IMG/VR virus record: IMGVR_UViG_3300017991_000049
Coordinates: 128,001-192,000 of that record
Reading direction: 5' to 3' (one strand)
Length of the DNA: 64,000 nt
Source of the DNA: a virus
Shown here: positions 1-64,000 of the stretch, piece after piece
How positions within the stretch are numbered: position 1 is the first letter of the stretch
How the letters are laid out: every line of letters starts with the position of its first letter
Notes under the pieces: generated by a model
What the model saw: the letters and a program-made list of their open reading frames with translations, nothing else
Databases searched by the model: none
Told to the model about the DNA's origin: nothing
Made by a program: the position numbers and the translations under genes

Positions 1-134
1 ACGACCCTTAATCTGCTTTACGACGTCGTCCGTAGGCACAACGACCGTCAGATGATCGCCGAGTGCTTTGGCTTCGCGAAGAAATTGGACGTGACCGGCG
101 TGGATAACGTCGTACGTCCCGCTGACAAGAACCT

Positions 135-890
135 TTACTTTCCGATCTGCCATCTGTAACTCCCGTGCTGATAGTCGAAGCTCGTGAAGCGATGCCGCTG
201 CGCCATTTCCGTGTAGACACGGACGAGCAACGTATGGATCGGCGCATCGCCCCAACGCTTCGTATAGATGCCACCGTGCTTCTCGATGGCTTCCAGCGCT
301 TCTTTGCACGGGGAGGTCAACCAGAGAGACGGCTTAGCGATATGGAAATTGTTGTAGTAGATCTTCCGGTCCCACTTGTAGGTACCGAAAGCAGGATCAT
401 GCGCACGCAGCATCGCCTTCAGGCCGCGGACCGCAGTCTTGGATTCTGGACGTGTCGCGCGCCACGCGTAGACCTTGTTGCCCTCTGCCATGACCTCGAA
501 CGGGTCGTCGTGCATCTTGGAGCGGATGTACGAGTCATCGTCGAGGCGCATGTAGTAGTCGAAGTCCTTCAACATCGGGTATAGGCCCAACGAGAAGAAC
601 CGGCACATGTTGCGGTAGCCGATGCTGTGCGACTGTGACAGCGTCCACTCGTTGAACTTGCTTACGTCGATGTGCGGCGGCGGCGAGATGTCGACCTGCT
701 TGAGCACTACACGCGCGCAGCGCTCTTGCATCTGCCGCAGATGCTCATCCGTGAAGTCGCCCTCGTGGCAGACGACGACTGGGTGTGGATGCGCATCCAG
801 CAGATTCTTCTGGAGCAGCTTCAGGCTTCTGAGCAGCTTGTCCAGTCTACGAGTCTGTGCCAAGTAGATGATCACTGTATTCATGGGCAT
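135..890 (-). CDS. Kre2/Mnt1-like (GT15-like) alpha-mannosyltransferase-type glycosyltransferase
   Basis: The translation has the motif '[18 protein letters not shown]', which resembles the 'SYRHMCRF' signature of GT15 mannosyltransferases. I chose the start at 890 (MPMNTVII) because a GAGGAG ribosome-binding site lies 5 nt upstream. Confidence 0.45.
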
Positions 891-1000
891 ACCACTCCTC
901 ACCACATACGGTCGCCCCAACCGCTCGATCCCCTGGAACGCCGCCTGGTGCCGATCGTTGAGTCAAGTCTAGCCGCGTGTACTTCGCAAGCAGAGGAACT

Positions 1001-1016
1001 TTGATCACATGATCAA
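1001..1016 (-). promoter_or_regulatory. Conserved 16-bp inverted repeat TTGATCA-N2-TGATCAA (copy 1)
   Basis: The plus strand reads ttgatcacatgatcaa. It belongs to a motif family of at least 10 copies and sits in an intergenic spacer. Confidence 0.45.
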
Positions 1017-1018
1017 AG

Positions 1019-1228
1019 TTAGACTACCGTCACGTTCTCCGCCTTGGGCCGTCCGCCCTTGCCCTCTCCCTCGGTGAAGTCGACCTGCTGGCCCTCGATG
1101 AGCGCATCAAAGTCCGACTTCTGGGGGAGCCCTGAACAGTGAAAGAATATGTCGGATCCGCCGGCGTCCGGCTGGATGAATCCAAAACCACGCTCCATCA
1201 CCAACTTCTTGATGGTGCCTCTTGCCAT
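1019..1228 (-). CDS. Cold-shock protein (CspA family)
   Basis: The 69-aa product starts 'MARGTIKKLVMERGFGFIQPD', with the RNP1-like GFGFI motif. An AGGAGAAG ribosome-binding site lies upstream. Confidence 0.85.
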   Translation of the reverse strand: MARGTIKKLVMERGFGFIQPDAGGSDIFFHCSGLPQKSDFDALIEGQQVDFTEGEGKGGRPKAENVTVV

Positions 1229-1266
1229 CTTCTTCTCCTAACGCTATCTAACGTGTTGTGCTGCGC

Positions 1267-1569
1267 TTAGTTAAGAATCGCGTACAGATCGGATTCCTTA
1301 GCCAGCACGTAATCAACTCCGTCAAGTGTAACGGTTTCCGCGTACGCTGAGAAGAGCACGCGGCTACCTACTGTCACCTGCTTGCAGTCGATTCCGACCG
1401 CTACAGCGGTGCCCGTCTGCGGCTTCTCGGTCGAGCCCTCGGGCAGTGTAATGCCACCAGGCGACATCGTTTCCCGCGGATCGGGCGTGATCAGCACGCG
1501 CTCTCCAATCGGCTTGCAGTCCACAGGATTGCACTTACACTTGTCATCACAAGCACATCCACTAGCCAT
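1267..1569 (-). CDS. GroES-like co-chaperonin with Cys-rich N-terminal extension
   Basis: The C-terminal two thirds carry GroES hallmarks: 'ITLPEGSTEKPQTGTAVAVG' and 'VLFSAYAETVTLDGVDYVLAKESDLYAILN'. The likely start at 1569 gives 'MASGCACDDKCKCNPVDCKPIG'. Confidence 0.6.
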   Translation of the reverse strand: MASGCACDDKCKCNPVDCKPIGERVLITPDPRETMSPGGITLPEGSTEKPQTGTAVAVGIDCKQVTVGSRVLFSAYAETVTLDGVDYVLAKESDLYAILN

Positions 1570-1571
1570 CT

Positions 1572-2453
1572 CTACTCTCCTTTGTGGTGGAAGACCTCTT
1601 CCATAGGTGCCCAGACTTCGCCTGGGGGTAATTCGCTGACGGGCTGCTGCAACGGTGTGCATAGCTTCCACCAGCGCTGTGTTTCCTCGTCCGCAGCCAT
1701 CTTGGCCATGTCAGCCTCGTAGTCGTCGCCGACGTACTCGTAGTAGCTGAACAGGTAATCGTTCCCATCCGGCAGACGCGCCGCAAAGATCGAGTAGTTG
1801 CGGATGTTGCACTCCTCGATCTTACTCAGAACGGTTGCCCACACTTCGGCATGCAGCCGCCGATACTCGGCAAGCTTGCCCGGCGTGACCTGCACGACCA
1901 TGCCGTAGCGGTTTGCAAGGCCCTTAGGCCAGATCGACTGTGCTAGGCTGCACCGCAGCTCGTCGACATCGAATACGACGTTGACGCCGAACACACGCCC
2001 CTGCACCAGGAAACCCCTGCGTGTCACCCACTCAACCTCGACCACTGCACGGTTCTCTGGGATCTCTGGTACCTTTTCATCGCCGTATGCGCGTGCTATG
2101 CGCTTGAATACAGGCGACAGGATGCAGAAGCCCTTGTTAAGGTCCGACACGCTTATGGTGCGCCCTTCTGGCTCAGCTGCGAATACCAGCAGGTCGGGGT
2201 GAGCATCCAGTACGATGCAGCGCTTCTCCGTGTCAACCTGGCGGTCGAGTTCGATCACGATATCGGGGTCGTCGCCAAAGTCCCACGGCAAGAACATCCG
2301 TACGCGGCTTTCCTTGTCGGTGAACGCCATGGGTAGCCCGGTGACACCCTCCGCCTCGATTGCCGCGGCCACGTTGGGCCGGCGCGGGCGCAGCCAGTTC
2401 ATAAACTCCGGCGTGATCTTGTATACATCGGTCGGCATCTTTGTACCTCGCAA
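1572..2453 (-). CDS. Protein with C-terminal L-rhamnose mutarotase (RhaM)-like domain
   Basis: The C-terminus reads 'NIRNYSIF...YLFSYYEYVGDDYEADMAKMAADEETQRWW', which matches the RhaM/DUF718 pattern. The N-terminal ~150 aa are unknown. An alternative start lies at 2438. Confidence 0.45.
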   Translation of the reverse strand: MRGTKMPTDVYKITPEFMNWLRPRRPNVAAAIEAEGVTGLPMAFTDKESRVRMFLPWDFGDDPDIVIELDRQVDTEKRCIVLDAHPDLLVFAAEPEGRTISVSDLNKGFCILSPVFKRIARAYGDEKVPEIPENRAVVEVEWVTRRGFLVQGRVFGVNVVFDVDELRCSLAQSIWPKGLANRYGMVVQVTPGKLAEYRRLHAEVWATVLSKIEECNIRNYSIFAARLPDGNDYLFSYYEYVGDDYEADMAKMAADEETQRWWKLCTPLQQPVSELPPGEVWAPMEEVFHHKGE

Positions 2454-2474
2454 CTACAAACTAAAGTGCGACTT

Positions 2475-2900
2475 TCACTCGTCGCCCAGTAGCTCCTCCC
2501 ATTTGTCAATACGACGTACGTCACTGTCGTCGTGGTATGTGCTGGACTCGTAGGCCCACGTGTCGTGTTCGGCGCTCAGCCGATGCCAGTCGCCAGGATG
2601 CAGCATGATCGACCAGCCGGGCTGCAGCCTAGCGATCTGCAATGCCACCATCGAGTGGATGCCGGTGCGCATCAGCTGTTCTGGGTCGCCCTGCAAATAC
2701 TCTACGACCAAACAGCCCGATTCGCAAGTAATTACCTCGGCCTTGATCGGATGCTTGTGAATGCTCGACTTCTTGCCCGCCTTGACGAACAGCGTCTTCT
2801 GGCACAGGTTGTGATTGACGTCATTGAGATGCCACGACTCGTAGCCCCAATCCTTCGGCACAAACTTCGCGGTTTGCACGGGAATGACTTCAGCTGCCAT
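2475..2900 (-). CDS. Cupin-domain protein (sugar isomerase/epimerase-like)
   Basis: The product has 'PKDWGYESW' and a later 'HPGDWHRL' His-containing cupin motif. A strong GAGGAGGAGG ribosome-binding site lies upstream. Confidence 0.45.
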   Translation of the reverse strand: MAAEVIPVQTAKFVPKDWGYESWHLNDVNHNLCQKTLFVKAGKKSSIHKHPIKAEVITCESGCLVVEYLQGDPEQLMRTGIHSMVALQIARLQPGWSIMLHPGDWHRLSAEHDTWAYESSTYHDDSDVRRIDKWEELLGDE

Positions 2901-3216
2901 CTTCCTCTTCCTCCTCCTCGGGGTCGCCGTATATCTGTTTAACGTCGGTCTTGAACTCAGTCTTACAGTGTGCGCAGGTCACAATGCAAGGGGCCATGAC
3001 CGGAAAACCCTCGTCGGGCTCGATATCGAGCGCGTGGTACACGAGGTTTTCCTCAATGAGCGAGCGGTAAGGCGGCATGATCGCACAGACGAAGTTCTGC
3101 CGTCCACACTCGTCACAATCCCACGCAAACGCGGGGTGTAGTTCGACTTCGATCACACCAGTAGCCCTGCACAGGTCAATATGATTAAGAGCGCCGCGCC
3201 GATGCCTGCTATCCAC
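2890..3216 (-). CDS. Small Cys-rich, acidic-tailed protein
   Basis: The product has CxxC-type pairs ('WDCDECG', 'CAHCK') and a poly-Glu C-terminus. It overlaps the start of the cupin gene. Confidence 0.3.
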   Translation of the reverse strand: MDSRHRRGALNHIDLCRATGVIEVELHPAFAWDCDECGRQNFVCAIMPPYRSLIEENLVYHALDIEPDEGFPVMAPCIVTCAHCKTEFKTDVKQIYGDPEEEEEEDGS

Positions 3217-3256
3217 ATCGCAATGGCGAATTCGCTTGGAAACAGATCGTTCATGG

Positions 3257-3907
3257 TTACTTAGGCGGCTTGGCGGCGCGTTCGACAGCCAAGCAGACCT
3301 CTCCGTCTTTCTCGATGAGTGTGTTCATGTCGTCGAACGGGATATACGCTCGGCCGTTTTTGCCCCAGTTTTGGCCCCATGAGTTCTTGATCCGGAACAG
3401 CCCGCGCTCCTTGGATACGCCAGTGACGAGGTAGGCATGCCCGCCGTAGTTTGGCCCTGTGGCCGACAGGACAGCGTCGGCGCCTGGCCGATCCATGCCC
3501 TTGTACCAGTTGGTGCCCACAACGACCGGTCCGCGCTCCAGCACGGCGTCGAGCAGCGTGTCCACGTCCCAGGCCCACTCGTATCGGTCGATCAGGCCGA
3601 GCATCTTGAGCACCTTGGCGCCTGCACGCACCGACGTGCCGTCGTAGTTGGTGCCCTTCCACTCGTCGTACTTCTTGCAGATCGTGTATAGGCCGTCGGG
3701 GTTGAGCCAGTGGCGGATCGGCGCGCTGGCCAGCCAGTGCGACCATGCAAAGCCCACACAATGCGGGGTGGCCTTCTGGTCCTGCCAGCAGCGATGATCC
3801 TGCCAGAAGCGATAGACGCGTTCGCTCGCTGTGCGTGGGATGCGGAATCGTCTGTCGCGGGCGTCGGGCTTGTAGCGCCGACCGTAGTTACGCTTGGGCA
3901 TTGTCAT
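3257..3907 (-). CDS. Papain-like (C1 family) cysteine peptidase
   Basis: The active-site Cys sits in 'HCVGFAWSHW', the His in 'GGHAYLVTG' and the Asn/Trp in 'NSWGQNWGKNGRAYIPF'. An AAGGAG ribosome-binding site lies upstream. Confidence 0.65.
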   Translation of the reverse strand: MTMPKRNYGRRYKPDARDRRFRIPRTASERVYRFWQDHRCWQDQKATPHCVGFAWSHWLASAPIRHWLNPDGLYTICKKYDEWKGTNYDGTSVRAGAKVLKMLGLIDRYEWAWDVDTLLDAVLERGPVVVGTNWYKGMDRPGADAVLSATGPNYGGHAYLVTGVSKERGLFRIKNSWGQNWGKNGRAYIPFDDMNTLIEKDGEVCLAVERAAKPPK

Positions 3908-4523
3908 GCTCCTTGTCTGGGTTTTGCCAACTTAGATCGTACCCGAAACGGCGATCGGCGTGAAACCAGGGCCTTACTGTGTTCCACAGCTCTGGCGTAT
4001 ACACCTGCCGAAAAGGTGGGTGCGCTGTATTGTAGTTGTCTTCCTGTATCGGCACCTGTGCGGCACCCACGTGCGCCATTACCTCATCGAATCCGCGCTG
4101 CATGTCCTCGAACGGTACGACGAATGACACGATCGTACGTCCGTACCCGGCGCCTGCCGATGCGCTCGTCCAATGCGCGTTGGGCAACCTGCCATAAGCA
4201 TGCGGCTGCAAGCCACGCACCCATTGTTCGAAGGATTTTCTACGAACACGTGAAGCCTGCATACGCTTTAAGAACCAGTAGAGCGACACCAAACGCGCCA
4301 TAGGGTGGCGCACGGTCGTAAACCACGTATAGTCACGACACTGCGCATACTGCGGCATCTTCTTGAACTCTGCCGGCGATGTGTGTTGATCAGCCTGACG
4401 CGGCCACCGCGGCATAAACCAACGCTCGGCGCCCAACTCGTCCTGCAGCGTCCGCCCTATCGACGAACTGGCGCAGCGCGGATTACAGAAGAACAACAGC
4501 TTGTAGTCGTGCGCAACTATCAC
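3888..4523 (-). CDS. Sulfotransferase-family protein
   Basis: The 5'-PSB-like motif is 'LLFFCNPRCASSSI' and the 3'-PB-like motif is 'TVRHPMARLVSLYWF'. Confidence 0.5.
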   Translation of the reverse strand: MIVAHDYKLLFFCNPRCASSSIGRTLQDELGAERWFMPRWPRQADQHTSPAEFKKMPQYAQCRDYTWFTTVRHPMARLVSLYWFLKRMQASRVRRKSFEQWVRGLQPHAYGRLPNAHWTSASAGAGYGRTIVSFVVPFEDMQRGFDEVMAHVGAAQVPIQEDNYNTAHPPFRQVYTPELWNTVRPWFHADRRFGYDLSWQNPDKEHDNAQA

Positions 4524-4855
4524 TGGACTAACACCTTGGAGATGTCGAGCAGTGCGTGACAGACGCGCAGGGCGTACTGGTTGGTATTGATCAGATCAGG
4601 CTCGAGGGCGTGGTCCTCTTCCAGCTCATCGTCGTCCTTCATGGTCTTGACGATCTCGTCCAGGTGCGCAATGCAGTCCTTGGCCGCACAGCTGCGGATG
4701 AACTCGCCATAGCGGGCAGTCAGCTCAGGTACGGTGGCGCCAGCGTCGCGCTCGGTGCGCAGCTTCGTGAGAAACTCCTCCAGCTCCTCGGCTGCTTCGC
4801 GCAACTCAACGGCCAGCTGGGACAACTGGTGCATGTATCGGACGCTACGTGACAT
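4520..4855 (-). CDS. Hypothetical acidic coiled-coil protein
   Basis: The ORF has a GGAGGAA ribosome-binding site upstream of the MSRSVRYM start. It packs tightly against its neighbours. Confidence 0.35.
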   Translation of the reverse strand: MSRSVRYMHQLSQLAVELREAAEELEEFLTKLRTERDAGATVPELTARYGEFIRSCAAKDCIAHLDEIVKTMKDDDELEEDHALEPDLINTNQYALRVCHALLDISKVLVQ

Positions 4856-5555
4856 GAAGTTCCTCCACGAGGTCTGCAACCTCTTCGCCAACTGGATAAC
4901 CGAACTCCTCGAACCATGCAAGGTACTTTTCTTCGATATGCTGGATATCGAAGTACGGCAGCCGCTGGTGGTAGCCGCCGATACCGACGTGCTGCCGGTG
5001 GCGCTGTTTGCCGTACAGGAAGCCCTGTTCCGGCTCGTATTCAGTGTTCAGCTCAGGTAGAATCTCGAGCTTGATTGCTATGTCTTCCAGCTGCCGATAG
5101 TCGAAGCTGTGGTCTGGGAACAGGTGCCTGGCCAGCATATCCAGCGTACCCACCTTGTTGACCATCATGCTCTCGAATCGGAGCCCCTTGGTCGCGCACG
5201 CCGTCCATTCGAACGCAGGCTCGACAAGCAGCGCCTCCATACCGACGAATACGCCATCGCAGAGTCCACGGCGCTTGTACGACTCGACTTCCAAGAGCTG
5301 GGCAGCTACAGCGCTGCAGAACGCGTCTCGCAGGTCGCGGACGATGGTGATGACTTTGTCGGCCGGGCGCCAGTCCACTGAGATGTCGTGGGTCTTGATA
5401 ACCTCGATGAACCCGGCCGGCGGCGGCTCATACGACTGAATATCGGTGGCATAGACGATGCCTGGGAACAGCTTCTCCGCCAGCATGCGCACGGCGTTGA
5501 ACGTCCACGTGGAGCCCGAACGGGCCATTGCCCCGACAACGATCCTGGTCATCAT
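4845..5555 (-). CDS. Sulfotransferase-domain protein
   Basis: The N-terminal 'GAMARSGSTW' is a PAPS-binding 5'-PSB motif of the PKSGTTW type. 'IVRDLRDAFCS' is 3'-PB-like. The start is ATGATG, directly after conserved motif copy 2. Confidence 0.6.
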   Translation of the reverse strand: MMTRIVVGAMARSGSTWTFNAVRMLAEKLFPGIVYATDIQSYEPPPAGFIEVIKTHDISVDWRPADKVITIVRDLRDAFCSAVAAQLLEVESYKRRGLCDGVFVGMEALLVEPAFEWTACATKGLRFESMMVNKVGTLDMLARHLFPDHSFDYRQLEDIAIKLEILPELNTEYEPEQGFLYGKQRHRQHVGIGGYHQRLPYFDIQHIEEKYLAWFEEFGYPVGEEVADLVEELHVT

Positions 5556-5556
5556 T

Positions 5557-5572
5557 TTGTTCCTGTGATCAA
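5557..5572 (-). promoter_or_regulatory. Conserved 16-bp motif (copy 2)
   Basis: The plus strand reads ttgttcctgtgatcaa. It fills the 19-nt gap between a stop codon and the ATGATG start. Confidence 0.45.
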
Positions 5573-5574
5573 AA

Positions 5575-6228
5575 TCAGCGTTCCATCATCTTCACCCGGT
5601 GCTGCGGGCCAGCAAGCGCCATCAGGTCGTCCTCCTGCTCTGGCGTAAGCCATTGCGGGATACCGACTAACGACGCGGCCACCAAGCTCTGCGCAGCGTC
5701 CTCGACGATCTGGCAGCGGAAGAACGCCTGTCGCATAGTCGTACCCAAGGCACAGAAGCCATGGTTGACCATGAAGATCGACTCGGCTTCCTTGGCAGCC
5801 TCCGCCATCCGGTCGGCTAGTTCCTGTGTGGTAGGCGTGACATACGGCACCGTGGCACGCCGGCCCAGATCATTGACTACCTCAGCGAACATCGCCCGTT
5901 GCGCCATATCTAGGCCTGAGCTGATCACGCCACACAGCCAAGGCGAATGTACGTGGAACACGGCGTGGATGTCTGGACGCGCTCGATAGATGGCCAGATG
6001 CATCTGGGTCTCAGACGTCGGCTTGTAGGTGCGCGTACGCGGCTTGCCGCTGTCGATCGCCACGGGGCACAGCTGACGTATGTGCAACTCACCCAGGGAC
6101 AACCCGCTCGGCGACAGCCAGGCGGTGTCGCCGTCGCGCGCACTGATGTTGCCGCCAGAGCCAACAACCAAGTGTGCGTCGTAGAGCTTCTTGCCGTATC
6201 GGACTAGGGCGTGTGTGATAGCACTCAT
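5575..6228 (-). CDS. Class II aldolase/adducin-family protein
   Basis: The product has 'GSGGNISARDGD', 'HVHSPW' and 'NHGFCALG'. The start at 6228 gives a TAATG overlap with the upstream stop codon. Confidence 0.6.
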   Translation of the reverse strand: MSAITHALVRYGKKLYDAHLVVGSGGNISARDGDTAWLSPSGLSLGELHIRQLCPVAIDSGKPRTRTYKPTSETQMHLAIYRARPDIHAVFHVHSPWLCGVISSGLDMAQRAMFAEVVNDLGRRATVPYVTPTTQELADRMAEAAKEAESIFMVNHGFCALGTTMRQAFFRCQIVEDAAQSLVAASLVGIPQWLTPEQEDDLMALAGPQHRVKMMER

Positions 6229-6989
6229 TAGCAATAGTTCTCGTACTGCAGGCCACCAGGAATTTCCACGATGGCCGACTGTTCGATCACGTGGCACCAG
6301 GAGAAGAGTTCGATCATGTAGGCTTCCTTCTTCACGTGGCAGTGCAGGCCGTCCACAGCGAGTTCCAGCGACACAGGAACGTCCTTGTGCATCATGCGGA
6401 TCTCGTGGACCGGTCCCATCGTAGAGCAGGCCAGCGCAATCATTACGCGCCGCTCGTGTGTGTTATCGAAGGACGCCTCGTCCCAGTCCCACGTCCATTT
6501 GGGCGACACGATGCGCCGCGGCATGTGCGGTAGGCCGCCAGCAGGGAACGGTCGCGGCTCGCACCAGCGAGGTAGCGCATCCACCATGGCGTAGCGCATG
6601 CCAACGGACAGCAGGGAGCTGAAATGCTCGTCATTCGCTGCCTGGTCTACCAACCAGCCCAGCGGATGCTTAGGCTCAGGCAGCCCGTCGAGCTTCTCTC
6701 CGCGGGACATGTGCATGCTAAGCGGTATCGTAGAGAACGGTACTGCCACAGCGCGCGTCCCCGTGGCTATGCCGTGCTTCTTCAGCACCTTGGCGTACTC
6801 GAGGATCTGCGTGGCGACCATGTCCGGTACGTCCGCAGTCTTGTCCGACTTGAGCTGGGACGCCATGCGCTCCTGTTCGGTCTTCATCAGTGCCTGCTCG
6901 GTTTCCATGTCACAGCCGTTGGCTGCCATCAGCGTGGACTGAGAGATCAGGCCGGCGCCTGCCAGCCCTAGAAAGCTTCTGCGTTTCAT
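6228..6989 (-). CDS. Tat-signal secreted protein of unknown function
   Basis: The N-terminus reads 'MKRRSFLGLAGAGLISQSTLMAANG', which contains the twin-arginine RRxFLG motif. Confidence 0.5.
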   Translation of the reverse strand: MKRRSFLGLAGAGLISQSTLMAANGCDMETEQALMKTEQERMASQLKSDKTADVPDMVATQILEYAKVLKKHGIATGTRAVAVPFSTIPLSMHMSRGEKLDGLPEPKHPLGWLVDQAANDEHFSSLLSVGMRYAMVDALPRWCEPRPFPAGGLPHMPRRIVSPKWTWDWDEASFDNTHERRVMIALACSTMGPVHEIRMMHKDVPVSLELAVDGLHCHVKKEAYMIELFSWCHVIEQSAIVEIPGGLQYENYC

Positions 6990-7024
6990 CGGTCCGCTCC
7001 AAATGGGTAGGTTTCACTCTAAGC

Positions 7025-7053
7025 ATTGTTGCCCGGGCCGGGTTGTATGTCAA
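7025..7053 (-). promoter_or_regulatory. Candidate sigma70-type promoter
   Basis: The sense strand reads TTGACA, then a 17-nt spacer, then AACAAT. It lies about 40 nt upstream of the Tat-protein gene, inside the only longer spacer of the 0-7 kb cluster. Confidence 0.3.
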
Positions 7054-7140
7054 GAAACCGGGCGACCGCCAGAGAGTAAAGGAAGGGAAACCTCTCCGGG
7101 GCCGCCCGGCGGACCGATGGCTCGTGTGAGCACCCGACTG

Positions 7141-9762
7141 CTATTGAAGCATCTGTAGCATTTGTTGACGGCGCGGCTCGCCTGGCCCGACAAACGGTAT
7201 GGTAAAGCCCTTCTCCGCCTTGATGCCTTCGATGGCCTTCTGGCGCATCTCTGGCGGGAGCTGCGCGATGAGCTGCGCCATCTGCTGGTCTGGGATCTTC
7301 TTGTAAGCCCACGCCTTGATCAGGTCTTTGACGTCAGCTTGGGAGTCCAAGATGCCTTTCTTGCCGCCCTTATCGCCGTACTTGTTCACCCAGCCGAACT
7401 GTTGTCGTAGATCGGCCATGGCCTGTTCGGGCGTCTGCGGCTCAGGCGGTCCCTGGCGGACGCCAGCCGGTACGTTGGCCTCGTTACGCATTCCAGGAGG
7501 CCCTTGTAACGCCGGATCGGCCGCTGGTATCTCATTAGGCGGCTCTTCGGGCGGAAGCTCCGGAACTGGCGCTGCGGCTGCTGGCGGCGGCACAGGGCCA
7601 GCAGGCTCTACGCCAGGAATCTCAGGCGGCCCTTCGGGCATTGTTGGCCCAGCCGGGGGCTGTTCAGCGCCCTCAGGCGCTGCCTGGTCGCCTCCACCGC
7701 CGAACTGGTTCATCACCCAGTCGCCACCTCCGAAGGCCCATCCGAGCCCACCGAGACCGAGCGCGCCGCCGAGCATGGTCATCATGCCGTCGCCGCCCAT
7801 CAGGCCGTTGATGAGCCCCATGACAGCGCCACCGACGCCGACGATGAGACCGAGCTTCTCGTGCCAATCCGAGTTCTTCCACCAATCGATGGCCTGCTCG
7901 ATGTAGCCCGGATCCTGCTTTAGCTGCTCAGGATCAGCGCCCATCTGGGCCGCGTCCTGCTCGGCTTTGTACTCGAACGCCTTGCTGAGGTCGTCGGCAT
8001 CGTATTCACCGTCAGCCCACTGGCGGGCGATCTTGCCCATGGCCTGCTCAACAGGGATGCCCTGCTCATAGGCCAGCTTGTGCGCCTTCTCGATACTGCG
8101 GTTCGCAATGACCTGCTGCACGGCACGTGGCACCTGCTCCTGTGGCACCTGCCCGGAGTTGATGGCGGCCGTCAGCTGCTCGATCTGTTGCGGCTGCATC
8201 GGATTGCTCATGGCGCGCTGGAAGGCGTCGTCGCCTACAGGGCCCTCGTAGATCATCTGGGCGACCGCTGGGTCCAACGGCTGCTGTGGTGCTGCAGGAG
8301 GCTGTCCAGGGGCCTCAGCGGCCGGAGGCGGCTGTTGTGGTGCTGCGGCCGGAGGCGGCTGTTGTGGTGCTGCGCCCGGTTCTGGTTGCGCTGGTGGCGC
8401 TCCAGTAGCCGCTCCTGGAGCCTGAACGGTCCCAGAGGCCGATGGTGTTGCAGGAGCGCCCTGAGCGCCCTGAGGGCCGCCCATCTCTGGGATCGGTCCT
8501 GTGGGCGGCAGCTCTGTAGCAGCGCTTGGCTGCGTAGCGGCAGGCGGGTTGGCCTGTGCTGCTGCCGCGCCAGCCTGTTGGCCAGCGGCAAACGATTCGG
8601 TCGGTGCGCTGGGCGCTGCTGGCGTTAGCGGCGCTGGTTTCGGTCTGTTGCCCTGCATGAGGCTTTCCATGTGCTTCACGAGTATGGATTGCTGTGTTGG
8701 ATATGCTTCGACCGCTGGTGGCCCTTGTTCGCCGAAAGACTGTTCCCACTTCTCGTACTCGGCTTGCGCTGCGTCGAAGAAGCCTTTCTTCTCTTCATCG
8801 GTGAGTCTTGCGAGCACCTGTTGCTCGGGACTGCCCTCTGGCCACATGCCAGCGCCGACCGAACCCATCTCGCCGAAGATCAGGCCCAGGAAGCCCTTGC
8901 CTTTGCCGACGACATACGGCAACGCCGTCGACGCCGTATCGAACATGATACGCCCGGTGTCGGTGAATTTGTCGCCGGGGCCCTGCTTAGCGGCTGAGCT
9001 TTCAGTGTCGTGCCACCAGTCGTCGAATCCGCGGCTGGTCCGTGGACTGAACAACTGGTGCATACCGCGCTCATACGCGTTCTGGTACGGCACACGCGCC
9101 GAGCGCATTGCTTCCACGCCGTGATCAGTGATGCCTAGAGCATCAGTGCCGTAGGCACCGAGCTGTCCGATACCACCAATCACGTCGCCCCAGAAGCCGC
9201 CTGCGCCGCCCAGTGCGCCTTTCGTTGCAGCTACAACTGGCGCGATGAAGCCTGGGTTACGAATTTGACGCCCGCCGGGGGCGTTGAAACCCTGCTCAGC
9301 ACTGATCTGGTCCTGTGTGGCCCAGCCTGGCCCTTCATCGATTCCAGGCGTATTTTGCCACTGCCATTCGTTCTTCCGGCTCGGTGTGCCTACCTTGTGT
9401 CCCGGATCCAATCCCGGCTTGGTAGCCGGATCGATACCACGAGAGATGAGGTCGGCACGCATGCGGGCCTGCTCTGCTTCGATCGACGGACGCGGCCCCG
9501 GTGCAGGGCCAGGACCGTCCCAGGCTAGCTCCGGCGGCTTGAATGCGGGCTGTTTCGCCCCACGTGCGTACATGGCCGCGCCCATACGGCCACCGATCGG
9601 GCCGGCGAGCGGGAGAGCCTGCTTCTCGAGCGCCGCACCCTCAGTGAATAAAGATGCAGGGCTGCCTGCTGACCGCTGGCGTGGTTGGTCAGCAGACAGG
9701 CCCTGCGGAGCGGATTCGATGGTCAAGGCAAAGGCTGCCTTGATTAGCTGTTCTGTGTTCAT
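7141..9762 (-). CDS. Large Pro/Ala/Gln-rich virion-associated protein with Gly-zipper segment
   Basis: The 873-aa product has long low-complexity PAQ tracts. A 'GLIVGVGGAVMGLINGLMGGDGMMTMLGGALGLGGLGWAFGGGD' segment looks like an ejection, internal or tape-measure-type protein. Confidence 0.45.
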   Translation of the reverse strand: MNTEQLIKAAFALTIESAPQGLSADQPRQRSAGSPASLFTEGAALEKQALPLAGPIGGRMGAAMYARGAKQPAFKPPELAWDGPGPAPGPRPSIEAEQARMRADLISRGIDPATKPGLDPGHKVGTPSRKNEWQWQNTPGIDEGPGWATQDQISAEQGFNAPGGRQIRNPGFIAPVVAATKGALGGAGGFWGDVIGGIGQLGAYGTDALGITDHGVEAMRSARVPYQNAYERGMHQLFSPRTSRGFDDWWHDTESSAAKQGPGDKFTDTGRIMFDTASTALPYVVGKGKGFLGLIFGEMGSVGAGMWPEGSPEQQVLARLTDEEKKGFFDAAQAEYEKWEQSFGEQGPPAVEAYPTQQSILVKHMESLMQGNRPKPAPLTPAAPSAPTESFAAGQQAGAAAAQANPPAATQPSAATELPPTGPIPEMGGPQGAQGAPATPSASGTVQAPGAATGAPPAQPEPGAAPQQPPPAAAPQQPPPAAEAPGQPPAAPQQPLDPAVAQMIYEGPVGDDAFQRAMSNPMQPQQIEQLTAAINSGQVPQEQVPRAVQQVIANRSIEKAHKLAYEQGIPVEQAMGKIARQWADGEYDADDLSKAFEYKAEQDAAQMGADPEQLKQDPGYIEQAIDWWKNSDWHEKLGLIVGVGGAVMGLINGLMGGDGMMTMLGGALGLGGLGWAFGGGDWVMNQFGGGGDQAAPEGAEQPPAGPTMPEGPPEIPGVEPAGPVPPPAAAAPVPELPPEEPPNEIPAADPALQGPPGMRNEANVPAGVRQGPPEPQTPEQAMADLRQQFGWVNKYGDKGGKKGILDSQADVKDLIKAWAYKKIPDQQMAQLIAQLPPEMRQKAIEGIKAEKGFTIPFVGPGEPRRQQMLQMLQ

Positions 9763-9770
9763 GGCTATCC

Positions 9771-10673
9771 CTAAAGCTGAATGCCGGGCCAGCGTGCAAT
9801 CTTGTCTCGGCTCGGGCTGACCTTCTTGTCGCTGAGCCCGTCAGTCGCTTCGGTGGTCGGACATGCCGGCTTGAACCCGCCAGCGGCCGGACCGTATGTG
9901 CTGTTCTGCAACACCTGCGTCACGCTGGGCACGAGCATGGCCAGCTTGTCGTAGGCATCCTTTTCCTGCGCAGCCTCCTGCTTCTTCTTTTCCTTCTCTG
10001 CCCGCTGGTTCTCGTACTGCTGTTCGTAGTTGTTGCCGGGCAGCCACTTGTCGAGCAACATCGAGGTCGGTAGGCCGGCAGCCAATCCGCCGATGCCCAT
10101 ACCAGCTAGACTGCCCAGCGGATGTCCAGTCATTCCACCGGCTGCGCTACCAACACCCATACCAGCAAGCAGGGGAACCACTGAGCCCCAGGTGTGCAGA
10201 CTGTTACGCTCTGTGTCTGGCATTTCACCGCTTTCCCAGCTAGGCGCCTTCTGCCGCCCGCCAAGCGCATAACCGGCAACGCCGCCTGCGCCCATACCGC
10301 CGAGCGCGCCGAGGCCAGCACCAGCGCCGATGTCTTCACCCATGAGATGTGCGATAAGCGCACCTAGGCCAGCGCCACCGGCGCCGCCACCGAGCATACC
10401 AAGACCGGTCTTAGCGCCACGCCGTGCACCTCTCGCATAGCCCTCAGTGCGGTTGCCGGACGGCGCAAACATCGCACCAAGTCCGCCGCCGATGAGGCCG
10501 GTGTCCGAAATGCTCTGCTTCTCCAGTGCGAGCTTCTCCAGCCGCTCAGCACACGCCTCGGCCATCTTACGACGACCCCTGCGCTTCTTGAGCGCTTTGG
10601 CGACGATCTTGTCCTGCTCGTCGTCCTCTTCGATCGGCTTACGGACGGCCATTATGTCTTGTGGGTCAGGCAT
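9771..10673 (-). CDS. Glycine-zipper membrane protein
   Basis: The product has GxxxG-rich repeats such as 'GIGGLAAGL' and 'GAGAGLGALGGMGAGGVAGYALGG'. An AAGGAGAG ribosome-binding site lies upstream. Confidence 0.45.
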   Translation of the reverse strand: MPDPQDIMAVRKPIEEDDEQDKIVAKALKKRRGRRKMAEACAERLEKLALEKQSISDTGLIGGGLGAMFAPSGNRTEGYARGARRGAKTGLGMLGGGAGGAGLGALIAHLMGEDIGAGAGLGALGGMGAGGVAGYALGGRQKAPSWESGEMPDTERNSLHTWGSVVPLLAGMGVGSAAGGMTGHPLGSLAGMGIGGLAAGLPTSMLLDKWLPGNNYEQQYENQRAEKEKKKQEAAQEKDAYDKLAMLVPSVTQVLQNSTYGPAAGGFKPACPTTEATDGLSDKKVSPSRDKIARWPGIQL

Positions 10674-10686
10674 CGTTCTCTCCTTG

Positions 10687-12138
10687 TTATGCGTATGACG
10701 ACAAGCGGCCGGCCTGGTCGAGCTGGTCTCGTAGGCCGCTGTGCAGGATATCCGCGCTCTGGTCGCTCATGGCGGTGTTGAACGCGTTGGGGTCATGCCC
10801 GGTCTCGAACTGGTCGCGCCGGGCCAGGTAGTTCTGCTGCGGCAAGCTGACGTCAGCACCGCCACGCAAGCCAGCACGCGCCTTGGAAGCGATCATGTCG
10901 CCCCGGCGCTCTAGGCCGCTGTAGTAATCCATCATCTTCTGGGCGTTGGCCTTCTGGCCCTCGCCGATCACGCTGCCACGGCTGGACAGTCCACCAACGT
11001 CGCCCTGTCGGAGCGAATCGTAGTATTCCATCTGTTCGCGGAATCGGCTGTCGGCCCACGGTGACTTCTGTTCCGGTACCGCACCACCGCCACCGGTGGC
11101 CTCGAAGCGCGCTGTGGCGTCAGGGAGATCCATGCTATCGGGCGGAGGGCTTTCCATCGTGCCCGACGCCATCGCATCACCAGGCGTACCAGGCTCAGCA
11201 GGCGCGTTCATGCCATCCATCCTGGCAATCTCAGCCTCGAAGCCTGGGCCACGAGGATTGGGCGGCTCGTTCATGCCATCCATCCTGGCGATCTCTGCCT
11301 CGAAGCCTGGGCCACGAGGGTTCGGTCCAGGCCCGCTCTCTGGCATGCGCGCGTTCATGTCGGCCACGGCCGCCTCAAAACCAGGGCCACGAGGGTTGCC
11401 AGGCTCAGGCGGCGCATTCATGCCGTCCATACGTGCAATCTCTGCTTCGAAGCCTGGACCACGTGGATTGGGCACAGGACCACTCTCAGGCATCCTGGCG
11501 TTCATGTCGGCCACAGCAGCATCGAAACCAGGGCCACGAGGGCTGTCCGGCTGTTGCCAGTTGATCTCCGGAAGCGGAGGCCCAGGGTACTTGTCCTTGG
11601 CGAGGTCAGGCGCACCAGGCTTAGGCGCATTGCCTGTAGGCTCACCGACAGTATCCCAGTTGACGTCCGGGAGCGGACCGCCAGGCGGCTGGTCGTAGGC
11701 TGCATCAACAGGCCCGCCCATGGCCGGGCTGATCGGCTGCTGCGGTGCTTGCGGAGTTGCAGGCTGCTGTGCTGCTACAGGCTTAGGCGCAGGACGCCGG
11801 CCGCTCGAATAGAACGAGTAATCGGCTGTTCTGTTGGGGTTGGCCGGGCCGCTGAGTGTTGCGCCCGGTGCGCCACCAGCGCCGACACCGCTGGCAGCAA
11901 GCGCCTTGGGTATGTCCTGAAAGCCCTTGTTGGCCATCATGGGCAGCTTAGCGGGCGGACGGGTAGGCGGCTTCAGCCCACCGACGCCACCTGCCATTGG
12001 CTTGGGGCCTACTGGATTGAGCGCCTTGAGACCGGCGCCTCCGACGCCACCAGCGCCACCAAGAGTCTTAGGTGGCTCAATAGGGGCAGCTTCCTTGAAC
12101 AGGCCCACGCCGGCCTGCAGAAGTTCTTGAGAGTTCAT
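10687..12138 (-). CDS. Repeat protein (about 5 copies of NPRGPGFEAEIARMDGMN)
   Basis: The product has tandem ~30-aa repeats and a Pro-rich linker. An AAGGAG ribosome-binding site lies upstream. Confidence 0.5.
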   Translation of the reverse strand: MNSQELLQAGVGLFKEAAPIEPPKTLGGAGGVGGAGLKALNPVGPKPMAGGVGGLKPPTRPPAKLPMMANKGFQDIPKALAASGVGAGGAPGATLSGPANPNRTADYSFYSSGRRPAPKPVAAQQPATPQAPQQPISPAMGGPVDAAYDQPPGGPLPDVNWDTVGEPTGNAPKPGAPDLAKDKYPGPPLPEINWQQPDSPRGPGFDAAVADMNARMPESGPVPNPRGPGFEAEIARMDGMNAPPEPGNPRGPGFEAAVADMNARMPESGPGPNPRGPGFEAEIARMDGMNEPPNPRGPGFEAEIARMDGMNAPAEPGTPGDAMASGTMESPPPDSMDLPDATARFEATGGGGAVPEQKSPWADSRFREQMEYYDSLRQGDVGGLSSRGSVIGEGQKANAQKMMDYYSGLERRGDMIASKARAGLRGGADVSLPQQNYLARRDQFETGHDPNAFNTAMSDQSADILHSGLRDQLDQAGRLSSYA

Positions 12139-12183
12139 TGTCCGCTCCTTGGACTTGTGTTCCGCTCCTCTAATTTACCAGCT

Positions 12184-12822
12184 TTACCCCTCTGGGACAT
12201 AGAGACCTTCGAACAACTTCCAGTCGATCTGGTCGGTGATCTGGCGGATGTGTTCGGGCTTCAGTAGCTCCAAATACTGCTTTTCCGTGTAGTATTGGCG
12301 CTTGAACTTGTACTGAGGCATCCCTCCAGGGGTACTGCCTGGCCGTACAATCGTCTCCGGCAGCGCGTCCCAGCGCTTCTTCGGCGGGCCCAGCAGCTCG
12401 GTCATCGGCGCGTAGAGCGCGTCCAGCGACTCCAGCACGTCCTCGTACCGAACGATGGCCTTGTCGTACTTCGTCTTGAACCAGGCCCGGTAGAAGTTGT
12501 TGTACTGCCCGATGCGGTAGCCCAACTTCGCTGGCCCGTACGAAAACGGAATCTTGGTGTCGGGGATCTTGGTGCCCTGATGGCCTGCCTGCACTGCCCA
12601 TGCATGCCAACTGACGATCCACGCATAGGGATCCTTCAAATTGATCAGCAGAACAGTATTGAGCGGCCAATCTCTCGAGTCCTGTACTGTGCGGTGCTTG
12701 GTAGTACGCCCGCGCTTACCGCGGCGACCGACCAGGTGATTGTATCCCCAACCATCTTCCACCATCTTGCCACACATGGTCGTGCCAGAGCGTGGCAATC
12801 CTCGCTGTTGTACCTTACGCAT
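12184..12822 (-). CDS. Sulfotransferase-domain protein
   Basis: The N-terminal 'RGLPRSGTTM' is a 5'-PSB motif. Confidence 0.45.
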   Translation of the reverse strand: MRKVQQRGLPRSGTTMCGKMVEDGWGYNHLVGRRGKRGRTTKHRTVQDSRDWPLNTVLLINLKDPYAWIVSWHAWAVQAGHQGTKIPDTKIPFSYGPAKLGYRIGQYNNFYRAWFKTKYDKAIVRYEDVLESLDALYAPMTELLGPPKKRWDALPETIVRPGSTPGGMPQYKFKRQYYTEKQYLELLKPEHIRQITDQIDWKLFEGLYVPEG

Positions 12823-12830
12823 ATCGGTCC

Positions 12831-13517
12831 TTACGTCTTGGAGAACTTGTTCAGTGTGCTGTCTATCAACGTGGACGGTAACGGCTTGCCGAGCGCTTGC
12901 TCAGTGGCAGCGAATTGGTCCGGTCGTGACATCATGTTCCACGTGGTGCTGCCTGCAGCCTCTCCAGCGCGCTGACCGAAGTTCTTAGCCCAGTCAGGCG
13001 ACCAGTCTGGCAGGTAGCTCTGCGCCTTGTTGGCACCTACGCTAGGCGCTGCAAGACCAGCGAAGTACCGCGGAAGCTCCTGCGCTGCCACGCCTAGTCC
13101 GCCGCCTAGTGCACCACCACCGAGCATGCCCTTGGATATGCCGCTGAGCATATTCGACATGTAACCGGCCTTGGGCGCAACCTGATCGTAGTCAACGCCC
13201 ATTGACTGCAGCATCTGGATCTCTTCGGGATCCAGCTCGCCCGCTTCCTCGACGTTGACCATCTTCATGACGATCTGCGGGTCGATACCGGCTGACAAGA
13301 GCTGCTGCGCCATGTCCTGATCGATCGGTTCGCGGTAGCCGCCGCTGATGTTGCTCAGACCGCCAGCAAGGCCACCAGCAAGGCCACCAAGGCCAGCGCC
13401 CACGATACCGCTCTTGAGCGTCGGATCCCAGCCAGACATAGCTTCCTGGGCCTTGGAGGCCAGGTTGGCCATCCAAGGCGCTACGGCGACTTTCTCTAGG
13501 GTTGCGTACTTGTTCAT
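12831..13517 (-). CDS. Gly-rich (glycine-zipper) protein
   Basis: The product has 'GIVGAGLGGLAGGLAGGLSNISGG' and 'MLGGGALGGGLGVAA'. Confidence 0.4.
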   Translation of the reverse strand: MNKYATLEKVAVAPWMANLASKAQEAMSGWDPTLKSGIVGAGLGGLAGGLAGGLSNISGGYREPIDQDMAQQLLSAGIDPQIVMKMVNVEEAGELDPEEIQMLQSMGVDYDQVAPKAGYMSNMLSGISKGMLGGGALGGGLGVAAQELPRYFAGLAAPSVGANKAQSYLPDWSPDWAKNFGQRAGEAAGSTTWNMMSRPDQFAATEQALGKPLPSTLIDSTLNKFSKT

Positions 13518-13527
13518 TGTCTTGTCC

Positions 13528-14691
13528 TTATAGCCACGGCACAGGATCGCCGATGTCTGGGAACTCCGACAGGTCTACGGGCGACAAAGAATAGCCGACC
13601 GGCAACGTTGCAGCGATCAGATCGTATTGACCATTGACTGCGCACGAGCCGCTCACCTTCTCTCCATAGTTGGCAACAGCCCAGTGCTGCGATACCCACA
13701 CCAACTCGTTGTTGACGATGATGAACTGCGGATCCCCCGAATCGCCGGTATAGATCTGTTTGTCTGGCGGATAGAAAGCCGCACGCTGCGCATCGCCCGA
13801 AACGAACTCTGGATCTCGTGTACGGAAGCTTTGCCACTTGGAGGTGCCGTAGCACCCGGTTATGTCCATCACCAATGCGTCTTCGCGGTTGTTGCGACTG
13901 TTCTGGCAGAACGTCGGTATGCCGTAGGCTTTAACATCAGGGTCTTCGAAGCTGATGTAGCTCTTGCCAGTGAACTTCACGGCGTCTTCAGGCCGCAGGA
14001 ACTTGCACGGCGTGATCGTGCCCGGTAAGTCTAAGTTCAGCTCGCACACTGTTATGTCAAGCGTATGTCCGCCATCCTCCGGCGGCCTGAAGAGCGATGT
14101 CTTCGACTGAATTGTGCGCTTCTCTACGGCGTTGGCCATCGTTATGAAGTGCAACTCAGCGCCGACTGGTGGATCCCAATGCGTTGCGGCTATCACGTGC
14201 TTGGGCGTGATCAACGTACATGCCTGTTGGCGGTTATTCGTGTTGTACGGCGAGATGCACGTCATATCGATGTCCGCTGCCCAGCAGTTGACATTGCGCA
14301 CGTACGTGTCGGTCTCCTCGACACGGGTCGTGTACATTGGGAGCGCCACATCGGGATCAAGCCCACGGATCCGATCGTCGACCATGGCCGAGGCGTGCTC
14401 AAACAACGTGATAGGCGCCTGCGACGAGGACGATGACGACTCCACGACAACAGGCTCAGGGCTGACCGTACGAGGTGTCTCCTCGCCAAGGTGCCAGGGG
14501 TCGTTCTCTGTGGAGGCTCTGTCTGGCGCAGGGTAGCCGTCAGGGATGCCAGAGGCGCGCGGCTGTGGCCGCCACACAGGGTAGACGTGGATCAGGCTGT
14601 CCTGGGGCACAACGGTAGCGTTAGGGCGCCGATACGTGGTTCGGATACCCTCCCGCTCTAGGAATCGTCGTGCGTCGCCTGTGATTGCCAT
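13528..14691 (-). CDS. S1 (trypsin)-like serine peptidase-fold protein, paralog 1
   Basis: 'LITPKHVIAATHW' resembles the TAAHC motif and 'TGDSGDPQFIIVNNELVW' resembles GDSGGP. The N-terminal 100 aa are shared with the adjacent paralog. Confidence 0.5.
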   Translation of the reverse strand: MAITGDARRFLEREGIRTTYRRPNATVVPQDSLIHVYPVWRPQPRASGIPDGYPAPDRASTENDPWHLGEETPRTVSPEPVVVESSSSSSQAPITLFEHASAMVDDRIRGLDPDVALPMYTTRVEETDTYVRNVNCWAADIDMTCISPYNTNNRQQACTLITPKHVIAATHWDPPVGAELHFITMANAVEKRTIQSKTSLFRPPEDGGHTLDITVCELNLDLPGTITPCKFLRPEDAVKFTGKSYISFEDPDVKAYGIPTFCQNSRNNREDALVMDITGCYGTSKWQSFRTRDPEFVSGDAQRAAFYPPDKQIYTGDSGDPQFIIVNNELVWVSQHWAVANYGEKVSGSCAVNGQYDLIAATLPVGYSLSPVDLSEFPDIGDPVPWL

Positions 14692-15858
14692 TTATGCCTC
14701 CGATGCGCGCCATGCGCACATTGGGCCGACGTCTGGAAACCCGGATATGTCAATCGACCCCAATTCGTAGCCTACCGGTAACAGCGCATTGATGTCTGCT
14801 GCCATTCCGCTTAGAAACGGTCGGCCGGTGCCGCCGTCCCGCTGGGTGAGGATGCTCGTATGCATGTTTATGAGCGCCAACTCGCCGTTGACGATAGCAC
14901 ACGTCACGTCGCCCGAGTCGCCGGAGTTGATCTTGTTCGGATAGAACGCGTCGCGCGTTGGATCGTAGGAACGGTAATACCACGCTGTACGGTACTTGAC
15001 CTCCGGATACAGCCCGCCAATATCCATCACTTGGCCATCTTCGCGAGCGCTGCGGCTGTTCCCTACGAACACTGGCATACCAACGGCTTTGTTCTCCTCG
15101 GTGATGGGCGCAAACAGATAGCCAGGTCCAGCAAACTTCACATCGGCCTCCGCCGGCAATAGCTTGGCCGGCGTGATCGTCCCTGGGAGATCAGAGCTCA
15201 ACTCGCCGATACGCATATCAGCCGTCTGTGGCCCAGTGCTCGGGTCGATGTACGTCACGTCGGTCCAAGACATGAGCGTACGCTTCTCGACCACGTTGCC
15301 CATAGTGACAAAGTGGAGCACGCTCCCGATAGGAGGATACCAGCCAAGGTGCGTCACCGATATCACATGCTTGGGCGTGATTAGCGTAGCGCTCTTCATG
15401 TGGTTATCGTCGTTCCACGGAACGAGGCAGGTCATATCGACATCTGCGGCCCAGAAGCTGGTATTCCGTACGTACGTCTCGGTCGCACCATCTCGGACGG
15501 TGAACATGGGCACGGCGACATTCGGATCCAGTCCTCGGATACGGTCGTCGATCTGCGCTGTGGCATGCTCTAACAACGTAGTGGTCTGCACCGACGACGA
15601 AGATGAACTCTCCTCAGGCACCACGGGCACGACAGTGCGCGGCGTGACTGGGCCAAGATGCCAGGGGTCGTTCTGCGTGGAAGCTCTGTCGGGGTTAGGC
15701 GCGCCGTTGAGGATGCCAGAGGCACGTGGGAACGGCCGATCCACAGGATAGTCGTGGATGGCGCTGTCACCAGGCACAACGGTCCCGATCGGTCGCCTGT
15801 ACGTTGACCGCATCTTCGCGCGCTCCAAGAAGCGCCTAGCGTCCATGGTGACAGTCAT
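14692..15858 (-). CDS. S1 (trypsin)-like serine peptidase-fold protein, paralog 2
   Basis: The product has 'LITPKHVISVTHL' and 'NSGDSGDVTCAIVNGELALINMH'. Its N-terminus, 'MTVTMDARRFLERAKMRSTYRRP', is highly similar to that of paralog 1. Confidence 0.5.
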   Translation of the reverse strand: MTVTMDARRFLERAKMRSTYRRPIGTVVPGDSAIHDYPVDRPFPRASGILNGAPNPDRASTQNDPWHLGPVTPRTVVPVVPEESSSSSSVQTTTLLEHATAQIDDRIRGLDPNVAVPMFTVRDGATETYVRNTSFWAADVDMTCLVPWNDDNHMKSATLITPKHVISVTHLGWYPPIGSVLHFVTMGNVVEKRTLMSWTDVTYIDPSTGPQTADMRIGELSSDLPGTITPAKLLPAEADVKFAGPGYLFAPITEENKAVGMPVFVGNSRSAREDGQVMDIGGLYPEVKYRTAWYYRSYDPTRDAFYPNKINSGDSGDVTCAIVNGELALINMHTSILTQRDGGTGRPFLSGMAADINALLPVGYELGSIDISGFPDVGPMCAWRASEA

Positions 15859-15866
15859 TGGCGCCC

Positions 15867-16142
15867 CTAGATCTTAGCGACGATACCCCAGTCAGCGTCA
15901 CATGCAGCACCGCTGCCCTTGATCGTGACTTTGGTGATCCCTGACCGCTTACGGCGGAAGACCAGCGTAGCACCAGGGCGCATGGTAATGAAGTCGGCAG
16001 CGTCGTGCAGACCTTCGATGTTCACCATGCCCGGGTTAGCCGAGCTGGACAGGATGTGCACCATGAACGACGTGCAGCCCTGCTTATCTGAGTAGACGAC
16101 CGTGCCGCCCGTACCGTAGTTTCCAGTTCCTGCTGTGGCCAT
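15867..16142 (-). CDS. Small hypothetical protein
   Basis: An AAGGAG ribosome-binding site lies before MATAGTGNYG. Confidence 0.35.
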   Translation of the reverse strand: MATAGTGNYGTGGTVVYSDKQGCTSFMVHILSSSANPGMVNIEGLHDAADFITMRPGATLVFRRKRSGITKVTIKGSGAACDADWGIVAKI

Positions 16143-16153
16143 TCGTTGGCTCC

Positions 16154-17836
16154 TTACAGTGAAAGTCCTAGTCCGCTCGCTTCGCCCCACTCCGGGAGAT
16201 CCTCTGCGCTGCCGTCAGCGGGCACGAGCGTTTCGTAGCATCCCATGCAGTACCCTGCGCCTCTGGGCCGTGACCGCTCCAGGATGTCGTGCCGTATGTA
16301 CTCATTGAAGTATCCGACCGGGGTGCTGTAGATGTTGTTGCCTACGTCCTGGCCCACAGACCCGTCGAACAGCGTGAAGTCGCCGCCCGGTGCATCAGTG
16401 AAGATGTTGGCCGGCGTTGCCTCTGAGAGGTTCCCCGAGCCACCCAGCACGCTTTGCGCTGTCCCGTCTCCGTCGTCCATGTTGTAACCGGCCGTGATCG
16501 ATGCTGGCGGGCTGCCACTGAAGCTGTAGCAATTGCTACCTATCGCTGAGCTGATATTGTTCTGGGCGTAGAGTACGGGGATGTCGCTGAAGATCTGCCA
16601 GTCGAGGAAGGCCCCAGTGACGTCGTATGCCGTGTTGTTGTAGAACCAGAGACTGACATACGCACCCGACACGCAGTGGAACACATCAATTCCGATGTCG
16701 TAAAACAGGCAGTTGGCGAACGAGATGAAATGTGGCGAAGAGCCCGCGAACAAGTTCAGCCCGTTAGACAAGCCATGGAACGTGCAGCGATCGAACGCCC
16801 AGAACGTGTACGAGTTGCCAGGTGATACACCGTTCGACATGTCCTTGAACTCGATGCCGGTGACGCGGAGGAACTCTCCATTGCCTTGGCCGTTGACACC
16901 GCCGTTATTCACTTGCGTGGCAATGTACGGTGACTCGCCATCTGCCGGCTCAATAAAGGCATTCTGCGACGCCCAAGGCGCCCCGAACTCCACACCACCA
17001 AGGTCGCCACCGCCGTAGCAAATGGCGTACTCGTCGTCTCCACTACCACCGCGCGCAGCTGACCAGGCAGCCAACGTCGTGTAGTCGCCCACGGTGACGA
17101 GGTTCGTAGGCACGTCGTCAGCCAAGGCCATGCCGCTCTGCGAGACGGTCAGCGTGCCAGGAAGCTCATCGTCGTACCCTACACCGGTGAAGTACCAGGC
17201 CAACGAGAGCGTTGCCACCTCGTCCGGAGGCACCGGACTGCCTGCATAGGCGCCGGTGCCGGACAGCTGTGCCCGCTCATCTGCGGTGAACACACGGCCC
17301 GTGATCTTACACCAGTGGGACATCTTGTTGCCACTGTTGATGTAGTTTGTGTCGCCCTCCTCCCTCCGTCCGAAGTTCACGTAGTCAGTGCAGTAGACAG
17401 AGACCGGCGCCTGCATGTACGTCATGTACGACTGCTCCACGCCATCAACGTAGATCCTCGCACGGTAATCGCCGGACAAGTACTCCACAGTAATGTGCCG
17501 CCATCCAGGATTACCGTTGAACGGGGCGGTACTGGTTAGAGTCGTACCGCCACCGAACTCTCCAGTGTCTATATCGACTTTTACATTCCCTGCCTGGATG
17601 AACACGCTGTCTTCCGGTATCGTGATGGCGAACAGCATCCCGGAACCGCCATCGTTCCACTCCAGCAGCGTTTGGAAACCACTGCCGGCGTTGCTGTCCA
17701 TGAACACCCATCCCGCTATCGCCCAACCATCCTGCGGCAGGTCGAACACCGAGTTCTGGTTCACGCGGACGTACGACGATCCACTGAACTCCCAGCTCCG
17801 GGCTGCAGGCGTGATTGTCTTGGTTGTGGTTCCCAT
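16154..17836 (-). CDS. Tailspike/tail-fibre-like protein (LamG-like N-terminal domain plus right-handed beta-helix)
   Basis: The N-terminal lectin-like region reads 'WAIAGWVFMD...WRHITVEY...YVDGVEQ'. The C-terminal region has periodic beta-helix signatures such as 'NNTAYDVTGAF' and 'GNNIYST', with aromatic and Asn ladders. Confidence 0.5.
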   Translation of the reverse strand: MGTTTKTITPAARSWEFSGSSYVRVNQNSVFDLPQDGWAIAGWVFMDSNAGSGFQTLLEWNDGGSGMLFAITIPEDSVFIQAGNVKVDIDTGEFGGGTTLTSTAPFNGNPGWRHITVEYLSGDYRARIYVDGVEQSYMTYMQAPVSVYCTDYVNFGRREEGDTNYINSGNKMSHWCKITGRVFTADERAQLSGTGAYAGSPVPPDEVATLSLAWYFTGVGYDDELPGTLTVSQSGMALADDVPTNLVTVGDYTTLAAWSAARGGSGDDEYAICYGGGDLGGVEFGAPWASQNAFIEPADGESPYIATQVNNGGVNGQGNGEFLRVTGIEFKDMSNGVSPGNSYTFWAFDRCTFHGLSNGLNLFAGSSPHFISFANCLFYDIGIDVFHCVSGAYVSLWFYNNTAYDVTGAFLDWQIFSDIPVLYAQNNISSAIGSNCYSFSGSPPASITAGYNMDDGDGTAQSVLGGSGNLSEATPANIFTDAPGGDFTLFDGSVGQDVGNNIYSTPVGYFNEYIRHDILERSRPRGAGYCMGCYETLVPADGSAEDLPEWGEASGLGLSL

Positions 17837-17843
17837 GATACGG

Positions 17844-18320
17844 CTATCCCTGCGGTGCTAGTGGTTCGACATCTCCGCCTATGTCTACAGCAGTCACCTT
17901 CACCTCACTAGGCCGACGTGTCGGCCGTGTCACCCCTGTGGTGATCTTCGGCACGTACTCGTTCTCGTCGAGGATCTTCCGGCGAGTATCGGCGTCCAGG
18001 CCGGTCAGGTCGCAATACTTCGAGCACGCGTTTTCGTAGACCTTATGGCCGTCGACCTCGCCCACTTCCTCAAGCACAGGCAGGTCCATTGTTGGCGCCT
18101 GGGCGAACGGCTTACGCTGCTCCGTCTTTGTGTACGGATGCACGACCACGGGGTCAGGCGCCTTCGAGCCGTTCAACTGCGCCTCGATAGCCCTGTCCTC
18201 GGTAGTCATGGGCTTCCAGTCGACGATCTGCAGTAGCCGCTTCTCCTCGCGGCCCCATCTCGCACCGTCCTTCTTGATGCAGATGACCTCACCGGTCTTT
18301 GGGTTGACTAGCGCTTCCAT
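17844..18320 (-). CDS. Hypothetical protein
   Basis: The ORF has an AGGGAG ribosome-binding site and is tightly spaced with its neighbours. Confidence 0.4.
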   Translation of the reverse strand: MEALVNPKTGEVICIKKDGARWGREEKRLLQIVDWKPMTTEDRAIEAQLNGSKAPDPVVVHPYTKTEQRKPFAQAPTMDLPVLEEVGEVDGHKVYENACSKYCDLTGLDADTRRKILDENEYVPKITTGVTRPTRRPSEVKVTAVDIGGDVEPLAPQG

Positions 18321-18323
18321 GCG

Positions 18324-19121
18324 TTACTCCCTGATAAGGTCAAGCGTTGTCTTCCACCACTCCCAACGTGGATTCCACTCACGGTAGCGCCCGCCGTCCC
18401 ACCAGAGGAACACGCCGTCCGTGTGCTTAAAGGCGTAGGACAGCAACGTGCGCCAGGCAATGCCCGACATCGGCTCCGGCCGTCCCTTGTCCAGCCACCA
18501 TGGCCAGATAATCGGCATGATCGGCGTGGTGGGCGCCACGAAGCGCAGGGCCTGGAAATGACGCTCCATCCACAACAACGACTGCTCCAAGCCGACTGGC
18601 CGGCCAGGCTGATGCACGCCATCTCGGTAACCGTGGTCGAAGTAGCATTGCGGGGAAATGTAGTCCTGCAGCTCAAGCATCGGCTTGAGTGGGCGCACCA
18701 CGTTATCGAACCAGTGGTCAGGATCGTTCAATACTGGTCCGGCCCAGCACGCTGGCTCCTTGTAGTATCCGTACATCAGGTCGGGCCTGATCCGCCTGCA
18801 CCAGTTGAGCAAGCGGATGCGCTTCTGCATGGCATCCGGCCGAAACTCCATGCCGCCCGTTGGCACCGGCACGGCAGTCCGCCAGGACCCTCCGTTGTTA
18901 CCAGACTCGATATTCAGGTACATCAAACGACCGGCGGGCTGCTGCATCAGCCGCGCCTCCATACGCTCCTCATCGATCCACCCCGAAGCATCGATCTCGC
19001 CATCGACCTTCGGGAAGATGATCCCATGTCCCATGAAGTGGACATTCTCACTAATACCAAACAGCGCCGGGTCGGGCTGATTGTTGAACCGTAGGTTCGG
19101 AAACGCGTAGAGGGGCGGCAT
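18324..19121 (-). CDS. Hypothetical protein (possible TIM-barrel glycoside hydrolase)
   Basis: The Trp-rich product has an 'MYLNIESGNNGGSW' segment. A GGTAGGAGA ribosome-binding site lies upstream. The hydrolase call is only a guess. Confidence 0.35.
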   Translation of the reverse strand: MPPLYAFPNLRFNNQPDPALFGISENVHFMGHGIIFPKVDGEIDASGWIDEERMEARLMQQPAGRLMYLNIESGNNGGSWRTAVPVPTGGMEFRPDAMQKRIRLLNWCRRIRPDLMYGYYKEPACWAGPVLNDPDHWFDNVVRPLKPMLELQDYISPQCYFDHGYRDGVHQPGRPVGLEQSLLWMERHFQALRFVAPTTPIMPIIWPWWLDKGRPEPMSGIAWRTLLSYAFKHTDGVFLWWDGGRYREWNPRWEWWKTTLDLIRE

Positions 19122-19130
19122 TCTTGTCTC

Positions 19131-19496
19131 CTACCAGCGGAAGTGGAATTGGTATCCGTACGGGCGGTACTGTTGGCCGTAGGGCTGTGTGTTGTAGTGA
19201 GGGCCAAAGTACAGCTGCAGGCTCTGCGATCGGTAGTTATGTGGGCAGCGCTGCTGTGGCGCGTACTGTGGGCGCGCTCTGGGCGGCCGTTGGTACGTGG
19301 GCCGCGGCCGGTACTGGCGGTACTGCCGCTGGTACTGCTGTCCGTACATCGGGCGCTGGCCGATCTGCACCTGCACGCCTACCTGCGGGCCCATGCCACG
19401 CTTCTGGGGATGGTTGTCGGCCATACGCCACGACTGTGCGCTACACATGGCAGTCACGGCGAAGAACAGTGCGATAGTGAGTAGAACGCGTTTCAT
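19131..19496 (-). CDS. Sec-signal secreted Gln/Tyr/Arg-rich protein
   Basis: The signal peptide reads 'MKRVLLTIALFFAVTAMCSAQ'. The mature part is Q/Y/R/P-rich. A GAGGAGAG ribosome-binding site lies upstream. Confidence 0.45.
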   Translation of the reverse strand: MKRVLLTIALFFAVTAMCSAQSWRMADNHPQKRGMGPQVGVQVQIGQRPMYGQQYQRQYRQYRPRPTYQRPPRARPQYAPQQRCPHNYRSQSLQLYFGPHYNTQPYGQQYRPYGYQFHFRW

Positions 19497-19510
19497 CAGT
19501 CTCTCCTCGG

Positions 19511-20698
19511 TTAGTTGGTCAGACGCTCCAGCCAATTTTGATCAGCTGAACAAGATTCGGCTGCTTTCCTGTGCCCTGCCAGCACATTGGTACTCAGTTT
19601 GCCCTGTGGGTACTTTTTCTGGAGCCAGTCGAGCATACCCAGCTCGCCGCCCTGTGTGAGGAACATCAGCTTCTTGTCGCCGGCTGTACGCTGGTGGAAG
19701 TCTACGCCCAGGTCGCCTCGATCCTTCACGGTGAGGTCGCCACAGTTGTAGTCGGCCAGCTCGGCATACTTGTCCATGGCCACCTTACCAGCCATGCCGT
19801 TGAAACCGCCCACTCCCACTCCTTTACCCAAAGCCCCAGTGGCGATCGGGAAGCCCAGGCCGCTGGCGCTGCCTACACCCATATGGGCCATTGAAAAGTC
19901 CCCTGGAGCCCCTTGCCAGCTCTGCGGTTGCTGCTGTTGTACAGGCATCGGGGCCTCGTGTTTCTCCATACCGGCGAGGTTCTGCCCGGCCGCGGCCATC
20001 ACTCTTGGATCGTCGGACGGAGCAACCGTAGGTGCTTGCTGTGCTGGCACTTGGGCCACGCCAGGGGGCATAGCGATGGATGGCCGCGCTGATTTTTCAA
20101 GGCTTCGCGTCCCCAGCTCGGAGGGTGCCGACGGGGGCGCATCCGCAGTAATCCCCTCTTTTGGGAACACAGAGGTAGCCACAACGGCTGCATCCACGGC
20201 CTTTTTGATGCCACTGATAGCAGCGACCATGCGCGCGGTTTGGACATCATCAGGTAAGAAATCACAGAGTGCTATCGGTGCTGCCACTCCCGACGCAGCC
20301 TTGTCGCAGCCCCCAGACTCCATCACTTCGAGCTTGTCGTAGTATTTTCTGTCCTCTTGTAGGTGATCTTTGGCGATCTCCTCGGCCAGCTCCTCGTCGT
20401 TGACATGCTCCATCTCCACTTCTTCGCCCTTGTCAAGCTGGTCCTCTGGGTATGCGGAGTCGGGTTTGCCGTCAGCCAAACCACCAGTCAGCCGATCGGG
20501 ACCAGAGGCCATTTTGCCCACGATAGCGTGCATCCAGGGGGCGTACGCCTCCTTCTTGCGCCCCTTTTTCTTAGCGCGCTCAGGTAGGTCTTTGCCCTTG
20601 GACTCCTCGTTCCATTCGTCCACGTCAACGCCCTCAGCCTCAAGCTCGGCCTTGTTGGCATTGAAGTAACGCCGCTGAGCGTCGCTAGCGTATGGCAT
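19511..20698 (-). CDS. Hypothetical protein (possible virion or scaffold protein)
   Basis: The product has an acidic N-terminal third and a Gly/Met-rich C-terminus. A TAGGAG ribosome-binding site lies before MPYASDAQ. Confidence 0.4.
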   Translation of the reverse strand: MPYASDAQRRYFNANKAELEAEGVDVDEWNEESKGKDLPERAKKKGRKKEAYAPWMHAIVGKMASGPDRLTGGLADGKPDSAYPEDQLDKGEEVEMEHVNDEELAEEIAKDHLQEDRKYYDKLEVMESGGCDKAASGVAAPIALCDFLPDDVQTARMVAAISGIKKAVDAAVVATSVFPKEGITADAPPSAPSELGTRSLEKSARPSIAMPPGVAQVPAQQAPTVAPSDDPRVMAAAGQNLAGMEKHEAPMPVQQQQPQSWQGAPGDFSMAHMGVGSASGLGFPIATGALGKGVGVGGFNGMAGKVAMDKYAELADYNCGDLTVKDRGDLGVDFHQRTAGDKKLMFLTQGGELGMLDWLQKKYPQGKLSTNVLAGHRKAAESCSADQNWLERLTN

Positions 20699-20790
20699 CG
20701 TGCCGCTCCTAGAAGGTTCCAATCCGTTGTTCCACGCCACTCACTAGTATGGCGCATCTACACAGGGCTGGCAATGCGTGTCTGATAGCT

Positions 20791-20815
20791 AAAGAAAAGG
20801 CCCCAAAGTGGGGCC
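20791..20815 (-). terminator. Rho-independent terminator
   Basis: The sense strand reads GGCCCCACTTTGGGGCC followed by TTTTCTTT. Confidence 0.5.
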
Positions 20816-20857
20816 TAGATTAGTTCAGATGATCGGCTAGCATGGTTGGCTTCTTGC

Positions 20858-21532
20858 TCAGCTGAGCGATAGGCCCATGCGCGCCAGTGCCTCGACAACG
20901 TATCGACAGCGTGTCTTGCCCATACCGGCTACCTTGCGCAGGCCCGCTTCCGAGTATGACAGAAGCGCGTCGATCGTAAGGATGCTTGCCTGGTGGAGCA
21001 CATCTAACGTACGTGGATCCAAACCGTCCAGCGTAAAAACTGGCAGACGCGCCGGATCCTGCTTGTCCGCGGCCATTGGGTTGTTTAGATATGTGTGAGC
21101 GTGAAAATGTCCAGGATCAACGCACACCTCATGCGCATCTGCTGGATAATTAGCCCGCGTCAACAGCTCCAGCAGCCAGTTATGCATATGGGCTGCCCAT
21201 ACGTTGGTGAATGCTGTAGGACTATCCACGTAGCTGTTCACGGACACGTATACCTGCAACCGTGGCGGCGGTGGCTTGTCGGCAACACTCATCCGTGTGA
21301 ACATGTTGACTTTCGGCGCCCAGCACGCACGCGCATCTACGAGCTCGTGTAGAACCAGCTGCAAAGCCTGTTCGTCGACCGCGCTGAGCGCAGCTATCAT
21401 CCGTGACTCGATGTGTGTCAGCGCGCCCAACAGCATCGTACCGACGAACGAGTCGGTAGCCAGCTTCATCTTGCCCGTAGCTTCGGGCATATCGCCGTCC
21501 AGCAGGTCTATAGTCGTCTCGTACTTTTCCAT
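20858..21532 (-). CDS. Hypothetical protein
   Basis: An AAAGGAGGAT ribosome-binding site lies upstream, and conserved motif copy 3 is 20 nt upstream of the start. Confidence 0.45.
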   Translation of the reverse strand: MEKYETTIDLLDGDMPEATGKMKLATDSFVGTMLLGALTHIESRMIAALSAVDEQALQLVLHELVDARACWAPKVNMFTRMSVADKPPPPRLQVYVSVNSYVDSPTAFTNVWAAHMHNWLLELLTRANYPADAHEVCVDPGHFHAHTYLNNPMAADKQDPARLPVFTLDGLDPRTLDVLHQASILTIDALLSYSEAGLRKVAGMGKTRCRYVVEALARMGLSLS

Positions 21533-21552
21533 CCTATCCTCCTTTCAAATCT

Positions 21553-21568
21553 TGTTCATGTGATCAAA
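21553..21568 (-). promoter_or_regulatory. Conserved 16-bp motif (copy 3)
   Basis: The sense strand reads TTGATCACATGAACAA, followed by GATTTGAAAGGAG and then the ATG. Confidence 0.5.
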
Positions 21569-21591
21569 AAGAAGGGCGCCCGAAGGCGCCC
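21566..21591 (-). terminator. Rho-independent terminator
   Basis: The sense strand reads GGGCGCC-TTCG-GGCGCCC followed by TTCTTTTT. Confidence 0.5.
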
Positions 21592-21623
21592 CAGGTCAAA
21601 GGTCACCAGGCAACGCCTGCTCG

Positions 21624-21986
21624 TTAGTTGTTGCTTGGATCTGGCCCTCGGTGACAACGCGCCTGTTGAAGTGCACGCACGGCAAGCGTTACATACCCTT
21701 CTGGGGGTGTTAGCTTGCTGTTGAGCCCACTAAGCATTTCGTGCAGCGTGAAAGCCATGTTACCCAGCATGGCAAGATCGTCACTGCTACGGCTCCACAC
21801 CGTGACTTCCAGCTGCGTATCTGTAAGCTCATCCACAAATACGCGATAGCCATTTTCGTGCGCATGGCACAACGCCTGCAGTGTGTCCTGCAAGCTCTCG
21901 TGATCGTGGTCGGCCAAGCAGTGGACTACCAGCAACAGGAACGCCTCGCGCTGCCGGCTTGACGGACTGAGCGGGTCGCCGCCCAT
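21624..21986 (-). CDS. Small hypothetical protein, paralog family A
   Basis: The product shares the pattern 'AFLL.V......D...LQ..L...C.....GYRV......LEVT.W.R' with gene 23249..23617. Confidence 0.45.
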   Translation of the reverse strand: MGGDPLSPSSRQREAFLLLVVHCLADHDHESLQDTLQALCHAHENGYRVFVDELTDTQLEVTVWSRSSDDLAMLGNMAFTLHEMLSGLNSKLTPPEGYVTLAVRALQQARCHRGPDPSNN

Positions 21987-22006
21987 TGGAAAGCTCCTTT
22001 CAAATC

Positions 22007-22022
22007 TTGTTCATGTGATCAA
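22007..22022 (-). promoter_or_regulatory. Conserved 16-bp motif (copy 4)
   Basis: The context is identical to copy 3, an exact duplication of terminator plus motif plus ribosome-binding site. Confidence 0.5.
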
Positions 22023-22043
22023 AAAGGGCGCCCGAAGGCGCCC
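22021..22043 (-). terminator. Rho-independent terminator
   Basis: The hairpin is GGGCGCC-TTCG-GGCGCCC followed by a T-run. Confidence 0.5.
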
Positions 22044-22054
22044 CAGGTCAAAGG

Positions 22055-22630
22055 TCACCAGGCATCAGGCATCTCAGGATACCCGTCCTCCACTTCTTCC
22101 TCGACGTCGAGGTCATCGTCCAGATACCACTTCTTGCCCTCCTCGATATGCGGGTCGAGCGACTTGGTATCTACACGTACCGAGCGCATCAGCGCCTCGA
22201 TCAGCTGGCGGACGATAGCGCCTTCGCCGTCTGGGTCTCGAGCGATTTCACGCCCGATGTCCTTGAGTATCTCAGGGTTCTCCATCAGCTTCTTGATGAA
22301 GTATTGGCCCTCGGACTCAAGGCGGTTGAGCTGAGGATCGACGCTGCGCGTGACCTTCAGCAGGGAGTTGCACAGCTCGGCCTTCTGCATCTCGTTGTAT
22401 GCCAAGGCGAGCCTGTGCAGCTCGGAGCCAGCGCCCATCTGCTTGTTCGGCCCAACGCGGGCCTTGGCTCTGAGCAAGATCTCGTCCAGCAAGACCTCCT
22501 GGGTCCGCTGGATCTTGGCCGTCCGGTGGGCCGGTACCGGCCTGAATAGCTTGACTGCGGTAATTCCAGCGCCTGCGCCTACGACGACGCAAAGCACGGC
22601 ACACAATAGCATTACGATACGCTTACTCAT
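22055..22630 (-). CDS. N-terminally membrane-anchored protein
   Basis: The N-terminus reads 'MSKRIVMLLCAVLCVVVGAGAG'. The gene is preceded by a 30-nt element, TCTTTAACCCGCTCTTGAAAGGAGCAACCC, that also precedes gene 22664..23197. Confidence 0.45.
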   Translation of the reverse strand: MSKRIVMLLCAVLCVVVGAGAGITAVKLFRPVPAHRTAKIQRTQEVLLDEILLRAKARVGPNKQMGAGSELHRLALAYNEMQKAELCNSLLKVTRSVDPQLNRLESEGQYFIKKLMENPEILKDIGREIARDPDGEGAIVRQLIEALMRSVRVDTKSLDPHIEEGKKWYLDDDLDVEEEVEDGYPEMPDAW

Positions 22631-22663
22631 GGGGTTGCTCCTTTCAAGAGCGGGTTAAAGAAA

Positions 22664-23197
22664 TCAACCGTGCCACTGCTGTGACACGGCTTGTGGGTCG
22701 TTCGGCGCGAGATGATAGCGCTCAACTAGGGACGCCAAGTCCTCATGGGTCGTACGCAAATCCGTACCGCCTTCGGTATCTGTCGCGTGGTAGCGTGTGA
22801 CACTGACCTCATGGCAACGCCCTTGACGATGGACGAAGCGCATCGCATAGGACAGCCAAATGAAGAGATCATCTGTGAACTTGGCCCGCTGCGCTGCGCT
22901 GAACACGCCAACCGCATCGTTAAAGATCACATAGACCCACACGTCACGGCACAGTACCTCAACGAGAATCTTGGTGCCATGGTCGACATCGCCGAACACA
23001 TCCATGAGCAGCGTCTGCGCACGGGCACTGTCGTCTTGATTGACAGCCTCAATAAATGCATTACGCAGATGCGCGGCGGACATGCAAAACAGGGTACGCC
23101 AAAAGCCATCATCCAGTTCATTCAACGCTGCGCCCGCCGGGTCGATAAAATCGACCTCGCTGGGTGGTGGTCGGTCGTGAAAATCATCAGACGCCAT
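22664..23197 (-). CDS. Hypothetical protein
   Basis: The gene has the same duplicated 30-nt upstream element. Confidence 0.4.
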   Translation of the reverse strand: MASDDFHDRPPPSEVDFIDPAGAALNELDDGFWRTLFCMSAAHLRNAFIEAVNQDDSARAQTLLMDVFGDVDHGTKILVEVLCRDVWVYVIFNDAVGVFSAAQRAKFTDDLFIWLSYAMRFVHRQGRCHEVSVTRYHATDTEGGTDLRTTHEDLASLVERYHLAPNDPQAVSQQWHG

Positions 23198-23248
23198 GGG
23201 TTGCTCCTTTCAAGAGCGGGTTAAAGAGCTATGGCTTGTGCCATAGTG

Positions 23249-23617
23249 TCATTCACGAGCGGCAATAAGAGCTGCCGGAAGCTGTCTGCGCTGCAGCACA
23301 CGCACATCGATATCATCGAAGCCCTCGGACTCATCGTCCTCGTAGCGCTTGTCGTTGAGGTCGTTGAGCATCTGATACATCTGGATGGCCAGCTTGCACA
23401 TCTCCTCGAAGTCCCCGTCGTCGCGATCCCAGATCGTGACTTCCAAATGGTTGGCAACGGGTGTCTCCAAGTGTACTCGATAGCCGGGGGCACAGACCTG
23501 ACACCGTGTCGACAGCGCGTGCTGCAGCAAACGCACGTCTCGATCGAGCACTCCGTTTATGACCATCAGCAAGAAAGCTCGGCGATCATTATCCTCCGGG
23601 GTGAATTGCTTACACAT
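23249..23617 (-). CDS. Small hypothetical protein, paralog family A
   Basis: This is a paralog of 21624..21986 and ends in an acidic C-terminus. Confidence 0.45.
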   Translation of the reverse strand: MCKQFTPEDNDRRAFLLMVINGVLDRDVRLLQHALSTRCQVCAPGYRVHLETPVANHLEVTIWDRDDGDFEEMCKLAIQMYQMLNDLNDKRYEDDESEGFDDIDVRVLQRRQLPAALIAARE

Positions 23618-23635
23618 ACGTCTTCCTTTCGTGGG

Positions 23636-23971
23636 TCAGAACGGCCTGACCTTGGAACGGGGCCTGCCACGGGCAGGCCAGGGTTTAGGCACCGTACGGT
23701 GCCAGTGGACAATGTCATGCAGGGTCACGCTGTGCTGCTCCCGGGCGCGGTGGATACGATGCGCCAGGTACTGACAGATCTTGTGACTGATTCCGAACTG
23801 CGTAAGGGCGGCAGCATGCTCGCCTAGGGCGACTAGCTGCGCCAGGGCGGCCCTGCTCGCGTCGCTGACCTCTTGGCCAGCGTCTTCCAGGGCCTGGTTG
23901 ATCGCGTAGCAGACATCCACTACGGCTGTATCGTGGTACTTATCGGTCGTCACTCCATCGGGTAGTGGCAT
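23636..23971 (-). CDS. Hypothetical protein
   Basis: The ORF is well defined and tightly spaced with its neighbours. Confidence 0.4.
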   Translation of the reverse strand: MPLPDGVTTDKYHDTAVVDVCYAINQALEDAGQEVSDASRAALAQLVALGEHAAALTQFGISHKICQYLAHRIHRAREQHSVTLHDIVHWHRTVPKPWPARGRPRSKVRPF

Positions 23972-23973
23972 GT

Positions 23974-24336
23974 TTACTCCCTTGTGACCTCAAGCACGCG
24001 CTTCTCAGCGGTCTTGCGGGTGGTGAACAGCACCACGGCATGGATCTTGGCCGGGCACCGTAGGATCAGCTCGTGGAACCAGACGGCCACGTTCGAGGCA
24101 TACGCCTCTGCCAGTGGCTGGTGCTTTCGTGCGACGTCGTCGCCGAAGACGACAACGATTGTCAGCGCGGTAGCGGAATACTCGCCACACTCCGACAAAC
24201 GGGTGTCGAAGCTTCCGGTGGCAAACGTCTCCTCGCCATCGAAGATCACGTCCAGGATGGCATTCAGTGACGGGACGTGCTGATCCATCAGCGCCTGGGT
24301 GGCGGGGATGTTCAGCGAGTCAGATAACTTGTCCAT
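23974..24336 (-). CDS. Hypothetical protein
   Basis: An AAAGGAGG ribosome-binding site lies upstream, and motif copy 5 is 20 nt upstream of the start. Confidence 0.4.
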   Translation of the reverse strand: MDKLSDSLNIPATQALMDQHVPSLNAILDVIFDGEETFATGSFDTRLSECGEYSATALTIVVVFGDDVARKHQPLAEAYASNVAVWFHELILRCPAKIHAVVLFTTRKTAEKRVLEVTRE

Positions 24337-24354
24337 CGTTCCTCCTTTTGAACT

Positions 24355-24370
24355 TTGTTCATGTGATCAA
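24355..24370 (-). promoter_or_regulatory. Conserved 16-bp motif (copy 5)
   Basis: The sense strand reads TTGATCACATGAACAA. Confidence 0.5.
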
Positions 24371-25230
24371 GATTCGTCCTCTGCGGCCTCCTCTTCGCGC
24401 AACTTGCGCAGTCTGCGGTGTTGTTTCTGTCGCTCCGCAACAGTGGGCTGAGAACCGAATATCCTCCGCTTCCGCGGGGGTGGCGGTTCGGCACCGGGCT
24501 TGTCGCTCGAATCGCTCAAGCTGCTTCGAGCTATGAGCTTCGTGCGGGTGGAATCCTCAGGCGCGATAAACCAGTCGCGCATCCAGCGACACAGCTTGGC
24601 CATCTGCTTGTCCTGGCCCTTGCCCATACGTGAGCCGATATTGGTATCTTTGCCGTATTGCATGCCCGGCACCTCGATACCAACAGGTATGCCGATCATA
24701 GCCATCAGGGCGACAAACATTCCGAGGGTGTTGTAGTCGTAGCCCTCCTGCTTGAACAGCACGTCGTGCAACCGTACTTCGTAGTATTTGCCCGCCCTGG
24801 AGAATCCACTGGTAGGCGGTGCCCAACGTAGACGGCGACGCACTTCCTTAGAGAGATTCACAAACCACATGCTATCGAAGGTCATCTCGACAGCAGGGTG
24901 TTTGGGTTCCAGCTCGGCCTGCAGCCTTGCCTGCTCTTTGAGTAGCCGCGTTTTGTCGGCGGTTATCTGCGTGAGCTTCTGGGTCAGCTTGCCCAGCTCA
25001 GCTTCCAGCTCAGCGATACGGGCATTCGTCGGAGCCAGCGCAGCAACTGCTTTCTTGGCACGCTCATCGGCCTCGGCTGCCTGCGTGCGCAGCTCCGCGT
25101 TCGTACGGCGTAACTGCGCCTGTAAGTCTTGTACCTTCGTTAGATACGACATGGCCGTCTCGTCGTGCGCAACGTACTTTTGTAGATCGGCCATAGCCGC
25201 CTTAGCTTCTCGTCTGAGTTTCGACGCCAT
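24367..25230 (-). CDS. Coiled-coil protein
   Basis: The N-terminal ~110 aa show heptad-like Ala/Leu/Gln/Glu periodicity. The C-terminus is basic. Confidence 0.4.
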   Translation of the reverse strand: MASKLRREAKAAMADLQKYVAHDETAMSYLTKVQDLQAQLRRTNAELRTQAAEADERAKKAVAALAPTNARIAELEAELGKLTQKLTQITADKTRLLKEQARLQAELEPKHPAVEMTFDSMWFVNLSKEVRRRLRWAPPTSGFSRAGKYYEVRLHDVLFKQEGYDYNTLGMFVALMAMIGIPVGIEVPGMQYGKDTNIGSRMGKGQDKQMAKLCRWMRDWFIAPEDSTRTKLIARSSLSDSSDKPGAEPPPPRKRRIFGSQPTVAERQKQHRRLRKLREEEAAEDES

Positions 25231-25251
25231 GTCGATCTCCTTTCGTTAGGT

Positions 25252-25277
25252 AAAAAGAAAGGCCCCGTGAAGGGGCC
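25252..25277 (-). terminator. Rho-independent terminator
   Basis: The sense strand reads GGCCCC-TTCAC-GGGGCC followed by TTTCTTTTT. Confidence 0.5.
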
Positions 25278-25291
25278 TTGAGTAATCAGGC

Positions 25292-25498
25292 CTACTCGGC
25301 CATTGCCGCCATGGCAAATCCGTCGGCCAACCGTTGGCCGTACGTGGGCGTCTCATCCGTCTCCGCTTGCAGGAACGTGTCCGGCGCAGCCTGTACACGG
25401 ATATCGCGCTTGCGTGGGCGCGAGTCACGTACACGCAGTACGGACATGTCGCATCGGTGATGAACGCCGCGGTGACAGCCACAAATCTTGCAGTACAT
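25292..25498 (-). CDS. Small Cys/His-rich (zinc-binding?) protein
   Basis: The N-terminus reads 'MYCKICGCHRGVHHRCD'. Confidence 0.35.
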   Translation of the reverse strand: MYCKICGCHRGVHHRCDMSVLRVRDSRPRKRDIRVQAAPDTFLQAETDETPTYGQRLADGFAMAAMAE

Positions 25499-25569
25499 AG
25501 TAAGGTTCCTTGTAAAGAGGGAGGGGTAAGCTACTGGTCCAACATATTAGACTGCCGCGTTTTCGCATT

Positions 25570-25585
25570 TTGTTCACATGATCAA
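25570..25585 (-). promoter_or_regulatory. Conserved 16-bp motif (copy 6)
   Basis: The sense strand reads TTGATCATGTGAACAA and is preceded by terminator 25605..25628. Confidence 0.45.
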
Positions 25586-25604
25586 GATAGCTGATGGCTA
25601 AAAG

Positions 25605-25628
25605 AAAGGCCCAGAATAGGGCCCTTCC
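25605..25628 (-). terminator. Rho-independent terminator
   Basis: The hairpin is GGCCC-TATTCT-GGGCC followed by TTTCTTTT. Confidence 0.45.
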
Positions 25629-25770
25629 TTGAATTGGTCGCTCGCCAGAACCCGCACAGAAAGTCCGGGGAGGTACGCCTAGCAGCCAACTGGCTACTGC
25701 CCTACGCGCATGTGTTACGCAGGACTTCGATGTTCTGGGCGTTGCACCCAGCACTCCCTGGACCCGCAGG

Positions 25771-27120
25771 TTATGCCGTAATCTCCTCGGGGTCGTGCAT
25801 CTTGTCTGGTGCAGTCTCCGCGGGGAGAGGCATCTGCTCTGAGATGTCAGCCCGGAACGTCAACGCCTCTGTTCCCGGCTTCTTCTCCGGCTTGACCTGT
25901 TCGTGGAAACGCCGCATGGCGCTCGTAGTCAGGCCGTAGCGCCGCTTGTTGTCCTTCTCGGTGTTCCTGGTGATCTTACGCAGCCGATTGGCCAACACTG
26001 CGGCATTCGCCTCGTATGTGTCAGCCTGCGCTTCGGCGTTGTTCATCAGACACTCGATGAAGCGTTCGATCGTTGCCGCCGGATAGTGGTACTGTGCACG
26101 CACCAGAGCGGCGCGAACAGGTGCCACACTCACATGCTTTTCGTGAGTGAACCGGTTGAACACAGAACAGGTCTCGCCGAAAGCCTCAGCGTGATCCTCA
26201 AAGAAGCACAACTGTGCCGGCTTGGACGGAGTTTCGCTCGGATGACGCATGCCGCGCATCGTCCAAGTGATGATGGGCGAAGAGCCATTCAAGTCGATCT
26301 TGCAGAAGCCTGCAGCGTTCTCAACCGTACGCTGCCGCCCAAGGTCCATCATCCGCACTGCCGCTTCGCTGAGCCCGACGAAAACGAGCGTCCTGAACGC
26401 AACGTCCTCTTCGATGCCGGCACGCAGCCGCGTCTGCCCATCGCCCAAGAACGGCTCCGGGAAGACGACGAACGAAATACCTTGTGGGGTATCCGCCCAA
26501 TTGTTGCTCGCCATGTCACTGGCGAACTGGCGCATGGTCGAATGCCCGATGGGCCGGTTGCGGCTGTTGTAGTGCTCCAGCCAATCGCGCCCGATAGTGG
26601 GAGCGACAGTCATCGGCGCTACCATCATGCCGAGACCGCACGGGACCAGCCGGGGCAGTCCCAGCTGCTTACCGAACGACTGCATCTGACGCTCTTCCGC
26701 CACCGTGATCTCGGGATCGAAATCCAGATCCAGCTCGATACGCTTGCCGCGCATCGGTGCCGGTAGCGTTGCCGGCTTGAACGCCTTGGTCGCCACAACC
26801 GATTCGGCAGACTTCAGACCCTTCAGGATGTCCATGACATCTTCTAGGTCCGTACGCACGCCGACAGGCTGCATCGTGTACAACATGCGGCAGTTCTCGC
26901 TCTTCTGTGGCTTAATGAAGAGCTCAATGCCGCTACCATCTTCGGCGAGACCCTGAACAAGCACCGGCTTGCCCTTGGCTGCGGGTGCCGGCGCCACGGG
27001 CGTCAACAACCACTTGCCGTCGATAGACTTCGCACGCAGGGCATTTTCGAGTCTTGCACGCGCTTGGCGGTGCACTCGCACGGATCCCACGCCATCCGTT
27101 AGGGTGAGTGAAAGTGACAT
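25771..27120 (-). CDS. Hypothetical protein, possibly ParB-like nuclease domain
   Basis: I chose the start at 27120 (MSLSLTLT) because a GGAGGAGG ribosome-binding site precedes it. 'FLGDGQTRLRAG' loosely resembles the ParB-N motif 'DGHHRLAA'. Confidence 0.35.
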   Translation of the reverse strand: MSLSLTLTDGVGSVRVHRQARARLENALRAKSIDGKWLLTPVAPAPAAKGKPVLVQGLAEDGSGIELFIKPQKSENCRMLYTMQPVGVRTDLEDVMDILKGLKSAESVVATKAFKPATLPAPMRGKRIELDLDFDPEITVAEERQMQSFGKQLGLPRLVPCGLGMMVAPMTVAPTIGRDWLEHYNSRNRPIGHSTMRQFASDMASNNWADTPQGISFVVFPEPFLGDGQTRLRAGIEEDVAFRTLVFVGLSEAAVRMMDLGRQRTVENAAGFCKIDLNGSSPIITWTMRGMRHPSETPSKPAQLCFFEDHAEAFGETCSVFNRFTHEKHVSVAPVRAALVRAQYHYPAATIERFIECLMNNAEAQADTYEANAAVLANRLRKITRNTEKDNKRRYGLTTSAMRRFHEQVKPEKKPGTEALTFRADISEQMPLPAETAPDKMHDPEEITA

Positions 27121-27198
27121 ACTTTCCTCCTCCTCTATTGGACAATACCCGGGCATAACGACTAGCCCGTACATCTTCTAATGCCGTGTTTCAGCACT

Positions 27199-27214
27199 TT
27201 GTTCACATGATCAA
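27199..27214 (-). promoter_or_regulatory. Conserved 16-bp motif (copy 7)
   Basis: The sense strand reads TTGATCATGTGAACAA and is preceded by terminator 27230..27272. Confidence 0.45.
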
Positions 27215-27229
27215 GATCGGCTGAGGGCT

Positions 27230-27272
27230 AAAGAAAAGAGGCAGGGCCCTGGGCTTGCGCCCAGAGCCCTGC
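27230..27272 (-). terminator. Rho-independent terminator
   Basis: A 13-bp stem, CAGGGCTCTGGGC-GCAA-GCCCAGGGCCCTG, is followed by CTCTTTTCTTT. Confidence 0.5.
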
Positions 27273-27290
27273 GGGATCGGAGCCTCTGTG

Positions 27291-27788
27291 TCATGCGCCA
27301 CGCATGGCCTTGGCTTGTCGTTCAAGCTCCCAGTCCATCGCGTAGCCTTGATCGCCTTCCTCGTACTCCCGGTACGCAGCGTCCCATGCGCGGCGTTCGG
27401 CGCTGTCGCTGTCGAGGAAGCCGGCGTGGACCTTGGCCCACTCGTATGCGTGTACGTCGTCGGGTTCGACGATCCACCAGTGTTCGGTGTCGTCGTGGTG
27501 CGGTGTCATAGTCCAGTGCTGCCCATCGACGTTGATCCTGAGGCCGACGCATCGGCTCTCAACCAACCTATCGCCGTCGAGATCCAAACGCGCGTCGAAC
27601 AGTGACGGACTGCAGCCAATGGTGTTGTCGAGCAGCTCGATCTGCACGTGCTCTCCCGGCTCGATCGAAGGGCTCGACGGATGGCCTGCTTGCTGTATGA
27701 CAACAACCAGGCGGTTAATCCACACGGATCTGTCGCTCAAGCCGAAAGCCCGAGCAAGGTCCGCCATCTTGGTGAACGAGAAGTACAT
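27291..27788 (-). CDS. Hypothetical protein
   Basis: The ORF is well defined. An AT-rich stretch upstream at 27841-27900 carries possible TTAAAA…TATAAG elements. Confidence 0.4.
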   Translation of the reverse strand: MYFSFTKMADLARAFGLSDRSVWINRLVVVIQQAGHPSSPSIEPGEHVQIELLDNTIGCSPSLFDARLDLDGDRLVESRCVGLRINVDGQHWTMTPHHDDTEHWWIVEPDDVHAYEWAKVHAGFLDSDSAERRAWDAAYREYEEGDQGYAMDWELERQAKAMRGA

Positions 27789-27955
27789 GGTGAGTTCCTT
27801 TCGAGAACTAAAGAAGGATTGGACAAGAGCGTTAGCTCTCTACCTTATATTGCCCCGTTTTATGTCGTTTTTAAGCAGCGTAGCGGGATGATACGACGGA
27901 TAATGAAGAACGCCCCGATTGAGTATGAGACCTCGGGGCCACGGTCCCAGCACAT

Positions 27956-28711
27956 TCACGTGTAGGCCACGTGTTTCTCCTTTCTGTGTCTATGCGCCAA
28001 CAGCACGCAGGTGCCGATGATCAGCATGGTGATCGTGGATGGTTCAGGCGTAATCGCAAAGCCTCCTGTGCCATGATCGAAAGAGCCTACGAACGACGCC
28101 TCGACTGTGTCCACGTCGATGGTCCACAGCGTACCGTTGTTCCAGGCATACAGCCCGTCGGGACCGTAATCGAACGCCCAGAACGTGTGACCGGGTAGCT
28201 GGCCAAGCGGGGTCGTTGAGCCAGACAGCATATCGACCTCGACCAGCCACTTGGATGCCTGATCCCAAATGAACGCCCGGCTGTCTGGCGCAATCGCAAA
28301 CGCCTCGATACTGACATACGGGAAGAGCGTGTGCATGACCCAGTAGCCGCCGTGCTCGGTATCGATCATGACCAGTTCGTTGTCATAATTGATGCCAAAC
28401 AGGTTATCCATTGGATCGAACGCTATGCTCCTGCATGTCCGGGGCGTCGTGCCGATGTACGTGCCGAGGCCAGACACGGGATCGATAGTCCACAGCTTCT
28501 CGTGCATGCTGGTGGCGTACAGCGTGCCGTCTGAGCTGCTATCGAGTGCGCGCACAGCCGCTATGCCGCTAGGGCCGCGTTGTGACTGTACGCCGGTTGA
28601 AAAGTCGGTGAGGTACAGAACAGAGTTGGCTGTACTGTCAACGACGTAGCCGACAGTCTCCGCGCTAGCAAAGCACGGAGTCAACAGAATCAGCAGCAAT
28701 GCGTACCGCAT
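27956..28711 (-). CDS. Secreted beta-propeller-like protein with PEP-CTERM sorting signal
   Basis: The signal peptide is 'MRYALLLILLTPCFASA'. The C-terminus, 'FAITPEPSTITMLIIGTCVLLAHRHRKEK', shows the PEP motif, a TM helix and a basic tail. Confidence 0.6.
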   Translation of the reverse strand: MRYALLLILLTPCFASAETVGYVVDSTANSVLYLTDFSTGVQSQRGPSGIAAVRALDSSSDGTLYATSMHEKLWTIDPVSGLGTYIGTTPRTCRSIAFDPMDNLFGINYDNELVMIDTEHGGYWVMHTLFPYVSIEAFAIAPDSRAFIWDQASKWLVEVDMLSGSTTPLGQLPGHTFWAFDYGPDGLYAWNNGTLWTIDVDTVEASFVGSFDHGTGGFAITPEPSTITMLIIGTCVLLAHRHRKEKHVAYT

Positions 28712-29051
28712 CGTCGAACTCCTCCTCTTCATAGGGGAGCATTAGCGTCTGCCAGTAATCGTCTTGTGCCATTTCTGCCATCCAGCCTTCAACGCCAAGA
28801 CGGTGCAGCCGCGAGTAATGCTTCCTGATGTAAGGAACACGGGGGTCTTCCTCCCTGTCCAAACGCTCCAGCTCCGCTATCGCTTCGTCCGTCTCAAGCA
28901 GCAGTAGCCGCTTGAGCCAGGACAACGTGTACTTCGCGTCGCGCACAAGCTGCGCATTCAACGCGCTACTGGCCGCCGACGACGTCCGTGTGGACGCTGT
29001 CCGCCAGTAGTCAGTGACGATCTGCAACACTCTGTCGCGGGTATACGACAT
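28665..29051 (-). CDS. Hypothetical protein
   Basis: The ORF has an Arg-rich N-terminus. It overlaps the upstream end of the PEP-CTERM gene. Confidence 0.35.
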   Translation of the reverse strand: MSYTRDRVLQIVTDYWRTASTRTSSAASSALNAQLVRDAKYTLSWLKRLLLLETDEAIAELERLDREEDPRVPYIRKHYSRLHRLGVEGWMAEMAQDDYWQTLMLPYEEEEFDDAVRIAADSVDSVLC

Positions 29052-29069
29052 CGCATACTCCTTTCTGGG

Positions 29070-29510
29070 TTAGCGTCGCCTGCCGAAGAAATAGATGCCG
29101 TGGTGAGTTGCGGCAATGGGCTCGTCGGTCGCTGACATGCCGCCTCTGCGCACAGTCTCGCCCGCCAGCGGGTTGAACTTGAGGATCGGTGGCGCATGTG
29201 CGCGCCATACATCGATGCTCCCGGGCAGTTTGACTTCCCGCCCTTCTGATAAGAGGTTCGCCCACTCGCTGTGATAGGCGGGGATGATATACCACGTACC
29301 GTCCGGCGCGACCATGTACTTGCGGTACTTGGTCGTCTCGTCGTTCTCGGCGACCGTGGTCTCAACAACAGCCCAGCGCTCATAGGTGGGCAGCTCCGAG
29401 ACCAGTGTCATACCGTCACTGCGCTCTCCTACGCCGCCGACGCTGTAAATCAGCACGAAAGCGATGGCCACGATGGCCACGATGGCCACAATGAAATCCT
29501 GTGTACGCAT
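29070..29510 (-). CDS. N-terminally membrane-anchored protein
   Basis: The N-terminus reads 'FIVAIVAIVAIAFVLIY'. This stretch is encoded by a 3x tandem 9-bp repeat. Confidence 0.4.
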   Translation of the reverse strand: MRTQDFIVAIVAIVAIAFVLIYSVGGVGERSDGMTLVSELPTYERWAVVETTVAENDETTKYRKYMVAPDGTWYIIPAYHSEWANLLSEGREVKLPGSIDVWRAHAPPILKFNPLAGETVRRGGMSATDEPIAATHHGIYFFGRRR

Positions 29511-29534
29511 GGGTTAGATTCCTTTCGTAGGGAT

Positions 29535-29569
29535 GAAAAGCGGAGGGGCGGCGACAAGCCGCCCCTCCA
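29535..29569 (-). terminator. Rho-independent terminator
   Basis: The hairpin is GGAGGGGCGGC-TTGTC-GCCGCCCCTCC followed by GCTTTTCAT. Confidence 0.45.
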
Positions 29570-29824
29570 GGGCCAGTACCTCCCTCATCGGGAAGTTCAA
29601 TGTGTACGAAAAACGCGGCCGAGAGCTCAATGAGCACCCGGCCGCGATGGTCCGTTTCCGCATACTGCAGGCGAGATTTGAATAAAGACTCCTGCAGGCC
29701 AGTCGTGACCGCAAGGCTGTCGAGGCAAGGATCTTCGCCTCGGTGGGTACGGGCGCAAGGCTCATGTCAACCGTGCGCTAACGGACAACCTTTACACCAC
29801 CGTCCTCCACGACACTCACCAACC

Positions 29825-30178
29825 TTATGCGGGAACGGCACGCGCGATCTCGTCCAGCTCTTCCAGCAGATCAGAGACCTCGATCACGTCCGGCAGCATT
29901 GTCGCATGCTCGCTCGGATCAGCGTACTCGTAGATATTCACGTCGCCCTCGCGCTCCTCGGCCATGATGAACTCATGGGCCAGCGCGTCGGGGCTTTCGG
30001 GGTACTCACGAACGCGTACGACGAGCACCCGGCAGTTGTCTCGTCGTCGCCTGCGCCTCTCCACGTAGTAGAAGCGCACGGAACCGCAGAGCGTACTGTC
30101 TGCAGTCGTCAGAAAATTGATCACCGGGACACCAGGCGGCAGGCCTTCAAGCCAAGCCTGTGTTTCTTGAATGGTCAT
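29825..30178 (-). CDS. Hypothetical acidic protein
   Basis: The ORF is well defined. Confidence 0.35.
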   Translation of the reverse strand: MTIQETQAWLEGLPPGVPVINFLTTADSTLCGSVRFYYVERRRRRRDNCRVLVVRVREYPESPDALAHEFIMAEEREGDVNIYEYADPSEHATMLPDVIEVSDLLEELDEIARAVPA

Positions 30179-30201
30179 GGGTCGTTCCTTTCGGGGGAAG
30201 G

Positions 30202-30429
30202 TTACTTATGGCAGCCCTTCAGGGCATGACGCTCGGCCAGCTCTATATCGATAAAGCCGACGCGGGTACTACCGATCGTCATCTGCCAGTCAATGTCATT
30301 CTCTATGTCGAGATGACGTTTGTTTAATCGCCAGCCCCTGCCTTCGTTGAAGAGCTTGATGGGGCCGTCAGGTAGCGTTTGCGTTACAGTCTCCTTTCCT
30401 TGTGGGACTGGGTTGTTTCCTACTAACAC
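30202..30429 (-). CDS. Small hypothetical protein
   Basis: Support is weak: this is an ORF between two neighbouring genes. Confidence 0.3.
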   Translation of the reverse strand: MLVGNNPVPQGKETVTQTLPDGPIKLFNEGRGWRLNKRHLDIENDIDWQMTIGSTRVGFIDIELAERHALKGCHK

Positions 30430-30497
30430 ACTGTCCTCCTTTCACAGGGAGACCCGCTGGGCGCCCCACCGCGGGTACGCCCAGCGGGCACAACTCA

Positions 30498-30707
30498 TTA
30501 TTTCATGCGGAGCAGACACCACGGCATCCTGACGCCCAGCAGATACCAGCTAGGCGACCAGATGAAAATGGCAGCTAGCAGCAATCCGAATTCGCTGCGC
30601 GTCCATTCGGCGGTATGCATAGCCCAATCACACACGTGGTAGGCGAGTATACCGCCCATGAACCACAGCACAGCTGCCAACGCGGTGACAGCTATCAGCG
30701 CCCTCAT
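30498..30707 (-). CDS. Small two-TM membrane protein (holin-like topology)
   Basis: The product 'MRALIAVTALAAVLWFMGGILAYHVCDWAMHTAEWTRSEFGLLLAAIFIWSPSWYLLG' starts in an ATGA overlap with the stop codon of the HD gene. Confidence 0.4.
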   Translation of the reverse strand: MRALIAVTALAAVLWFMGGILAYHVCDWAMHTAEWTRSEFGLLLAAIFIWSPSWYLLGVRMPWCLLRMK

Positions 30708-31351
30708 ACGCTCTGACATACGTAGCCCTCCTGCCGTAATAGCCTGCGCATCCCGTCCAGATCGTCTGCAACCCGGAGGTCGAAGATCGGCTGCATGACT
30801 TCTTGAATACGCGCCTCGGTCTCGGGGAAATACGTGCGCCGTCCGTATCCGTCTGGGCCGTACTTCAGCCACAGATGGTTTGCCGCCCGCCGCAGCTGCG
30901 CTACTTCGCTCAGCTCTGGATGGTGGCGCTCGCCGTGGGCGTATGCACGCAAATATGCGTGCGCCGTGTCCACTGGCGTACGATCGGCGTCCGCAACAAT
31001 TTGCTCCAACACGGTCTCCGGCTTGCCGGTCGACGCTCTGTGTTGGCGTACTGCGCCTGCAATGGCATTGAGTCCTTTTTCGTTGAACTCGCGCTGCAGC
31101 ACTTCGTCATTGAGCACGATCTGCGCTCCCACGTTCTCGTGGTCCTCACGGCCTTCCGCCAACCCGACGTCGTGGTAGATGGCTGCGATCTCAGCCAGCA
31201 TCACTTGGTCGGGCGCGTGGATACGCGCAAGGTAGGCCGCCTGACGTCGGACGGCCCGCATGTGTCTTTGGTCATGGCCCAAGTCGAACCCGTCGTATAG
31301 CCGGGCGACTTCGAACAACCTGCGGTGCAGGCTGGTCGTACACTGCGACAT
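30704..31351 (-). CDS. HD-domain phosphohydrolase
   Basis: The first His sits in 'LGHDQRHMRAV' and the HD dyad in 'LAEIAAIYHDVGLAEG'. Confidence 0.6.
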   Translation of the reverse strand: MSQCTTSLHRRLFEVARLYDGFDLGHDQRHMRAVRRQAAYLARIHAPDQVMLAEIAAIYHDVGLAEGREDHENVGAQIVLNDEVLQREFNEKGLNAIAGAVRQHRASTGKPETVLEQIVADADRTPVDTAHAYLRAYAHGERHHPELSEVAQLRRAANHLWLKYGPDGYGRRTYFPETEARIQEVMQPIFDLRVADDLDGMRRLLRQEGYVCQSV

Positions 31352-31477
31352 GAACTACCCTCCTTAGCTAAGGGGAAAGAAATGATAAACGTCTCCACGT
31401 GATAATGCCCTACACATGGTAGTTTTTAAGGGCTAAAGAAAGGCCCACGAACGCGGACCTTTCCCAAATGATAAGGC

Positions 31478-32233
31478 TCATTTGGTCAGACGTGCAGCAC
31501 GCCGCGCCTGTTCGGCAGCGTCATACTCGTCCAACCGTATGAGTGTTTGGATGTTCTCTGGCAGATGCGCACGGAGTCGGCGCATCGTCGCTTCGTGGTA
31601 GTCGAAGTTAGGGTCATAGCCTTTCGGCGTTTCCTTGTTTCCGACTACCGCCCACAACATTGGGGTTTCCACCCACGGCTCTAAGAACTCGCCGTTGGCA
31701 GCCAACCGGTTGAGGGACGTTATGATACCCTCGCGGGCATCGTGGTCGCCGATCCAGACGAGATCGTCCTCGTCCTTGGCGAAATGACCACTGGACGTGT
31801 ACTCCCAGTGATTGTCTGTAGAATCCGGTCGCCAATTGTACCAGCACTTTGCATTGTTCACGCACATGGATGGCTCTGCACCGCGTTCGCCGATCCAATC
31901 GAGATATTCGCAAAGCAACAACTGACCGGGGGATCTCCAGTATGCATGCCAGTAGAGCCAGCACCTGTCTGACTCCACTAGTTCCGCACCTACGGGCTCG
32001 AAGCCGTTACTACGCAGTATGTGGTCAAACTTGATCATAGAGCAGCTGAAGTCGGTGTCTCCAGCGTTTTCCATGACCCTGCGTTTGTTTTGCACATGTG
32101 CGAAATGCAGTTGCAAGCCCAGTGCCTCCGTGTCCTTATCCTCCTTGTAAGACTTGCCCGTGATCCGCTCGGCTTCTGCCAATGGATCAAAGCGCATGGC
32201 CTCCTCTGGAGTCTTGGGCAACTCAGGTAGCAT
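31478..32233 (-). CDS. Hypothetical protein
   Basis: The Trp-rich product contains 'DRCWLYWHAYW'. Confidence 0.4.
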   Translation of the reverse strand: MLPELPKTPEEAMRFDPLAEAERITGKSYKEDKDTEALGLQLHFAHVQNKRRVMENAGDTDFSCSMIKFDHILRSNGFEPVGAELVESDRCWLYWHAYWRSPGQLLLCEYLDWIGERGAEPSMCVNNAKCWYNWRPDSTDNHWEYTSSGHFAKDEDDLVWIGDHDAREGIITSLNRLAANGEFLEPWVETPMLWAVVGNKETPKGYDPNFDYHEATMRRLRAHLPENIQTLIRLDEYDAAEQARRAARLTK

Positions 32234-32247
32234 CCGTTCTCCTAACC

Positions 32248-33231
32248 CTACATAAGGTGGACGGGAGTGTTTTTGTCGTAGACCACAAAGTCACGCGCAA
32301 TCAACTGCATGATCTGTTCGGTACTCAGTGGATCGCTCATCACGCCGCTCACCAACGCGATGCGCTCATCGCCTTTGACGATGAACAAGCGCTCTGGATG
32401 CGTAGCCCATTCGATAGCCTTCCGCGGGTCGTCCTTATGCGACTGTAGCGCAGCTGCGTGAATACGCTCTCTGGCTTCCAGCTCGTCGGGGTGGGTGTCA
32501 GCGTCAGGCTTGGGCCGCGTCTCTGCCTGTCGCTGCTTGACCATCTCCACCAACAGCTCTGGCGCACCTAGGCGCTCCAACATCTCGGGATTAGCGAGGT
32601 CGCTGAGCATTTCCACGATAGCACCACGGCTGGCGTACAACGTGTGCAATGCCAACGCGGCGTCGATGCGCTTTTGCGTGTAGCTTACCAGCGCTTGCAC
32701 GAACTCGTCGCGCGCCGCCTCGATTACGTCCGCAGGCATACCATCGCGTTCTTGATCGATTTGCTCCAGTATGTTCGCGAGCACGTCCTTCGGGTCGTGA
32801 ACAGTGTCTGTAGCAAGGTCACCGTGTATCGCTCCGAAGATGGACACCATCGTGCCATCGTGCTGTATCTGATCCAGCACTTCGCTCTTGTGCATAAGCC
32901 CAACAGCGTAGAGCTCGAACGCGATGTCCGGCCAGACCCGATCCAGCACGTACATGGTCAACACCCAGCGGTCAGCCAGGTTGCGCAGGTCCAGCTTCGA
33001 CAGAAAGCGCTCTTCCAGCTTGTCGTGCTGCTCTGGCGGCACCATCTCTTTCAGCATCGCCTCCATCGGCTCCAAAGCCTCATCGACCGCGGCGGGCGTA
33101 GCCTCCAGTATGTTGCGTGCGGACCGCAGCAGGCTAACGTAGGCTTTCGACGCTTCCGGCGTCATCATCGGCATAACTGTCTCCTTACAGACCCCTACAA
33201 TGAAAAAGCGGCTGTGCCCGGGGTTGAGCAC
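32248..33231 (-). CDS. Hypothetical protein
   Basis: The ORF is well defined and ends at terminator 33201..33239. Confidence 0.4.
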   Translation of the reverse strand: MLNPGHSRFFIVGVCKETVMPMMTPEASKAYVSLLRSARNILEATPAAVDEALEPMEAMLKEMVPPEQHDKLEERFLSKLDLRNLADRWVLTMYVLDRVWPDIAFELYAVGLMHKSEVLDQIQHDGTMVSIFGAIHGDLATDTVHDPKDVLANILEQIDQERDGMPADVIEAARDEFVQALVSYTQKRIDAALALHTLYASRGAIVEMLSDLANPEMLERLGAPELLVEMVKQRQAETRPKPDADTHPDELEARERIHAAALQSHKDDPRKAIEWATHPERLFIVKGDERIALVSGVMSDPLSTEQIMQLIARDFVVYDKNTPVHLM

Positions 33232-33239
33232 AGCCGCTT
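33201..33239 (-). terminator. Rho-independent terminator
   Basis: A 12-bp stem, AAGCGGCTGTGC…GCACAGCCGCTT, is followed by TTTTCATT. Confidence 0.5.
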
Positions 33240-33258
33240 TGTATATGGTTACTGCCCG

Positions 33259-33816
33259 CTACTTCGTATTCGTGATCGTGCCGTATCCCTCGAAGTCGGC
33301 CGACTTGCTGACGGCATGACGTGTCTTGGGCGTGTTACTCACTGCCGGCTCGGCAGACGATGATCGGTAAGATCCGTAATGCGCCCATGGCATACGATAC
33401 GGGTCACCACGCCGCTGAGGCGGCACATACCGGTCGGGCGGTTGCGTATCGGGCACGCTGATCGGCGGTGGTAGCGCTTCACGCGCCCGCCGCTGTTCCC
33501 GTGTCACCTCGTCGAGATGCCGTCGAAGGTCCTCGAGGATCGCGTCGTTGACGTCCAGCTCCTCCTGTGGCGGCGAGTGGTCCTCCGTGAGCTCTTCGTC
33601 GGCAGCGAACCGCATCAGCGTCTCACAGGCACAGTTCTCGCACTTGGCCAGCCGGTCAAGCGCGGTCTCGTACGGCACGGGCGTACCACGCGGAATCTCC
33701 ACGTCGCCCTGCCAATCGCAATTGGTACAGAAACACTCGATTGTGTACGTACCTTCCGGCTTTTCAGCCTTGCCGTCTCTCAGACGTATACCGCGGGGTG
33801 CTCGATCTTCAGCCAT
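33259..33816 (-). CDS. Zinc-ribbon protein
   Basis: The product has 'CFCTNCDWQG…CENCACE'. Motif copy 8 lies 4 nt upstream of the ATG. Confidence 0.4.
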   Translation of the reverse strand: MAEDRAPRGIRLRDGKAEKPEGTYTIECFCTNCDWQGDVEIPRGTPVPYETALDRLAKCENCACETLMRFAADEELTEDHSPPQEELDVNDAILEDLRRHLDEVTREQRRAREALPPPISVPDTQPPDRYVPPQRRGDPYRMPWAHYGSYRSSSAEPAVSNTPKTRHAVSKSADFEGYGTITNTK

Positions 33817-33820
33817 GATT

Positions 33821-33836
33821 TTGTTCTTGTGATCAA
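33821..33836 (-). promoter_or_regulatory. Conserved 16-bp motif (copy 8)
   Basis: The sense strand reads TTGATCACAAGAACAA and contains the upstream gene's TGA stop codon. Confidence 0.45.
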
Positions 33837-34366
33837 AGTTCGCCGCCGTTGCGAGTCTCGTCCTCCTTCGGACAAGCGCCGCTTATTGGGCATTCGTCGC
33901 AATCACACTCGCCGTCCTCAAGCATCTGGGCGATAGGCCCCAGCTGCGTGGTTGGCTGCATAGCCGGTGATGGCGGTTGCGTCGGCGGGCAGAAGTGTTT
34001 CTGGTAAGCCAGCGCATACTCTGCGCTTACCTCCATCAACTCCATTGTACGGACATCGCGCCTGATGCCAGTCGGCGAGTAGCGCCCACCGTAGGGCACC
34101 ATAGCAAATGGCCCCGTGTTTTGCACATGGGGTACGTCGCCGATGCGGTCAAGCGGTTCCAGGATGATCCATGGCGGGCAGTACACCTCGATGCGGAATA
34201 CACGCCCGTGGAGGCTCTTATCCTCCTCTAGCTGCGGACCATCATCACCATACATAGCAGGCGGAAACTGCATTGATGGCGGGTTGAACGGACCCTTTGT
34301 GACGGTCACCATCTTTCCTGGGGTGTAGTCGTCAGGTTTTAGTGTGCGCACGTTTGGTACCTCCAT
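33833..34366 (-). CDS. Hypothetical protein
   Basis: The ORF is well defined. Its C-terminus reads 'CDCDECPISGACP'. Confidence 0.4.
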   Translation of the reverse strand: MEVPNVRTLKPDDYTPGKMVTVTKGPFNPPSMQFPPAMYGDDGPQLEEDKSLHGRVFRIEVYCPPWIILEPLDRIGDVPHVQNTGPFAMVPYGGRYSPTGIRRDVRTMELMEVSAEYALAYQKHFCPPTQPPSPAMQPTTQLGPIAQMLEDGECDCDECPISGACPKEDETRNGGEL

Positions 34367-34407
34367 GCAACATTATGACAGAATCCGGGCAGAGGCGTAA
34401 TAGACGC

Positions 34408-34614
34408 CTAGCCCACCTCGTGGGTGACGAGCGTACGCCCGCTACTCACTTCGACGACCGCGCCGCGGACAGCATCAGGACGCTTTGAGACGCTCCTGGC
34501 CAACTGCTCTGCCTCGTCAAAGTCATCCGTGTAGTCGACGATGATGTCGTTCTCACCTTCCGGACGTTCGACGAGTATTTGATACGCGCCGGCTCGTTTG
34601 GGGTAATGCGTCAT
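34408..34614 (-). CDS. Small hypothetical protein
   Basis: This is a short ORF. Confidence 0.3.
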   Translation of the reverse strand: MTHYPKRAGAYQILVERPEGENDIIVDYTDDFDEAEQLARSVSKRPDAVRGAVVEVSSGRTLVTHEVG

Positions 34615-34839
34615 TGAACACCTCCCTGTAGAGATCTGAAACGCGGCGGGTAGCGTTCCCGCCGCCGTTTGGGAGATGCAACCAGATAGATTGCGACCCT
34701 GCCGCTGTCCTCCGAGGCTGCATCTTGCTCCATTTATCCCGGACTAGTTGCCATACGGTCCCAGACCGGTCGATGGCGTAACCAGGCCAGTCCGGCAGTT
34801 GCCGGATTTCCACGGACAGCTTCGGCAGCTTCGTGGCCA

Positions 34840-35436
34840 TTATCGCGCTCGTAGTTTGATGTTCCTCGGGCGTCTGTTTTCGCGCTGCTCAAGCCGGGCG
34901 TTCCAGCCGAGCGGGTCGTCATCAGATTCCTTTGGCTTCTCTGCTACGCGTTTGCTTGCCGCTTCTCGGTCGCGGCCTATCTCTTCAACAAGGCCGGCTA
35001 CACGATCGAACAGCGTGGTGCTGCCGGTGCTGGCGCCTGCGATCAGCGGCTCCCGCGCTGGGTCTGCCTGCTGCAGCACCTCTTCCGTCGTGACGCCTTC
35101 TGCGGGCGGGTGATGCGAAACCTCAACCTCGTGGGTGCTGGTGATCTCCTGCCATATCTCGTCTATGTGTCGACGCTGCGCGTCTGCCATCCGATCGAAG
35201 AAGTCGCTGTTGTCCAGCTCTCCGCCAGACCGCGGCGGCGGTGGTGGTAGCAACGACGTAGGTAGTCGCGACGGACGCGACTGTATACGCGGTACACCGG
35301 ATAGGTCCAGCGGATCACGCCTCCAAACGCCGCCACCCCTGCGCACCTTCCAGGCAAGGACAGCCGCGACTACGATGGTCCCCAGGAAACAAATGCCGAA
35401 GACCATCAACGTGGTGAGCTGTCCGGCCGTGAACAT
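34840..35436 (-). CDS. N-terminally membrane-anchored protein
   Basis: The N-terminus reads 'LMVFGICFLGTIVVAAVLAW'. Confidence 0.35.
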   Translation of the reverse strand: MFTAGQLTTLMVFGICFLGTIVVAAVLAWKVRRGGGVWRRDPLDLSGVPRIQSRPSRLPTSLLPPPPPRSGGELDNSDFFDRMADAQRRHIDEIWQEITSTHEVEVSHHPPAEGVTTEEVLQQADPAREPLIAGASTGSTTLFDRVAGLVEEIGRDREAASKRVAEKPKESDDDPLGWNARLEQRENRRPRNIKLRAR

Positions 35437-35898
35437 CTATGTCGCAGGTCCACGCATGAACGGCTCGGGCTGGTCGCCAGTTACGGCTACCGCCTCGGTC
35501 GACGTTACGCCCTGTTGACCCCGTACGCTGCGGCCTTGTGTCACATGGTACGTATCGGTCTGTTCTAGTGCGCCAGGTGCCTCAACCGTCTGGGGCACCA
35601 GCGCTACGTCGAAACCGCCGGCCAACGTCACACCAAAGCCCTGTGCAAGCATGATATGTGTCTGCGGCGGATGATCGAGCAGGAACTGGCGACTGGCTTC
35701 GAGGAAGTGCTTGATACCGGCACGCGCCGCCATCTTCTCCTCGTGCGTCTCCAGCGTGGCGTCGAGTTCGTCCAGTGGCGCTTCGCGCGCTGGCTCACCC
35801 GGGGCTCCCAGCTCCTTCTTCTGGTACTGATCCAGCAAGAACTCCAGCAACTCCTTCGGTTCGCTCGTTGGCATCGGATGCCTCCTGATATTCTGCAA
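35437..35898 (-). CDS. Hypothetical protein
   Basis: The ORF overlaps the 3' end of the next gene, so its start is uncertain. Confidence 0.35.
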   Translation of the reverse strand: MQNIRRHPMPTSEPKELLEFLLDQYQKKELGAPGEPAREAPLDELDATLETHEEKMAARAGIKHFLEASRQFLLDHPPQTHIMLAQGFGVTLAGGFDVALVPQTVEAPGALEQTDTYHVTQGRSVRGQQGVTSTEAVAVTGDQPEPFMRGPAT

Positions 35899-36364
35899 CG
35901 GTAGCGTCCCACTCTTCCACCTCTTCCGGTGTGATGAGACACTGATTCTTAGGCGTGACCAGCCGACCGAGTTTGTCGACGGCGTAGATGAACTTGGGTT
36001 CGGCCTTAATGTTGGCCATGCCCTGCAAGACTGTCGTCTTGAGCTCGTCCGGGTCGCCTTCCATGAAGGCCATCAGTTGTGACGGATTGGGGGTGAAACC
36101 CCACTGCTTGACGAATGCCACAACAGCAGCCTTCTGTTCGTCGGTGTACTGTGACGCCAACGTCTTGTACGGATTCACGACGGGCGGTGGCGGCGGTTCT
36201 GGCCGTCCACAGCAGCGCTTGAACTTCTGGCCGGAACCACAAGGGCAGCGTGCGTTCCTGCGTGTAGCTGGCGCCTGATTACGGATAGGCGCCAGCTTGG
36301 TCCGTTCGGGCTTGCGCCCAGGCTTACGACCGTAGGTGGCCGTATTTCGACGTTTCGACATCAC
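35795..36364 (-). CDS. SEC-C motif (CPCGSGxKxKxCCG) zinc-binding protein
   Basis: The product contains 'RNARCPCGSGQKFKRCCG'. Confidence 0.45.
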   Translation of the reverse strand: MMSKRRNTATYGRKPGRKPERTKLAPIRNQAPATRRNARCPCGSGQKFKRCCGRPEPPPPPVVNPYKTLASQYTDEQKAAVVAFVKQWGFTPNPSQLMAFMEGDPDELKTTVLQGMANIKAEPKFIYAVDKLGRLVTPKNQCLITPEEVEEWDATVAEYQEASDANERTEGVAGVLAGSVPEEGAGSPG

Positions 36365-37014
36365 TACAGCAGGTCGGGTTCCTGCTCCTCCTCGGGCTCG
36401 TCGTCCTGGGTATCGACACCCGTCGTGTCAGGATCGACATTGACTTCTGGTACCTCGACCGGCGTACCCCACGGACGGGGGAACTCAGCTGTTTCTTCAG
36501 CCTCGTCGACTGTCACCGCATTGGCGGCGGCGCCGCGAACACTATCGGCCGCCTGCTCAGCGTCGACCTCGGCTACCGGACGGTTCGACTCGATGGCCCG
36601 GTCAAAGCCGACTGGGGCCAGTTCGCCGTCGCCGACCAATGGATCGACCTCGACCGGCGGCTCGGCTGTCTCGGGGACGTTGGCTGTGGCCGGCGGGACC
36701 AGTGGCGTGAGTGGTTCGGCCTGCTTACCCAGCGGCACGCGGTCCTTATCCGGTATGTCGATACCGAGCTTGTCCGCGAGCGAGAGCACCTCACCAGGTG
36801 CTGGGCGCTTTGGGCGTAACACCTTGGGGCGGCGCGCTGCGGGTCTTCCGCGACCGTGGCGGCCAGCTGTGGCGTCGGTGATGCGGCCCTCGGCCTTCTG
36901 TTTGGCGTAATCTAAGCGATGATCGATCTGATTCTTGATAGGCATTTCAGTGGTCTCTCTGAACAAGGAAGACGGAGGGCCCGCCAATCGGGCCCTCCGT
37001 AGGTCTCCCATCAT
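36364..37014 (-). CDS. Hypothetical acidic protein
   Basis: The ORF is well defined. Confidence 0.4.
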   Translation of the reverse strand: MMGDLRRARLAGPPSSLFRETTEMPIKNQIDHRLDYAKQKAEGRITDATAGRHGRGRPAARRPKVLRPKRPAPGEVLSLADKLGIDIPDKDRVPLGKQAEPLTPLVPPATANVPETAEPPVEVDPLVGDGELAPVGFDRAIESNRPVAEVDAEQAADSVRGAAANAVTVDEAEETAEFPRPWGTPVEVPEVNVDPDTTGVDTQDDEPEEEQEPDLL

Positions 37015-37045
37015 CCTCTTACATTACACATCTGGCGTCAACCGC

Positions 37046-37363
37046 TTACTCGAGGAGAACGCGCACGCGCGGCCGGACGACAATGACTTGCCGCGGCACT
37101 CGTACGACAGGCGTCCGTACGACGACTCCAGGCCTTGTGATTACTCTGTACACACATCGCGGGGCTACTGTAACAATACGGCGCGGCGCAACCACAACGC
37201 CGCCGACAGCCACCTCCGCAGGCTGCTGTGGGGCTCGGAATTGAGGCGCTACGATCACATTGGGTACAGTCACTTCGACCTCTGCGGACTGCGCTGGCGG
37301 CGCGCATGCCACGGCGCACAGCCCAGTCAGCAACACAACGAAAACGAGGGTCCAAAAACGCAT
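37046..37363 (-). CDS. Sec-signal secreted Val/Pro/Arg-rich small protein
   Basis: The N-terminus reads 'MRFWTLVFVVLLTGLCAVACAPPAQSAE'. Confidence 0.35.
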   Translation of the reverse strand: MRFWTLVFVVLLTGLCAVACAPPAQSAEVEVTVPNVIVAPQFRAPQQPAEVAVGGVVVAPRRIVTVAPRCVYRVITRPGVVVRTPVVRVPRQVIVVRPRVRVLLE

Positions 37364-37375
37364 CGAGATCTCCTT

Positions 37376-38425
37376 CTAGCGTTGGAGTTCCGTCCATCCT
37401 GCCGCAAATTGCTTTCTGCGGTTCAACAGTCCGATGGACGCTTGCTTCTTCATCTTGACGATAAGTGCTCGGTCCTGCAAGGTGGACACGAGCGTATCCG
37501 CGAATTCCCTATAACCGGATATCACCTCCGGCACGCCAAGCCAGTTCTCCTTGGTCTTGGCTGGTACGAGCACGGAGTTCTTCCAGGATTTCAGGAATTC
37601 GTTTTGTGGGCGCATGTCCCACGAGAGCACGGGCGCACCCATGCACAACGAGTTCAGGCCGATAAGCCCGAAGCTCTCAAATCTGGACGCCCAAACGGTC
37701 AGGTCAGCCCGTGCGAACAGCATAAGCCTGTGCAAGATATTCGGATGGAGGACAAGCACGACTCTGTCACCGAACTGCTTACGTAGGTCTTTCACTATAC
37801 GCTTGGAAGACAATGACCATTTGCGTCCACAGGCAATCATCACGTTCGCGTGCGGTACCTCCGCCAATGTCCTGTGCATCATGTCGAATATCGCCTGATC
37901 GCTTCTTTGCGGTTGCGTATCATAGAGCGGGAAGTAGACACACAGGTTGTTGTGCGGTTCGTCGGTGTTCCTGCGAGAGATTGGGACAGGCACGTCCCAG
38001 GGCATCATGATCGGTGTAGTGCTGTCTAGCTGCCAATGCCGCTGGAGCGCATGACCGACACAACGATACGGGATGATGATCTTATCGAATGCGAGCACCG
38101 TGGCTGCGTCATTGGGTGTGAGTCGCTCCCACTCGATAAGCAGCGCGGTTTCAACGTCCAGGTGCTTGATGCGCCGCAGTTCGCGCTTCCTGGGCACGTG
38201 TGTCCAGATGATACGGCTGCAACGCTGTGCCCACTTGAGCAAGCGCTGTTGCCGCGCGCTGACTACTGCAGAATCCCAGACGCGGGCTACTTCACGACGT
38301 ACGACGCCCTTACCGTAGATGGTAGACGGCAGACCTTGATCCCTGGCCCTCTCGGCCAAATGGACCGCAGCATGCGCAACTTCGTGCTGCTGGTATCGGG
38401 TTATGATCCCGAGCCTGTCTGCCAT
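37376..38425 (-). CDS. GT-B fold (GT4-like) glycosyltransferase
   Basis: The C-terminal 'LTVWASRFESFGLIGLNSLCMGAPVLSWD' resembles the GT4 E-x7-E region. Confidence 0.5.
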   Translation of the reverse strand: MADRLGIITRYQQHEVAHAAVHLAERARDQGLPSTIYGKGVVRREVARVWDSAVVSARQQRLLKWAQRCSRIIWTHVPRKRELRRIKHLDVETALLIEWERLTPNDAATVLAFDKIIIPYRCVGHALQRHWQLDSTTPIMMPWDVPVPISRRNTDEPHNNLCVYFPLYDTQPQRSDQAIFDMMHRTLAEVPHANVMIACGRKWSLSSKRIVKDLRKQFGDRVVLVLHPNILHRLMLFARADLTVWASRFESFGLIGLNSLCMGAPVLSWDMRPQNEFLKSWKNSVLVPAKTKENWLGVPEVISGYREFADTLVSTLQDRALIVKMKKQASIGLLNRRKQFAAGWTELQR

Positions 38426-38470
38426 GTGGATTGTCCGATAGGTCGTCGTTCATCGTCCTTGAGCCTTAGG

Positions 38471-40486
38471 TTACATCATGGGCATGCCACCCATGGGCTG
38501 ACCGCCCATCGGCGGTGGGGCCATGCTTCCTTGCTGGCCCGCCATTGCAGCCTCCTGGCCCATCTGCCTGCCACGAGCTTCGGACTGCGAGTCCATCTGC
38601 TCCAGCAGCGACTTGACCAGGCTGTGGATCGTCGGATTACGCTGCTTGAGCTGTCGCAGCGCAGATTGCCGCTGGCCGCCAGGCATAGCGTAAATCTGCT
38701 GAGCAATGGTCTGTGCAATGGATTCCAGTTCTGGCGGGGTGAGCCCCTGCTCGTTGCCCATAGGCAGCTGCGCCATGACCGCCTGGACCGGATCCATCGG
38801 CATCGCTGCCTGATCCGGTGACGGTGCCTCGCCACCCATAGGTGCGGCACCACCGGCTGCTCCGGGCTGGACCGGCGGCACCACGCCACCAGCACCTGGC
38901 CCAGGCATAGCGCCCATGGCCGCAGGATCGCCCCCAGCGGCTCCTGGGCCGCCTGCGCCCATTGCCAGTTGATCGCCCAGTCCGCTCGCTTCGAGCTCCT
39001 CCTGGGCCTTCTGGGACTCCTCAGCGACGAATTTCTGCTCCTCCAGCATGCGCTTCTGCTCGTCCTCGAATACCAGGCCCACGCCTCTGCGAAGGCCGGT
39101 AGTCTGGGAGACCTGGCCACCCATCATCAGCTGCAGGACAGCCAACTGACGGTTCAGGTCGTCTGCGTGGCTCGGGCGCGCTAGCCGGGCGGTCACCTCG
39201 TCCCAGCTGAGCGCCACCGAGATCTTGTTGCAGATCCACTGGAGGTAGTTGTTCAGCATGTAGGTCAGGTGGCTCCAGTGACTCTCCATGAGCCGCAGGG
39301 CCGCGGGCGCAGCCTGTACAGTGAGATCGCCCTTGTAGAACTGCACAGGGATACCTACCGAAGACAGCAGCGTGTCGAGCGCCTGGTCCATGAGCTGGTA
39401 GGGTGCCAACTGGCTGGCCTCACCACCGAGCGCCTGGTAGCGCACCGGGAACGGCAGCGTGAACCACGTGGTCGGGTCTTGCCGCCGCTGCCGCAGCATG
39501 GAATTGACCTGCCCAGTGAAACCGCCGAGATCGGCAGTGAACAGCGGGTCTGTCATCTCACCGCCGCCTGCTCCGCCGCCCGGCCGAGGCTCGGGGGTCA
39601 GCACGCGGAACGGGATGATATAGTCGAGGCCGATTGCCTCGTTGTATCGGTGCAGTACCTGGAGATACCAGGCCTGCCGGAAGTTGGTCAGCACGCGGCT
39701 GATGCCCCAGCCTTTGTTCAGTACACCAGCAAGGGTATCCTCCTTGCCATGGTAGATCACGTCCTTGTTGAACTCGATGTGCGTGTTGTTCTTGACAGCC
39801 TGCACAACCTCCCACGGAGCGCGCTCCAAATGGAAGAGGGTACCTCTGGTGATGTACTGCTTGTAATGCTGCGGGATGCGCCAGATGTGTCCGACCTCGT
39901 CGGTATACGGATCCCAGGCGAGTTCCATCTCGTGCGGGCTCCAGCGCTTGATGATCAGATCGTCTTCCTCGTGGGAGCGGCGGTCGATGTGCGTCCACTT
40001 GCCGTGGTAGTTGCAGAATGGGCAATGCGCACGGAACTCTGAGCCCTGCCACGTGTAGCTGAACTTCTCGTTGCCGTGGATCTGGCGCAGGGGCGCCTCG
40101 AACCCACAGCCCGGGCACGAGAGGTTGCGCCGGAACGGGATCACGACCGATCCGAAGAAGTTGCCGTAGGTGCAGTAGTCGAGCGCGGCCTGCCGCAGCT
40201 CTGTATGGATTCCCAACGTGTTGTTCAGGAAGTCGAGATACTTCTCCTTCCCGTCACGGTCAGTGCCGTCGATTTCGACCTCAGTGATGAAGTACGAGAT
40301 CACCCGGTCTACTGCAGACCGGTAGACACCGTTTGCCAACATGATGTATTCGCACCACCGCATAGCGTTCTGCAGTGAGCTGGGCATCGCTGTCGAGGCA
40401 TAGTCACAGAATGGGTCCGGGAATGGCTCGACGTTTTGCGAACCGAGATTGGCCCCACCCGTGAAGTTGGGAATCAGATACGACAT
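38471..40486 (-). CDS. Large virion-morphogenesis protein (portal candidate) with zinc ribbon and disordered Gly/Ala/Pro/Met tail
   Basis: The 671-aa product has 'CPGCGF…CPFCNYHG'. The C-terminal 200 aa are low-complexity. Its position is downstream of a possible terminase. Confidence 0.35.
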   Translation of the reverse strand: MSYLIPNFTGGANLGSQNVEPFPDPFCDYASTAMPSSLQNAMRWCEYIMLANGVYRSAVDRVISYFITEVEIDGTDRDGKEKYLDFLNNTLGIHTELRQAALDYCTYGNFFGSVVIPFRRNLSCPGCGFEAPLRQIHGNEKFSYTWQGSEFRAHCPFCNYHGKWTHIDRRSHEEDDLIIKRWSPHEMELAWDPYTDEVGHIWRIPQHYKQYITRGTLFHLERAPWEVVQAVKNNTHIEFNKDVIYHGKEDTLAGVLNKGWGISRVLTNFRQAWYLQVLHRYNEAIGLDYIIPFRVLTPEPRPGGGAGGGEMTDPLFTADLGGFTGQVNSMLRQRRQDPTTWFTLPFPVRYQALGGEASQLAPYQLMDQALDTLLSSVGIPVQFYKGDLTVQAAPAALRLMESHWSHLTYMLNNYLQWICNKISVALSWDEVTARLARPSHADDLNRQLAVLQLMMGGQVSQTTGLRRGVGLVFEDEQKRMLEEQKFVAEESQKAQEELEASGLGDQLAMGAGGPGAAGGDPAAMGAMPGPGAGGVVPPVQPGAAGGAAPMGGEAPSPDQAAMPMDPVQAVMAQLPMGNEQGLTPPELESIAQTIAQQIYAMPGGQRQSALRQLKQRNPTIHSLVKSLLEQMDSQSEARGRQMGQEAAMAGQQGSMAPPPMGGQPMGGMPMM

Positions 40487-40739
40487 GGATCCGTCCTTGG
40501 ACTAGAGACTTGTCGACTTGCGGCAGACACGGCTCATCTTGACGACGGGGTCTTGGCTTTCGAGCCGCTCGATCTCCTCCTCTTCGGTACGGTCACTGGC
40601 CGTCTTCTCCGCCGGCTCAAGGTCCGGGGTCACCCCGGGCTTCACAACGGCTTGTTTTTCCATGGCAGCCCATCTCCTTATATCTGCGAGCGTCTGCTCG
40701 TTCAGTAACACGTCGTTCAACCCCATGATAGCAGTCTTT

Positions 40740-41813
40740 CTACGGCATGCCACCTGCAATCTCTGGCGTGGCAGCATTGGCAGCATACGGGGCCTCGCCC
40801 TTGATCAGGAATACTTGGAATTCCTGATCACCCAGCGGAAAGATGATATTCGGGTCCTGCACGAAGTAGATCGAGTCGCTTCCGGCGATGTGGACGGCGA
40901 TGTCCTTATCGGTAGACTGCAGCCTCGATCGTGGGTAGCCGACACAGCTGGTGTCGTAGACCAGCACCAACACGTGCTCCTCGCGCACCACGTCGTGATA
41001 CCAAGTCTCGATGGCTATCGGCGAGCCCGAAACCTCCAACGTTACCTTGAACGTCGGCGCGCCGCTGGCCTTAGCGTTGCCGACAGGGCGCATAGCCTGC
41101 GGCTGAGACCGCTGGTTGAACAGCGATGCCGGCGCCGTCTGTGGCTGCGGTGGTGGCGCAGGGGCGGGCGCTGGGGCCGGTGCGGGCGCGGCAGGCTGCG
41201 CAAACGCCGCCTGCTTCACAGGGCCCTGATGTGGATTTGGTGCGACAGGCGTCTGTACGACGGCGCGTGGTGCGGCATCCTGCGGACTAGGCGGCGCGCC
41301 TGGCGGTGCTACTGGTGGCGCGGGCGCGGCTATGTTTTGGTCCAACACTGCGTGCATCCCATCTTGCATGTTCGCTTCTCCTTGTGGCGCCAGCTGCTGG
41401 ACCTGATCGATCGCCACACGGCGATAGACCGAAGAGGCGCGATCGCGCAGGTCGTCGATCGAGACAGCTTGGCGTATCTGTGCGTTATTTGTGGCCTGGC
41501 TGACGACATCAGCCGATATCTTGGACATGTCAACGACGAATCCACCACCAGGTGCGTCGGGATCGATGTGCACTTCCTTCGCAGAGGCGTCACGCTCCCA
41601 GTTAGGCGGCGCACCGTCGATCGTGGAGCGTCCGACGACGAAGCCGGGGATCGTCTGCGGCAGTGCCACGGCCATTGTGGAGCCGCGGCCGACATGCTGC
41701 TGGGCTGCAAGATCGCGATATGCCGTTTCGGTGGGTGTCCCAAGCACGCTTGCCTGGTTCCAGAAATTGTTATCCATGATGTTCCTAGTGTAGCCGTCGG
41801 CCAGTGCTATCAT
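40740..41813 (-). CDS. Hypothetical protein with central Pro/Ala-rich linker
   Basis: An ATG at 41813 follows a GAGG ribosome-binding site. Confidence 0.4.
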   Translation of the reverse strand: MIALADGYTRNIMDNNFWNQASVLGTPTETAYRDLAAQQHVGRGSTMAVALPQTIPGFVVGRSTIDGAPPNWERDASAKEVHIDPDAPGGGFVVDMSKISADVVSQATNNAQIRQAVSIDDLRDRASSVYRRVAIDQVQQLAPQGEANMQDGMHAVLDQNIAAPAPPVAPPGAPPSPQDAAPRAVVQTPVAPNPHQGPVKQAAFAQPAAPAPAPAPAPAPPPQPQTAPASLFNQRSQPQAMRPVGNAKASGAPTFKVTLEVSGSPIAIETWYHDVVREEHVLVLVYDTSCVGYPRSRLQSTDKDIAVHIAGSDSIYFVQDPNIIFPLGDQEFQVFLIKGEAPYAANAATPEIAGGMP

Positions 41814-41832
41814 CAATAGCTAAATGAACCTC

Positions 41833-41852
41833 GGGGGCGCCGAAGCGCCCCC
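41833..41852 (-). other. Strong GC hairpin GGGGGCGC-TTCG-GCGCCCCC directly upstream of gene start
   Basis: This is a perfect 8-bp stem with no T-run. It is followed by the GAGG ribosome-binding site. Confidence 0.4.
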
Positions 41853-41892
41853 AAGGATCAATTTACACGGCTACAGAGCCCATTACCAGCAT

Positions 41893-42153
41893 CTACGCCA
41901 AGACGGCGTCGACATCGGCGGGGCACAGTTCCAGTTCGCGCAGATCCCATTCGCTGAGATCAGCTTTCAGAATCTCGTATTCCGTGACACTCTCTTGGAG
42001 CGCGTCAGGGTCTTCAGTTGCCCGCAGAGCAAGGACGGCCTCGCATACTGGGGTAAACTCGCAGGGTAAGTCAGGTATACGCCGCAGCGCCGCTTCACGT
42101 TCCGTTTCGTGCATAGCCGCAAGCGTCTCTTCCGTACTGACAAAGAGGCACAT
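41893..42153 (-). CDS. Small acidic hypothetical protein
   Basis: This is a short ORF. Confidence 0.3.
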   Translation of the reverse strand: MCLFVSTEETLAAMHETEREAALRRIPDLPCEFTPVCEAVLALRATEDPDALQESVTEYEILKADLSEWDLRELELCPADVDAVLA

Positions 42154-42157
42154 CCCA

Positions 42158-42442
42158 TTATCCTCCTGAGAACCAGGACGCGTCAGCGTCCGTATTAGCG
42201 AGTAAGTCTTCTAAGCTGATGTGGCAGAACCACAGATAGTCGGGAGCGCGCGCAGCTAGCATGGCCTTGCGAGACAGGGCCACTACCAGTTCGCCGTCAA
42301 CTGATGCGCGTATAGGCGCATGGACAGGAAAGTCCTTAGGCCAAAGTGGGAAGATCAGTGGCGCAGCGCTGTTTGCGTTCTCCAACCAGACGGTGACATC
42401 TCCGTCACCTACGAACGAGATTTTCCGGACTTCTTCGGGCAT
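42158..42442 (-). CDS. Small hypothetical protein
   Basis: This is a short ORF. Confidence 0.3.
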   Translation of the reverse strand: MPEEVRKISFVGDGDVTVWLENANSAAPLIFPLWPKDFPVHAPIRASVDGELVVALSRKAMLAARAPDYLWFCHISLEDLLANTDADASWFSGG

Positions 42443-43968
42443 GACTGGAACCGTGGGTTGATATCGTCGAACGAAACGTTCCAGGTGACGCCATCGCGGA
42501 TGCCTTGCAGGTCTTCTGCGAAGATACGCCGCCGTTGAAAATTGACGACCATGGGCACGAAGCGCACCGAGGTCTTCCGGAGAAACTCCGCAAGCGGCAT
42601 TTCCGCCGGCTCACGGCCAGTGAGCGTGTACTGCATGAACTCAGCGCCTTCCAGCGCCTCGTTACCTGCCGCATCGCGGGTGATCAGACCCATGTCTTCG
42701 ACACGCTTGCCATTGAGCGTCGACACTCCGCAAACGTCGATGACTGGGGTCAGGTCTTCAACCTCCGGTAAGGACGCCGGGTGCGTCTTCAACGCCTCCA
42801 CGTCGTACCGCTTGACCAGGTAGTCAGCACCGACGGCTACACCGGATACGCCGGTCAACTCGGTCCGTGCTTCGGTCGGAATATGGTCGGGGATGCCCAT
42901 TTCCGCAAACACCATGTAACCCTGCGGCCATGCGAAAGATCCACACGGACGCAGATGACGGTTAGCTCGGTGTCGTCTCTCCAAGTGGTACCTGAACGCC
43001 TCCTCCTCGCGGCCAGCGATGGTAGGATCGTCGATCAGGTCTGCCTTGGTGTGTCCAGCGCGTCCTGCGATATCGTCGAGCATCGCATCCTCGCGATACA
43101 CAACTATCTGCGCAAGCAACGCACGAATGGACGCAAGTGCCGTCCCCATAATGGCTTTATTCTCGAGATCGAGCCGTGCTCCGTGTGCAGCGCCGAAGTT
43201 CTCTGCCTTCAGGCCGGCGGCCGCACGCGACTCCTCGAGCTTCTTGCGATGGGCTTTGCAGATCTGATGCGCGTTACGCGAGTCCCGTGCTGACATTTTG
43301 ACACCGTGTGCTGGCATAAGCTTCCGCTTCTTTGCCGCGACCAACGAGTCGACTGTCTGCAGACCGGGCGTAAGCCATAGATCCTTCAGCCATCTGTTAC
43401 CCTCTGGTCCTCCCAGCTTCCATTGACCATCCTTGGTGAATGTCAACGCGTATCCGCGACACATGAATCGTTCCCCGAACAGATGGGTGACCACGTAATG
43501 GGTCTTACCGACATTGTCTGCGGGGCGATTCATTTTGACTGATCCCTTTGGAGGCATAGGGACCATCGCGACGAGGCCAAGAAGGTCCCGCTGCAGCTTG
43601 CGCACGCCGACCCGCACTAGGGCGGTCCAGCGGCACAAGTTCTGCAACGGCAGCGCCAACGAGACCGCCTGCTTTTCAACAACCTCTTCGAGTTCGAGGA
43701 TGTTGAGCAGCGGGAGTTGCGCCTCGCTTCGCGCGTGATTCACCTTCTGACAGAACAGGCGCACGGCCTGTAGGATTTCGGGACAACCGCGCTCGAAGAA
43801 TAGCTCCTTCGACCAGGCTGTGCCGTTGTTATAGGCGTCGAGCAGCTGGTCAGCCATACCTATGGCAGGCGCCGTAAACGTCTGTTCCTTAGGGGCCGCT
43901 GCTGTTTCTCGCACCTCTACGGCGGCTGTGTTGCCGCCCAGATTAAGCGTTTTGAGATCTTTTATCAC
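42409..43968 (-). CDS. Hypothetical large protein (terminase large subunit candidate)
   Basis: The 519-aa product has a possible deviant P-loop, 'PADNVGKT'. Its position is upstream of the portal candidate. Confidence 0.3.
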   Translation of the reverse strand: MIKDLKTLNLGGNTAAVEVRETAAAPKEQTFTAPAIGMADQLLDAYNNGTAWSKELFFERGCPEILQAVRLFCQKVNHARSEAQLPLLNILELEEVVEKQAVSLALPLQNLCRWTALVRVGVRKLQRDLLGLVAMVPMPPKGSVKMNRPADNVGKTHYVVTHLFGERFMCRGYALTFTKDGQWKLGGPEGNRWLKDLWLTPGLQTVDSLVAAKKRKLMPAHGVKMSARDSRNAHQICKAHRKKLEESRAAAGLKAENFGAAHGARLDLENKAIMGTALASIRALLAQIVVYREDAMLDDIAGRAGHTKADLIDDPTIAGREEEAFRYHLERRHRANRHLRPCGSFAWPQGYMVFAEMGIPDHIPTEARTELTGVSGVAVGADYLVKRYDVEALKTHPASLPEVEDLTPVIDVCGVSTLNGKRVEDMGLITRDAAGNEALEGAEFMQYTLTGREPAEMPLAEFLRKTSVRFVPMVVNFQRRRIFAEDLQGIRDGVTWNVSFDDINPRFQSCPKKSGKSRS

Positions 43969-44281
43969 TCGGGCTCCAGTTGTCTGACTCTACTGGAATT
44001 CTGAACGTAGGTCTTCTGCGCCTGGCGACGAAACGACGACGGGCAGTGCCCGCCTTGTCGTCGCGTACAAAGGTGTGCATACCAAAGATGCGTAGATGCG
44101 GGCGCATGACCTGCCATAACTCAGCAGAGACTAGCTCGTAAGGACGCCCACTGGGCGTATGGGCCAGTCTCTCCGTGCCGGGGAAATCGTACTCGTAGAC
44201 TATCTTGCGTCCGCCATTTGGCAACGCAGGTGTCTTGTGTACGAGACCACGGCGCACATTCAATGGGAGATGATCAAGCAT
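43943..44281 (-). CDS. Small basic protein
   Basis: This is a short ORF. Confidence 0.3.
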   Translation of the reverse strand: MLDHLPLNVRRGLVHKTPALPNGGRKIVYEYDFPGTERLAHTPSGRPYELVSAELWQVMRPHLRIFGMHTFVRDDKAGTARRRFVARRRRPTFRIPVESDNWSPSDKRSQNA

Positions 44282-44378
44282 TCATTAGGGTCCTCCCTCT
44301 ACAGCAGTCAACAGAAAAAGGCGCCAAGACCACATAGTCTTGACACCTTATAATGCCGCGTTCTGCAGTAGCGTAAAG

Positions 44379-44996
44379 CTACGCTATTTCCGGGTCTTCG
44401 CCCGGAGGCGCAGCCTCCTCGCCTACGATCGGCGGGACGACTTCCACTTCGGCATCTTCTGCCGGTGGTGCGAGCGTGTCTTCCGGCTCGGCGTCTTCCT
44501 CAGGCGGGCCTGTGTCGTAGGCGTCATCAGGACGGCCGATCACGACGTCGTCGAGATTCGGTCTGTCGTCCATCAGGCCAGTTTGATCGAGATACGGTTC
44601 GATTTCGCCGCCCTCGATCGGGGTGAGCTGGCGTCCGTCGAACAGCTGCCATGTACGCCCCTTCTGGATCTGATAGCGCTGTCCGCAGAACATATGCAAG
44701 AAGTACGTGTTATCCCGCTCTGCGTTATGCTTGGCGCGGATGTCAGCGATCAGCTTGCACAGCTCATCTACAGATTCAAACTCCGAAACGGTAGGCGCAG
44801 CACCGCCTACGACGCCCCAGACAGCCCAGATTCGGCCGCGGAAGTCGCTTTTCAGCATGTCGTCAATGAGTGTGAAGACATGCTTCAAGCGCCCGACGAT
44901 GGCCATTGTTGCTGCAGGCGTCATCTGGTCGGCCGTAGGTTGTTGGGGCGCAGACGGAGTCTCAGTCGTCACGAGTTTGTCTGGTTGTTCGGTCAT
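44379..44996 (-). CDS. Hypothetical protein with acidic C-terminus
   Basis: The ORF is well defined. Confidence 0.4.
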   Translation of the reverse strand: MTEQPDKLVTTETPSAPQQPTADQMTPAATMAIVGRLKHVFTLIDDMLKSDFRGRIWAVWGVVGGAAPTVSEFESVDELCKLIADIRAKHNAERDNTYFLHMFCGQRYQIQKGRTWQLFDGRQLTPIEGGEIEPYLDQTGLMDDRPNLDDVVIGRPDDAYDTGPPEEDAEPEDTLAPPAEDAEVEVVPPIVGEEAAPPGEDPEIA

Positions 44997-44999
44997 CGA

Positions 45000-45335
45000 T
45001 TACTCCGCTGGTTTGATTGGCTTGGGCGGCGGCTGCTTCGAAGGGCTCGCCTTGTCGAACGACGGCTCGACAGGCTTTGGGGCCTTGTCCACCGACTCAG
45101 CTGACACCTTGCCGGCCGCTGCCGATACCTTGACGGTTTGGCGCACCTTGCGGCCCCGCTTACCGACGACGTGCGTTCGCAGCAATGACTGCGAATACTG
45201 GCCGCGGTAGAAGTACGGGCTGACCACCAGCGTAGCGCCAGGGTGCTGCTCGCTGTTGGCAATTGTCTTGCCGTCAGCGTCGAGGAGCGCCCAGGTACCC
45301 TCTACCGCAGAGGGTGTTTCCATTTTGACTTCCAC
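45000..45335 (-). CDS. Hypothetical protein
   Basis: The ORF is well defined. Confidence 0.35.
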   Translation of the reverse strand: MEVKMETPSAVEGTWALLDADGKTIANSEQHPGATLVVSPYFYRGQYSQSLLRTHVVGKRGRKVRQTVKVSAAAGKVSAESVDKAPKPVEPSFDKASPSKQPPPKPIKPAE

Positions 45336-45336
45336 G

Positions 45337-46098
45337 TTACAGTCCTCTCAGTGATTTGAATTTGTCCAACATGGATTGGTAATCCGGGTTGTCCTTGTGC
45401 TTGAGACGTCCGATATCGCCAGCAATGACGGCATGACCCATCTCGACAACCGGCGGACGCGCTGGGCGCTCAACGAAATGCGGGCGCCCGCCCTGCGCTT
45501 TGGCTGGGCGGATCTCCCAGCGCCCCTTGTTCGTGTCGGCGCAGAACACCGTCACGGAGATGCGGGCTATGTCCGGTTTCAGGATACTGAAACGTTCCAC
45601 TAGCACTGGGTCGAGCATATCGACCGTGCCGGTGAACGTCTGCGCGTACAGCTTCTTCCTATGATCCACCGTTGCCACGCCGTCGAGGAAGCTCTTGAGA
45701 GAGTCCCAATACTCGTGGCGACAGGCGCAGATCACGTGGCCCCAGGTGAGCGGGCCAACATGGATAGGAGAGTTCAGCCCGTCGAACAGCAGCGTCTTGA
45801 ACGGCTGCTGGATGATCTCAGTGCCGATCGGCTGGGCTGCATACCAATCAGCTACAGGGTCGTTCTTGGGGTACTCCATCCCGCAGTACGTGAACAGCGC
45901 GCCGTGGTTGAAGAAGTGCCAATCATCGACCAGCTCGCTCAGCGCGAATTTGGACACGTCCGTAGGTACGGGCGTGCCTTCCGCGCTTACGATACGTGTG
46001 CTGCCAGCCGGTACGGGCAGGTCGCCTTTGTGCGTTACCTTGCCAGTCGGCTTGATCTGGGCACCGCCCATGATCCGTTGCATCTCGTCTTCTAGCAT
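45337..46098 (-). CDS. Hypothetical protein
   Basis: A GGAGGA ribosome-binding site lies upstream and overlaps the 3' end of the tRNA-like element. Confidence 0.45.
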   Translation of the reverse strand: MLEDEMQRIMGGAQIKPTGKVTHKGDLPVPAGSTRIVSAEGTPVPTDVSKFALSELVDDWHFFNHGALFTYCGMEYPKNDPVADWYAAQPIGTEIIQQPFKTLLFDGLNSPIHVGPLTWGHVICACRHEYWDSLKSFLDGVATVDHRKKLYAQTFTGTVDMLDPVLVERFSILKPDIARISVTVFCADTNKGRWEIRPAKAQGGRPHFVERPARPPVVEMGHAVIAGDIGRLKHKDNPDYQSMLDKFKSLRGL

Positions 46099-46112
46099 TT
46101 AGCTGTCCTCCA

Positions 46113-46185
46113 AAGGCACCAGCAGGGTATCGAACCCTGACAGTTGGGGCTATGTAACCCCTGTCGCCACCACCATGGTGCAGAT
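46113..46185 (-). other. tRNA-like structured element (T-arm GGGTTCGATACCC plus acceptor-like 3' end); non-canonical
   Basis: The minus strand reads GCACCATGGTGGTGGCGACAGGGGTTACATAGCCCCAACTGTCAGGGTTCGATACCCTGCTGGTGCC. The T-loop consensus is clear, but the D-arm is too short for a canonical cloverleaf. Confidence 0.3.
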
Positions 46186-46228
46186 GCCCGGCCACCGGGT
46201 TGGCCTAGAAAGCGGAGTCTGACGACAT

Positions 46229-46951
46229 TTACACCAACTGAGCGCGCTCAACCAGCGTCTTGACCGTTTCGGCCTGTCGCAGGGAGCTGGTCGCCAACTC
46301 CTCCGCAGTCGTCTCCACATTGTAGTATCGAAGGAGACTGTAAAGGTCCAAGTCCTTCTGATCGTTGGATGGCAAAAGGACGTCGAACGGATCATATACA
46401 CCAACAGGATTATGCCAGAGCTTGACGGGCACTACAACCCGCTCGGCGTCCGTAACCTGTGTATTCCGATGGAGTACCTCGGCCGCTGCGATGCGCAGGA
46501 CCTGCTTCAAGTTGAACCCGAACAACGAGGCGTCGGGGTCTGCGTCTCCGTACCGAAGCGACGTGGCGAATTGCCGCGGATACGCTTCACGGAGGAAATT
46601 GATGAGCGGCAGCGCCACTCGCGCGCGGCTGAGTTCCCCGGTCTTCAGCACCTGCGTGTACACACATGTGCCGTCCTTGTCGAGGATGACTGCCGAGGCC
46701 AACACGCCGACCATTGGCCGATGCGCATGATTCTCATAGGCGTCGTCGCTTGGGACGACACTGCCCGCAAATCCGAGCGGCGGGAACTTCATGTGTTCCT
46801 CGCGCTCGCCACGTACCTTGGCGATGTGGTTGTCGATAGTCGCTTGCTTCGACATCGTGCCAGGTACTTTGATTGGCCCGAAGAAGGTCGAGCCGTCCTT
46901 GGCGCCCACTATGGTCGCCCCGAAATAGAGTGCTTCGCTAGGCAAGTTCAT
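46229..46951 (-). CDS. Hypothetical protein
   Basis: A GAGGAGG ribosome-binding site lies upstream, and motif copy 9 is about 12 nt upstream of the start. Confidence 0.45.
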   Translation of the reverse strand: MNLPSEALYFGATIVGAKDGSTFFGPIKVPGTMSKQATIDNHIAKVRGEREEHMKFPPLGFAGSVVPSDDAYENHAHRPMVGVLASAVILDKDGTCVYTQVLKTGELSRARVALPLINFLREAYPRQFATSLRYGDADPDASLFGFNLKQVLRIAAAEVLHRNTQVTDAERVVVPVKLWHNPVGVYDPFDVLLPSNDQKDLDLYSLLRYYNVETTAEELATSSLRQAETVKTLVERAQLV

Positions 46952-46963
46952 GCCTCCTCAATC

Positions 46964-46979
46964 TTGATCATGAGATCAA
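46964..46979 (-). promoter_or_regulatory. Conserved 16-bp motif (copy 9)
   Basis: The sense strand reads TTGATCTCATGATCAA. Confidence 0.45.
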
Positions 46980-46986
46980 ATTCCGT

Positions 46987-47463
46987 TTAGGTGTCGAACA
47001 CCGACAGCGCAACTTCTGGCGCTTCTGGCATATGCGTACGGTGGGCGTCCAGCGCGCTCTTCTCGAGGTTGAAACGCGCGCACAGATCGCTGATGATGCT
47101 CTGCCGTACGAGTTCAAACGTGTCCTCAGGCACCAACAATAAATGTCCGGTCTCGTTGCATTTCGGACACGGGACAGCGGCATTACGGTCGTCCGGATCG
47201 TCCACAAGCGCGTGACCGTCGCAGTGTTCACACATACGTAGAAGCGGACCCAAGCGCTTTTCGACCAGCCTGCGCGCAGCACCCATTTGCTCTGTGGCAA
47301 ACTTGGCGTTGATACCGTAACGGCTCTTCCAGCGACTAACTAAGTACCAGATGCCGCCACCTGACCAATAGTAGCTGGCGGCGTCTGCACCACAGTCCGG
47401 GCAATTACGGCCAGCCGACACGACGCCACACGCACAATCATATTCAAACATCCGTATGCTCAT
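46987..47463 (-). CDS. Zinc-ribbon protein
   Basis: The product has 'CACG…CPDCG' and 'CEHCDGH…CPKCNETGH'. Confidence 0.4.
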   Translation of the reverse strand: MSIRMFEYDCACGVVSAGRNCPDCGADAASYYWSGGGIWYLVSRWKSRYGINAKFATEQMGAARRLVEKRLGPLLRMCEHCDGHALVDDPDDRNAAVPCPKCNETGHLLLVPEDTFELVRQSIISDLCARFNLEKSALDAHRTHMPEAPEVALSVFDT

Positions 47464-47484
47464 CGCACGCTCCTTCGTACAGGG

Positions 47485-48102
47485 TTAGATTCCGTCCTTG
47501 TAATGGCTGATTGCCATGTCACAGATATGCATCGCGTCCGCGATGTTGTCGGCGCCCGACTTCTCGTAGTCCACCGGGTCCAGCTTAACACCGAACCTCT
47601 CATTGGCAGCCTCGATCATCTGTACCTTGTTGGCATTGCCTTTGCCCGTTGCGTGCTTTTTGATCGTACCGATCGCATAGCCCGTAGCCGGGACGTCGTG
47701 CTCTTCCGCCCAGGTGCAGAGCGTGATCTTGAAACCGCCTAGAAGCTCGGCTGCCGTGGCGATGCGCGCCACGATCATGCCGATACGCTTGCCGCCGAAA
47801 CCCTTGATGTCCGGCGAAAACTTCACGTCCTCGAATGCTAGCAGGTCGGGTTTGAGCACCGACAAGAACTGCTTGAGGCGGACGTGGCGCAGAGGCCCTG
47901 TGTCGTAGGGCCCTACAGATAGGTCCAGCTGGCCCGCCACGATGCGGGCCTTGCGTGCTGGATCCTTTGGGTCGATATCCGCCCAAGCCACGCCGCAGTT
48001 GGTGCCTAGGTCGACACCAACGATACGGCGTTTATGGGCTGGAAGACCCCTGACGGCCTCAGTGAGATCGTCGGGGTCGTGGTACTGCTGAATCTTAGGC
48101 AT
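47485..48102 (-). CDS. RuvC-like Holliday-junction resolvase
   Basis: 'RIVGVDLGTNCGVAWADID' resembles the RuvC 'ILGIDPGSRVTGYGV' motif. The C-terminal 'ADNIADAMHICDMAISHY' resembles RuvC 'ADAADALA'. The start is at 48102. Confidence 0.6.
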   Translation of the reverse strand: MPKIQQYHDPDDLTEAVRGLPAHKRRIVGVDLGTNCGVAWADIDPKDPARKARIVAGQLDLSVGPYDTGPLRHVRLKQFLSVLKPDLLAFEDVKFSPDIKGFGGKRIGMIVARIATAAELLGGFKITLCTWAEEHDVPATGYAIGTIKKHATGKGNANKVQMIEAANERFGVKLDPVDYEKSGADNIADAMHICDMAISHYKDGI

Positions 48103-49021
48103 TGCCTGCAGATACGCCCTTTCGCGCACAACAGCGCGCTGCGTGCGCGTCGTACAACTCACGAAACATATCGCGAAGCACAGGACCGGTGTTCCTCTCG
48201 TCGATGGCCTTCGCCCTGTCGCGCAGTTTCCTCGGATCATGCGCACATAGCGCAGTAACGAGCATATCGCGCTTCGCTTTCTCGGCGAATACGAATGGTT
48301 GCTCCTGCAACACACCGCCGATAGCCGAGAATATGACGCCTGGCACCTCGCCTTTGAGTTTCGGCCACGCGCCGCGCAGAACCTCGACGGTATATCGCAA
48401 CAGTTTCGGCGAACCGCCGTTTGGTTTCAAATCGAAGAGCTTCTCGATGTAGCTGAGCGCGTTGATCCGCACCCAACCTTTTCCGAGATTCAGCCGGGGC
48501 GCGTTGATGACGCACCGCTGTTTAGCCAAGATCCTATGGATGGCTACGCAGCGCATATTACCCGCACGCACCTGTTCGTGGAACCACTTGCCGTCCCGCT
48601 TCGCGCCGGTCGACGCCGCTTGGTCTTCACACGCAACAGCCGCAGTCGCGTACTGCTCATCGGCCTCCTGCAACAGCCGACAAAGACTTTCCTCGTAGGC
48701 ACGGCCTGTAGACGTGTACATAATGCACGGCAATTGTAGGCCCTCGGCGCGTGCTGCTAACACAGCCTCAGGATGCCGCACCACATGGGCCGAAACGTCG
48801 GCGCGCAGACATACAGCCGGCAACGGCCAGGCTGTTACATCCAGTGTGCGCAGCACGTCGACCGCACTCTGTGGTACCTCCGGTAGATAGTCGTCCAGCT
48901 GCAACGCCGAAGCGTCGAAACTGTGCACTAGGCGATCAAGCCATAGCTTGCTTGCTACAGCGGCGGGTGCCGCCGCTTTGTCAGCTACTGATTGCGCCGA
49001 CCCGTTACACGAATCGCTCAT
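48095..49021 (-). CDS. Hypothetical protein
   Basis: The ORF is well defined. Confidence 0.4.
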   Translation of the reverse strand: MSDSCNGSAQSVADKAAAPAAVASKLWLDRLVHSFDASALQLDDYLPEVPQSAVDVLRTLDVTAWPLPAVCLRADVSAHVVRHPEAVLAARAEGLQLPCIMYTSTGRAYEESLCRLLQEADEQYATAAVACEDQAASTGAKRDGKWFHEQVRAGNMRCVAIHRILAKQRCVINAPRLNLGKGWVRINALSYIEKLFDLKPNGGSPKLLRYTVEVLRGAWPKLKGEVPGVIFSAIGGVLQEQPFVFAEKAKRDMLVTALCAHDPRKLRDRAKAIDERNTGPVLRDMFRELYDAHAARCCARKGVSAGNA

Positions 49022-49027
49022 CTTGTC

Positions 49028-49780
49028 TCACTTCATTGCGCGGGGCGCTACTCCCGCTAGCTTCTTGTGCTCTTCCATCAGATGGTAGAGCAACAAACTG
49101 TCCACGCCTGCGCTGTGCGCCTGCGAACGATCCACCCCAGCTTTTTCGAACAGCTGATACTGTTCGTCGCAGTAACGATCCAATGCCCACATGACGCCCT
49201 TCCGGCGTAGTGCCCCTATCCGCCATGCAAACTGCTGCAGGGTCTCGCCCGGCAGCGGTAGCGGATCGTCATAGTCTTCCAGCTGACTTGCCTTCTCAGC
49301 GATGCCGGTGTCGTACACCAGCTCCGGGTCGAAGACGAACGGAATGTTGAGCCAGTTATGGAAGTGCGCCTGGAGCAGCTCGATGTCGAACTTCCAGCCG
49401 TTGTGCGCCACGAGGATCTCGCGACGCTCTTCCATGGTCTCGAACATGTCCAGATAGCGCTTGAGCACCTCTAGCGGAGGGCGCCCGAGCGCTTGCAGCC
49501 GGTCCCACGTATGGTAGAACGATTTGCCCTGCGCCTCCATGCCACGCTGTGCGGCCTGGAGTTGCTGCTGGAACTGCAGATGGTCGATGTCCGGGAAGTC
49601 TGGCCAATTCAGCAAGACCTCCGCGTTCTCGACTACCTGACCATCACGAACGATCGTATGCCCGATAACGCAGATTGCGCTACTCTCAGGCCGCAGACCG
49701 TTCGTTTCCAGGTCGACGCAGGTGTAGTTATTCGGGAAACCGAAGCGTCCCGCAAATCGTTCAAACCAATGTGCTGACAT
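49028..49780 (-). CDS. DEDDh 3'-5' exonuclease (DnaQ-like)
   Basis: Exo I is 'CVDLETNGL', Exo II is 'VAHNGWKFDIELL' and Exo III is 'HSAGVDSLLLYHL'. Confidence 0.7.
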   Translation of the reverse strand: MSAHWFERFAGRFGFPNNYTCVDLETNGLRPESSAICVIGHTIVRDGQVVENAEVLLNWPDFPDIDHLQFQQQLQAAQRGMEAQGKSFYHTWDRLQALGRPPLEVLKRYLDMFETMEERREILVAHNGWKFDIELLQAHFHNWLNIPFVFDPELVYDTGIAEKASQLEDYDDPLPLPGETLQQFAWRIGALRRKGVMWALDRYCDEQYQLFEKAGVDRSQAHSAGVDSLLLYHLMEEHKKLAGVAPRAMK

Positions 49781-49802
49781 GATTGATAGCCGCCTAAGCC
49801 GC

Positions 49803-50393
49803 TCAGTCAAAATGTATTGGGTCGTATTGATCCCGTTCCGGGCTGGTGGGCCCTGCAGTGCCGTTCCCAAGAGGGTGGCTGTCTGCTGCATGTCCGTCTT
49901 TCTGGCCGAAAAAGCCTTGGACTGCCTCGTTTACATCGTCCAGGAACTCCTGGAACGCAACTGGAGGATCGGAGTCCGGTCGGGCGACGTCCTTAGCGCC
50001 CGCCCATACAGCAGACAACAAAACCTGACCCAGTCGCGCGTAGAAAAGCATCTGCAACGCGGGCGGCAATTTGTCAAAGCCGACCTTCTCCATCGCGGCG
50101 GGCGGGCTCTCGAGCTTGATGACGAGGTTTAGCGCCTGCGCCAGCATTTTCGGAGCACCGCTCTCCATGATGGATTCATAGGTGATGTCGTGGTCGGCAA
50201 GGAAGTCCTTGAGCCACGGCTCCCACGTATCAGGTTCGAGCGCGTACATCGCGCCCAGAATCATGTTGGGTCCGACGTGTGCGAAATCGCGTTCTGGGTT
50301 GTAGAACGGATCGCGCCCGCCCGCACGGGGCTCCTTACGCCGGATCTGCAACATGTGCCGATGTGGCTTTTTGTTCGCTGGTTCTTCACTCAT
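49803..50393 (-). CDS. Hypothetical protein
   Basis: The ORF is well defined. Confidence 0.4.
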   Translation of the reverse strand: MSEEPANKKPHRHMLQIRRKEPRAGGRDPFYNPERDFAHVGPNMILGAMYALEPDTWEPWLKDFLADHDITYESIMESGAPKMLAQALNLVIKLESPPAAMEKVGFDKLPPALQMLFYARLGQVLLSAVWAGAKDVARPDSDPPVAFQEFLDDVNEAVQGFFGQKDGHAADSHPLGNGTAGPTSPERDQYDPIHFD

Positions 50394-50403
50394 GTGTCTA
50401 ATC

Positions 50404-51132
50404 CTACATAGTGCGATTACCGGTTACAAGCGCCAGCCGCTCAAGCAGCACTTTGTCGACGGTGCGTGGCTGTTTATCCACCACCTCGAAACGTGCCGCG
50501 AACATGTAAGCGCCGCTGTCGCTAGTATACGGCTCAGCGTATCGCAATGAAAGTACACACGTAGGTAACGACAGCCGTGTCAAGGCAGCGAGTGTAGCGC
50601 AGATCTGCGTGACCTCCCCGTCGTACACGTCGCGGATCATGTCTAACGTACCTGTGCGGAAGTTTGTACCCCGGAACAGCGAGGAATCCCGCACATGAGC
50701 CATCAGGCGATTACGACGGAATTGCCGCAGAAATGTTACAGAAACATGTCCGCCGATGCGCATAGCACGCGATAGCTCGCGTTGCATCCACACGCACAGC
50801 GGCGATGTCAAAGCCGTGCACATGTCAAGATAGGCAAACTGTAAAGACCCGGGTCCGCCAAGCTCCAGCCGTTCGAGCTCCATACAGCGCACATCCCAAC
50901 GCGTAAGCCGCATATCTGCAAGCCTCCTACGAATGTGCGGTATGTGCATGCCGAAATGCTCGACGGCCACGCCAGACGTAGCCGAATCTATCCGACCAGT
51001 CCGTAATAAATGCTGTATATCCAGGCATTCAGGGCCCGGCAACGTCAGCATTGCATCCACCTTGTACGGGAGCGCGAGCTGCTCAGCTCGTATGCGCTGC
51101 TTGACTGGGGTGTCCCAGTCCGTCCGTGTCAT
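50404..51132 (-). CDS. Hypothetical protein
   Basis: The start is uncertain. The listed ORF extends to 51255 and overlaps the upstream gene. Confidence 0.3.
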   Translation of the reverse strand: MTRTDWDTPVKQRIRAEQLALPYKVDAMLTLPGPECLDIQHLLRTGRIDSATSGVAVEHFGMHIPHIRRRLADMRLTRWDVRCMELERLELGGPGSLQFAYLDMCTALTSPLCVWMQRELSRAMRIGGHVSVTFLRQFRRNRLMAHVRDSSLFRGTNFRTGTLDMIRDVYDGEVTQICATLAALTRLSLPTCVLSLRYAEPYTSDSGAYMFAARFEVVDKQPRTVDKVLLERLALVTGNRTM

Positions 51133-51904
51133 GATCGACACGCGTGCGCTCCTCGAAGACGTGTGACCAATATCGGGTATCGGTCTTGTCGTGCTCTTGG
51201 TCCCAGATGACATGCCTTGCCATCGCTGACGGTACACCGTATTTGGCGCACGCATTCAACCAGTGATCTTCGATCTCGTGGTAGCGTGTGGCCGTCAGCT
51301 TGCCTTTGCCAATACCGTACCATCGCGCTACGTGCGTATCGATCGCCACAACTTCGCACTCGCGCGGCCAGCACATCTCATGGGCGAACGAGATCGTCTT
51401 CAATCCCATCCACGTCATCCGCTTGTTGTTGTCGTTGTCGGTGATCTCCTCCAGGCGGTCGCGCCAGCCTGTCCACGGCAAGTGTGAGCGCCCCACCTCA
51501 GCGGGGCTGCCCAGAACACGTGGACCGCATTCGTCGCGCGCCAACGTAGTGATGCACCAGGCAGCCTGTGCCTTGGCGCTATGAAGACCGATACCGCCAG
51601 CAACCAGCAACTCCTCCAGCTCCGACAACGACGACCACGGCATAGACATCACGAGCTTGTAGGCTCTGACGTTCTGCTCCCAACCAGTATTGATCGCCAT
51701 AGTGGCGAACACCCACCGCTGCCAGCGTTCGTGGAGCGTCTGCGGCGCAATGGATTCCCAGTATTCGAGATAGCGGGCTACGACCTGCGGGTCGAGGTTT
51801 TTGATGCGGTCAGCTACTGCTGCCTTACTCCCCAATTCCATATCCGGCCTCCGGGTGTCGCTCGCGCCATATTTCGAGAAGCTGCTCGTCCGTATAGCCG
51901 CCAA
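51083..51904 (-). CDS. HhH-GPD superfamily DNA glycosylase (EndoIII/AlkA-like)
   Basis: The HhH-like motif is 'MGLKTISFAHEMCWPRECEVVAIDTHVARWYG'. The downstream 'EIEDHWL' resembles the catalytic Asp region of EndoIII. Confidence 0.5.
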   Translation of the reverse strand: MAAIRTSSFSKYGASDTRRPDMELGSKAAVADRIKNLDPQVVARYLEYWESIAPQTLHERWQRWVFATMAINTGWEQNVRAYKLVMSMPWSSLSELEELLVAGGIGLHSAKAQAAWCITTLARDECGPRVLGSPAEVGRSHLPWTGWRDRLEEITDNDNNKRMTWMGLKTISFAHEMCWPRECEVVAIDTHVARWYGIGKGKLTATRYHEIEDHWLNACAKYGVPSAMARHVIWDQEHDKTDTRYWSHVFEERTRVDHDTDGLGHPSQAAHTS

Positions 51905-52712
51905 TCTTGGTGTCGTACTGCTGCATCTTCATGCCCTTGATCTCGAGCAATCCGTCGACTTCTTCCTCAACGGCGTCGGCGACCAACAGCGGGTACCGCT
52001 GTTTCATGATGCGGTAGACGTCGTTGAACACCAGGCGGATTTCCCGCTCGGCGTACCGCGACGTGCGCATCATTAGGATATGTCGCAATGCCCGTAGATT
52101 GGCCGACCAGCCGATCTCGTTGGCTTGGCCGTTCGGGGCGATTCTGCGCAGCGCAGATGTGATCTTCTTCTTCAACGCGAACGCCATCGTGTCGTCGGTC
52201 GACAGCCCTGTCTTATTGGCCATACGCTTATAGGCCTTCTGGATCTTCTTGACGATCGCCTTGATCTCGTCCTCGACGCACTCCAACAGCGGATCGCTGA
52301 TGAAGTCGATCTTGTCGATCCGGCAGTAACGCCCCGACGTCTGGCTGAAAGCCACGCCGATGCGGTGACGGACGAACTCGTGGGTCATTACCCGGCTGCA
52401 ATTCGTGGTGACGAAGTTGAACCAGATATGCTCGAAGACCGACCCGTGGCCCGTCTCGAAGCAGTTCTCGATGTTGTTCTTGACGTCGCGGACACGGGAG
52501 ACATTCGCGTTCTTCCCTAGTACCAGTGACTTGTAGCACAACTTCGCGTAGAAGGCGATCATCGCCTCTTCGGGGGTCAAGCCGTCGTGTACGGCTTCGT
52601 TGTATGACTTCAGAAAGTCTTCCTGACCAGTGGCCTGCAGATAAGCATGCAGCCCCTCCTCGTCGACCGATGTGTGGCCGATAAGGAAGGTCTGCGGGGT
52701 TACGAACTTCAA
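51825..52712 (-). CDS. thyX: Flavin-dependent thymidylate synthase ThyX
   Basis: The product carries 'FVRHRIGVAFSQTSGRY', which is the RHRxxxxxxxS ThyX signature. Confidence 0.75.
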   Translation of the reverse strand: MKFVTPQTFLIGHTSVDEEGLHAYLQATGQEDFLKSYNEAVHDGLTPEEAMIAFYAKLCYKSLVLGKNANVSRVRDVKNNIENCFETGHGSVFEHIWFNFVTTNCSRVMTHEFVRHRIGVAFSQTSGRYCRIDKIDFISDPLLECVEDEIKAIVKKIQKAYKRMANKTGLSTDDTMAFALKKKITSALRRIAPNGQANEIGWSANLRALRHILMMRTSRYAEREIRLVFNDVYRIMKQRYPLLVADAVEEEVDGLLEIKGMKMQQYDTKIGGYTDEQLLEIWRERHPEAGYGIGE

Positions 52713-53165
52713 CTAGTCCTCCATTTTGTCAATGAACAGTATTCCGTCGAGATGGTCGATCTCGTGCTGGATGACCCTGGCGGCCATACCAGTCAACGAC
52801 CCCACGAAGCGGACGCCGTTTAGCTGCCAGGCTGTAACGTGCACCTTGGCGGCACGGCGCACCATACCGAATTCGTGTGGCACGCTCAGGCAGCCCTCCA
52901 TCTCTCTTGTTATGCCGCCTCGGCGGCGTTCGATAACTGGGTTGATGAGTATCAGCTCACATTCCGTGCTTCGCGGATTGGCTTCGCTGTTCATCACCAG
53001 CACGCGCTCGGTGAGCCCGACCTGTGGGGCAGAGACCCCGTAGGCCTTCTTCTCGTACATCAGCTCGCGCATTTCTTCGAGCTGTTCGCGCAGCTTCATC
53101 GTAACTGTCTCCACGGGAGTACACACGACACGTAGCGCTTCATTCGGATGGATTAGGATTTCCAT
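52713..53165 (-). CDS. def: Peptide deformylase
   Basis: Motif 1 is 'GVSAPQVG', motif 2 is 'EGCLSVP' and motif 3 is 'QHEIDHLDG'. Confidence 0.85.
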   Translation of the reverse strand: MEILIHPNEALRVVCTPVETVTMKLREQLEEMRELMYEKKAYGVSAPQVGLTERVLVMNSEANPRSTECELILINPVIERRRGGITREMEGCLSVPHEFGMVRRAAKVHVTAWQLNGVRFVGSLTGMAARVIQHEIDHLDGILFIDKMED

Positions 53166-53656
53166 TAGCTGGCGGCCTCCGCTGCTTCTGATTCTTCTTC
53201 GCGCAGTTTGATACGCCGAGGCGCACGCTCCGCTAGCTCGGGCGGTGGCGTTTCGCCTGCGGCCACGTACAGATCGGCGTCACGCAACGCCGTCACTTCG
53301 TCGACGTAATCCTGCAGCGTTTCGAGCATGTACTGCGTGATATGCGCCTCCGCCTGCTCGCGAAAACGATCCCATATTTCTTTGGCGCGCTCGCCGAAAC
53401 TGTCGACGCGGTACCGCGCTTTAGTTTCGATGGCGCCGCTGGCATAGAAGCGCATAATATCGGAGCCATCGGTACGGCAGATCGACGTAGCTTTGCCCGG
53501 ATCCTTCCAGCGCGCCAGGAGCCGCGTGAATACGTCGAGCAGCTCCTCGTCCCAGTGGTACAGCTCCTGCTCAGCCTTGCGCGCCTTAATCTCCTCGTTA
53601 AGCCTTTCGTGCTCTTCGCTTGTCATAGGCATTATACATGCGGTCCCTCGGGACAC
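53165..53656 (-). CDS. Hypothetical acidic protein
   Basis: The ORF is well defined. Confidence 0.4.
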   Translation of the reverse strand: MSRGTACIMPMTSEEHERLNEEIKARKAEQELYHWDEELLDVFTRLLARWKDPGKATSICRTDGSDIMRFYASGAIETKARYRVDSFGERAKEIWDRFREQAEAHITQYMLETLQDYVDEVTALRDADLYVAAGETPPPELAERAPRRIKLREEESEAAEAAS

Positions 53657-54405
53657 TCCTCCTCTGCGAGAACCTCGTACATGTCACGGCCCCAGAAACT
53701 CGGAGTAAAGGGCCACAAGTTACACGTATCCGGCACACGGTCTTTGACCATCTCCGGACGCGTACGTGAGAGCGGTTTCTCGGCACCCGTCCATTCGGTG
53801 CCTAGGAACTCGCACACTTTCTGCATCGTACCCTGGTAATCGAGCATCAGCTCTTGGTACGTCACGATGGCGCGTGCCCATGGCATCCCGGTCACCATCT
53901 GCCAGAACGCGCCAGTCCGATTCACAAACTCAGCGCAGTTCTTCTCGTTGAAGATCGGTGTCTGTGACGCCAGCGGCCCCTCATCTAGCGTGCGCACCCA
54001 CACGTTGTCCGCCATGCAGACGCAGTTGGAGATGTACACAGCCATCGGGTTGCGCGACATGACCACTACTTTCATGTCAGTGTCGCCCAACGCCAGCGGT
54101 ACGATTTCCGGGCGCTTATAGAACGACGCGTCGATGATCTTGTAGCCATAGTGCGTCTCGCAGTCCTGTGCGAGTGCAGGCAGCACCTTGTCGTTGAACC
54201 ATGCAGACTCCGCTTGCGGCGCCAGCGGTACGCCGCCCTCTAACGGTACGCCTTCTTGCTCACACGCGACAATACGGTGGGTGTTGTTCGGGTTGAACAG
54301 CTCACGCCAGCACATGCGTACGCCCGGGACCTGATTCAGCGATGCTGCCATCAGCGTCGTCCCCGACCTCGCCATCCCGATCACCGCTATCTTCTGCTTC
54401 GGCAT
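53632..54405 (-). CDS. Sulfotransferase-domain protein
   Basis: The N-terminal 'IAVIGMARSGTTLM' is a 5'-PSB motif. Confidence 0.5.
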   Translation of the reverse strand: MPKQKIAVIGMARSGTTLMAASLNQVPGVRMCWRELFNPNNTHRIVACEQEGVPLEGGVPLAPQAESAWFNDKVLPALAQDCETHYGYKIIDASFYKRPEIVPLALGDTDMKVVVMSRNPMAVYISNCVCMADNVWVRTLDEGPLASQTPIFNEKNCAEFVNRTGAFWQMVTGMPWARAIVTYQELMLDYQGTMQKVCEFLGTEWTGAEKPLSRTRPEMVKDRVPDTCNLWPFTPSFWGRDMYEVLAEEECPEGPHV

Positions 54406-55162
54406 CTACCGTCTCCTTATGGGTTGCAGCCGGACATTCCAGATATCCGACATGACATTTGTAACAGCGGTGGTCATAGTTGTACGGACACTCCCAGTCC
54501 CGTCGGAACCGCTGCTTGATAATGACTCGGTTCCAATTGTTGGGGCCGGACGTGAAGCCGACGTCGGTAAAGCCGGGCTCGCCGGGCCTGCAGCACTCTG
54601 GGTCGATAAGAGCCCAGAGGCGCAGGCTCACCAGTTCGGATATGTGACTCAGTGGATAGTCGCCGCTAGAACGGGAGTAGCCCATCTTGGTGGCGATATG
54701 CCTACAGAATCGCGTCGTCCAGAACTTAGTAATGCGACAAGGGCATGCAGTACCGGCGAGTACGCGCAGCACGAAGCTGCCGCCAGGCTTGCCATACTTG
54801 GTAGTGGCATGTTCATACGAGATGACCTGAATCGGCACCCACTCTTTCTCCTGCTGTAGGTGCCATACTGGTACGGGCACACCACTGCGCAAGAGGTCGA
54901 GATTGCCGGCCAAGCGCCACGACATGTCCTTGATGTCATCATTGGTCAATGTCACCCCGGCCAGGTCGCGGACACTGTCCCATACCGCCTGACGCTTGAC
55001 GCGTCGCAACGCTTTACAGATCGCCGTGACGAACTCCTCGAAGTGGTCACCGCACGGAGCAAATCCGCAGAACTCGGTGAGATCGTCGTTGGTCATCTTG
55101 TCCCGTAGCTTGAGCACACGGGCCAAGTCGTACCGGCGGGATGCGACAGTGAAGTCGTTCAT
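54302..55162 (-). CDS. Hypothetical Cys-rich protein
   Basis: The ORF overlaps the sulfotransferase start by about 100 nt, so its 3' end is uncertain. Confidence 0.35.
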   Translation of the reverse strand: MNDFTVASRRYDLARVLKLRDKMTNDDLTEFCGFAPCGDHFEEFVTAICKALRRVKRQAVWDSVRDLAGVTLTNDDIKDMSWRLAGNLDLLRSGVPVPVWHLQQEKEWVPIQVISYEHATTKYGKPGGSFVLRVLAGTACPCRITKFWTTRFCRHIATKMGYSRSSGDYPLSHISELVSLRLWALIDPECCRPGEPGFTDVGFTSGPNNWNRVIIKQRFRRDWECPYNYDHRCYKCHVGYLECPAATHKETVDAEAEDSGDRDGEVGDDADGSIAESGPGRTHVLA

Positions 55163-55182
55163 TAGACAAGCCTCCGTTAGGC

Positions 55183-55725
55183 TTAGGAAGTTCCGAGAGC
55201 CTTGCGCACGGGCTGCGCAGGCGCGTGTACCACGGGTGCGTCGACGTCCATCAGCGCCTCTAGCTCCGCATCCAGGTCCTCCTGCGTCATTTCCCAGGCG
55301 CCAAGTCCGTGCTTCACCTCGAATAGTCGGCCATCGTTATGCTGGTAGTAGGACACCCACTCCACCGTGCCGTATGATCCAAGGATCGTGTAATCGTCTG
55401 GTGATATCTGTGGAAGGTCCACGATCACCTCCATCATCGACATCAAGCGCTGCGGCGAGCCGCCACTGTTCAGGAAGCCCAGTATAGCTTCCAACACTGA
55501 CTCGTCGCGCGACGGACATGCGTCGTCGAGTGTCAACGCCGTTTGCTCGATGGTGCGCTGGCCGGTCATCAACGAGATATGCGCTAACGTAGCGCCCATC
55601 TCTACGGGCTCTACCCGCAAGTGATAGCCGTCCAGCGCCAGCCTGTGCTCCTCTTTGAGCACATCAGCGGCCTGAATCACTTCGTCGTCAGACATGCGCC
55701 GCTTTGGCTTCCTTGGCAGCCGCAA
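55183..55725 (-). CDS. Hypothetical protein
   Basis: The ORF is well defined. Confidence 0.35.
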   Translation of the reverse strand: MRLPRKPKRRMSDDEVIQAADVLKEEHRLALDGYHLRVEPVEMGATLAHISLMTGQRTIEQTALTLDDACPSRDESVLEAILGFLNSGGSPQRLMSMMEVIVDLPQISPDDYTILGSYGTVEWVSYYQHNDGRLFEVKHGLGAWEMTQEDLDAELEALMDVDAPVVHAPAQPVRKALGTS

Positions 55726-56140
55726 TGATCGGGCGCGTGGAATCGGTCACTCGGTGGAGCCCGTCCCAGGCCTCCACGAGCGCGTCACCAGCGGAGGCCG
55801 TCAAGCTGCGGAACAGCGGCAGGAACTGCAGCAGCTCTGCCTGTGACAGCGTGTTCATGTCCAGCTTCATCTCGCCGGGCGTCGGGCCGTTCTGCGGGAA
55901 CCGTACGATCACGAACGGCAACGACGGCAGGTTCATGGTGTCGTCTACGCCGGTCGCCTCTAACGCCTCCAACGTTGCCAGGACGTCACGGAAATGGCCA
56001 TATGCGGCGCTCTGCCGCTGCAGCTCGATGTTGAGCTGGCCTACGCCAACGGCGTAGTCCTCTAACGTAGCCTGCTGCTGTTGCGCGGGCTGCTGCACAG
56101 GTTGCTGCACAGGCTGTTGCGGCGCCTGCGGCGCTGCCAT
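55688..56140 (-). CDS. Hypothetical Gln/Pro-rich protein
   Basis: The start is uncertain. The long ORF extends to 56374, but the MAAPQAPQQ start at 56140 is more plausible. Confidence 0.3.
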   Translation of the reverse strand: MAAPQAPQQPVQQPVQQPAQQQQATLEDYAVGVGQLNIELQRQSAAYGHFRDVLATLEALEATGVDDTMNLPSLPFVIVRFPQNGPTPGEMKLDMNTLSQAELLQFLPLFRSLTASAGDALVEAWDGLHRVTDSTRPIIAAAKEAKAAHV

Positions 56141-56168
56141 CGGGTTCTGTGGTTGATCCACGATTACC

Positions 56169-56582
56169 TCATTGAATACGTGCAGCGAAGCCGAGCCAGA
56201 AACGGAAGTCTCCGTCGACCTCCTGGATCGGGTCGCCGATGATGATGTGGGTGCGCAGCGCATTGGGCACTGCTTCAATGTAGCGCTGGATTGCATCCAT
56301 CGCACCGAGCATCGCCTTGACCGGATCTTGACTGGTCCGATAAGGCAACAACGGGATGCGAACAAGGTCGCCATCCCTGGTTAGGCTCCACGCCAATGGG
56401 CCGTCTGGCCTCGAGAACTGTAGCGGCTCAGCGCGCGCTTTCCAAATCTCGTTCTCACCGCGGCGAAGCACCTGCTGGATTAGCGGGTTGCCCGTGTGCG
56501 GATCGGTGGGGAGCTCCTCCGCTTCAAGGAACGGAGTCATGTCGAATATTTGTGCAGTGTAGTCACGGGACATGTTTGCCAT
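56169..56582 (-). CDS. Hypothetical protein
   Basis: The ORF is well defined. Confidence 0.35.
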   Translation of the reverse strand: MANMSRDYTAQIFDMTPFLEAEELPTDPHTGNPLIQQVLRRGENEIWKARAEPLQFSRPDGPLAWSLTRDGDLVRIPLLPYRTSQDPVKAMLGAMDAIQRYIEAVPNALRTHIIIGDPIQEVDGDFRFWLGFAARIQ

Positions 56583-57387
56583 CCAGTACGTCGAAGAGTG
56601 TTGGGTGGTTACGGATACGCGGTGCGGGCGCTTCGGGCGGTTCGCACCTGTAAGTTACACCGATCGGCTGTTGAGAAAAACCGCGCCGGGACGCTGTTGA
56701 GCATTTTCCGCTCTCGTTGGCGTTGATGGCCAACCCCGTAGTGAACTTGCCCATCTTGTAGCCATGCTGATGGCACAGGGCGCCAAGCATCACGTCGCCG
56801 CCGTTGTGTTCGAAGTCCTTCGGCGGCCAGTCATGCCGTTTCAGGATATCCGTCCGGATGCACCACCACCCGCCTGTGATGAACGAAATACGGGCATGCT
56901 GCGGCACCGGCTTGCCATTGAACCACGGCTGATCCCTGATGTACTGCGCCTGATGCCCCCGAAGGTTCATCAGGTACGGCGCGCCCACCATGGCATGATT
57001 CTGCATCTTGTCGTCAAGTATGCCGAACCACAGTTGCGGGTCTCGATTGCTGTCCAATAGCCACGAGTCATCGTCGAACCAGATGGTGTACTTCGTATCG
57101 ATGCCTGGGTGCCCGTCGTTCAACGTCGCATCTGGTGTACCGTGGAACATGCGCCGCATCAGCGGATACTTGTAGTACGGCTGCTCTCCACGATACACGT
57201 CGGTGATCGGGACATATATGTGCCGGCGCAGCACAGTCTCAGTATCCCTGCAGACGTTGTTCAACCCGACACGCATGTCGAAGTAGTCGGCCCACCCCGC
57301 ACGACCGAGCGACTCTAAGAGCCGCTCGGCCAAGTCGGGATGTTTGCCGTAGAACAGAGCACAAATTGTGAACTGCTTGTTTGCCAT
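56563..57387 (-). CDS. GT-A fold glycosyltransferase (DxD-type)
   Basis: The DxD motif sits in 'TIWFDDDSWLL'. The N-terminus reads 'FTICALFYG'. Confidence 0.45.
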   Translation of the reverse strand: MANKQFTICALFYGKHPDLAERLLESLGRAGWADYFDMRVGLNNVCRDTETVLRRHIYVPITDVYRGEQPYYKYPLMRRMFHGTPDATLNDGHPGIDTKYTIWFDDDSWLLDSNRDPQLWFGILDDKMQNHAMVGAPYLMNLRGHQAQYIRDQPWFNGKPVPQHARISFITGGWWCIRTDILKRHDWPPKDFEHNGGDVMLGALCHQHGYKMGKFTTGLAINANESGKCSTASRRGFSQQPIGVTYRCEPPEAPAPRIRNHPTLFDVLDGKHVP

Positions 57388-58361
57388 TAGCGATTGACGC
57401 CTACACGGCCCTTGCGTTTCTTGGCTGCCTCTCGCTTCTTTTTGGCCGCAGCGCGCTTCTCACGTGCCTTGCGGTTGCGCTCCTCGTTGAGCGCGACGCT
57501 GTCGTCCTCAGGCTCCTCGCCCGATTCCGTGGCAGCGTCCTCCAGCTCGGCAGCGTTCTGCTCAGCCATTTCGGCCTGCGCAGCCATACGCGCCTCGATG
57601 TCTGCCTCGGTGCCCGCCAGGACCTGAGCCATGGCCGCAGCACGCGTCTGCATGCCTACGACCTGCTCCTTGGTCTCGCGCACGGCGGTGAGCAGCTTGT
57701 CGTTCAGCTTATCGGCCGGGATCTCGTGGATCGTCTTGTGCAGGTCGAAGTTGTCACCAGTCCACGCGTCGTCGTAGTTGGTATTGAACTTCATGGCCTG
57801 CGACTGCACATGCGTCAGACAGCCGCGTGCGGACTGAGGAACCTTGACCTTCGGCTTGTTGGTGCCGCGCTTGGTGCGCTCGCACAGATCACGTACCTTG
57901 GCCCACAGCTCCTCTGCCGTCCACGCCTGTTCGAGGCACGCGGCAGCAAGCTGCATACGGGTATCGAGATCGCCCACGCCGGCAAGGTAAACCAGATGCG
58001 ACCAGCTCAGCATGTTGCCAGCTTCGCCCTGCATCTTGATGTATTCGGTGAACGCCTTCTTCGTGCCGAACGCCTTGCAGACGTTCATGGAGTTACGAAG
58101 CTGGGCGTCCGTCTTGAAGCCCAAGCCCACAGCGAGGCGCGTCAGCACCTTGTTGCCATAGAGCTCTTTCTTACTGGCGGCCTTCCTGTGGACGGCAGCC
58201 ACTTTCTGTCCCAAATCCCAGTACCACAAACTGCTGTCCTTCGTGCGCTGCTGGATGTAGGTATGCAGCTCCTTGAAGGCGGCCTTCTCGGCGTCGGTGT
58301 AGGTGGACTGGGCCTGCAGAGGAGTGTAGTCCTCTATCTTCGCAGGAAGCGTTGTACTCAT
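57387..58361 (-). CDS. Hypothetical protein with Lys/Arg-rich C-terminus
   Basis: The C-terminus reads 'KAREKRAAAKKKREAAKKRKGRVGVNR'. Confidence 0.4.
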   Translation of the reverse strand: MSTTLPAKIEDYTPLQAQSTYTDAEKAAFKELHTYIQQRTKDSSLWYWDLGQKVAAVHRKAASKKELYGNKVLTRLAVGLGFKTDAQLRNSMNVCKAFGTKKAFTEYIKMQGEAGNMLSWSHLVYLAGVGDLDTRMQLAAACLEQAWTAEELWAKVRDLCERTKRGTNKPKVKVPQSARGCLTHVQSQAMKFNTNYDDAWTGDNFDLHKTIHEIPADKLNDKLLTAVRETKEQVVGMQTRAAAMAQVLAGTEADIEARMAAQAEMAEQNAAELEDAATESGEEPEDDSVALNEERNRKAREKRAAAKKKREAAKKRKGRVGVNR

Positions 58362-58369
58362 TTCAACTC

Positions 58370-59473
58370 CTAGAGCTGAACTCTCTTGGCGAGAACGTCG
58401 AACGCCGTGCGCTCTAACTTCTCGCGTATTTCAGGATATTGGCCATCGGCGTCACGCATCAGCATGATCACCACGTCGCGTACCTGGCGCTTGGCGATGT
58501 CGGCAGCTGTTACACTATTGGGTACGAACGTACCCTCAACTCCCATGAAAATCGCCTTCCGCAGCACGTCTTCTGCAAGACTCTTGTCGATGTACTTGGT
58601 CAGCTTGGTTTGCATCCGCGTGCGCTTCGCCTTGTTCAGCTTATCGTCCGCGTTCAGCAAATCAAGTGGCTTAGCCATAACTTCGGCTGCTTGTTTGGCC
58701 ACAAGCGCTGTGGACTCCCAGCTATGAAGCACGCCCGCGAGGGTCGAACCTAGTCGCTTGATGAAGTCTTTGCCGGAGTGCGCCAGATGGCGCAGCTTGT
58801 TCATACACCGTAACGTATGCCCTATCTGTAGGATGGTCGCTCCACGGACGCCACATTCACCGGCTTCGCTGTTGGAGAAATAGGCTCCTCCATACAGCGG
58901 TCCGTCGTCGAGTTCGACGAGTGGTTCTTCCGTCAGGAACGTGACCGCCATGCGGCGGCCAACCAACAGTCCTTCATAGAACTGCATGGGCACTTCGTGC
59001 GAGTCCATCATCTCCTTGACCGCCTCCAGTAGCTGGTGGTTGGGCAGGAGCTGATAGCGTGGGCCAACAATACCGTCGACAACGCCTGATTTATGGTTCT
59101 GGATTATGTCCCGGCCACAAAGGCCATCGGGAGCCCTGAAACGCAGCTCAAGGCAGTCATTGATGATCCCGATCGCTTGGTGTATCGAGGTCGCCGAATC
59201 GTATGCATTGGCGCTGCGGTGTACTCCGGCGATGTCCGCCGCGAGTGACCACAGGCCTTTGGATACGTGACTGCAGAGCTGCCTTATAGCCAGCGGAGAG
59301 AAAGCCGCGCCGTTCGCAAGCAGACGAAAATGTATGGAATCGCCGTCAAGCTTGACAGAATCGACGTGGCTTATCAGCGTCCGCGTGGTGTGCTGGTCAA
59401 TGTCGCGCAGCAGCTCGATGAAGGCATCGAACTCGTGCGCTAGGAATTCATGTCTCTCTGGGATCGCCAGCAT
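58370..59473 (-). CDS. Hypothetical protein
   Basis: The ATG lies 1 nt downstream of motif copy 10. Confidence 0.4.
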   Translation of the reverse strand: MLAIPERHEFLAHEFDAFIELLRDIDQHTTRTLISHVDSVKLDGDSIHFRLLANGAAFSPLAIRQLCSHVSKGLWSLAADIAGVHRSANAYDSATSIHQAIGIINDCLELRFRAPDGLCGRDIIQNHKSGVVDGIVGPRYQLLPNHQLLEAVKEMMDSHEVPMQFYEGLLVGRRMAVTFLTEEPLVELDDGPLYGGAYFSNSEAGECGVRGATILQIGHTLRCMNKLRHLAHSGKDFIKRLGSTLAGVLHSWESTALVAKQAAEVMAKPLDLLNADDKLNKAKRTRMQTKLTKYIDKSLAEDVLRKAIFMGVEGTFVPNSVTAADIAKRQVRDVVIMLMRDADGQYPEIREKLERTAFDVLAKRVQL

Positions 59474-59474
59474 T

Positions 59475-59490
59475 TTGATCTCATGATCAA
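59475..59490 (-). promoter_or_regulatory. Conserved 16-bp motif (copy 10)
   Basis: The sense strand reads TTGATCATGAGATCAA. Confidence 0.45.
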
Positions 59491-59493
59491 AGT

Positions 59494-59976
59494 TTACCAG
59501 TCCTCTGCTGGGCCCAGTCTCTCGATGAAACTGTCGATAGGCTCCAGCAGGTAGTAACCGTCGCGTAGGCGCCAGAAGCGCCCGCTCGCGCCTACCGTGT
59601 AGGGTAGACGATCACCGTACGTGAACACGTGCAAGCCTCCGCGACCGCGCCACGGAAACACCATGCCCACGACCTGGACGTCCTCGTGGGGGTATAGATC
59701 CACGATCTCGTCCATCGCCATCATCAACGCTGACTTTGACGGCCAACGCAACATGGCAACTTCGAGGTCGTCCAGCGCCTTCGGTCCGAACTTATGCGCC
59801 ACCAACTGATACGGTATCGAAGTGTGTGCCACCAGTTGGTCAAAGGTCGTACACGACGCCGCGTCTGGGAGCGCGGCCTTGATTACGATGCGGCGCACTG
59901 CCTCGCGCTCGATCATCGCTGTCTCTCCCAGCTTGGACGCGTCCTCGCCGGGCATCAGGTCTTGCCAATCGGGCAT
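59494..59976 (-). CDS. Hypothetical protein
   Basis: The ORF is well defined. Confidence 0.35.
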   Translation of the reverse strand: MPDWQDLMPGEDASKLGETAMIEREAVRRIVIKAALPDAASCTTFDQLVAHTSIPYQLVAHKFGPKALDDLEVAMLRWPSKSALMMAMDEIVDLYPHEDVQVVGMVFPWRGRGGLHVFTYGDRLPYTVGASGRFWRLRDGYYLLEPIDSFIERLGPAEDW

Positions 59977-60123
59977 TCTCGCTCCTTCTTGGTGTTACCG
60001 GCACAACCTCCACGGCCTTGTCGACGCTGGCGATATGATCCGCCCGCTCTTTGTCGACATAGACCGTCAGAGGATAGCCGTTGTCCTTCCTTGTGACCAC
60101 GTACCAGGTCTCTTCTTTAGCCA

Positions 60124-61536
60124 TTACAGCTCTTCTGGATTCTCGACGGACGAGGTAGGCCACGCTGTGGGTGCCTCAGTCACTGGCTGTGGATACTGCT
60201 CGGGCGTCGGGCCGAGCGCCTCTTGCTCTTCTTGGAGCGACTTCAACTGGCTCACCGTCACGGCGATCGCATCAGCCTGGGCCTCGATATGCTCGTTGCC
60301 CGCCTGCTGCTTCATGTAGTCCACGCCAGGCTGGAAGTACGGCTGCTGCGTGATCTCGCACAGTTCGTACAGATCGGTCAGCACGTCAGGACGCAACTCA
60401 AGCTGCATACCAAGATCGTGCGCAGGCATGGCATCGCTGGACGGCACGCCAAGGCGCTTAGACCAGTAGAGCTTGCCGGCGCTTCCGCCAGACTTCTCGT
60501 GGATGTCGCAGACCTCACGCGCCCGCGGTACGAACGCCTTAGCCTTAGCCTGTGTCATGCCCTGACCGGACGCCAGGAACAGGATGCCAGCCTCCCACCA
60601 TTCGAAGCGGCTGTGGAGCCTGTGGATGCCTGGGGCATCCTCCTGATACCACGTCTTGAACCGTACGTTGATGCGGATGTTGTCCGCGCCGTACGAGTTC
60701 TTGATCGTCTTGAGCATGACCGTGCCGGCCTTGTAGGTGGCGAAGTCCTTGATCTGGCCGATCTTGTCCATCTGGAGAATGGCAGCGCACTGGAACTTCA
60801 GTGCCCACCCGCCAGGGATGTTGTAGTCGATCTGGCCGGTGATCTTGTCTTCGGCGATCTTCATGTGGTTCACGCCCACGAAGGTTATCGGCCATCCGAG
60901 AAGCTTCTGTGGATAGGCGCGCATGAAGTCGGCAATGAGCTTGGCTTCCACCGGGAAGTGCATCCCAGCGTGGCCCTCCTTGTCGATATTGGCCAGCGTC
61001 TTCTCACTAGCCTTACCGGTCAACGAGTCGACGATCATGCAGAACGGATGCTTACGGCCGATATGCGCGTACTTCTCGCAATCCTTCTGCCACTGGGCAG
61101 TGCCCATCAACGTCTTGCGCTGCCAGTCCTCGAGCGTAGCACAGTCCTCTACTTTGACGGCACCGGTGTCCCAGTTCAGCACAGCGTTGCGCATCTCAGG
61201 TGTGGGCTTCGTCTCAGCCTCGTTGAGTTGACCCAGACCACCGCACAAGCGATGCCAACGTAGCATCTCTATGGCGAGCGTGGACTTGTAGCAGCCCTGC
61301 GGGCCAACTACTTGATAGACGCAGCTCATGGGCAAGCCCGTGTTCTGCAGCAAATACCGGATGATGAACGCCGGCACGGGCAGCACTGTAAGCGTATCGT
61401 TGTGACCGACCAGCACGCCCTTCTTCAACAGCTTCTCCTGGACGGTTTCCATCGAACGCGCGAACACCTGGTCCACGGTGATCTCTTCGCCAGTGAGCTT
61501 GTTCTTGACTTCCGTCTTAGACTTACGTTTCGCCAT
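60124..61536 (-). CDS. RecA-superfamily ATPase (UvsX/Sak4-like recombinase candidate) with deviant Walker A
   Basis: 'VVGPQGCYKSTLAIEM' is a deviant Walker A, where RecA has GPESSGKTT. 'MIVDSLTGKASE' matches the RecA 'VVDSVAAL' Walker B region. Confidence 0.5.
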   Translation of the reverse strand: MAKRKSKTEVKNKLTGEEITVDQVFARSMETVQEKLLKKGVLVGHNDTLTVLPVPAFIIRYLLQNTGLPMSCVYQVVGPQGCYKSTLAIEMLRWHRLCGGLGQLNEAETKPTPEMRNAVLNWDTGAVKVEDCATLEDWQRKTLMGTAQWQKDCEKYAHIGRKHPFCMIVDSLTGKASEKTLANIDKEGHAGMHFPVEAKLIADFMRAYPQKLLGWPITFVGVNHMKIAEDKITGQIDYNIPGGWALKFQCAAILQMDKIGQIKDFATYKAGTVMLKTIKNSYGADNIRINVRFKTWYQEDAPGIHRLHSRFEWWEAGILFLASGQGMTQAKAKAFVPRAREVCDIHEKSGGSAGKLYWSKRLGVPSSDAMPAHDLGMQLELRPDVLTDLYELCEITQQPYFQPGVDYMKQQAGNEHIEAQADAIAVTVSQLKSLQEEQEALGPTPEQYPQPVTEAPTAWPTSSVENPEEL

Positions 61537-61550
61537 GATAGATCCTATGA

Positions 61551-61584
61551 AAGAGGCCCCCGCCCGGGACGAACCCGGGCGGGG
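61551..61584 (-). terminator. GC hairpin CCCCGCCCGGG-TTCGT-CCCGGGCGGGG (terminator or attenuator)
   Basis: An 11-bp stem is followed by CCTCTTTCAT. Confidence 0.4.
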
Positions 61585-61601
61585 CGGTGTTTACAAGCCT
61601 C

Positions 61602-63011
61602 TTAGCCGCCTTGCTGGGCGGCTGCGGCTGCAGCACGGTCACGAGCTCGCTGGAGCGCGTCCACTGTGGACTGCGCGCGATTCGTGTCGGCGTGCGTTGG
61701 CTGCGGATCAAAACCCTGGGCCTCGGGAGTAGGCTGAGGCGCAGTGGTTTCCTGTGGCGGCGCCTGCGCAGGCTCCGTGGGCGCAGTGCCCATGGGGTTC
61801 CCAGCTGGCTGCTCCGCAGGCGGTTGGGCCTGCGGGGGCGGCTGCTGTGCAGGCGGCTGGACGGCCGGCATACCGGGATCCGGTTGTGTGGCCGTCGGTG
61901 CAGCGCCCATCGGGTTTCCACCCGCAGGCGCTTGTGGTTCGGTTGCCTGAGCCATCGGGTTTGTGTTCCCGACGCTCTGGAATGGCGTCGTGTTCGGCTG
62001 CGATTGCGCCATGGCCTGATCGCGAATGTGCTCCGGAATCGCTTCCGAGTACACATCGCTCAAGGCGTACATGATCGCCGAAGCCGGGATGCCAGCGCTA
62101 CAGAGCATCTTCACCTGCTCTTCGATGGTGGGGATGCGGATGATCTCATCCCACGGCTTGACGTGAGCAGCGGCCACCTCGCGGACGAGGTCGGACGTCG
62201 GTGCAATACCGTTGTAGGTCGGCATGATCTCGACCTCGTAGGTGTTGTTTACCGGCGCATTACCGCCGCCAACAGCCATGTTGGCGCCCATCTGGATCGG
62301 TGCCGCGTTCTGCGCCGCCTGATTCTGGGTGCCTGCTTGGTGGAACTGGACGAACATGCCGCCGTCAAGCGACACGATGTCGGGCCAGACCCAGTTACCG
62401 TTGGCGTCCTTCTCGCTCAACTTGTCGAGAAGCGCCTCGCCAGCGGACTGGCTCATCAACAGGACGACGGGCTGATGCTCCATCAGACACCCGCGTGGCG
62501 GGTTCTGTGGATTCGACTTATGCTCCATCAGGATGCCCTGCATGACGTAACCGTCCTTCGGGGCGTTGAGTGGAGCCGCGCGGCCAGTCGCTCCAAAGAT
62601 GAGCGGGTTCCAGCTTGGGTCCCCTTGACCGCTCTTGACCGCCTGCGTGATCGACCGGTGCAGCATCCACACAGGGTTCTGCTGGTCGTCCGAGGTCTTG
62701 TCGAGAGGATCCTTCATGATGAAGGTGATCCCCGGAACGCCGAAACTGGATGCCATGTCGTAACGACGGATCCAGTCGCCGAAGTCTCTGTCCTCGTCAC
62801 TCAGACGGAACGGATCCCAGGCTTGGGGGTTATCGGGGTCCTTGCCAGGAAACGGCCGAAATACGGTCCGTGTCCCGTTCCATGTGGGCCGGTAGATTTG
62901 ACAACCGGCGTTCTCCTTCAGGATGTACATACCCTGAAGCCCACGTTGAGAAGCTTGTCCCTCTTGGGACATACGATAGCGGCCAGAAGCCGCCGCACCT
63001 TGGCGTGGCAT
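61602..63011 (-). CDS. Hypothetical protein with long Pro/Gln/Ala-rich disordered C-terminus (SSB-like candidate)
   Basis: The gene lies between the RecA-like gene and the polymerase. The C-terminal 150 aa are low-complexity. The N-terminal domain was not recognised. Confidence 0.35.
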   Translation of the reverse strand: MPRQGAAASGRYRMSQEGQASQRGLQGMYILKENAGCQIYRPTWNGTRTVFRPFPGKDPDNPQAWDPFRLSDEDRDFGDWIRRYDMASSFGVPGITFIMKDPLDKTSDDQQNPVWMLHRSITQAVKSGQGDPSWNPLIFGATGRAAPLNAPKDGYVMQGILMEHKSNPQNPPRGCLMEHQPVVLLMSQSAGEALLDKLSEKDANGNWVWPDIVSLDGGMFVQFHQAGTQNQAAQNAAPIQMGANMAVGGGNAPVNNTYEVEIMPTYNGIAPTSDLVREVAAAHVKPWDEIIRIPTIEEQVKMLCSAGIPASAIMYALSDVYSEAIPEHIRDQAMAQSQPNTTPFQSVGNTNPMAQATEPQAPAGGNPMGAAPTATQPDPGMPAVQPPAQQPPPQAQPPAEQPAGNPMGTAPTEPAQAPPQETTAPQPTPEAQGFDPQPTHADTNRAQSTVDALQRARDRAAAAAAQQGG

Positions 63012-63099
63012 GTTAATGCCTCCATGTTACGAAAGGTTACAAGTTACAAGTTATCGGTTGAAAGTTATGCCTGAATTATGGCACACTGGAGGTCGCGAT

Positions 63100-64000
63100 T
63101 CAAGCCCCTACCTTCTCGGTTTTTGGTGGCTTCCCGTACTTCCGATCGATGCCGATGGCATCGCATTCTTCCCACGATAACGTCACACCCCAGCGGGTGG
63201 CGACATCCTGATCGATGCCGAATCTGTAGACCGGGGAGTCGCTGAAAGGGACTCCGTCCAGGTCGCACGCGCGGAACGATACTGCGTCGACCATGCACTC
63301 TGGCATGATTTCGTTGTATACCGTGTCCAAGCTGCGTATTGGAACCTCCAGGATGACAGCGTCATGGATCTGGAGTACGATCTTGTAACCAAGTTCCGCT
63401 TTACGCGGATGGTTGTATAGATAGAACAGCGCGGTACTGACCGCGTCGGCTACCATACTCTGGAACGGGAAGTTCAGGAACTGGCGCTCCAGCTCTCCCA
63501 TCGCTCCACGATCGCTGGTGGTGATACACCGGCGATAACGTCCGAAACAGTTACGAATCCAACCAGGCTTCGCCACCCGGGCCCTCAACTGTTCTTGCAG
63601 TATTGGGATTCCCGGGTAGGTGGCGAAGATCGTATTGATAATCTGCTGAGCTTCAGCCTCGACGATGGGTGCGCCTTCTTCTTGGCACTGGCGCGCACAG
63701 GCTTCTGCTGTGCGGCCGTATCCCACGCCGAAGATGATGTTCTTAGCAGCCACACGCTTGCCCTTCTGTCCAATGCCTGCAAGGCCCGCTTTCGTGGGTT
63801 CACAGTCTAGTCGGAACGATTGAACAGCAATATTCGAGTGGATATCGTACTGGTTGGGGTCGTCATCCTCCAAATTGGCCCTCAGGCAGTGATCAAGCAT
63901 GGTTTTGTCGCGAGACATTACTGCCATACCCAACAACTCGGCGCCTTTATAATCCGCCTCTAGCAGAACGGTGGTTTCGCCGTAGTTGGGGTCAGTATTG
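63100..64000 (-). CDS. Family A DNA polymerase (C-terminal palm/fingers; gene continues beyond window end)
   Basis: Motif B is 'RVAAKNIIFGVGYG' and motif C is 'VLQIHDAVILEV'. The reading frame stays open to 64000 and reads '…TVLLEADYKGAELLGMAV', which matches motif A 'DYSQIELR'. Confidence 0.8.
   Translation of the reverse strand, partial: NTDPNYGETTVLLEADYKGAELLGMAVMSRDKTMLDHCLRANLEDDDPNQYDIHSNIAVQSFRLDCEPTKAGLAGIGQKGKRVAAKNIIFGVGYGRTAEACARQCQEEGAPIVEAEAQQIINTIFATYPGIPILQEQLRARVAKPGWIRNCFGRYRRCITTSDRGAMGELERQFLNFPFQSMVADAVSTALFYLYNHPRKAELGYKIVLQIHDAVILEVPIRSLDTVYNEIMPECMVDAVSFRACDLDGVPFSDSPVYRFGIDQDVATRWGVTLSWEECDAIGIDRKYGKPPKTEKVGA

What the first reader, a model, noticed from the sequence alone, without database searches (positions are those of the whole stretch)
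135..6989. Phage-borne glycan-modification and sulfation toolkit (sulfotransferases, glycosyltransferases, sugar-enzyme folds)
A contiguous block carries a Kre2/GT15-like mannosyltransferase, a rhamnose-mutarotase-like domain protein, a cupin, a papain-like peptidase, two sulfotransferase-motif proteins, a class II aldolase and a Tat-exported protein. A possible sigma70-type promoter lies upstream at 7025..7053. Two further sulfotransferase-motif genes (12184..12822, 53632..54405) and two more glycosyltransferases (37376..38425, 56563..57387) are scattered through the structural and replication modules. Four PAPS-type sulfotransferases in one phage segment is highly unusual. Together with the secreted and PEP-CTERM proteins, it suggests the phage rewrites a sulfated surface glycan of its host, such as exopolysaccharide, capsule or glycoprotein. 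This could serve superinfection exclusion or virion glycan decoration. I have not seen such a phage system described.
Basis: partly seen in the sequence, partly recalled or inferred. Interest (0 to 1): 0.75.

Follow-up and report, generated by a model that had tools for sequence, protein, structure and literature searches.

The report
Jumbo-phage sulfated-glycan synthesis island
A roughly 226 kb uncultured phage from sediments carries a conserved block of sugar-adding and sulfate-adding enzymes, at least six sulfotransferases in all. This suggests the phage makes a sulfated sugar coat, something not yet shown for any phage, although what gets coated is still unknown.

Summary
All four proposed sulfotransferases (STs) are ST-superfamily proteins: two by Pfam, one by predicted fold, one by family profile. 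GT15, RhaM, cupin, papain-like peptidase and class II aldolase are also confirmed. One scattered glycosyltransferase (37376-38425) is weakly supported. The other (56563-57387) is not. The promoter match is no better than chance.

The DNA is phage. The window is 100% identical to part of a ~226.5 kb metagenome contig. It carries UvsX-like, split PolA, ThyX and exonuclease genes and is syntenic with IMG/VR viral contigs.

The island is larger than reported. It continues ~5 kb past the window start with a cytidylyltransferase, GT25, two GT2-like genes and two Sulfotransfer_4 genes.

At least five further distinct related phage versions, from deep-sea, lake-sediment and other metagenomes, show 3-4 STs within ~20 kb. 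A core is conserved about as well as the replication genes. Around it sits a variable shell.

Best reading: a cytoplasmic pathway that builds and sulfates a glycan. The acceptor is unresolved; I lean towards virion proteins over host envelope glycans.

This is a new, sulfation-rich variant of known large-virus glycan clusters (jumbo cyanophage "LPS" clusters, Megavirinae fibril clusters).

The parts
1..153 (-). First 51 codons of a 366-aa cytidylyltransferase (HIGH-family, 'HAGH' motif) with a possible sugar-kinase C-terminal half. The gene is cut by the window edge and the island continues beyond it.
   Evidence: Translation. Full gene in L007 12286-13386: Pfam CTP_transf_like 1.9e-10. PDB hits: ethanolamine-P cytidylyltransferase 2e-14 and TagD 5e-11. 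The C-terminal half gives only weak fucokinase hits, E 0.1-0.3.
135..884 (-). GT15 (Kre2/Mnt1-like) glycosyltransferase, 249 aa as called. It is soluble, with no membrane anchor.
   Evidence: Pfam PF01793 3e-23. Homologues: unnamed metagenomic ~250-aa proteins. All named hits are eukaryotic, almost all fungal, at 33% identity or less. No TM segment. Present in relative L006 at 57%.
1019..1228 (-). Cold-shock domain protein, embedded in the island at a conserved position.
   Evidence: Pfam CSD 5.6e-18. 73-78% identical in L006, L016 and L017.
1267..1569 (-). GroES/Cpn10 co-chaperonin, embedded in the island at a conserved position.
   Evidence: Pfam Cpn10 9e-16. Gene aa. Present in all relatives.
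1572..2438 (-). 288-aa protein: unknown N-terminal half plus a C-terminal L-rhamnose-mutarotase domain. Part of the variable shell.
   Evidence: Pfam rhaM 2.5e-28 and TIGR02625 1e-11. Exact product on 10 contigs. Absent from relatives.
2475..2900 (-). Cupin, D-lyxose/mannose-isomerase-like sugar isomerase. Part of the core.
   Evidence: Pfam Lyx_isomer 2.4e-8. phrog_7851 9e-18. 47-50% identical in all relatives.
2890..3156 (-). 88-aa CxxC...CxxC (zinc-ribbon-like) protein of unknown function.
   Evidence: Gene call. 61-62% identical in L006 and L017. No Pfam hit.
3257..3901 (-). Papain-like cysteine peptidase, overlapping the 3' end of the Sulfotransfer_2 gene by a few bases.
   Evidence: Pfam Peptidase_C1 1.6e-5. 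phrog_16701 4e-52. Homologues in 70 GenBank phage records, not in glycan clusters in XacN1 or Wakanda. 63% identical in L017.
3888..4523 (-). Sulfotransferase, Sulfotransfer_2 (carbohydrate-ST-type) family. Part of the variable shell.
   Evidence: Pfam 3.7e-10. phrog_3347 'Gal-3-O-sulfotransferase' 2e-5. Motifs NPRCASSS and VRHPMARLVS.
4520..4855 (-). 111-aa conserved protein of unknown function. Part of the core.
   Evidence: Gene call. 35-46% identical in L006, L016 and L017.
4845..5555 (-). Sulfotransferase of a lineage-specific family. Part of the core.
   Evidence: AF2 pLDDT 88. The 50 top Foldseek PDB hits are all STs. Motifs GAMARSGSTW, KTH and RDLRDAFCS are invariant or near-invariant in 12 homologues. 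42-61% identical in all relatives.
5575..6228 (-). Class II aldolase/epimerase (fuculose-/ribulose-phosphate type). Part of the variable shell.
   Evidence: Pfam Aldolase_II 3.8e-40. NCBIfam FucA-like 4e-30, far below the equivalog cutoffs. phrog_13212 3e-34. Cyanophage homologues.
6228..6989 (-). 253-aa protein with a twin-arginine (RRSFLGLAGAG) N-terminus. It is the only predicted exported product of the island and its function is unknown.
   Evidence: Sequence. No Pfam, NCBIfam or PHROG hit. No homologue in relatives.
7025..7053 (-). Sigma-70-like hexamer pair in the 151-nt gap upstream of the island.
   Evidence: TTGACA-17-AACAAT, 10 of 12 matches. One site found against 2.3 expected by chance. 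Not evidence of function.
12184..12822 (-). Sulfotransferase of a distant Sulfotransfer_3/TPST-like family. It lies among large proteins of unknown function.
   Evidence: 26 of 57 family members hit Sulfotransfer_3. Profile against PDB: CurM ST 1.5e-8, TPST1 2e-6. AF2 pLDDT 93; the top 30 Foldseek hits are STs but weak. PRSGTT and KH motifs present. 43% identical in L006.
37376..38425 (-). Probable GT-B (GT4-like) glycosyltransferase outside the island.
   Evidence: Pfam Glycos_transf_1 7e-6, 26.1 bits against a cutoff of 26.4. phrog_2170 glycosyltransferase 2e-7. Weak PDB GT-B hits.
53632..54405 (-). Sulfotransferase (Sulfotransfer_3/1) inserted in the replication module. Gene callers start it at a downstream Met, giving 239 aa.
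   Evidence: Pfam 1e-13 / 8.5e-11. Precomputed Pfam on the contig. Absent at the syntenic spot in IMG/VR relatives L001-L003.
56563..57387 (-). 274-aa conserved protein with a DDD motif.
   Evidence: No Pfam, NCBIfam, PHROG or PDB-profile hit. 46-47% identical in L001-L003.

Best explanation
The block is the window's part of a ~12 kb island in a ~226 kb uncultured jumbo phage. In window terms it runs from 6989 to about 5 kb past the window start.

**What the island encodes (shown by domain identities):**
- Soluble, cytoplasmic sugar-handling enzymes: a cupin isomerase, a mutarotase-domain protein, a class II aldolase, and a cytidylyltransferase with a possible anomeric-kinase half.
- Several glycosyltransferases: GT15, GT25 and two GT2-like, plus one with fucosyltransferase-like motifs.
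- Sulfotransferases of at least four unrelated families.

**Inferred mechanism.** During infection the enzymes take host NDP-sugars, and perhaps one phage-activated sugar, to assemble an oligosaccharide. They then O-sulfate it at several positions using host PAPS.

**Core and shell.** A core set is kept across the lineage at core-gene-like identity. It comprises the 4845-type ST, the cupin, a 272-aa GT-A-like protein, a GT2-like protein and Sulfotransfer_4. A shell of extra GTs, STs and sugar enzymes varies between relatives and would diversify the glycan.

**Acceptor (inferred, not shown).** My committed guess is the phage's own virion proteins, giving a polyanionic sulfated glycan coat. This would parallel virion glycosylation in mycobacteriophages and the fibril glycosylation clusters of Megavirinae.
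For: **It is a phage.**
- The window is 100% identical to a stretch of a 226.5 kb contig. The same phage was assembled at more than 200 kb in four read blocks.
- It carries UvsX-like, split T5-like PolA, ThyX, exonuclease and peptide deformylase genes, and several PHROG-only families.
- It is syntenic with three IMG/VR viral contigs, one of 153 kb.

**Enzyme identities.**

**The island extends past the window.** It adds two strong Sulfotransfer_4 genes (1.8e-32, 2.7e-36), GT25, GT2-like genes and a cytidylyltransferase.

**Lineage-wide conservation.**
- L006, L016 and L017 share the order ST - cupin - GroES - CSD - GT - GT - ST4.
- Identities are 42-68% for the ST, cupin, GT-like and ST4 core proteins, against 46-80% for replication proteins in the L001-L003 relatives.
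- L006, L016, L017, L026/L027 and L028 each hold 3-4 ST genes within ~20 kb; two short contigs show only ST4 and the most distant locus, L030 (43%), none.

**Favouring a cytoplasmic, phage-intrinsic acceptor.**
- No TM segment or signal peptide in any island enzyme.
- No Pfam-detectable priming transferase, flippase or polymerase in about 84 kb examined.
- The core is conserved across phages from deep-sea sediment, lake sediment and other metagenomes.
- The island starts right after very large (682-1393 aa) low-complexity or repeat-containing proteins.

**Precedents.** A Megavirinae fibril cluster holds ST + papain-like + GTs (PMC10117803). Mycobacteriophage virion glycans are described by Freeman 2023, as cited in PMC12619734.
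Against: - No virion protein was identified in the window. Pfam and PHROGs were silent on all large ORFs, so 'next to structural genes' is an assumption.
- No sulfated glycan has been reported on any phage particle.
- No PAPS-synthesis gene (SAT/APS kinase) was seen, unlike the Moumouvirus cluster. However, about 140 kb of the genome was not examined.
- O-antigen GTs are also usually soluble or peripheral, so lack of TM segments does not exclude action on host lipid-linked glycans.
- The phage also encodes a Tat-signal protein and a PEP-CTERM-type protein. It therefore does send products to the host envelope.
- Several GT assignments are weak, and substrates are unknown for every enzyme.
Confidence: 0.42

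Rival explanations
1. Host-surface remodelling. The same enzymes act on the host's lipid-linked LPS, capsule or exopolysaccharide intermediates. The infected or pseudolysogenic cell then displays an altered, sulfated surface glycan that blocks superinfecting phages or alters released-virion re-adsorption.
For: - This is the standard interpretation of multi-GT 'LPS' clusters in jumbo cyanophages. Those clusters have cupin isomerases, sugar kinases, HIGH nucleotidyltransferases and many GT families (PMC1079782, PMC7824862).
- Aldolase homologues occur in such cyanophages next to heptose genes.
- The variable shell of GTs and STs differs between relatives, like O-antigen loci.
- The phage encodes a Tat-signal protein in the island and a PEP-CTERM-type protein elsewhere. 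This implies an exosortase- and EPS-bearing Gram-negative host.
Against: - No membrane-embedded modification enzymes (Gtr-like), flippase, polymerase or priming transferase were found.
- The core enzymes are conserved at core-gene level across phages from very different habitats. That is unexpected if they must track fast-evolving host glycans.
- No integrase or lysogeny genes were seen in the 64 kb window.
Confidence: 0.3
2. Non-glycan or mixed acceptors. Some or all of the STs sulfate something other than a sugar. Examples are tyrosines of phage or host proteins (TPST/RaxST-like chemistry) or a small metabolite or secondary product. The GTs would then serve an unrelated task.
For: - The 12184-type family profile hits tyrosylprotein sulfotransferases (2e-6) and the CurM polyketide ST (1.5e-8) best.
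- The 4845-type model resembles small-molecule STs such as Teg14/Teg12 and cytosolic SULTs.
- Two STs (12184 and 53632) lie outside the island, away from any GT.
- Jumbo cyanophages are proposed to carry secondary-metabolite-like clusters.
Against: - In every relative, STs sit interleaved with GTs and sugar enzymes.
- Sulfotransfer_2 is the carbohydrate-ST family, and its PHROG label is galactose-3-O-ST.
- Fold-level nearest neighbours do not predict the acceptor.
Confidence: 0.15
3. DNA hypermodification. The GTs, and conceivably the STs, decorate modified bases of the phage genome to evade restriction, as in T4 and other phages with glycan-modified DNA.
For: - Virus GTs that add diverse glycans to DNA are known (Pyle 2024, cited in PMC12619734).
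- ThyX, the 56563-57387 protein and one ST sit in the replication module.
Against: - No hydroxymethylase or other base-modifying enzyme was detected. ThyX is an ordinary thymidylate synthase family.
- The main island is far from the replication genes.
- GT15, GT25 and the sugar-isomerase/aldolase genes have no DNA-modification precedent.
- Sulfated DNA is unknown.
Confidence: 0.04
4. Not phage-encoded. The block is host chromosome or another mobile element mis-joined to phage DNA.
For: - No capsid, portal or terminase gene could be recognised in the window.
- A GT15 homologue (45%) sits on a 1.42 Mb bacterial-type contig.
Against: - The same junctions are assembled independently on contigs of 226.5 kb, 150.7 kb and 12.3 kb from different runs.
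- GC content and strand bias are uniform across the island and the rest of the window.
- The island occupies the same place, between the same flanking genes, in divergent relatives.
- STs are also interspersed far inside the window.
Confidence: 0.03

Closest known systems
Jumbo cyanophage 'LPS / capsular polysaccharide modification' gene clusters (P-SSM2, S-SM2 and others; Sullivan 2005 PMC1079782; Iyer et al. 2021 PMC7824862 section 3.4.10)
   Same: - A large phage genome.
- A contiguous cluster with a cupin sugar isomerase, a HIGH-superfamily nucleotidyltransferase, a possible sugar kinase and several GTs of different families.
- Gene content that varies between related phages.
- The class II aldolase has homologues in these cyanophages.
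   Different: - The phage is unrelated at sequence level (no megablast or tblastn similarity).
- The window phage has no NAD-dependent epimerase/dehydratase paralogues, which are the hallmark there.
- It has six or more sulfotransferases of at least four families; that review does not mention sulfation at all.
- A GT15 is present.
- Part of the cluster is conserved as a core rather than occurring sporadically.
Megavirinae (Moumouvirus australiensis, Cotonvirus) fibril-glycosylation clusters (Notaro et al. 2022, PMC10117803)
   Same: - A virus-encoded cluster that mixes GTs and sugar-nucleotide enzymes with a sulfotransferase and adjacent papain-like proteins.
- It is proposed to put (possibly sulfated) glycans on the virion.
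- Content is clade-specific.
- Here too, the Sulfotransfer_2 gene abuts a papain-like peptidase gene.
   Different: - Those are eukaryote-infecting giant viruses.
- They have one ST plus their own SAT/APS kinase. No PAPS-synthesis gene was found in the ~84 kb examined here.
- Sulfation is unproven there too.
Mycobacteriophage virion glycosylation (Freeman et al. 2023, cited in PMC12619734)
   Same: Phage-encoded cytoplasmic GTs modify the phage's own capsid and tail proteins. This is the only experimentally shown phage analogue of the favoured mechanism.
   Different: - It involves one or two GTs, with no sulfation and no sugar-activation genes.
- The hosts are actinobacteria.
- No sequence relationship was tested or seen.
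Single sulfotransferase 'auxiliary metabolic genes' in phages (OM43 phage MVGs, Synechococcus phage S-SRM01; PMC10580990; PMC8290583; phrog_3347)
   Same: PAPS-type ST domains encoded by phages. Their function is explicitly stated to be unclear.
   Different: - Those are isolated single genes.
- Here there are multiple families, tandem copies, co-location with GTs and lineage-wide conservation.
- None of the four ST types queried matches any GenBank phage by tblastn.
Fungal Kre2/Mnt1 GT15 alpha-1,2-mannosyltransferases
   Same: A Pfam GT15 catalytic domain well above threshold, with a YYxR(L/V)-acidic-x-D type motif (YYMRLDDD).
   Different: - No type II membrane anchor or stem; the match starts at profile position 56.
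- 33% identity or less to any named eukaryotic protein.
- The nearest relatives are unnamed ~250-aa metagenomic proteins, plus one on a 1.42 Mb contig carrying bacterial-type genes.

Membership tests
PAPS-dependent sulfotransferase superfamily (four window ORFs) | Sulfotransferase fold or family-profile match | tested here: met
   - 3888-4523: Pfam ST_2 3.7e-10.
- 53632-54405: ST_3 1e-13.
- 4845-5555: all 50 top Foldseek PDB hits are STs.
- 12184-12822: family profile hits CurM ST and TPST, and 26 of 57 members hit ST_3. Its Foldseek support is weak.
PAPS-dependent sulfotransferase superfamily (four window ORFs) | 5'-phosphosulfate-binding loop near the N-terminus (PKxGTT / xRSG(S/T)T) | tested here: met
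   NPRCASSS, ARSGSTW, PRSGTT and ARSGTT at residues 10-20 of the four proteins. Invariant in the 4845 family.
PAPS-dependent sulfotransferase superfamily (four window ORFs) | 3'-phosphate-binding motif (R-x-P/x...S after strand 3) | tested here: met
   VRHPMARLVS, VRDLRDAFCS and SRNPMAVYIS. The 12184 family has K-D-P-Y-x-W-x-x-S, with K in place of R; K62, P64 and S70 are invariant or nearly invariant.
PAPS-dependent sulfotransferase superfamily (four window ORFs) | PAPS-dependent sulfate transfer to a defined acceptor | not testable with these tools
   Needs enzyme assays.
GT15 (Kre2/Mnt1) mannosyltransferases | GT15 catalytic domain above the Pfam gathering score | tested here: met
   83 bits against a cutoff of 25, covering profile positions 56-323 of 325.
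GT15 (Kre2/Mnt1) mannosyltransferases | Type II membrane anchor and stem (Golgi lumenal enzyme) | tested here: not met
   No hydrophobic segment. The protein begins at the catalytic domain.
GT15 (Kre2/Mnt1) mannosyltransferases | GDP-mannose alpha-1,2 transfer | not testable with these tools
Jumbo-phage surface-polysaccharide ('LPS') modification cluster (Iyer 2021 / Sullivan 2005) | Encoded by a jumbo (over 200 kb) tailed phage | tested here: inconclusive
   The contig size (226.5 kb) and phage replication genes are met. Tail, capsid and terminase genes were not identified.
Jumbo-phage surface-polysaccharide ('LPS') modification cluster (Iyer 2021 / Sullivan 2005) | Several GTs of different families together with a cupin isomerase and a HIGH nucleotidyltransferase | tested here: met
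   GT15, GT25, two GT2-like genes, cupin and CTP_transf_like.
Jumbo-phage surface-polysaccharide ('LPS') modification cluster (Iyer 2021 / Sullivan 2005) | 1-4 NAD-dependent epimerase/dehydratase paralogues | tested here: not met
   None in the window phage's island. One is present in relative L016.
Jumbo-phage surface-polysaccharide ('LPS') modification cluster (Iyer 2021 / Sullivan 2005) | Acts on the host outer polysaccharide | not testable with these tools
   This is hypothetical even for the cyanophages.
Megavirinae-type virion glycosylation cluster with sulfate module | ST together with GTs and papain-like proteins in one cluster | tested here: met
   3257-3901 (papain-like) abuts 3888-4523 (ST_2) inside the GT island. 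Compared with ma461-ma464 in PMC10117803.
Megavirinae-type virion glycosylation cluster with sulfate module | Own sulfate-activation enzyme (SAT/APS kinase) | tested here: not met
   No such Pfam hit in about 84 kb examined. The remaining ~140 kb of the genome was not seen.
Serotype-converting Gtr-type O-antigen modification | Membrane proteins GtrA, GtrB and GtrC | tested here: not met
   No TM proteins in the island and no such Pfam hits.
Tat-exported protein (6228-6989) | S/T-R-R-x-F-L-K motif followed by a hydrophobic stretch at the N-terminus | tested here: met
   MKRRSFLGLAGAGLISQSTLMAANGC. This is motif-level only; no dedicated predictor was available.

The most novel reading that the evidence does not exclude
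A whole lineage of uncultured jumbo phages, found in deep-sea and lake sediments and other habitats, uses a conserved, self-encoded cytoplasmic pathway to coat its own virions with a multiply sulfated glycan. This would be a heparan- or mucin-like polyanionic glycocalyx. A further TPST-like enzyme may sulfate virion proteins directly. It would be the first sulfated glycoconjugate made by a phage and a bacterial-virus counterpart of giant-virus fibril glycosylation.
Probability: 0.35. Interest if true: 0.85.

Novelty: new variant of a known kind. Interest (0 to 1): 0.62.

Why it matters
Sulfated glycans are central to host-virus recognition in animals, but no phage is known to make one. Phage sulfotransferases are currently filed as auxiliary genes of unclear function.

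Here the genes are numerous and belong to several families. They are interleaved with glycosyltransferases and conserved across a phage lineage. This turns a vague annotation into a testable hypothesis: a virus-directed sulfated glycan.

If the glycan sits on virions, it would extend virion glycosylation from actinophages and giant viruses to jumbo phages of Gram-negative hosts. It would also add a new chemistry, with consequences for adsorption, particle stickiness in sediments and immune or defence evasion.

If it sits on the host, it would be a new type of surface conversion.

Either way, the island is a compact source of new soluble carbohydrate sulfotransferases and of a bacterial-world GT15.

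Tried and rejected
**Look-ups and searches that led nowhere**
- Exact-product look-ups failed for three ORFs because my start codons differed from the gene caller's.
- Megablast of 25 kb, and tblastn of UvsX, the 560-aa ORF and four ST types against GenBank phages, found nothing.
- IMG/VR pattern scans for the ST_2, the 4845-type ST and GT15 found no relatives. The A2 alignment was too divergent to scan.

**Sequence-only tests of the 4845-type ST**
- These failed: phmmer and profile against PDB, and hhalign against the other STs.
- Only the structure prediction settled it.

**Profiles of three other proteins**
- Profiles of the 56563-57387 protein, the conserved 272-aa GT-A-like protein and the 243-aa protein against PDB gave nothing.
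- The 243-aa protein has GLxNRL / HVRRTD / SSFS motifs that I recall from fucosyltransferases. These calls stay at motif level.

**Other negatives**
- Pfam and PHROGs found no capsid, portal, terminase or tail gene among the large ORFs. The 'structural module' label is therefore unverified.
- The host could not be identified.

**Ideas considered and dropped**
- A haloarchaeal host (Tat, high GC, saline sediment) was dropped because of GroES and the PEP-CTERM-type tail.
- A giant eukaryotic virus origin was considered because accession SDBU01 appears in a giant-virus paper. It was dropped because SDBU01 is the whole Loki's Castle metagenome assembly, and the genes are bacterial or phage type.
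- A role for the papain-like peptidase in glycan processing was considered. In XacN1 and Wakanda its homologues are not near glycan genes.

Full report

Nearly all ORFs of the window lie on the minus strand, tightly packed, at 57-64% GC and with no tRNA genes.

Pfam confirms the following:
- GT15 at 135-920, E 3e-23.
- A C-terminal RhaM domain in 1572-2453, E 2.5e-28.
- A lyxose-isomerase-type cupin at 2475-2900, E 2e-8.
- A papain-like peptidase at 3257-3907, E 1.6e-5. The PHROG peptidase family gives 4e-52.
- Sulfotransfer_2 at 3888-4523, E 3.7e-10.
- Aldolase_II at 5575-6297, E 4e-40.
- Sulfotransfer_3/_1 at 53632-54405, E 1e-13.

Two proposed sulfotransferases needed more work.
- **4845-5555.** The Pfam hit is only 0.038, and sequence profiles against PDB failed. 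An AlphaFold model built on 12 homologues has pLDDT 88. All 50 of its top PDB matches are PAPS sulfotransferases. The family keeps an invariant RSGSTW loop, a near-invariant KTH and an RDxRDAFxS motif.
- **12184-12822.** The protein has no Pfam hit. A full HMMER search found 62 homologues. Of the 57 that were aligned, 26 hit Sulfotransfer_3. The family profile hits the CurM sulfotransferase (1.5e-8) and tyrosylprotein sulfotransferase (2e-6) in PDB. A pLDDT-93 model has sulfotransferases as its top 30 hits, but weakly.

So all four are sulfotransferase-superfamily proteins.

The Tat-like N-terminus MKRRSFLGLAGAG is present.

The weaker points are these:
- The promoter-like site is a genuine 10-of-12 match. 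It is one hit where 2.3 are expected by chance.
- 37376-38425 is only marginally GT-B-like.
- 56563-57387 has no support as a glycosyltransferase.

**2. Phage or host?**

The window is 100% identical to part of a 226.5 kb metagenome contig. It is 99.8% identical to a 150.7 kb contig from another sample. Other assemblies carry the same junctions.

The window carries these phage-type genes:
- A UvsX-like recombinase.
- The C-terminal part of a split family-A polymerase, closest to T5-like phages (~31% identity).
- ThyX, a DnaQ-like exonuclease and peptide deformylase.
- An HD phosphohydrolase and several families known only from phages.

Window 49-64 kb is collinear with three IMG/VR viral contigs, one of 153 kb. 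GC content and strand bias do not change across the island.

I could not recognise capsid, portal or terminase genes. The 'structural module' is therefore unverified. Overall, an uncultured jumbo phage with no cultured relative is by far the best reading.

**3. The island is larger than the finding.**

The window edge cuts a gene. Window 1-153 encodes the first 51 residues of a 366-aa cytidylyltransferase. On the near-identical contigs the island continues as follows:
- The cytidylyltransferase. PDB matches are ethanolamine-P cytidylyltransferase and TagD. Its C-terminal half gives only faint fucokinase hits.
- A 272-aa GT-A-like protein.
- GT25 (2.4e-9).
- A GT2-like protein.
- Two tandem Sulfotransfer_4 genes (1.8e-32 and 2.7e-36).
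- A 243-aa protein whose motifs recall fucosyltransferases. This rests on my memory and is unconfirmed.

The phage therefore has at least six sulfotransferases from at least four families. No island enzyme has a signal peptide or membrane segment. Only the 253-aa Tat-signal protein is predicted to be exported.

**4. Relatives.**

Homologues of the 4845-type ST and of the 272-aa protein led to related contigs. Their sources include the following:
- The Loki's Castle deep-sea sediment assembly.
- JGI metagenome 3300025133, the same metagenome as the 153 kb IMG/VR relative.
- JGI metagenome 3300029267.
- The Ga01804xx sediment series. The window phage itself also occurs in JGI 3300017971 (Ga0180438).

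All share the order: large proteins, then 4845-type ST, small protein, cupin, GroES, CSD, 272-aa GT-like, GT2-like, Sulfotransfer_4. Identities are 42-68% for the ST, cupin, GT-like and ST4 core proteins (39-78% when the embedded GroES and CSD are included). Replication proteins in the other relatives are in the same range, 46-80%.

Around this core, the content differs.
- **Window phage only:** aldolase, Tat protein, Sulfotransfer_2, RhaM protein, cytidylyltransferase, GT25 and a second ST4 copy.
- **Relatives instead carry:** a methyltransferase, GT47/exostosin, a beta-helix protein, Nucleotid_trans, a GDP-mannose-dehydratase-type epimerase, and other ST_2, ST_3 or Stf0-like genes.

Using my own HMMs, L006, L016, L017, L026/L027 and L028 each show 3-4 ST genes within ~20 kb. 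One shows three tandem ST_2-like genes. Two shorter contigs show only ST4. The most distant locus (L030, 43%) showed none. Multiplicity of sulfotransferases next to GTs is thus a lineage trait, not a one-off.

**5. Mechanism.**

*Shown.* Domain identities, cytoplasmic location by sequence, clustering and conservation.

*Inferred.* The GTs assemble an oligosaccharide from NDP-sugars. The mutarotase, cupin isomerase, class II aldolase and cytidylyltransferase (with its possible kinase half) resemble the steps of deoxyhexose handling. They could supply an activated unusual sugar. The STs add sulfate from host PAPS at several positions. The variable shell diversifies the product.

*The acceptor is the open question.* I lean to virion proteins (0.42) for four reasons:
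- The core behaves like core genome across habitats.
- No lipid-carrier machinery is present.
- The island follows very large low-complexity or repeat proteins.
- There are precedents: mycobacteriophage virion glycans, and the Moumouvirus fibril cluster, which contains a sulfotransferase flanked by papain-like genes. That arrangement echoes 3257-3901 / 3888-4523 here.

Host-surface remodelling (0.30) is the classical reading of cyanophage LPS clusters. It is helped by the Tat-signal and PEP-CTERM-type proteins.

Other readings are less likely. Non-glycan acceptors, for example tyrosine sulfation by the TPST-like 12184 family, get 0.15. DNA modification gets 0.04 and a non-phage origin 0.03.

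**6. Comparison and novelty.**

The kind is known. Multi-gene glycan clusters occur in jumbo cyanophages (PMC1079782, PMC7824862) and in giant viruses (PMC10117803). Single phage sulfotransferases have been noted with 'function unclear' (PMC10580990).

What is new:
- The density and diversity of sulfotransferases.
- Their conservation as part of a lineage core.
- The presence of a GT15. All named homologues of this family are eukaryotic, almost all fungal, at 33% identity or less. One 45% homologue sits on a 1.42 Mb contig carrying bacterial-type genes.

A full-text search found no paper combining sulfotransferase, glycosyltransferase and jumbo phage. The jumbo-phage review does not mention sulfation. 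None of the four ST types queried matches any of 50,697 GenBank phage records.

I rate it a new variant of a known kind, with interest 0.62.

Noticed in passing
window 27956-28732 (-): A 258-aa protein with an N-terminal hydrophobic signal and a C-terminal PEP-CTERM-type tail (ITPEPSTITMLIIGTCVLLAHRHRKEK). Pfam PEP-CTERM gives 17.3 bits, just under the cutoff of 20.7, and there is a partial DUF4394 match. A phage-encoded exosortase substrate would point to an exosortase- and EPS-bearing Gram-negative host.
   Followed up: partly
window 53632-54405 (-) compared with L001-L003: The Sulfotransfer_3/1 gene in the replication module is missing from the syntenic spot in three IMG/VR relatives, where the gap is only ~500 nt. 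It therefore looks like a lineage-specific insertion.
   Followed up: partly
window 21569-21612 and 22021-22064: Two 98%-identical 44-nt intergenic copies (74 nt at 96% by blastn) contain a GC-rich hairpin, GGGCGCC-CGAA-GGCGCCC. Each lies just downstream of a small minus-strand gene. They are probably repeated terminators after highly expressed genes.
   Followed up: no
window 25542-25607 and 27171-27236: A 66-nt AT-rich intergenic repeat (74% identical) sharing TTGTTCACATGATCAAGAT. One copy lies just upstream of the 467-aa gene at 25771-27174 and the other upstream of the next gene (25425-25754). It is possibly a phage-specific promoter or regulatory element.
   Followed up: no
window 11188-11547, inside ORF 10687-12138 (-): In-frame tandem repeats of 63 and 147 nt (21 and 49 aa units) lie within a 483-aa protein of unknown function next to the 12184 sulfotransferase. 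This suggests a fibrous or repeat structural protein.
   Followed up: no
window 13528-14691 and 14692-15858 (-): Two adjacent ORFs of 387 and 388 aa share a repeated segment (82% over 39 nt at the same relative position). They are probably tandem paralogues. Neither has a Pfam or PHROG hit.
   Followed up: no
window 7141-9762 (-): An 873-aa protein that is 12% Pro, 15% Ala, 13% Gly and 9% Gln, with long PAxQ-type low-complexity runs and a Gly-rich hydrophobic segment at residues 636-657. It lies directly upstream of the island. Relatives have 682-1393 aa proteins at the same position. It may be a virion or ejection protein and a possible glycan acceptor.
   Followed up: no
window 63100-63936 (-), 51825-52712 (-), 52713-53165 (-): A split family-A DNA polymerase: only the C-terminal 278 aa form this ORF, which is 80-83% identical in relatives. 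ThyX and a peptide deformylase lie in the same module.
   Followed up: partly
L018 (ENA ERZ28669063 ctg73275, 1.42 Mb) 9095-10738: A 45%-identical GT15 homologue sits on a 1.42 Mb contig carrying bacterial-type genes. It is next to a Nucleotid_trans gene and near Ku/LigD. GT15 therefore seems to exist in some uncultured bacteria, which may hint at the host lineage.
   Followed up: no
window 57381-58373: My longest-ORF pick here was on the plus strand. The metagenome gene call places a 324-aa DUF1016_N (nuclease-like) gene on the minus strand in the same interval (L015 4346-5320).
   Followed up: no

Follow-up and report, generated by a model that had tools for sequence, protein, structure and literature searches.

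The window, by which we mean the whole 64,000-nucleotide stretch of DNA analysed here, belongs to a metagenomic contig of 226.5 kb from a jumbo phage that lacks cultured relatives. All genes in the window lie on the minus strand. A sequence-only reading of this DNA had listed ten copies of a 16-bp inverted repeat, TTGATCA-N2-TGAWCAA. We found that the recurring motif is real and that nine of the ten coordinates were right; the copy placed at 21553 starts at 21552, and an eleventh, at 19538, had been overlooked. The eleven sites are:

Site 1: 998..1019, minus strand; core 1001-1016, TTGATCATGTGATCAA; a perfect palindrome, 2 nt past the stop codon of a cold-shock-domain gene, with a GT15 glycosyltransferase start 116 nt on.
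Site 2: 5554..5575, minus strand; core 5557-5572, TTGATCACAGGAACAA; 2 nt past an aldolase-II stop codon, next ATG 1 nt after the core, no Shine-Dalgarno.
Site 3: 19535..19556, minus strand; core 19538-19553, TTGTTCAGCTGATCAA on the coding strand; the sole copy with reversed asymmetry, within the last 14 codons of a DUF5661 gene, next start 41 nt away.
Site 4: 21549..21570, minus strand; core 21552-21567, TTGATCACATGAACAA; joined to a terminator T-run and followed by the Shine-Dalgarno AAAGGAGG, ATG 19 nt after the core.
Site 5: 22004..22025, minus strand; core 22007-22022; ATG 20 nt after the core, in a 74-nt terminator, motif and Shine-Dalgarno module 96% identical to that of site 4.
Site 6: 24352..24373, minus strand; core 24355-24370; TGA stop of the upstream coiled-coil gene inside the motif, then a Shine-Dalgarno, ATG 18 nt after the core.
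Site 7: 25567..25588, minus strand; core 25570-25585, TTGATCATGTGAACAA; a terminator and a TTTAGCCATCAG box before it, a 68-aa Cys/His-rich gene 71 nt after it; its module is a paralogue of the site 8 module.
Site 8: 27196..27217, minus strand; core 27199-27214; a 14-bp-stem terminator and a TTTAGCCCTCAG box before it, a DGQHR/ParB-like gene 78 nt after it; its right half occupies the would-be -35 position for the -10-like GGCATTAG.
Site 9: 33818..33839, minus strand; core 33821-33836, TTGATCACAAGAACAA; upstream TGA inside the motif, ATG of a zinc-ribbon gene 4 nt after the core, a terminator past that gene.
Site 10: 46961..46982, minus strand; core 46964-46979, TTGATCTCATGATCAA; 7 nt past a stop codon, then a GAGGAGG Shine-Dalgarno, ATG 12 nt after the core; same position upstream of the orthologous gene in the relatives L023, L025 and L029.
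Site 11: 59472..59493, minus strand; core 59475-59490, TTGATCATGAGATCAA; 3 nt past a stop codon, ATG 1 nt after the core; same position upstream of the orthologous gene in L159, L160 and L161.

A search of the window with the exact pattern TTGATCANNTGAWCAA returned 8 matches (0.01 expected). Allowing up to two mismatches gave 23 strand-matches (0.41 expected), which came down to the 11 real sites and a weak hit at 12641. A PWM scan was bimodal: the 11 sites scored 33-39 bits and the next best sequence 16, and base shuffles gave 0-2 hits at 10 bits or more. The 16-bp formula is valid as a coding-strand reading, but the element is longer, a 22-bp palindrome with the minus-strand consensus A-Y-Y-TTGATCA-YR-TGAWCAA-R-R-T, whose flanks share the symmetry (A at -2 pairs with T at 19, and YY with RR). 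The element is almost invariant among its window copies, with a purine at positions 17-18 of every site, and we found no conserved information across the sites outside the 22 bp. The central ACAT or ATGT is seen in either orientation, regardless of gene direction. Only position 13 gives the element an orientation: the uniform orientation with the genes described previously applies to the seven sites with A at position 13 but not to the reversed copy at 19538 or to the fully symmetric copies at 1001, 46964 and 59475.

The sites fall in non-coding DNA in 10 of 11 cases. Independent gene calls cover 43.9 kb, 7.6% of it non-coding; of the ten sites in that part, nine avoid coding sequence, bar an overlapped stop codon. 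Five sites begin directly past a stop codon and four directly past an intrinsic terminator (21552, 22007, 25570 and 27199). The upstream TGA stop described inside the motif at 33821 is also there, and 24355 has the same arrangement. The next start codon lies 1-116 nt downstream across all copies and 1-20 nt downstream at seven. Stop-to-ATG gaps of 1-5 nt had been reported; the actual gaps measure 16-20 nt and are occupied by the motif, 1-4 nt being the distance from motif to ATG.

The terminators next to the sites are:

Intrinsic terminator: 27241..27272, minus strand; 14-bp stem and T-run, directly upstream of site 8.
Intrinsic terminator: 22025..22044, minus strand; GGGGCGCC-TTCG-GGCGCCCT, its T-run entering site 5.
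Intrinsic terminator: 21573..21592, minus strand; stem as in the preceding one, its T-run entering site 4.
Terminator-like hairpin: 25606..25626 (approximate), minus strand; AAGGGCCC-TATTC-TGGGCCTT and T-run, upstream of site 7.

Entire terminator, motif and Shine-Dalgarno modules are duplicated, at 21539-21612 and 21994-22064 (96% identity), and the sites at 25570 and 27199 belong to a second duplicated pair of ~110 nt each. Such duplications, like the variable gene content upstream of the g025 site among relatives, could mean that the copies have no part in regulation and are scars of recombination or boundary sequences between shuffled cassettes of genes. This is very unlikely: most copies have the 22 bp in common and not the flanks, and copies persist at orthologous junctions where the proteins are only 30-77% identical and the surrounding intergenic DNA has diverged.

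In the relatives (portal proteins 67-79% identical) the element is retained at orthologous junctions, but its half-sites differ between lineages, both halves changing symmetrically (TTATTCAC with GTGAATAA in L023, TTCATCTC with AAGATGAA in L027). Upstream of the g025 orthologue the site reads TTGTTCACAGGAACAA in L025, TTGATCACGTGACCAA in L029 and TTATTGCTGTGAATAA in L023. Sites also stand upstream of the g044 orthologue in L029, upstream of the g005 orthologue in L159 and L160, and on both flanks of g056 in L153. The L031 element combines unrelated halves.

These comparisons bear on two further explanations. The left half contains GATC at every site, and TGATCA occurs twice in each of the three symmetric copies, as would suit a Dam methylation-sensitive switch or a restriction or homing target. 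The methylation sensitivity proposed before found no support, and we give this account a still slimmer chance: the right half is GAAC at 7 of 11 sites, the equivalents in L023, L027 and several other relative sites (TTATTCAC, TTCATCTC and TTGTTCAC types) lack GATC, GATC occurs about as often as expected (419 observed, 408 expected), and isolated half-sites are at chance frequency. The least probable account places the element's action in RNA or single-stranded DNA, as a processing or translation-control hairpin or by N4-type hairpin promoter extrusion. In its favor are the palindromic sequence, the location in 5' leaders next to start codons, and a folding energy of -9.6 kcal/mol for the perfect copy at 1001. 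However, the majority variant (TGAACAA right half, 7/11 sites) folds at only -0.6 to -3.1 kcal/mol, and the two commonest variants (-0.6 kcal/mol) do no better than shuffles. Within a genome the sequence is conserved and not the pairing, with no site-specific compensation; the L031 halves are unrelated, the start codon can be anywhere between 1 and 116 nt away, and Rfam gave no match.

Could the element be a promoter? In this proposal, also made in the sequence-only reading, it would be a self-contained phage-specific promoter for a phage-encoded RNA polymerase or sigma-like factor. Transcripts would start at the purines at 17-18, giving leaderless mRNAs at 5557, 59475 and 33821 and short leaders elsewhere. 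What stands of the proposal is the placement: four sites are joined to strong-terminator T-runs, sites abut Shine-Dalgarnos or starts, and, in single-gene units, nothing but the motif is conserved ahead of the Shine-Dalgarno. The very high, bimodal information content resembles T7-type and phiKZ-type promoters, the purines at 17-18 are invariant, and the 22-mer is AT-rich in a 59% GC genome. Where the ATG comes 1-4 nt past the motif, the gene has no Shine-Dalgarno, both in the window and among relatives; the motif leads into AAAATG without a Shine-Dalgarno in L027, L031, L029 and L160, so this leaderless-like arrangement, fairly noted in the sequence-only reading, is kept, and in L160 the g005 N-terminus (MLA.PE) begins 4 nt past the motif. 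Another gene, g043, also appears leaderless, from a TGTCATAAT extended -10. On the other hand, two-fold symmetry that includes the flanks, with a centre that sits either way, cannot define a direction, and three copies are fully symmetric. A sigma-70 scan at the sites found nothing, with no -10/-35 partner at a fixed distance. The 84 kb read yielded no RNA polymerase or sigma family, and large ORFs showed no DxDGD motif. In L159 the g005 orthologue has just one start codon, which occupies motif positions 9-11 and precedes the transcription start that this proposal requires; one copy is within a conserved ORF and another over codons 4-9 of a gene. Comparison with the AR9 late consensus AACA-N6-T(A/G) and the phiKZ TATG gave no match (PMC5312081). 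We regard a promoter as unlikely, though it is the main rival to the reading favored below.

The right half of the sites at 27199 and 25570 takes the position of the -35-like CTTAAAAAC in related class-2 promoters (those compared were at 27854 and 31409 in the window, plus L154). TTTAGC and GGCAWT are 41 nt apart in the window, compared with 40 nt in L154.

Taken together, these results suggest that the element is an operator, a 22-bp two-fold symmetric site predicted to bind a phage-encoded homodimeric, sequence-specific protein. We put the probability of this reading at about 0.5; a dimeric-regulator operator had been proposed earlier and is the best fit. It is favored because the symmetry spans all 22 bp, flanks included, because the ACAT/ATGT centre ignores gene direction, and because relatives alter both half-sites in parallel. 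The copies are also numerous and bimodal in score, confined to gene boundaries and kept at the same junctions in relatives; the majority variant has no stable hairpin; there is neither conserved information beyond the 22 bp nor a sigma-70 signal at the sites; and two right halves match a -35-like position. There is precedent in dispersed dyad-symmetric phage repeats attributed to dimeric regulators (PMC4351075).

The operator would consist of two TTGATCA-type half-sites around a flexible YR centre. A dimer bound there would occupy the first bases past a stop codon or terminator, no more than ~20 nt from the next ribosome-binding site or start at seven sites, and at two sites would cover the -35 position of a sigma-70-like promoter. 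Because the sites adjoin these features, we infer that the dimer could keep RNA polymerase off the downstream gene, blocking both initiation there and read-through from upstream. In this way it might split the long run of genes, all pointing one way, into units controlled separately under a genome-wide gate. Occupancy may repress or instead recruit polymerase. Several observations count against the operator. No HTH, repressor or sigma family was detected among the 80 window ORFs. The g066 and g067 units run from terminator through motif, Shine-Dalgarno and gene to terminator with no other candidate promoter inside, which favors a promoter role; g065, equally insulated yet with neither motif nor promoter, tempers this. 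The asymmetry at position 13 is consistent (7 to 1 in the window), and a purely symmetric operator leaves it unexplained. Genes with an ATG 1-4 nt past the motif and no Shine-Dalgarno would be explained most naturally by transcription beginning at the motif's 3' edge. Most likely, the element is of an ordinary kind, in a new, unstudied phage group.

Which protein might bind? One speculative candidate is bracketed by two copies, within the paralogous ~110-nt modules:

P0001 (g056): 25771..27120, minus strand; gene for a 449-aa protein, between sites 8 and 7.

As a special case of the operator reading, the sites could be parS-like or KorB-operator-like loading sites, at which a ParB-superfamily protein, perhaps g056, would nucleate and silence or organise nearby DNA. 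We consider this doubtful. The C-terminal 270 aa of P0001 correspond to phrog_5931 and carry an N..NR...DGQ(H/T)RL motif; the family (7870 relatives) has the signature N..NR...DGQHRL, and P0001 may be a remote member of the ParB/Srx (DGQHR) superfamily. Among 60 family members, six match TIGR03187 DGQHR (best E 1e-3), two the PHROG 'ParB-like partition protein' and one Pfam DndB. The core of the TTGTTCA-type half-site, TTCAYRTGAA, is also the core of chromosomal parS, TGTTNCACGTGAAACA. RK2 KorB repression acts from 12 dispersed palindromic operators. KorB is a ParB-family CTPase that represses transcription on its plasmid (PMC11790492). However, all these family links are weak, and P0001 itself has no match in Pfam, NCBIfam or PDB. 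Alignment with hhalign to Spo0J, using an approximate Spo0J sequence, gave probabilities of 0.1% and 2.5%, and the AF2 model (pLDDT 38) is unusable. The window protein has DGQTR and not the GERRxR CTP-binding motif. The L154 homologue, 49% identical, has no palindrome of this kind next to its gene, a distant homologue lies in a replication module and not a partition module, and the element matches parS at only 10 of 16 positions.

How does the element compare with known systems? In Cluster K mycobacteriophages, the start-associated sequences lack symmetry, include the ribosome-binding site and lie a fixed short distance from the start. Our element, in contrast, is palindromic and 1 to 116 nt from the start. 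The dispersed centromeres of N15 are a comparison case for ParB-parS. What the Cluster K sequences share with our element is a conserved motif immediately before the start codons of a gene subset (PMC3203893). Phage-polymerase promoters (the T7 class, and the early and late promoters of AR9 and phiKZ) are likewise ~20-bp, highly conserved motifs repeated before genes of large lytic phages (PMC5312081), often directly after terminators and with short leaders, but they are asymmetric with a known cognate polymerase, whereas here the motif is symmetric and the part read holds no polymerase gene. KorB operators of RK2 and ParB-parS sites are palindromes dispersed over a replicon, mostly at promoters or in intergenic DNA (PMC11790492); they are 13-16 bp and bound by a dimeric ParB-family protein regulating many operons. 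In our phage, the gene for a remote ParB/DGQHR-superfamily member has a copy on either side, although its link to the sites is conjecture; the element is neither parS nor OB in sequence, and no ParA, or ParB with a GERRxR motif and HTH, was recognised.

The stoperators of Cluster A mycobacteriophages (L5, Bxb1 type) are many genome-wide copies of one repressor site, and the bound protein is proposed to block elongation besides repressing promoters (PMC9283540, PMC6550527). Like our sites they occupy very short intergenic spaces, often touching stop or start codons. Stoperators are asymmetric 13-14-bp sites, read by a monomer and strictly oriented with transcription, whereas ours is a 22-bp palindrome, and we saw no integrase or repressor gene in the 84 kb read. 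Cluster O mycobacteriophages carry more than 30 copies per genome of a 17-bp dyad-symmetric repeat, TGTTCGGNNNCCGAACA, attributed to a dimeric DNA-binding protein, with its function unproven (PMC4351075). The host and phage type differ, as do the sequence and the architecture (7-3-7 there, 7-2-7 with symmetric flanks here), and about a third of the Cluster O copies lie inside genes, whereas 10 of our 11 are non-coding and hug stops, terminators and starts. Yet both are short, near-invariant palindromes dispersed in a phage genome and absent from unrelated genomes, with central bases that vary and occur either way round, and in both many copies occupy small gaps between genes or the 5' ends of genes.

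A search of the window with TTGATCANNTGAWCAA returned 8 exact matches where 0.01 were expected. Allowing up to two mismatches gave 23 strand-matches (0.41 expected), which collapse to 11 sites; the mismatch search also found a weak additional match at 12641. A position weight matrix built from the 11 sites was bimodal: over both strands (128 kb), the sites scored 33–39 bits and the runner-up 16, and shuffled sequence gave 0–2 hits at 10 bits or more. Ten of these copies had been listed in the sequence-only reading, correctly except that 21553 is 21552; the copy at 19538 had been overlooked. All window genes are on the minus strand, judging from GC3 and ORF structure. The sites, named by the start of their 16-bp core, are:

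1001: perfect copy, symmetric at position 13
5557: start codon very close, no Shine-Dalgarno sequence
19538: within the final 14 codons of a gene, asymmetry at position 13 reversed
21552: joined to the T-run of an intrinsic terminator
22007: joined to the T-run of an intrinsic terminator
24355: TGA stop codon within TTGATCA
25570: joined to the T-run of an intrinsic terminator
27199: joined to the T-run of an intrinsic terminator
33821: precedes g044, TGA stop codon within TTGATCA, no Shine-Dalgarno sequence
46964: precedes g025, symmetric at position 13
59475: precedes g005, symmetric at position 13, no Shine-Dalgarno sequence

On the coding strand, the conserved block reads A(-2)-Y-Y-TTGATCA-Y-R-TGAWCAA-R-R-T(19), a palindrome with symmetric flanks. 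The inverted repeat proposed earlier is real, but the flank alignment lengthens it from 16 to 22 bp; outside the 22 bp, the aligned flanks of the 11 sites contained no conserved position. The central four bases are ACAT or the reverse complement, ATGT, in an orientation independent of gene direction. The sole consistent asymmetry is at position 13, which is A in 7 sites (TGAACAA).

In single-stranded form, RNA or DNA, folding of the majority variant reached -0.6 kcal/mol (z = +0.6) and shuffles did equally well. Pairing is broken at position 13 in 7 of the 11 sites, and the perfect copy is the only good folder (-9.6 kcal/mol). Because the majority variant has no stable fold, it is the sequence that is conserved, not a hairpin. 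An N4-type hairpin promoter or an RNA hairpin was rejected, as no stable stem-loop kept by compensatory change was found. Neither an Rfam family nor a tRNA was found in the window.

Independently annotated loci supplied gene calls over 43.9 kb of the window. Non-coding DNA makes up 7.6% of this region, and 9 of its 10 sites are non-coding, except for an overlapped stop codon; over the whole 64 kb, the count is 10 of 11 copies. The upstream stop codon lies 0–3 nt before, or inside, five sites, and the terminators that adjoin four sites are canonical. The core is separated from the start codon by 1, 1, 4, 12, 18, 19, 20, 41, 71, 78, or 116 nt. The three sites nearest to a start codon are those without a Shine-Dalgarno sequence, and a strong AAGGAGG is present at most others. 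The stop-to-ATG gaps of 1–5 nt described in the sequence-only reading proved to be 16–20 nt long and occupied by the motif. Two further copies were found just beyond the window, at 3687 of locus L155 and 17989 of locus L157, the latter spanning codons 4–9 of a 133-aa gene. The former (3687–3709) falls within a conserved ORF of the replication module (222 aa; peptide WNFVLMN), with an in-frame ATG after it in the window's phage; it is orthologous to motif copies in the same ORF of two relatives (L160 398 and L161 723).

Terminator hairpins are followed by a recurrent tail, a T-run plus TAGC(C/T)NTCAG (for example, TCTTTAGCCCTCAG). It was seen at window positions 20741–20857, 25586–25626, 27215–27290, and 31352–31477, and in relatives L023 (~20440–20465), L153, and L154. 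The coding strand has 7 copies of TCTTTA[GA], the other strand one. The post-terminator box is kept in relatives and stands 3–7 nt before the palindrome at some sites.

No nucleotide match to cultured phages was found, and megablast and tblastn gave no close relative. A 671-aa protein (38471–40486) is the portal, 26–27% identical to the portals of Vibrio phage D69 and Salmonella phage Arash. Exact copies of the window proteins are encoded on a 226.5-kb metagenomic contig (ENA ERZ27256796 k141_2629452), where the window corresponds to ~112.7–176.7 kb, reverse-complemented. The lack of a cultured match and the size of this contig thus identify a jumbo phage of an uncultivated group. A second sample yielded a near-identical 150.7-kb contig, and the samples in which the contig occurs are ENA ERZ27256796 and ERZ27256790; the strain variants are 99.8–100% identical, and polymorphism is therefore uninformative.

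Recognisable genes include those for a UDG-PolA polymerase, helicases, a UvsX-like recombinase, ThyX, a RuvC-like resolvase, peptide deformylase, Cpn10, a cold-shock protein, and a large cluster of sugar, sulfotransferase, and glycosyltransferase genes. This cluster exceeds 15 kb (window 1–7000 and L157 10345–20210), is unusual phage cargo, and adjoins the Cpn10 and cold-shock-domain genes; it encodes a class II aldolase, a lyxose-isomerase-like cupin, rhamnose mutarotase, GT15 and GT25 glycosyltransferases, a cytidylyltransferase, and at least four sulfotransferases. The 84 kb read of the 226.5-kb contig contained no detectable RNA polymerase, sigma factor, or HTH family, and no repressor or integrase. 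Two minus-strand genes (7141–9762 and 10687–12138) encode large low-complexity Pro/Ala/Gly-rich proteins of 873 and 483 aa, the smaller with tandem repeats NPRGPGFEAE(I/V)ARMDGMN; these may be internal virion or ejection proteins. The UDG-PolA polymerase is intact on the window's own contig (1073 aa; L155 6691–9912, just past 64000), and is split into 990 and 122 aa by an HNH endonuclease gene in the second-sample strain (L156 8361–9441). The portal genes of two relatives are interrupted by ~0.85–0.9 kb (L029 10351–11267 and L031 10225–11072), the two tblastn pieces overlapping by ~15–24 residues; an intron or intein that carries a homing endonuclease could explain the interruption.

Relatives were found among IMG/VR contigs of 133–162 kb, with portals 67–79% identical and syntenic genes 30–77% identical, and they carry the element at the same junctions. 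Additional relatives found via the UvsX-like protein do so too. The conserved placements are:

Upstream of the g025 orthologue, L025: TTGTTCACAGGAACAA
Upstream of the g025 orthologue, L029: TTGATCACGTGACCAA
Upstream of the g025 orthologue, L023: TTATTGCTGTGAATAA
Upstream of the g044 orthologue, L029: TTTCATCGCGAGAACAAAAATG
Upstream of the g005 orthologue, L160 and L161: motif present, the conserved N-terminus MLA.PE beginning 4 nt later
Upstream of the g005 orthologue, L159: motif present
Inside the 222-aa ORF, L160 and L161: motif present
Both flanks of the g056 homologue, L153 (79% identical): motif present

Some lineages have half-sites of their own in which both sides are altered together: TTATTCAC with GTGAATAA in L023, and TTCATCTC with AAGATGAA in L027. 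T1, T2, T5, C6, and their mirror positions are unchanged in these variants and at most other sites. Such joint change of both half-sites reads as the signature of a protein that binds as a dimer and drifts in specificity alongside its sites. A motif scan of the viral contig collection gave 22 single hits, unrelated except for L017, which is part of a relative's 153-kb contig; among the matches listed from the metagenome contig collection there were chance singletons, none homologous to the window. A search for related loci with g056 and g072 found none, and a literature text search for the motif sequence returned nothing relevant.

The half-sites had also been read as Dam-type GATC sites, possibly methylation-sensitive. 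Orthologous and paralogous sites without GATC occur in the relatives, and GATC is unbiased in the window (419 observed versus 408 expected), so the Dam idea is unsupported. In the aligned sites, GATC is not among the conserved bases of the element. Isolated half-sites occur in the window at chance frequency.

The sequence-only reading had offered a promoter or an operator of a dimeric regulator. Weighing the evidence, we rank the operator first, with a probability of about one half, on the strength of the symmetry and the parallel change of the half-sites: a dimeric phage-encoded regulator would bind the palindrome and gate initiation or read-through at the boundaries of transcription units. 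A self-contained phage promoter ranks second, and we regard it as unlikely. Terminator-motif-SD-gene-terminator units (g066 and g067, likewise g044 and a 68-aa gene) contain no other conserved sequence, as a promoter would predict. However, g065 is equally insulated by terminators yet lacks both motif and promoter. Polymerase must therefore often read through, which weakens the argument that each unit needs its own promoter. Purines always occupy positions 17–18, and the arrangement "motif + AAAATG" without a Shine-Dalgarno sequence is repeated in relatives, as expected if RNA began at the 3' edge and was translated without a leader. The phage may use leaderless mRNA elsewhere: g043 (start 34366, minus strand) is preceded at 34367–34407 by a promoter-like TTACGC-N17(ending TGT)-CATAAT with extended -10 TGTCATAAT, and because the hexamer ends 5 nt before the ATG, the transcript looks leaderless. 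Against a promoter, the L159 g005 orthologue has its only start codon within the motif, upstream of where transcription would have to start; a 22-bp symmetric site with a freely flipping centre cannot set direction; and the 84 kb read yielded no cognate polymerase.

Known promoter types did not fit either. A T7-, AR9-, or phiKZ-type promoter was rejected for want of an asymmetric, direction-setting sequence: the flanks are symmetric and the centre occurs in both orientations. The element also does not match the AR9/phiKZ consensus AACA-N6-T(A/G) or TATG (PMC5312081). A sigma-70 scan of 18–36 kb gave 5 promoter-like sites versus 6.9 expected, none at motif sites, and no pair of TTGACA-like -35 and TATAAT-like -10 hexamers 16–18 bp apart was found at a fixed distance from the motif. 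Weak -10-like sequences, GGCATTAG or GGCAGTCT, follow only 27199 and 25570. Taking TTGATC or TGAACA as the -35, or CAARRT as the -10, fitted no complete set of sites; the sigma-70 readings fail because each puts the start within the coding sequence of g005, g044, or g085, and these proteins have conserved N-termini. In known activator geometries (P1 Lpa, Mu C, P2 Ogr, and MerR types), the site is at least 22 nt upstream of the transcription start. These were rejected because, at three sites, the start codon and the dyad centre are only ~9 nt apart.

A second, sigma-70-like promoter class, CTTAAAAAC-N17-GGCAWTAT, occurs at ~27854 and ~31409. A related GGCATTAT promoter at ~44357 is without the CTTAAAAAC box and has TTTACG in its place. 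On the minus strand, copies of the class precede genes at ~27825–27870, 31380–31425, and 44330–44370, with another at L154 1255–1295, in the extended form GGCA(A/T)TAT(AAGG); the leader after the 27854 copy contains a hairpin and T-run that may be an attenuator. At 27199 and 25570, the right half-site of the palindrome falls exactly where this class has its -35-like box, and a dimer bound there would occlude a promoter. In L154, a 49%-identical relative, the second class stands in the palindrome's place upstream of the g056 homologue, 40 nt from the terminator versus 41 nt. We consider it decidedly unlikely that the palindrome is the complete initiation signal of an unrecognised transcription system of this uncultivated jumbo-phage clade, in which a dimeric factor, or else a polymerase of non-canonical type, would begin transcripts at the 3' edge to give leaderless mRNAs or leaders of a few nt, with direction set only by position 13 and the adjoining terminator.

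If the palindrome is an operator, who binds it? The 449-aa protein g056 (25771–27120, minus strand) is flanked by sites 27199 and 25570. A profile search found 7870 relatives (E ≤ 1e-3), mostly of 260–330 aa, matching its C-terminal 270 residues. All 60 aligned family members belong to phrog_5931, a PHROG of unassigned function, and share the consensus N..NR...YA.DM..G.W...Q.I.F...G.L.DGQHRL.A. TIGR03187 (DGQHR domain) was matched by 6 of the 60 (best E 1e-3), the PHROG "ParB-like partition protein" by two, and Pfam DndB by one. These profile matches suggest that g056 is a remote member of the ParB/Srx (DGQHR) superfamily, and the N..NR...DGQHRL motif together with the DGQHR- and ParB-like matches makes a KorB- or parS-like scheme conceivable. 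As with the 13–16 bp sites of ParB-parS and KorB-OB, the site is palindromic and present in several dispersed copies. Nevertheless, these links are weak: g056 itself has no hit in Pfam, NCBIfam, or PDB, its hhalign alignment to a Spo0J sequence was not significant, and its AF2 model (pLDDT 38) is unusable. The L154 homologue has no adjoining palindrome, and a distant homologue belongs to a replication module, with a Toprim primase on one side and an MCM-like helicase on the other. The parS consensus is TGTTNCACGTGAAACA; compared by eye, TTGTTCATGTGATCAA agrees at 10 of 16 positions, sharing only the core TTCA..TGAA. That g056 binds the palindromes as KorB/parS-like sites is, in our view, very unlikely. 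A capsid role for g056, which would make the motif a late promoter, was rejected on its membership of the 7870-strong DGQHR/ParB-like family.

Further candidate binders of the putative operator lie in motif-headed units of their own: a basic 68-aa protein rich in Cys and His (25292–25498), the zinc-ribbon protein g044 (33259–33816), and the 224-aa g067 (20858–21532, minus strand). In its C-terminal 60 residues, g067 shows a weak yet consistent similarity to the alpha-CTD of RNA polymerase (Pfam RNA_pol_A_CTD, E 6e-4; about 12 PDB alpha subunits, E 0.03–0.8), and a homologue search found only g067 itself, with none outside this phage. Nearby, a duplicated leader, CTTTAACCCGCTCTTGAAAGGAGCAACCC, precedes g065 and g064 (22631–22663 and 23198–23248, minus strand), and g063 and g066 are paralogues (34% identical); the g063–g066 region evolves through local duplication of gene-plus-leader modules.

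Taken together, the element is a dispersed, phage-specific palindrome of regulatory type, and the phages that carry it are otherwise nearly undescribed. With no member in culture and hardly any genes annotated, the group offers few handles on its biology, and this high-confidence cis-element is one of them. Its sites would delimit transcription units, the 22-mer can serve directly as bait to identify the regulator by DNA-affinity methods or DAP-seq, and the lineage-specific half-sites form a natural series for regulator-site co-evolution. If the sites were leaderless-mRNA promoters or ParB-like clamp loading sites, they would represent a new transcription or silencing scheme in jumbo phages; on present evidence, the element illustrates the phage-specific regulatory repeat well and without surprises.

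How does it compare with known systems? The FNR box is TTGAT-N4-ATCAA and the CRP box TGTGA-N6-TCACA; with TTGAT-N6-ATCAA, the element fits neither, its half-sites being 2 bp wider apart than those of FNR. LexA and parS boxes differ in spacing or sequence. An integron attC or tyrosine-recombinase core site was rejected, as there was no R'/R'' match and directly repeated sites would delete genes. In Cluster K phages, start-associated sequences contain the ribosome-binding site and lie at a fixed short distance from the start codon. Unlike these (PMC3203893), the element lies at distances that vary from 1 to 116 nt. It resembles the Cluster A stoperators in having many copies in short intergenic gaps through operons (PMC9283540, PMC6550527). 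However, stoperators are asymmetric 13–14 bp sequences in a single orientation relative to transcription (PMC9283540, PMC6550527), whereas the element is a palindromic 22-mer, asymmetric only at position 13, by 7 to 1. Stoperators are bound by the immunity repressor of a temperate phage, and the 84 kb read showed neither repressor nor integrase. The nearest counterpart of the element is a 17-bp dyad repeat that Cluster O mycobacteriophages carry, ascribed to a dimeric protein (PMC4351075): both are dispersed, nearly invariant short palindromes with many copies and a variable centre, each confined to one phage group.
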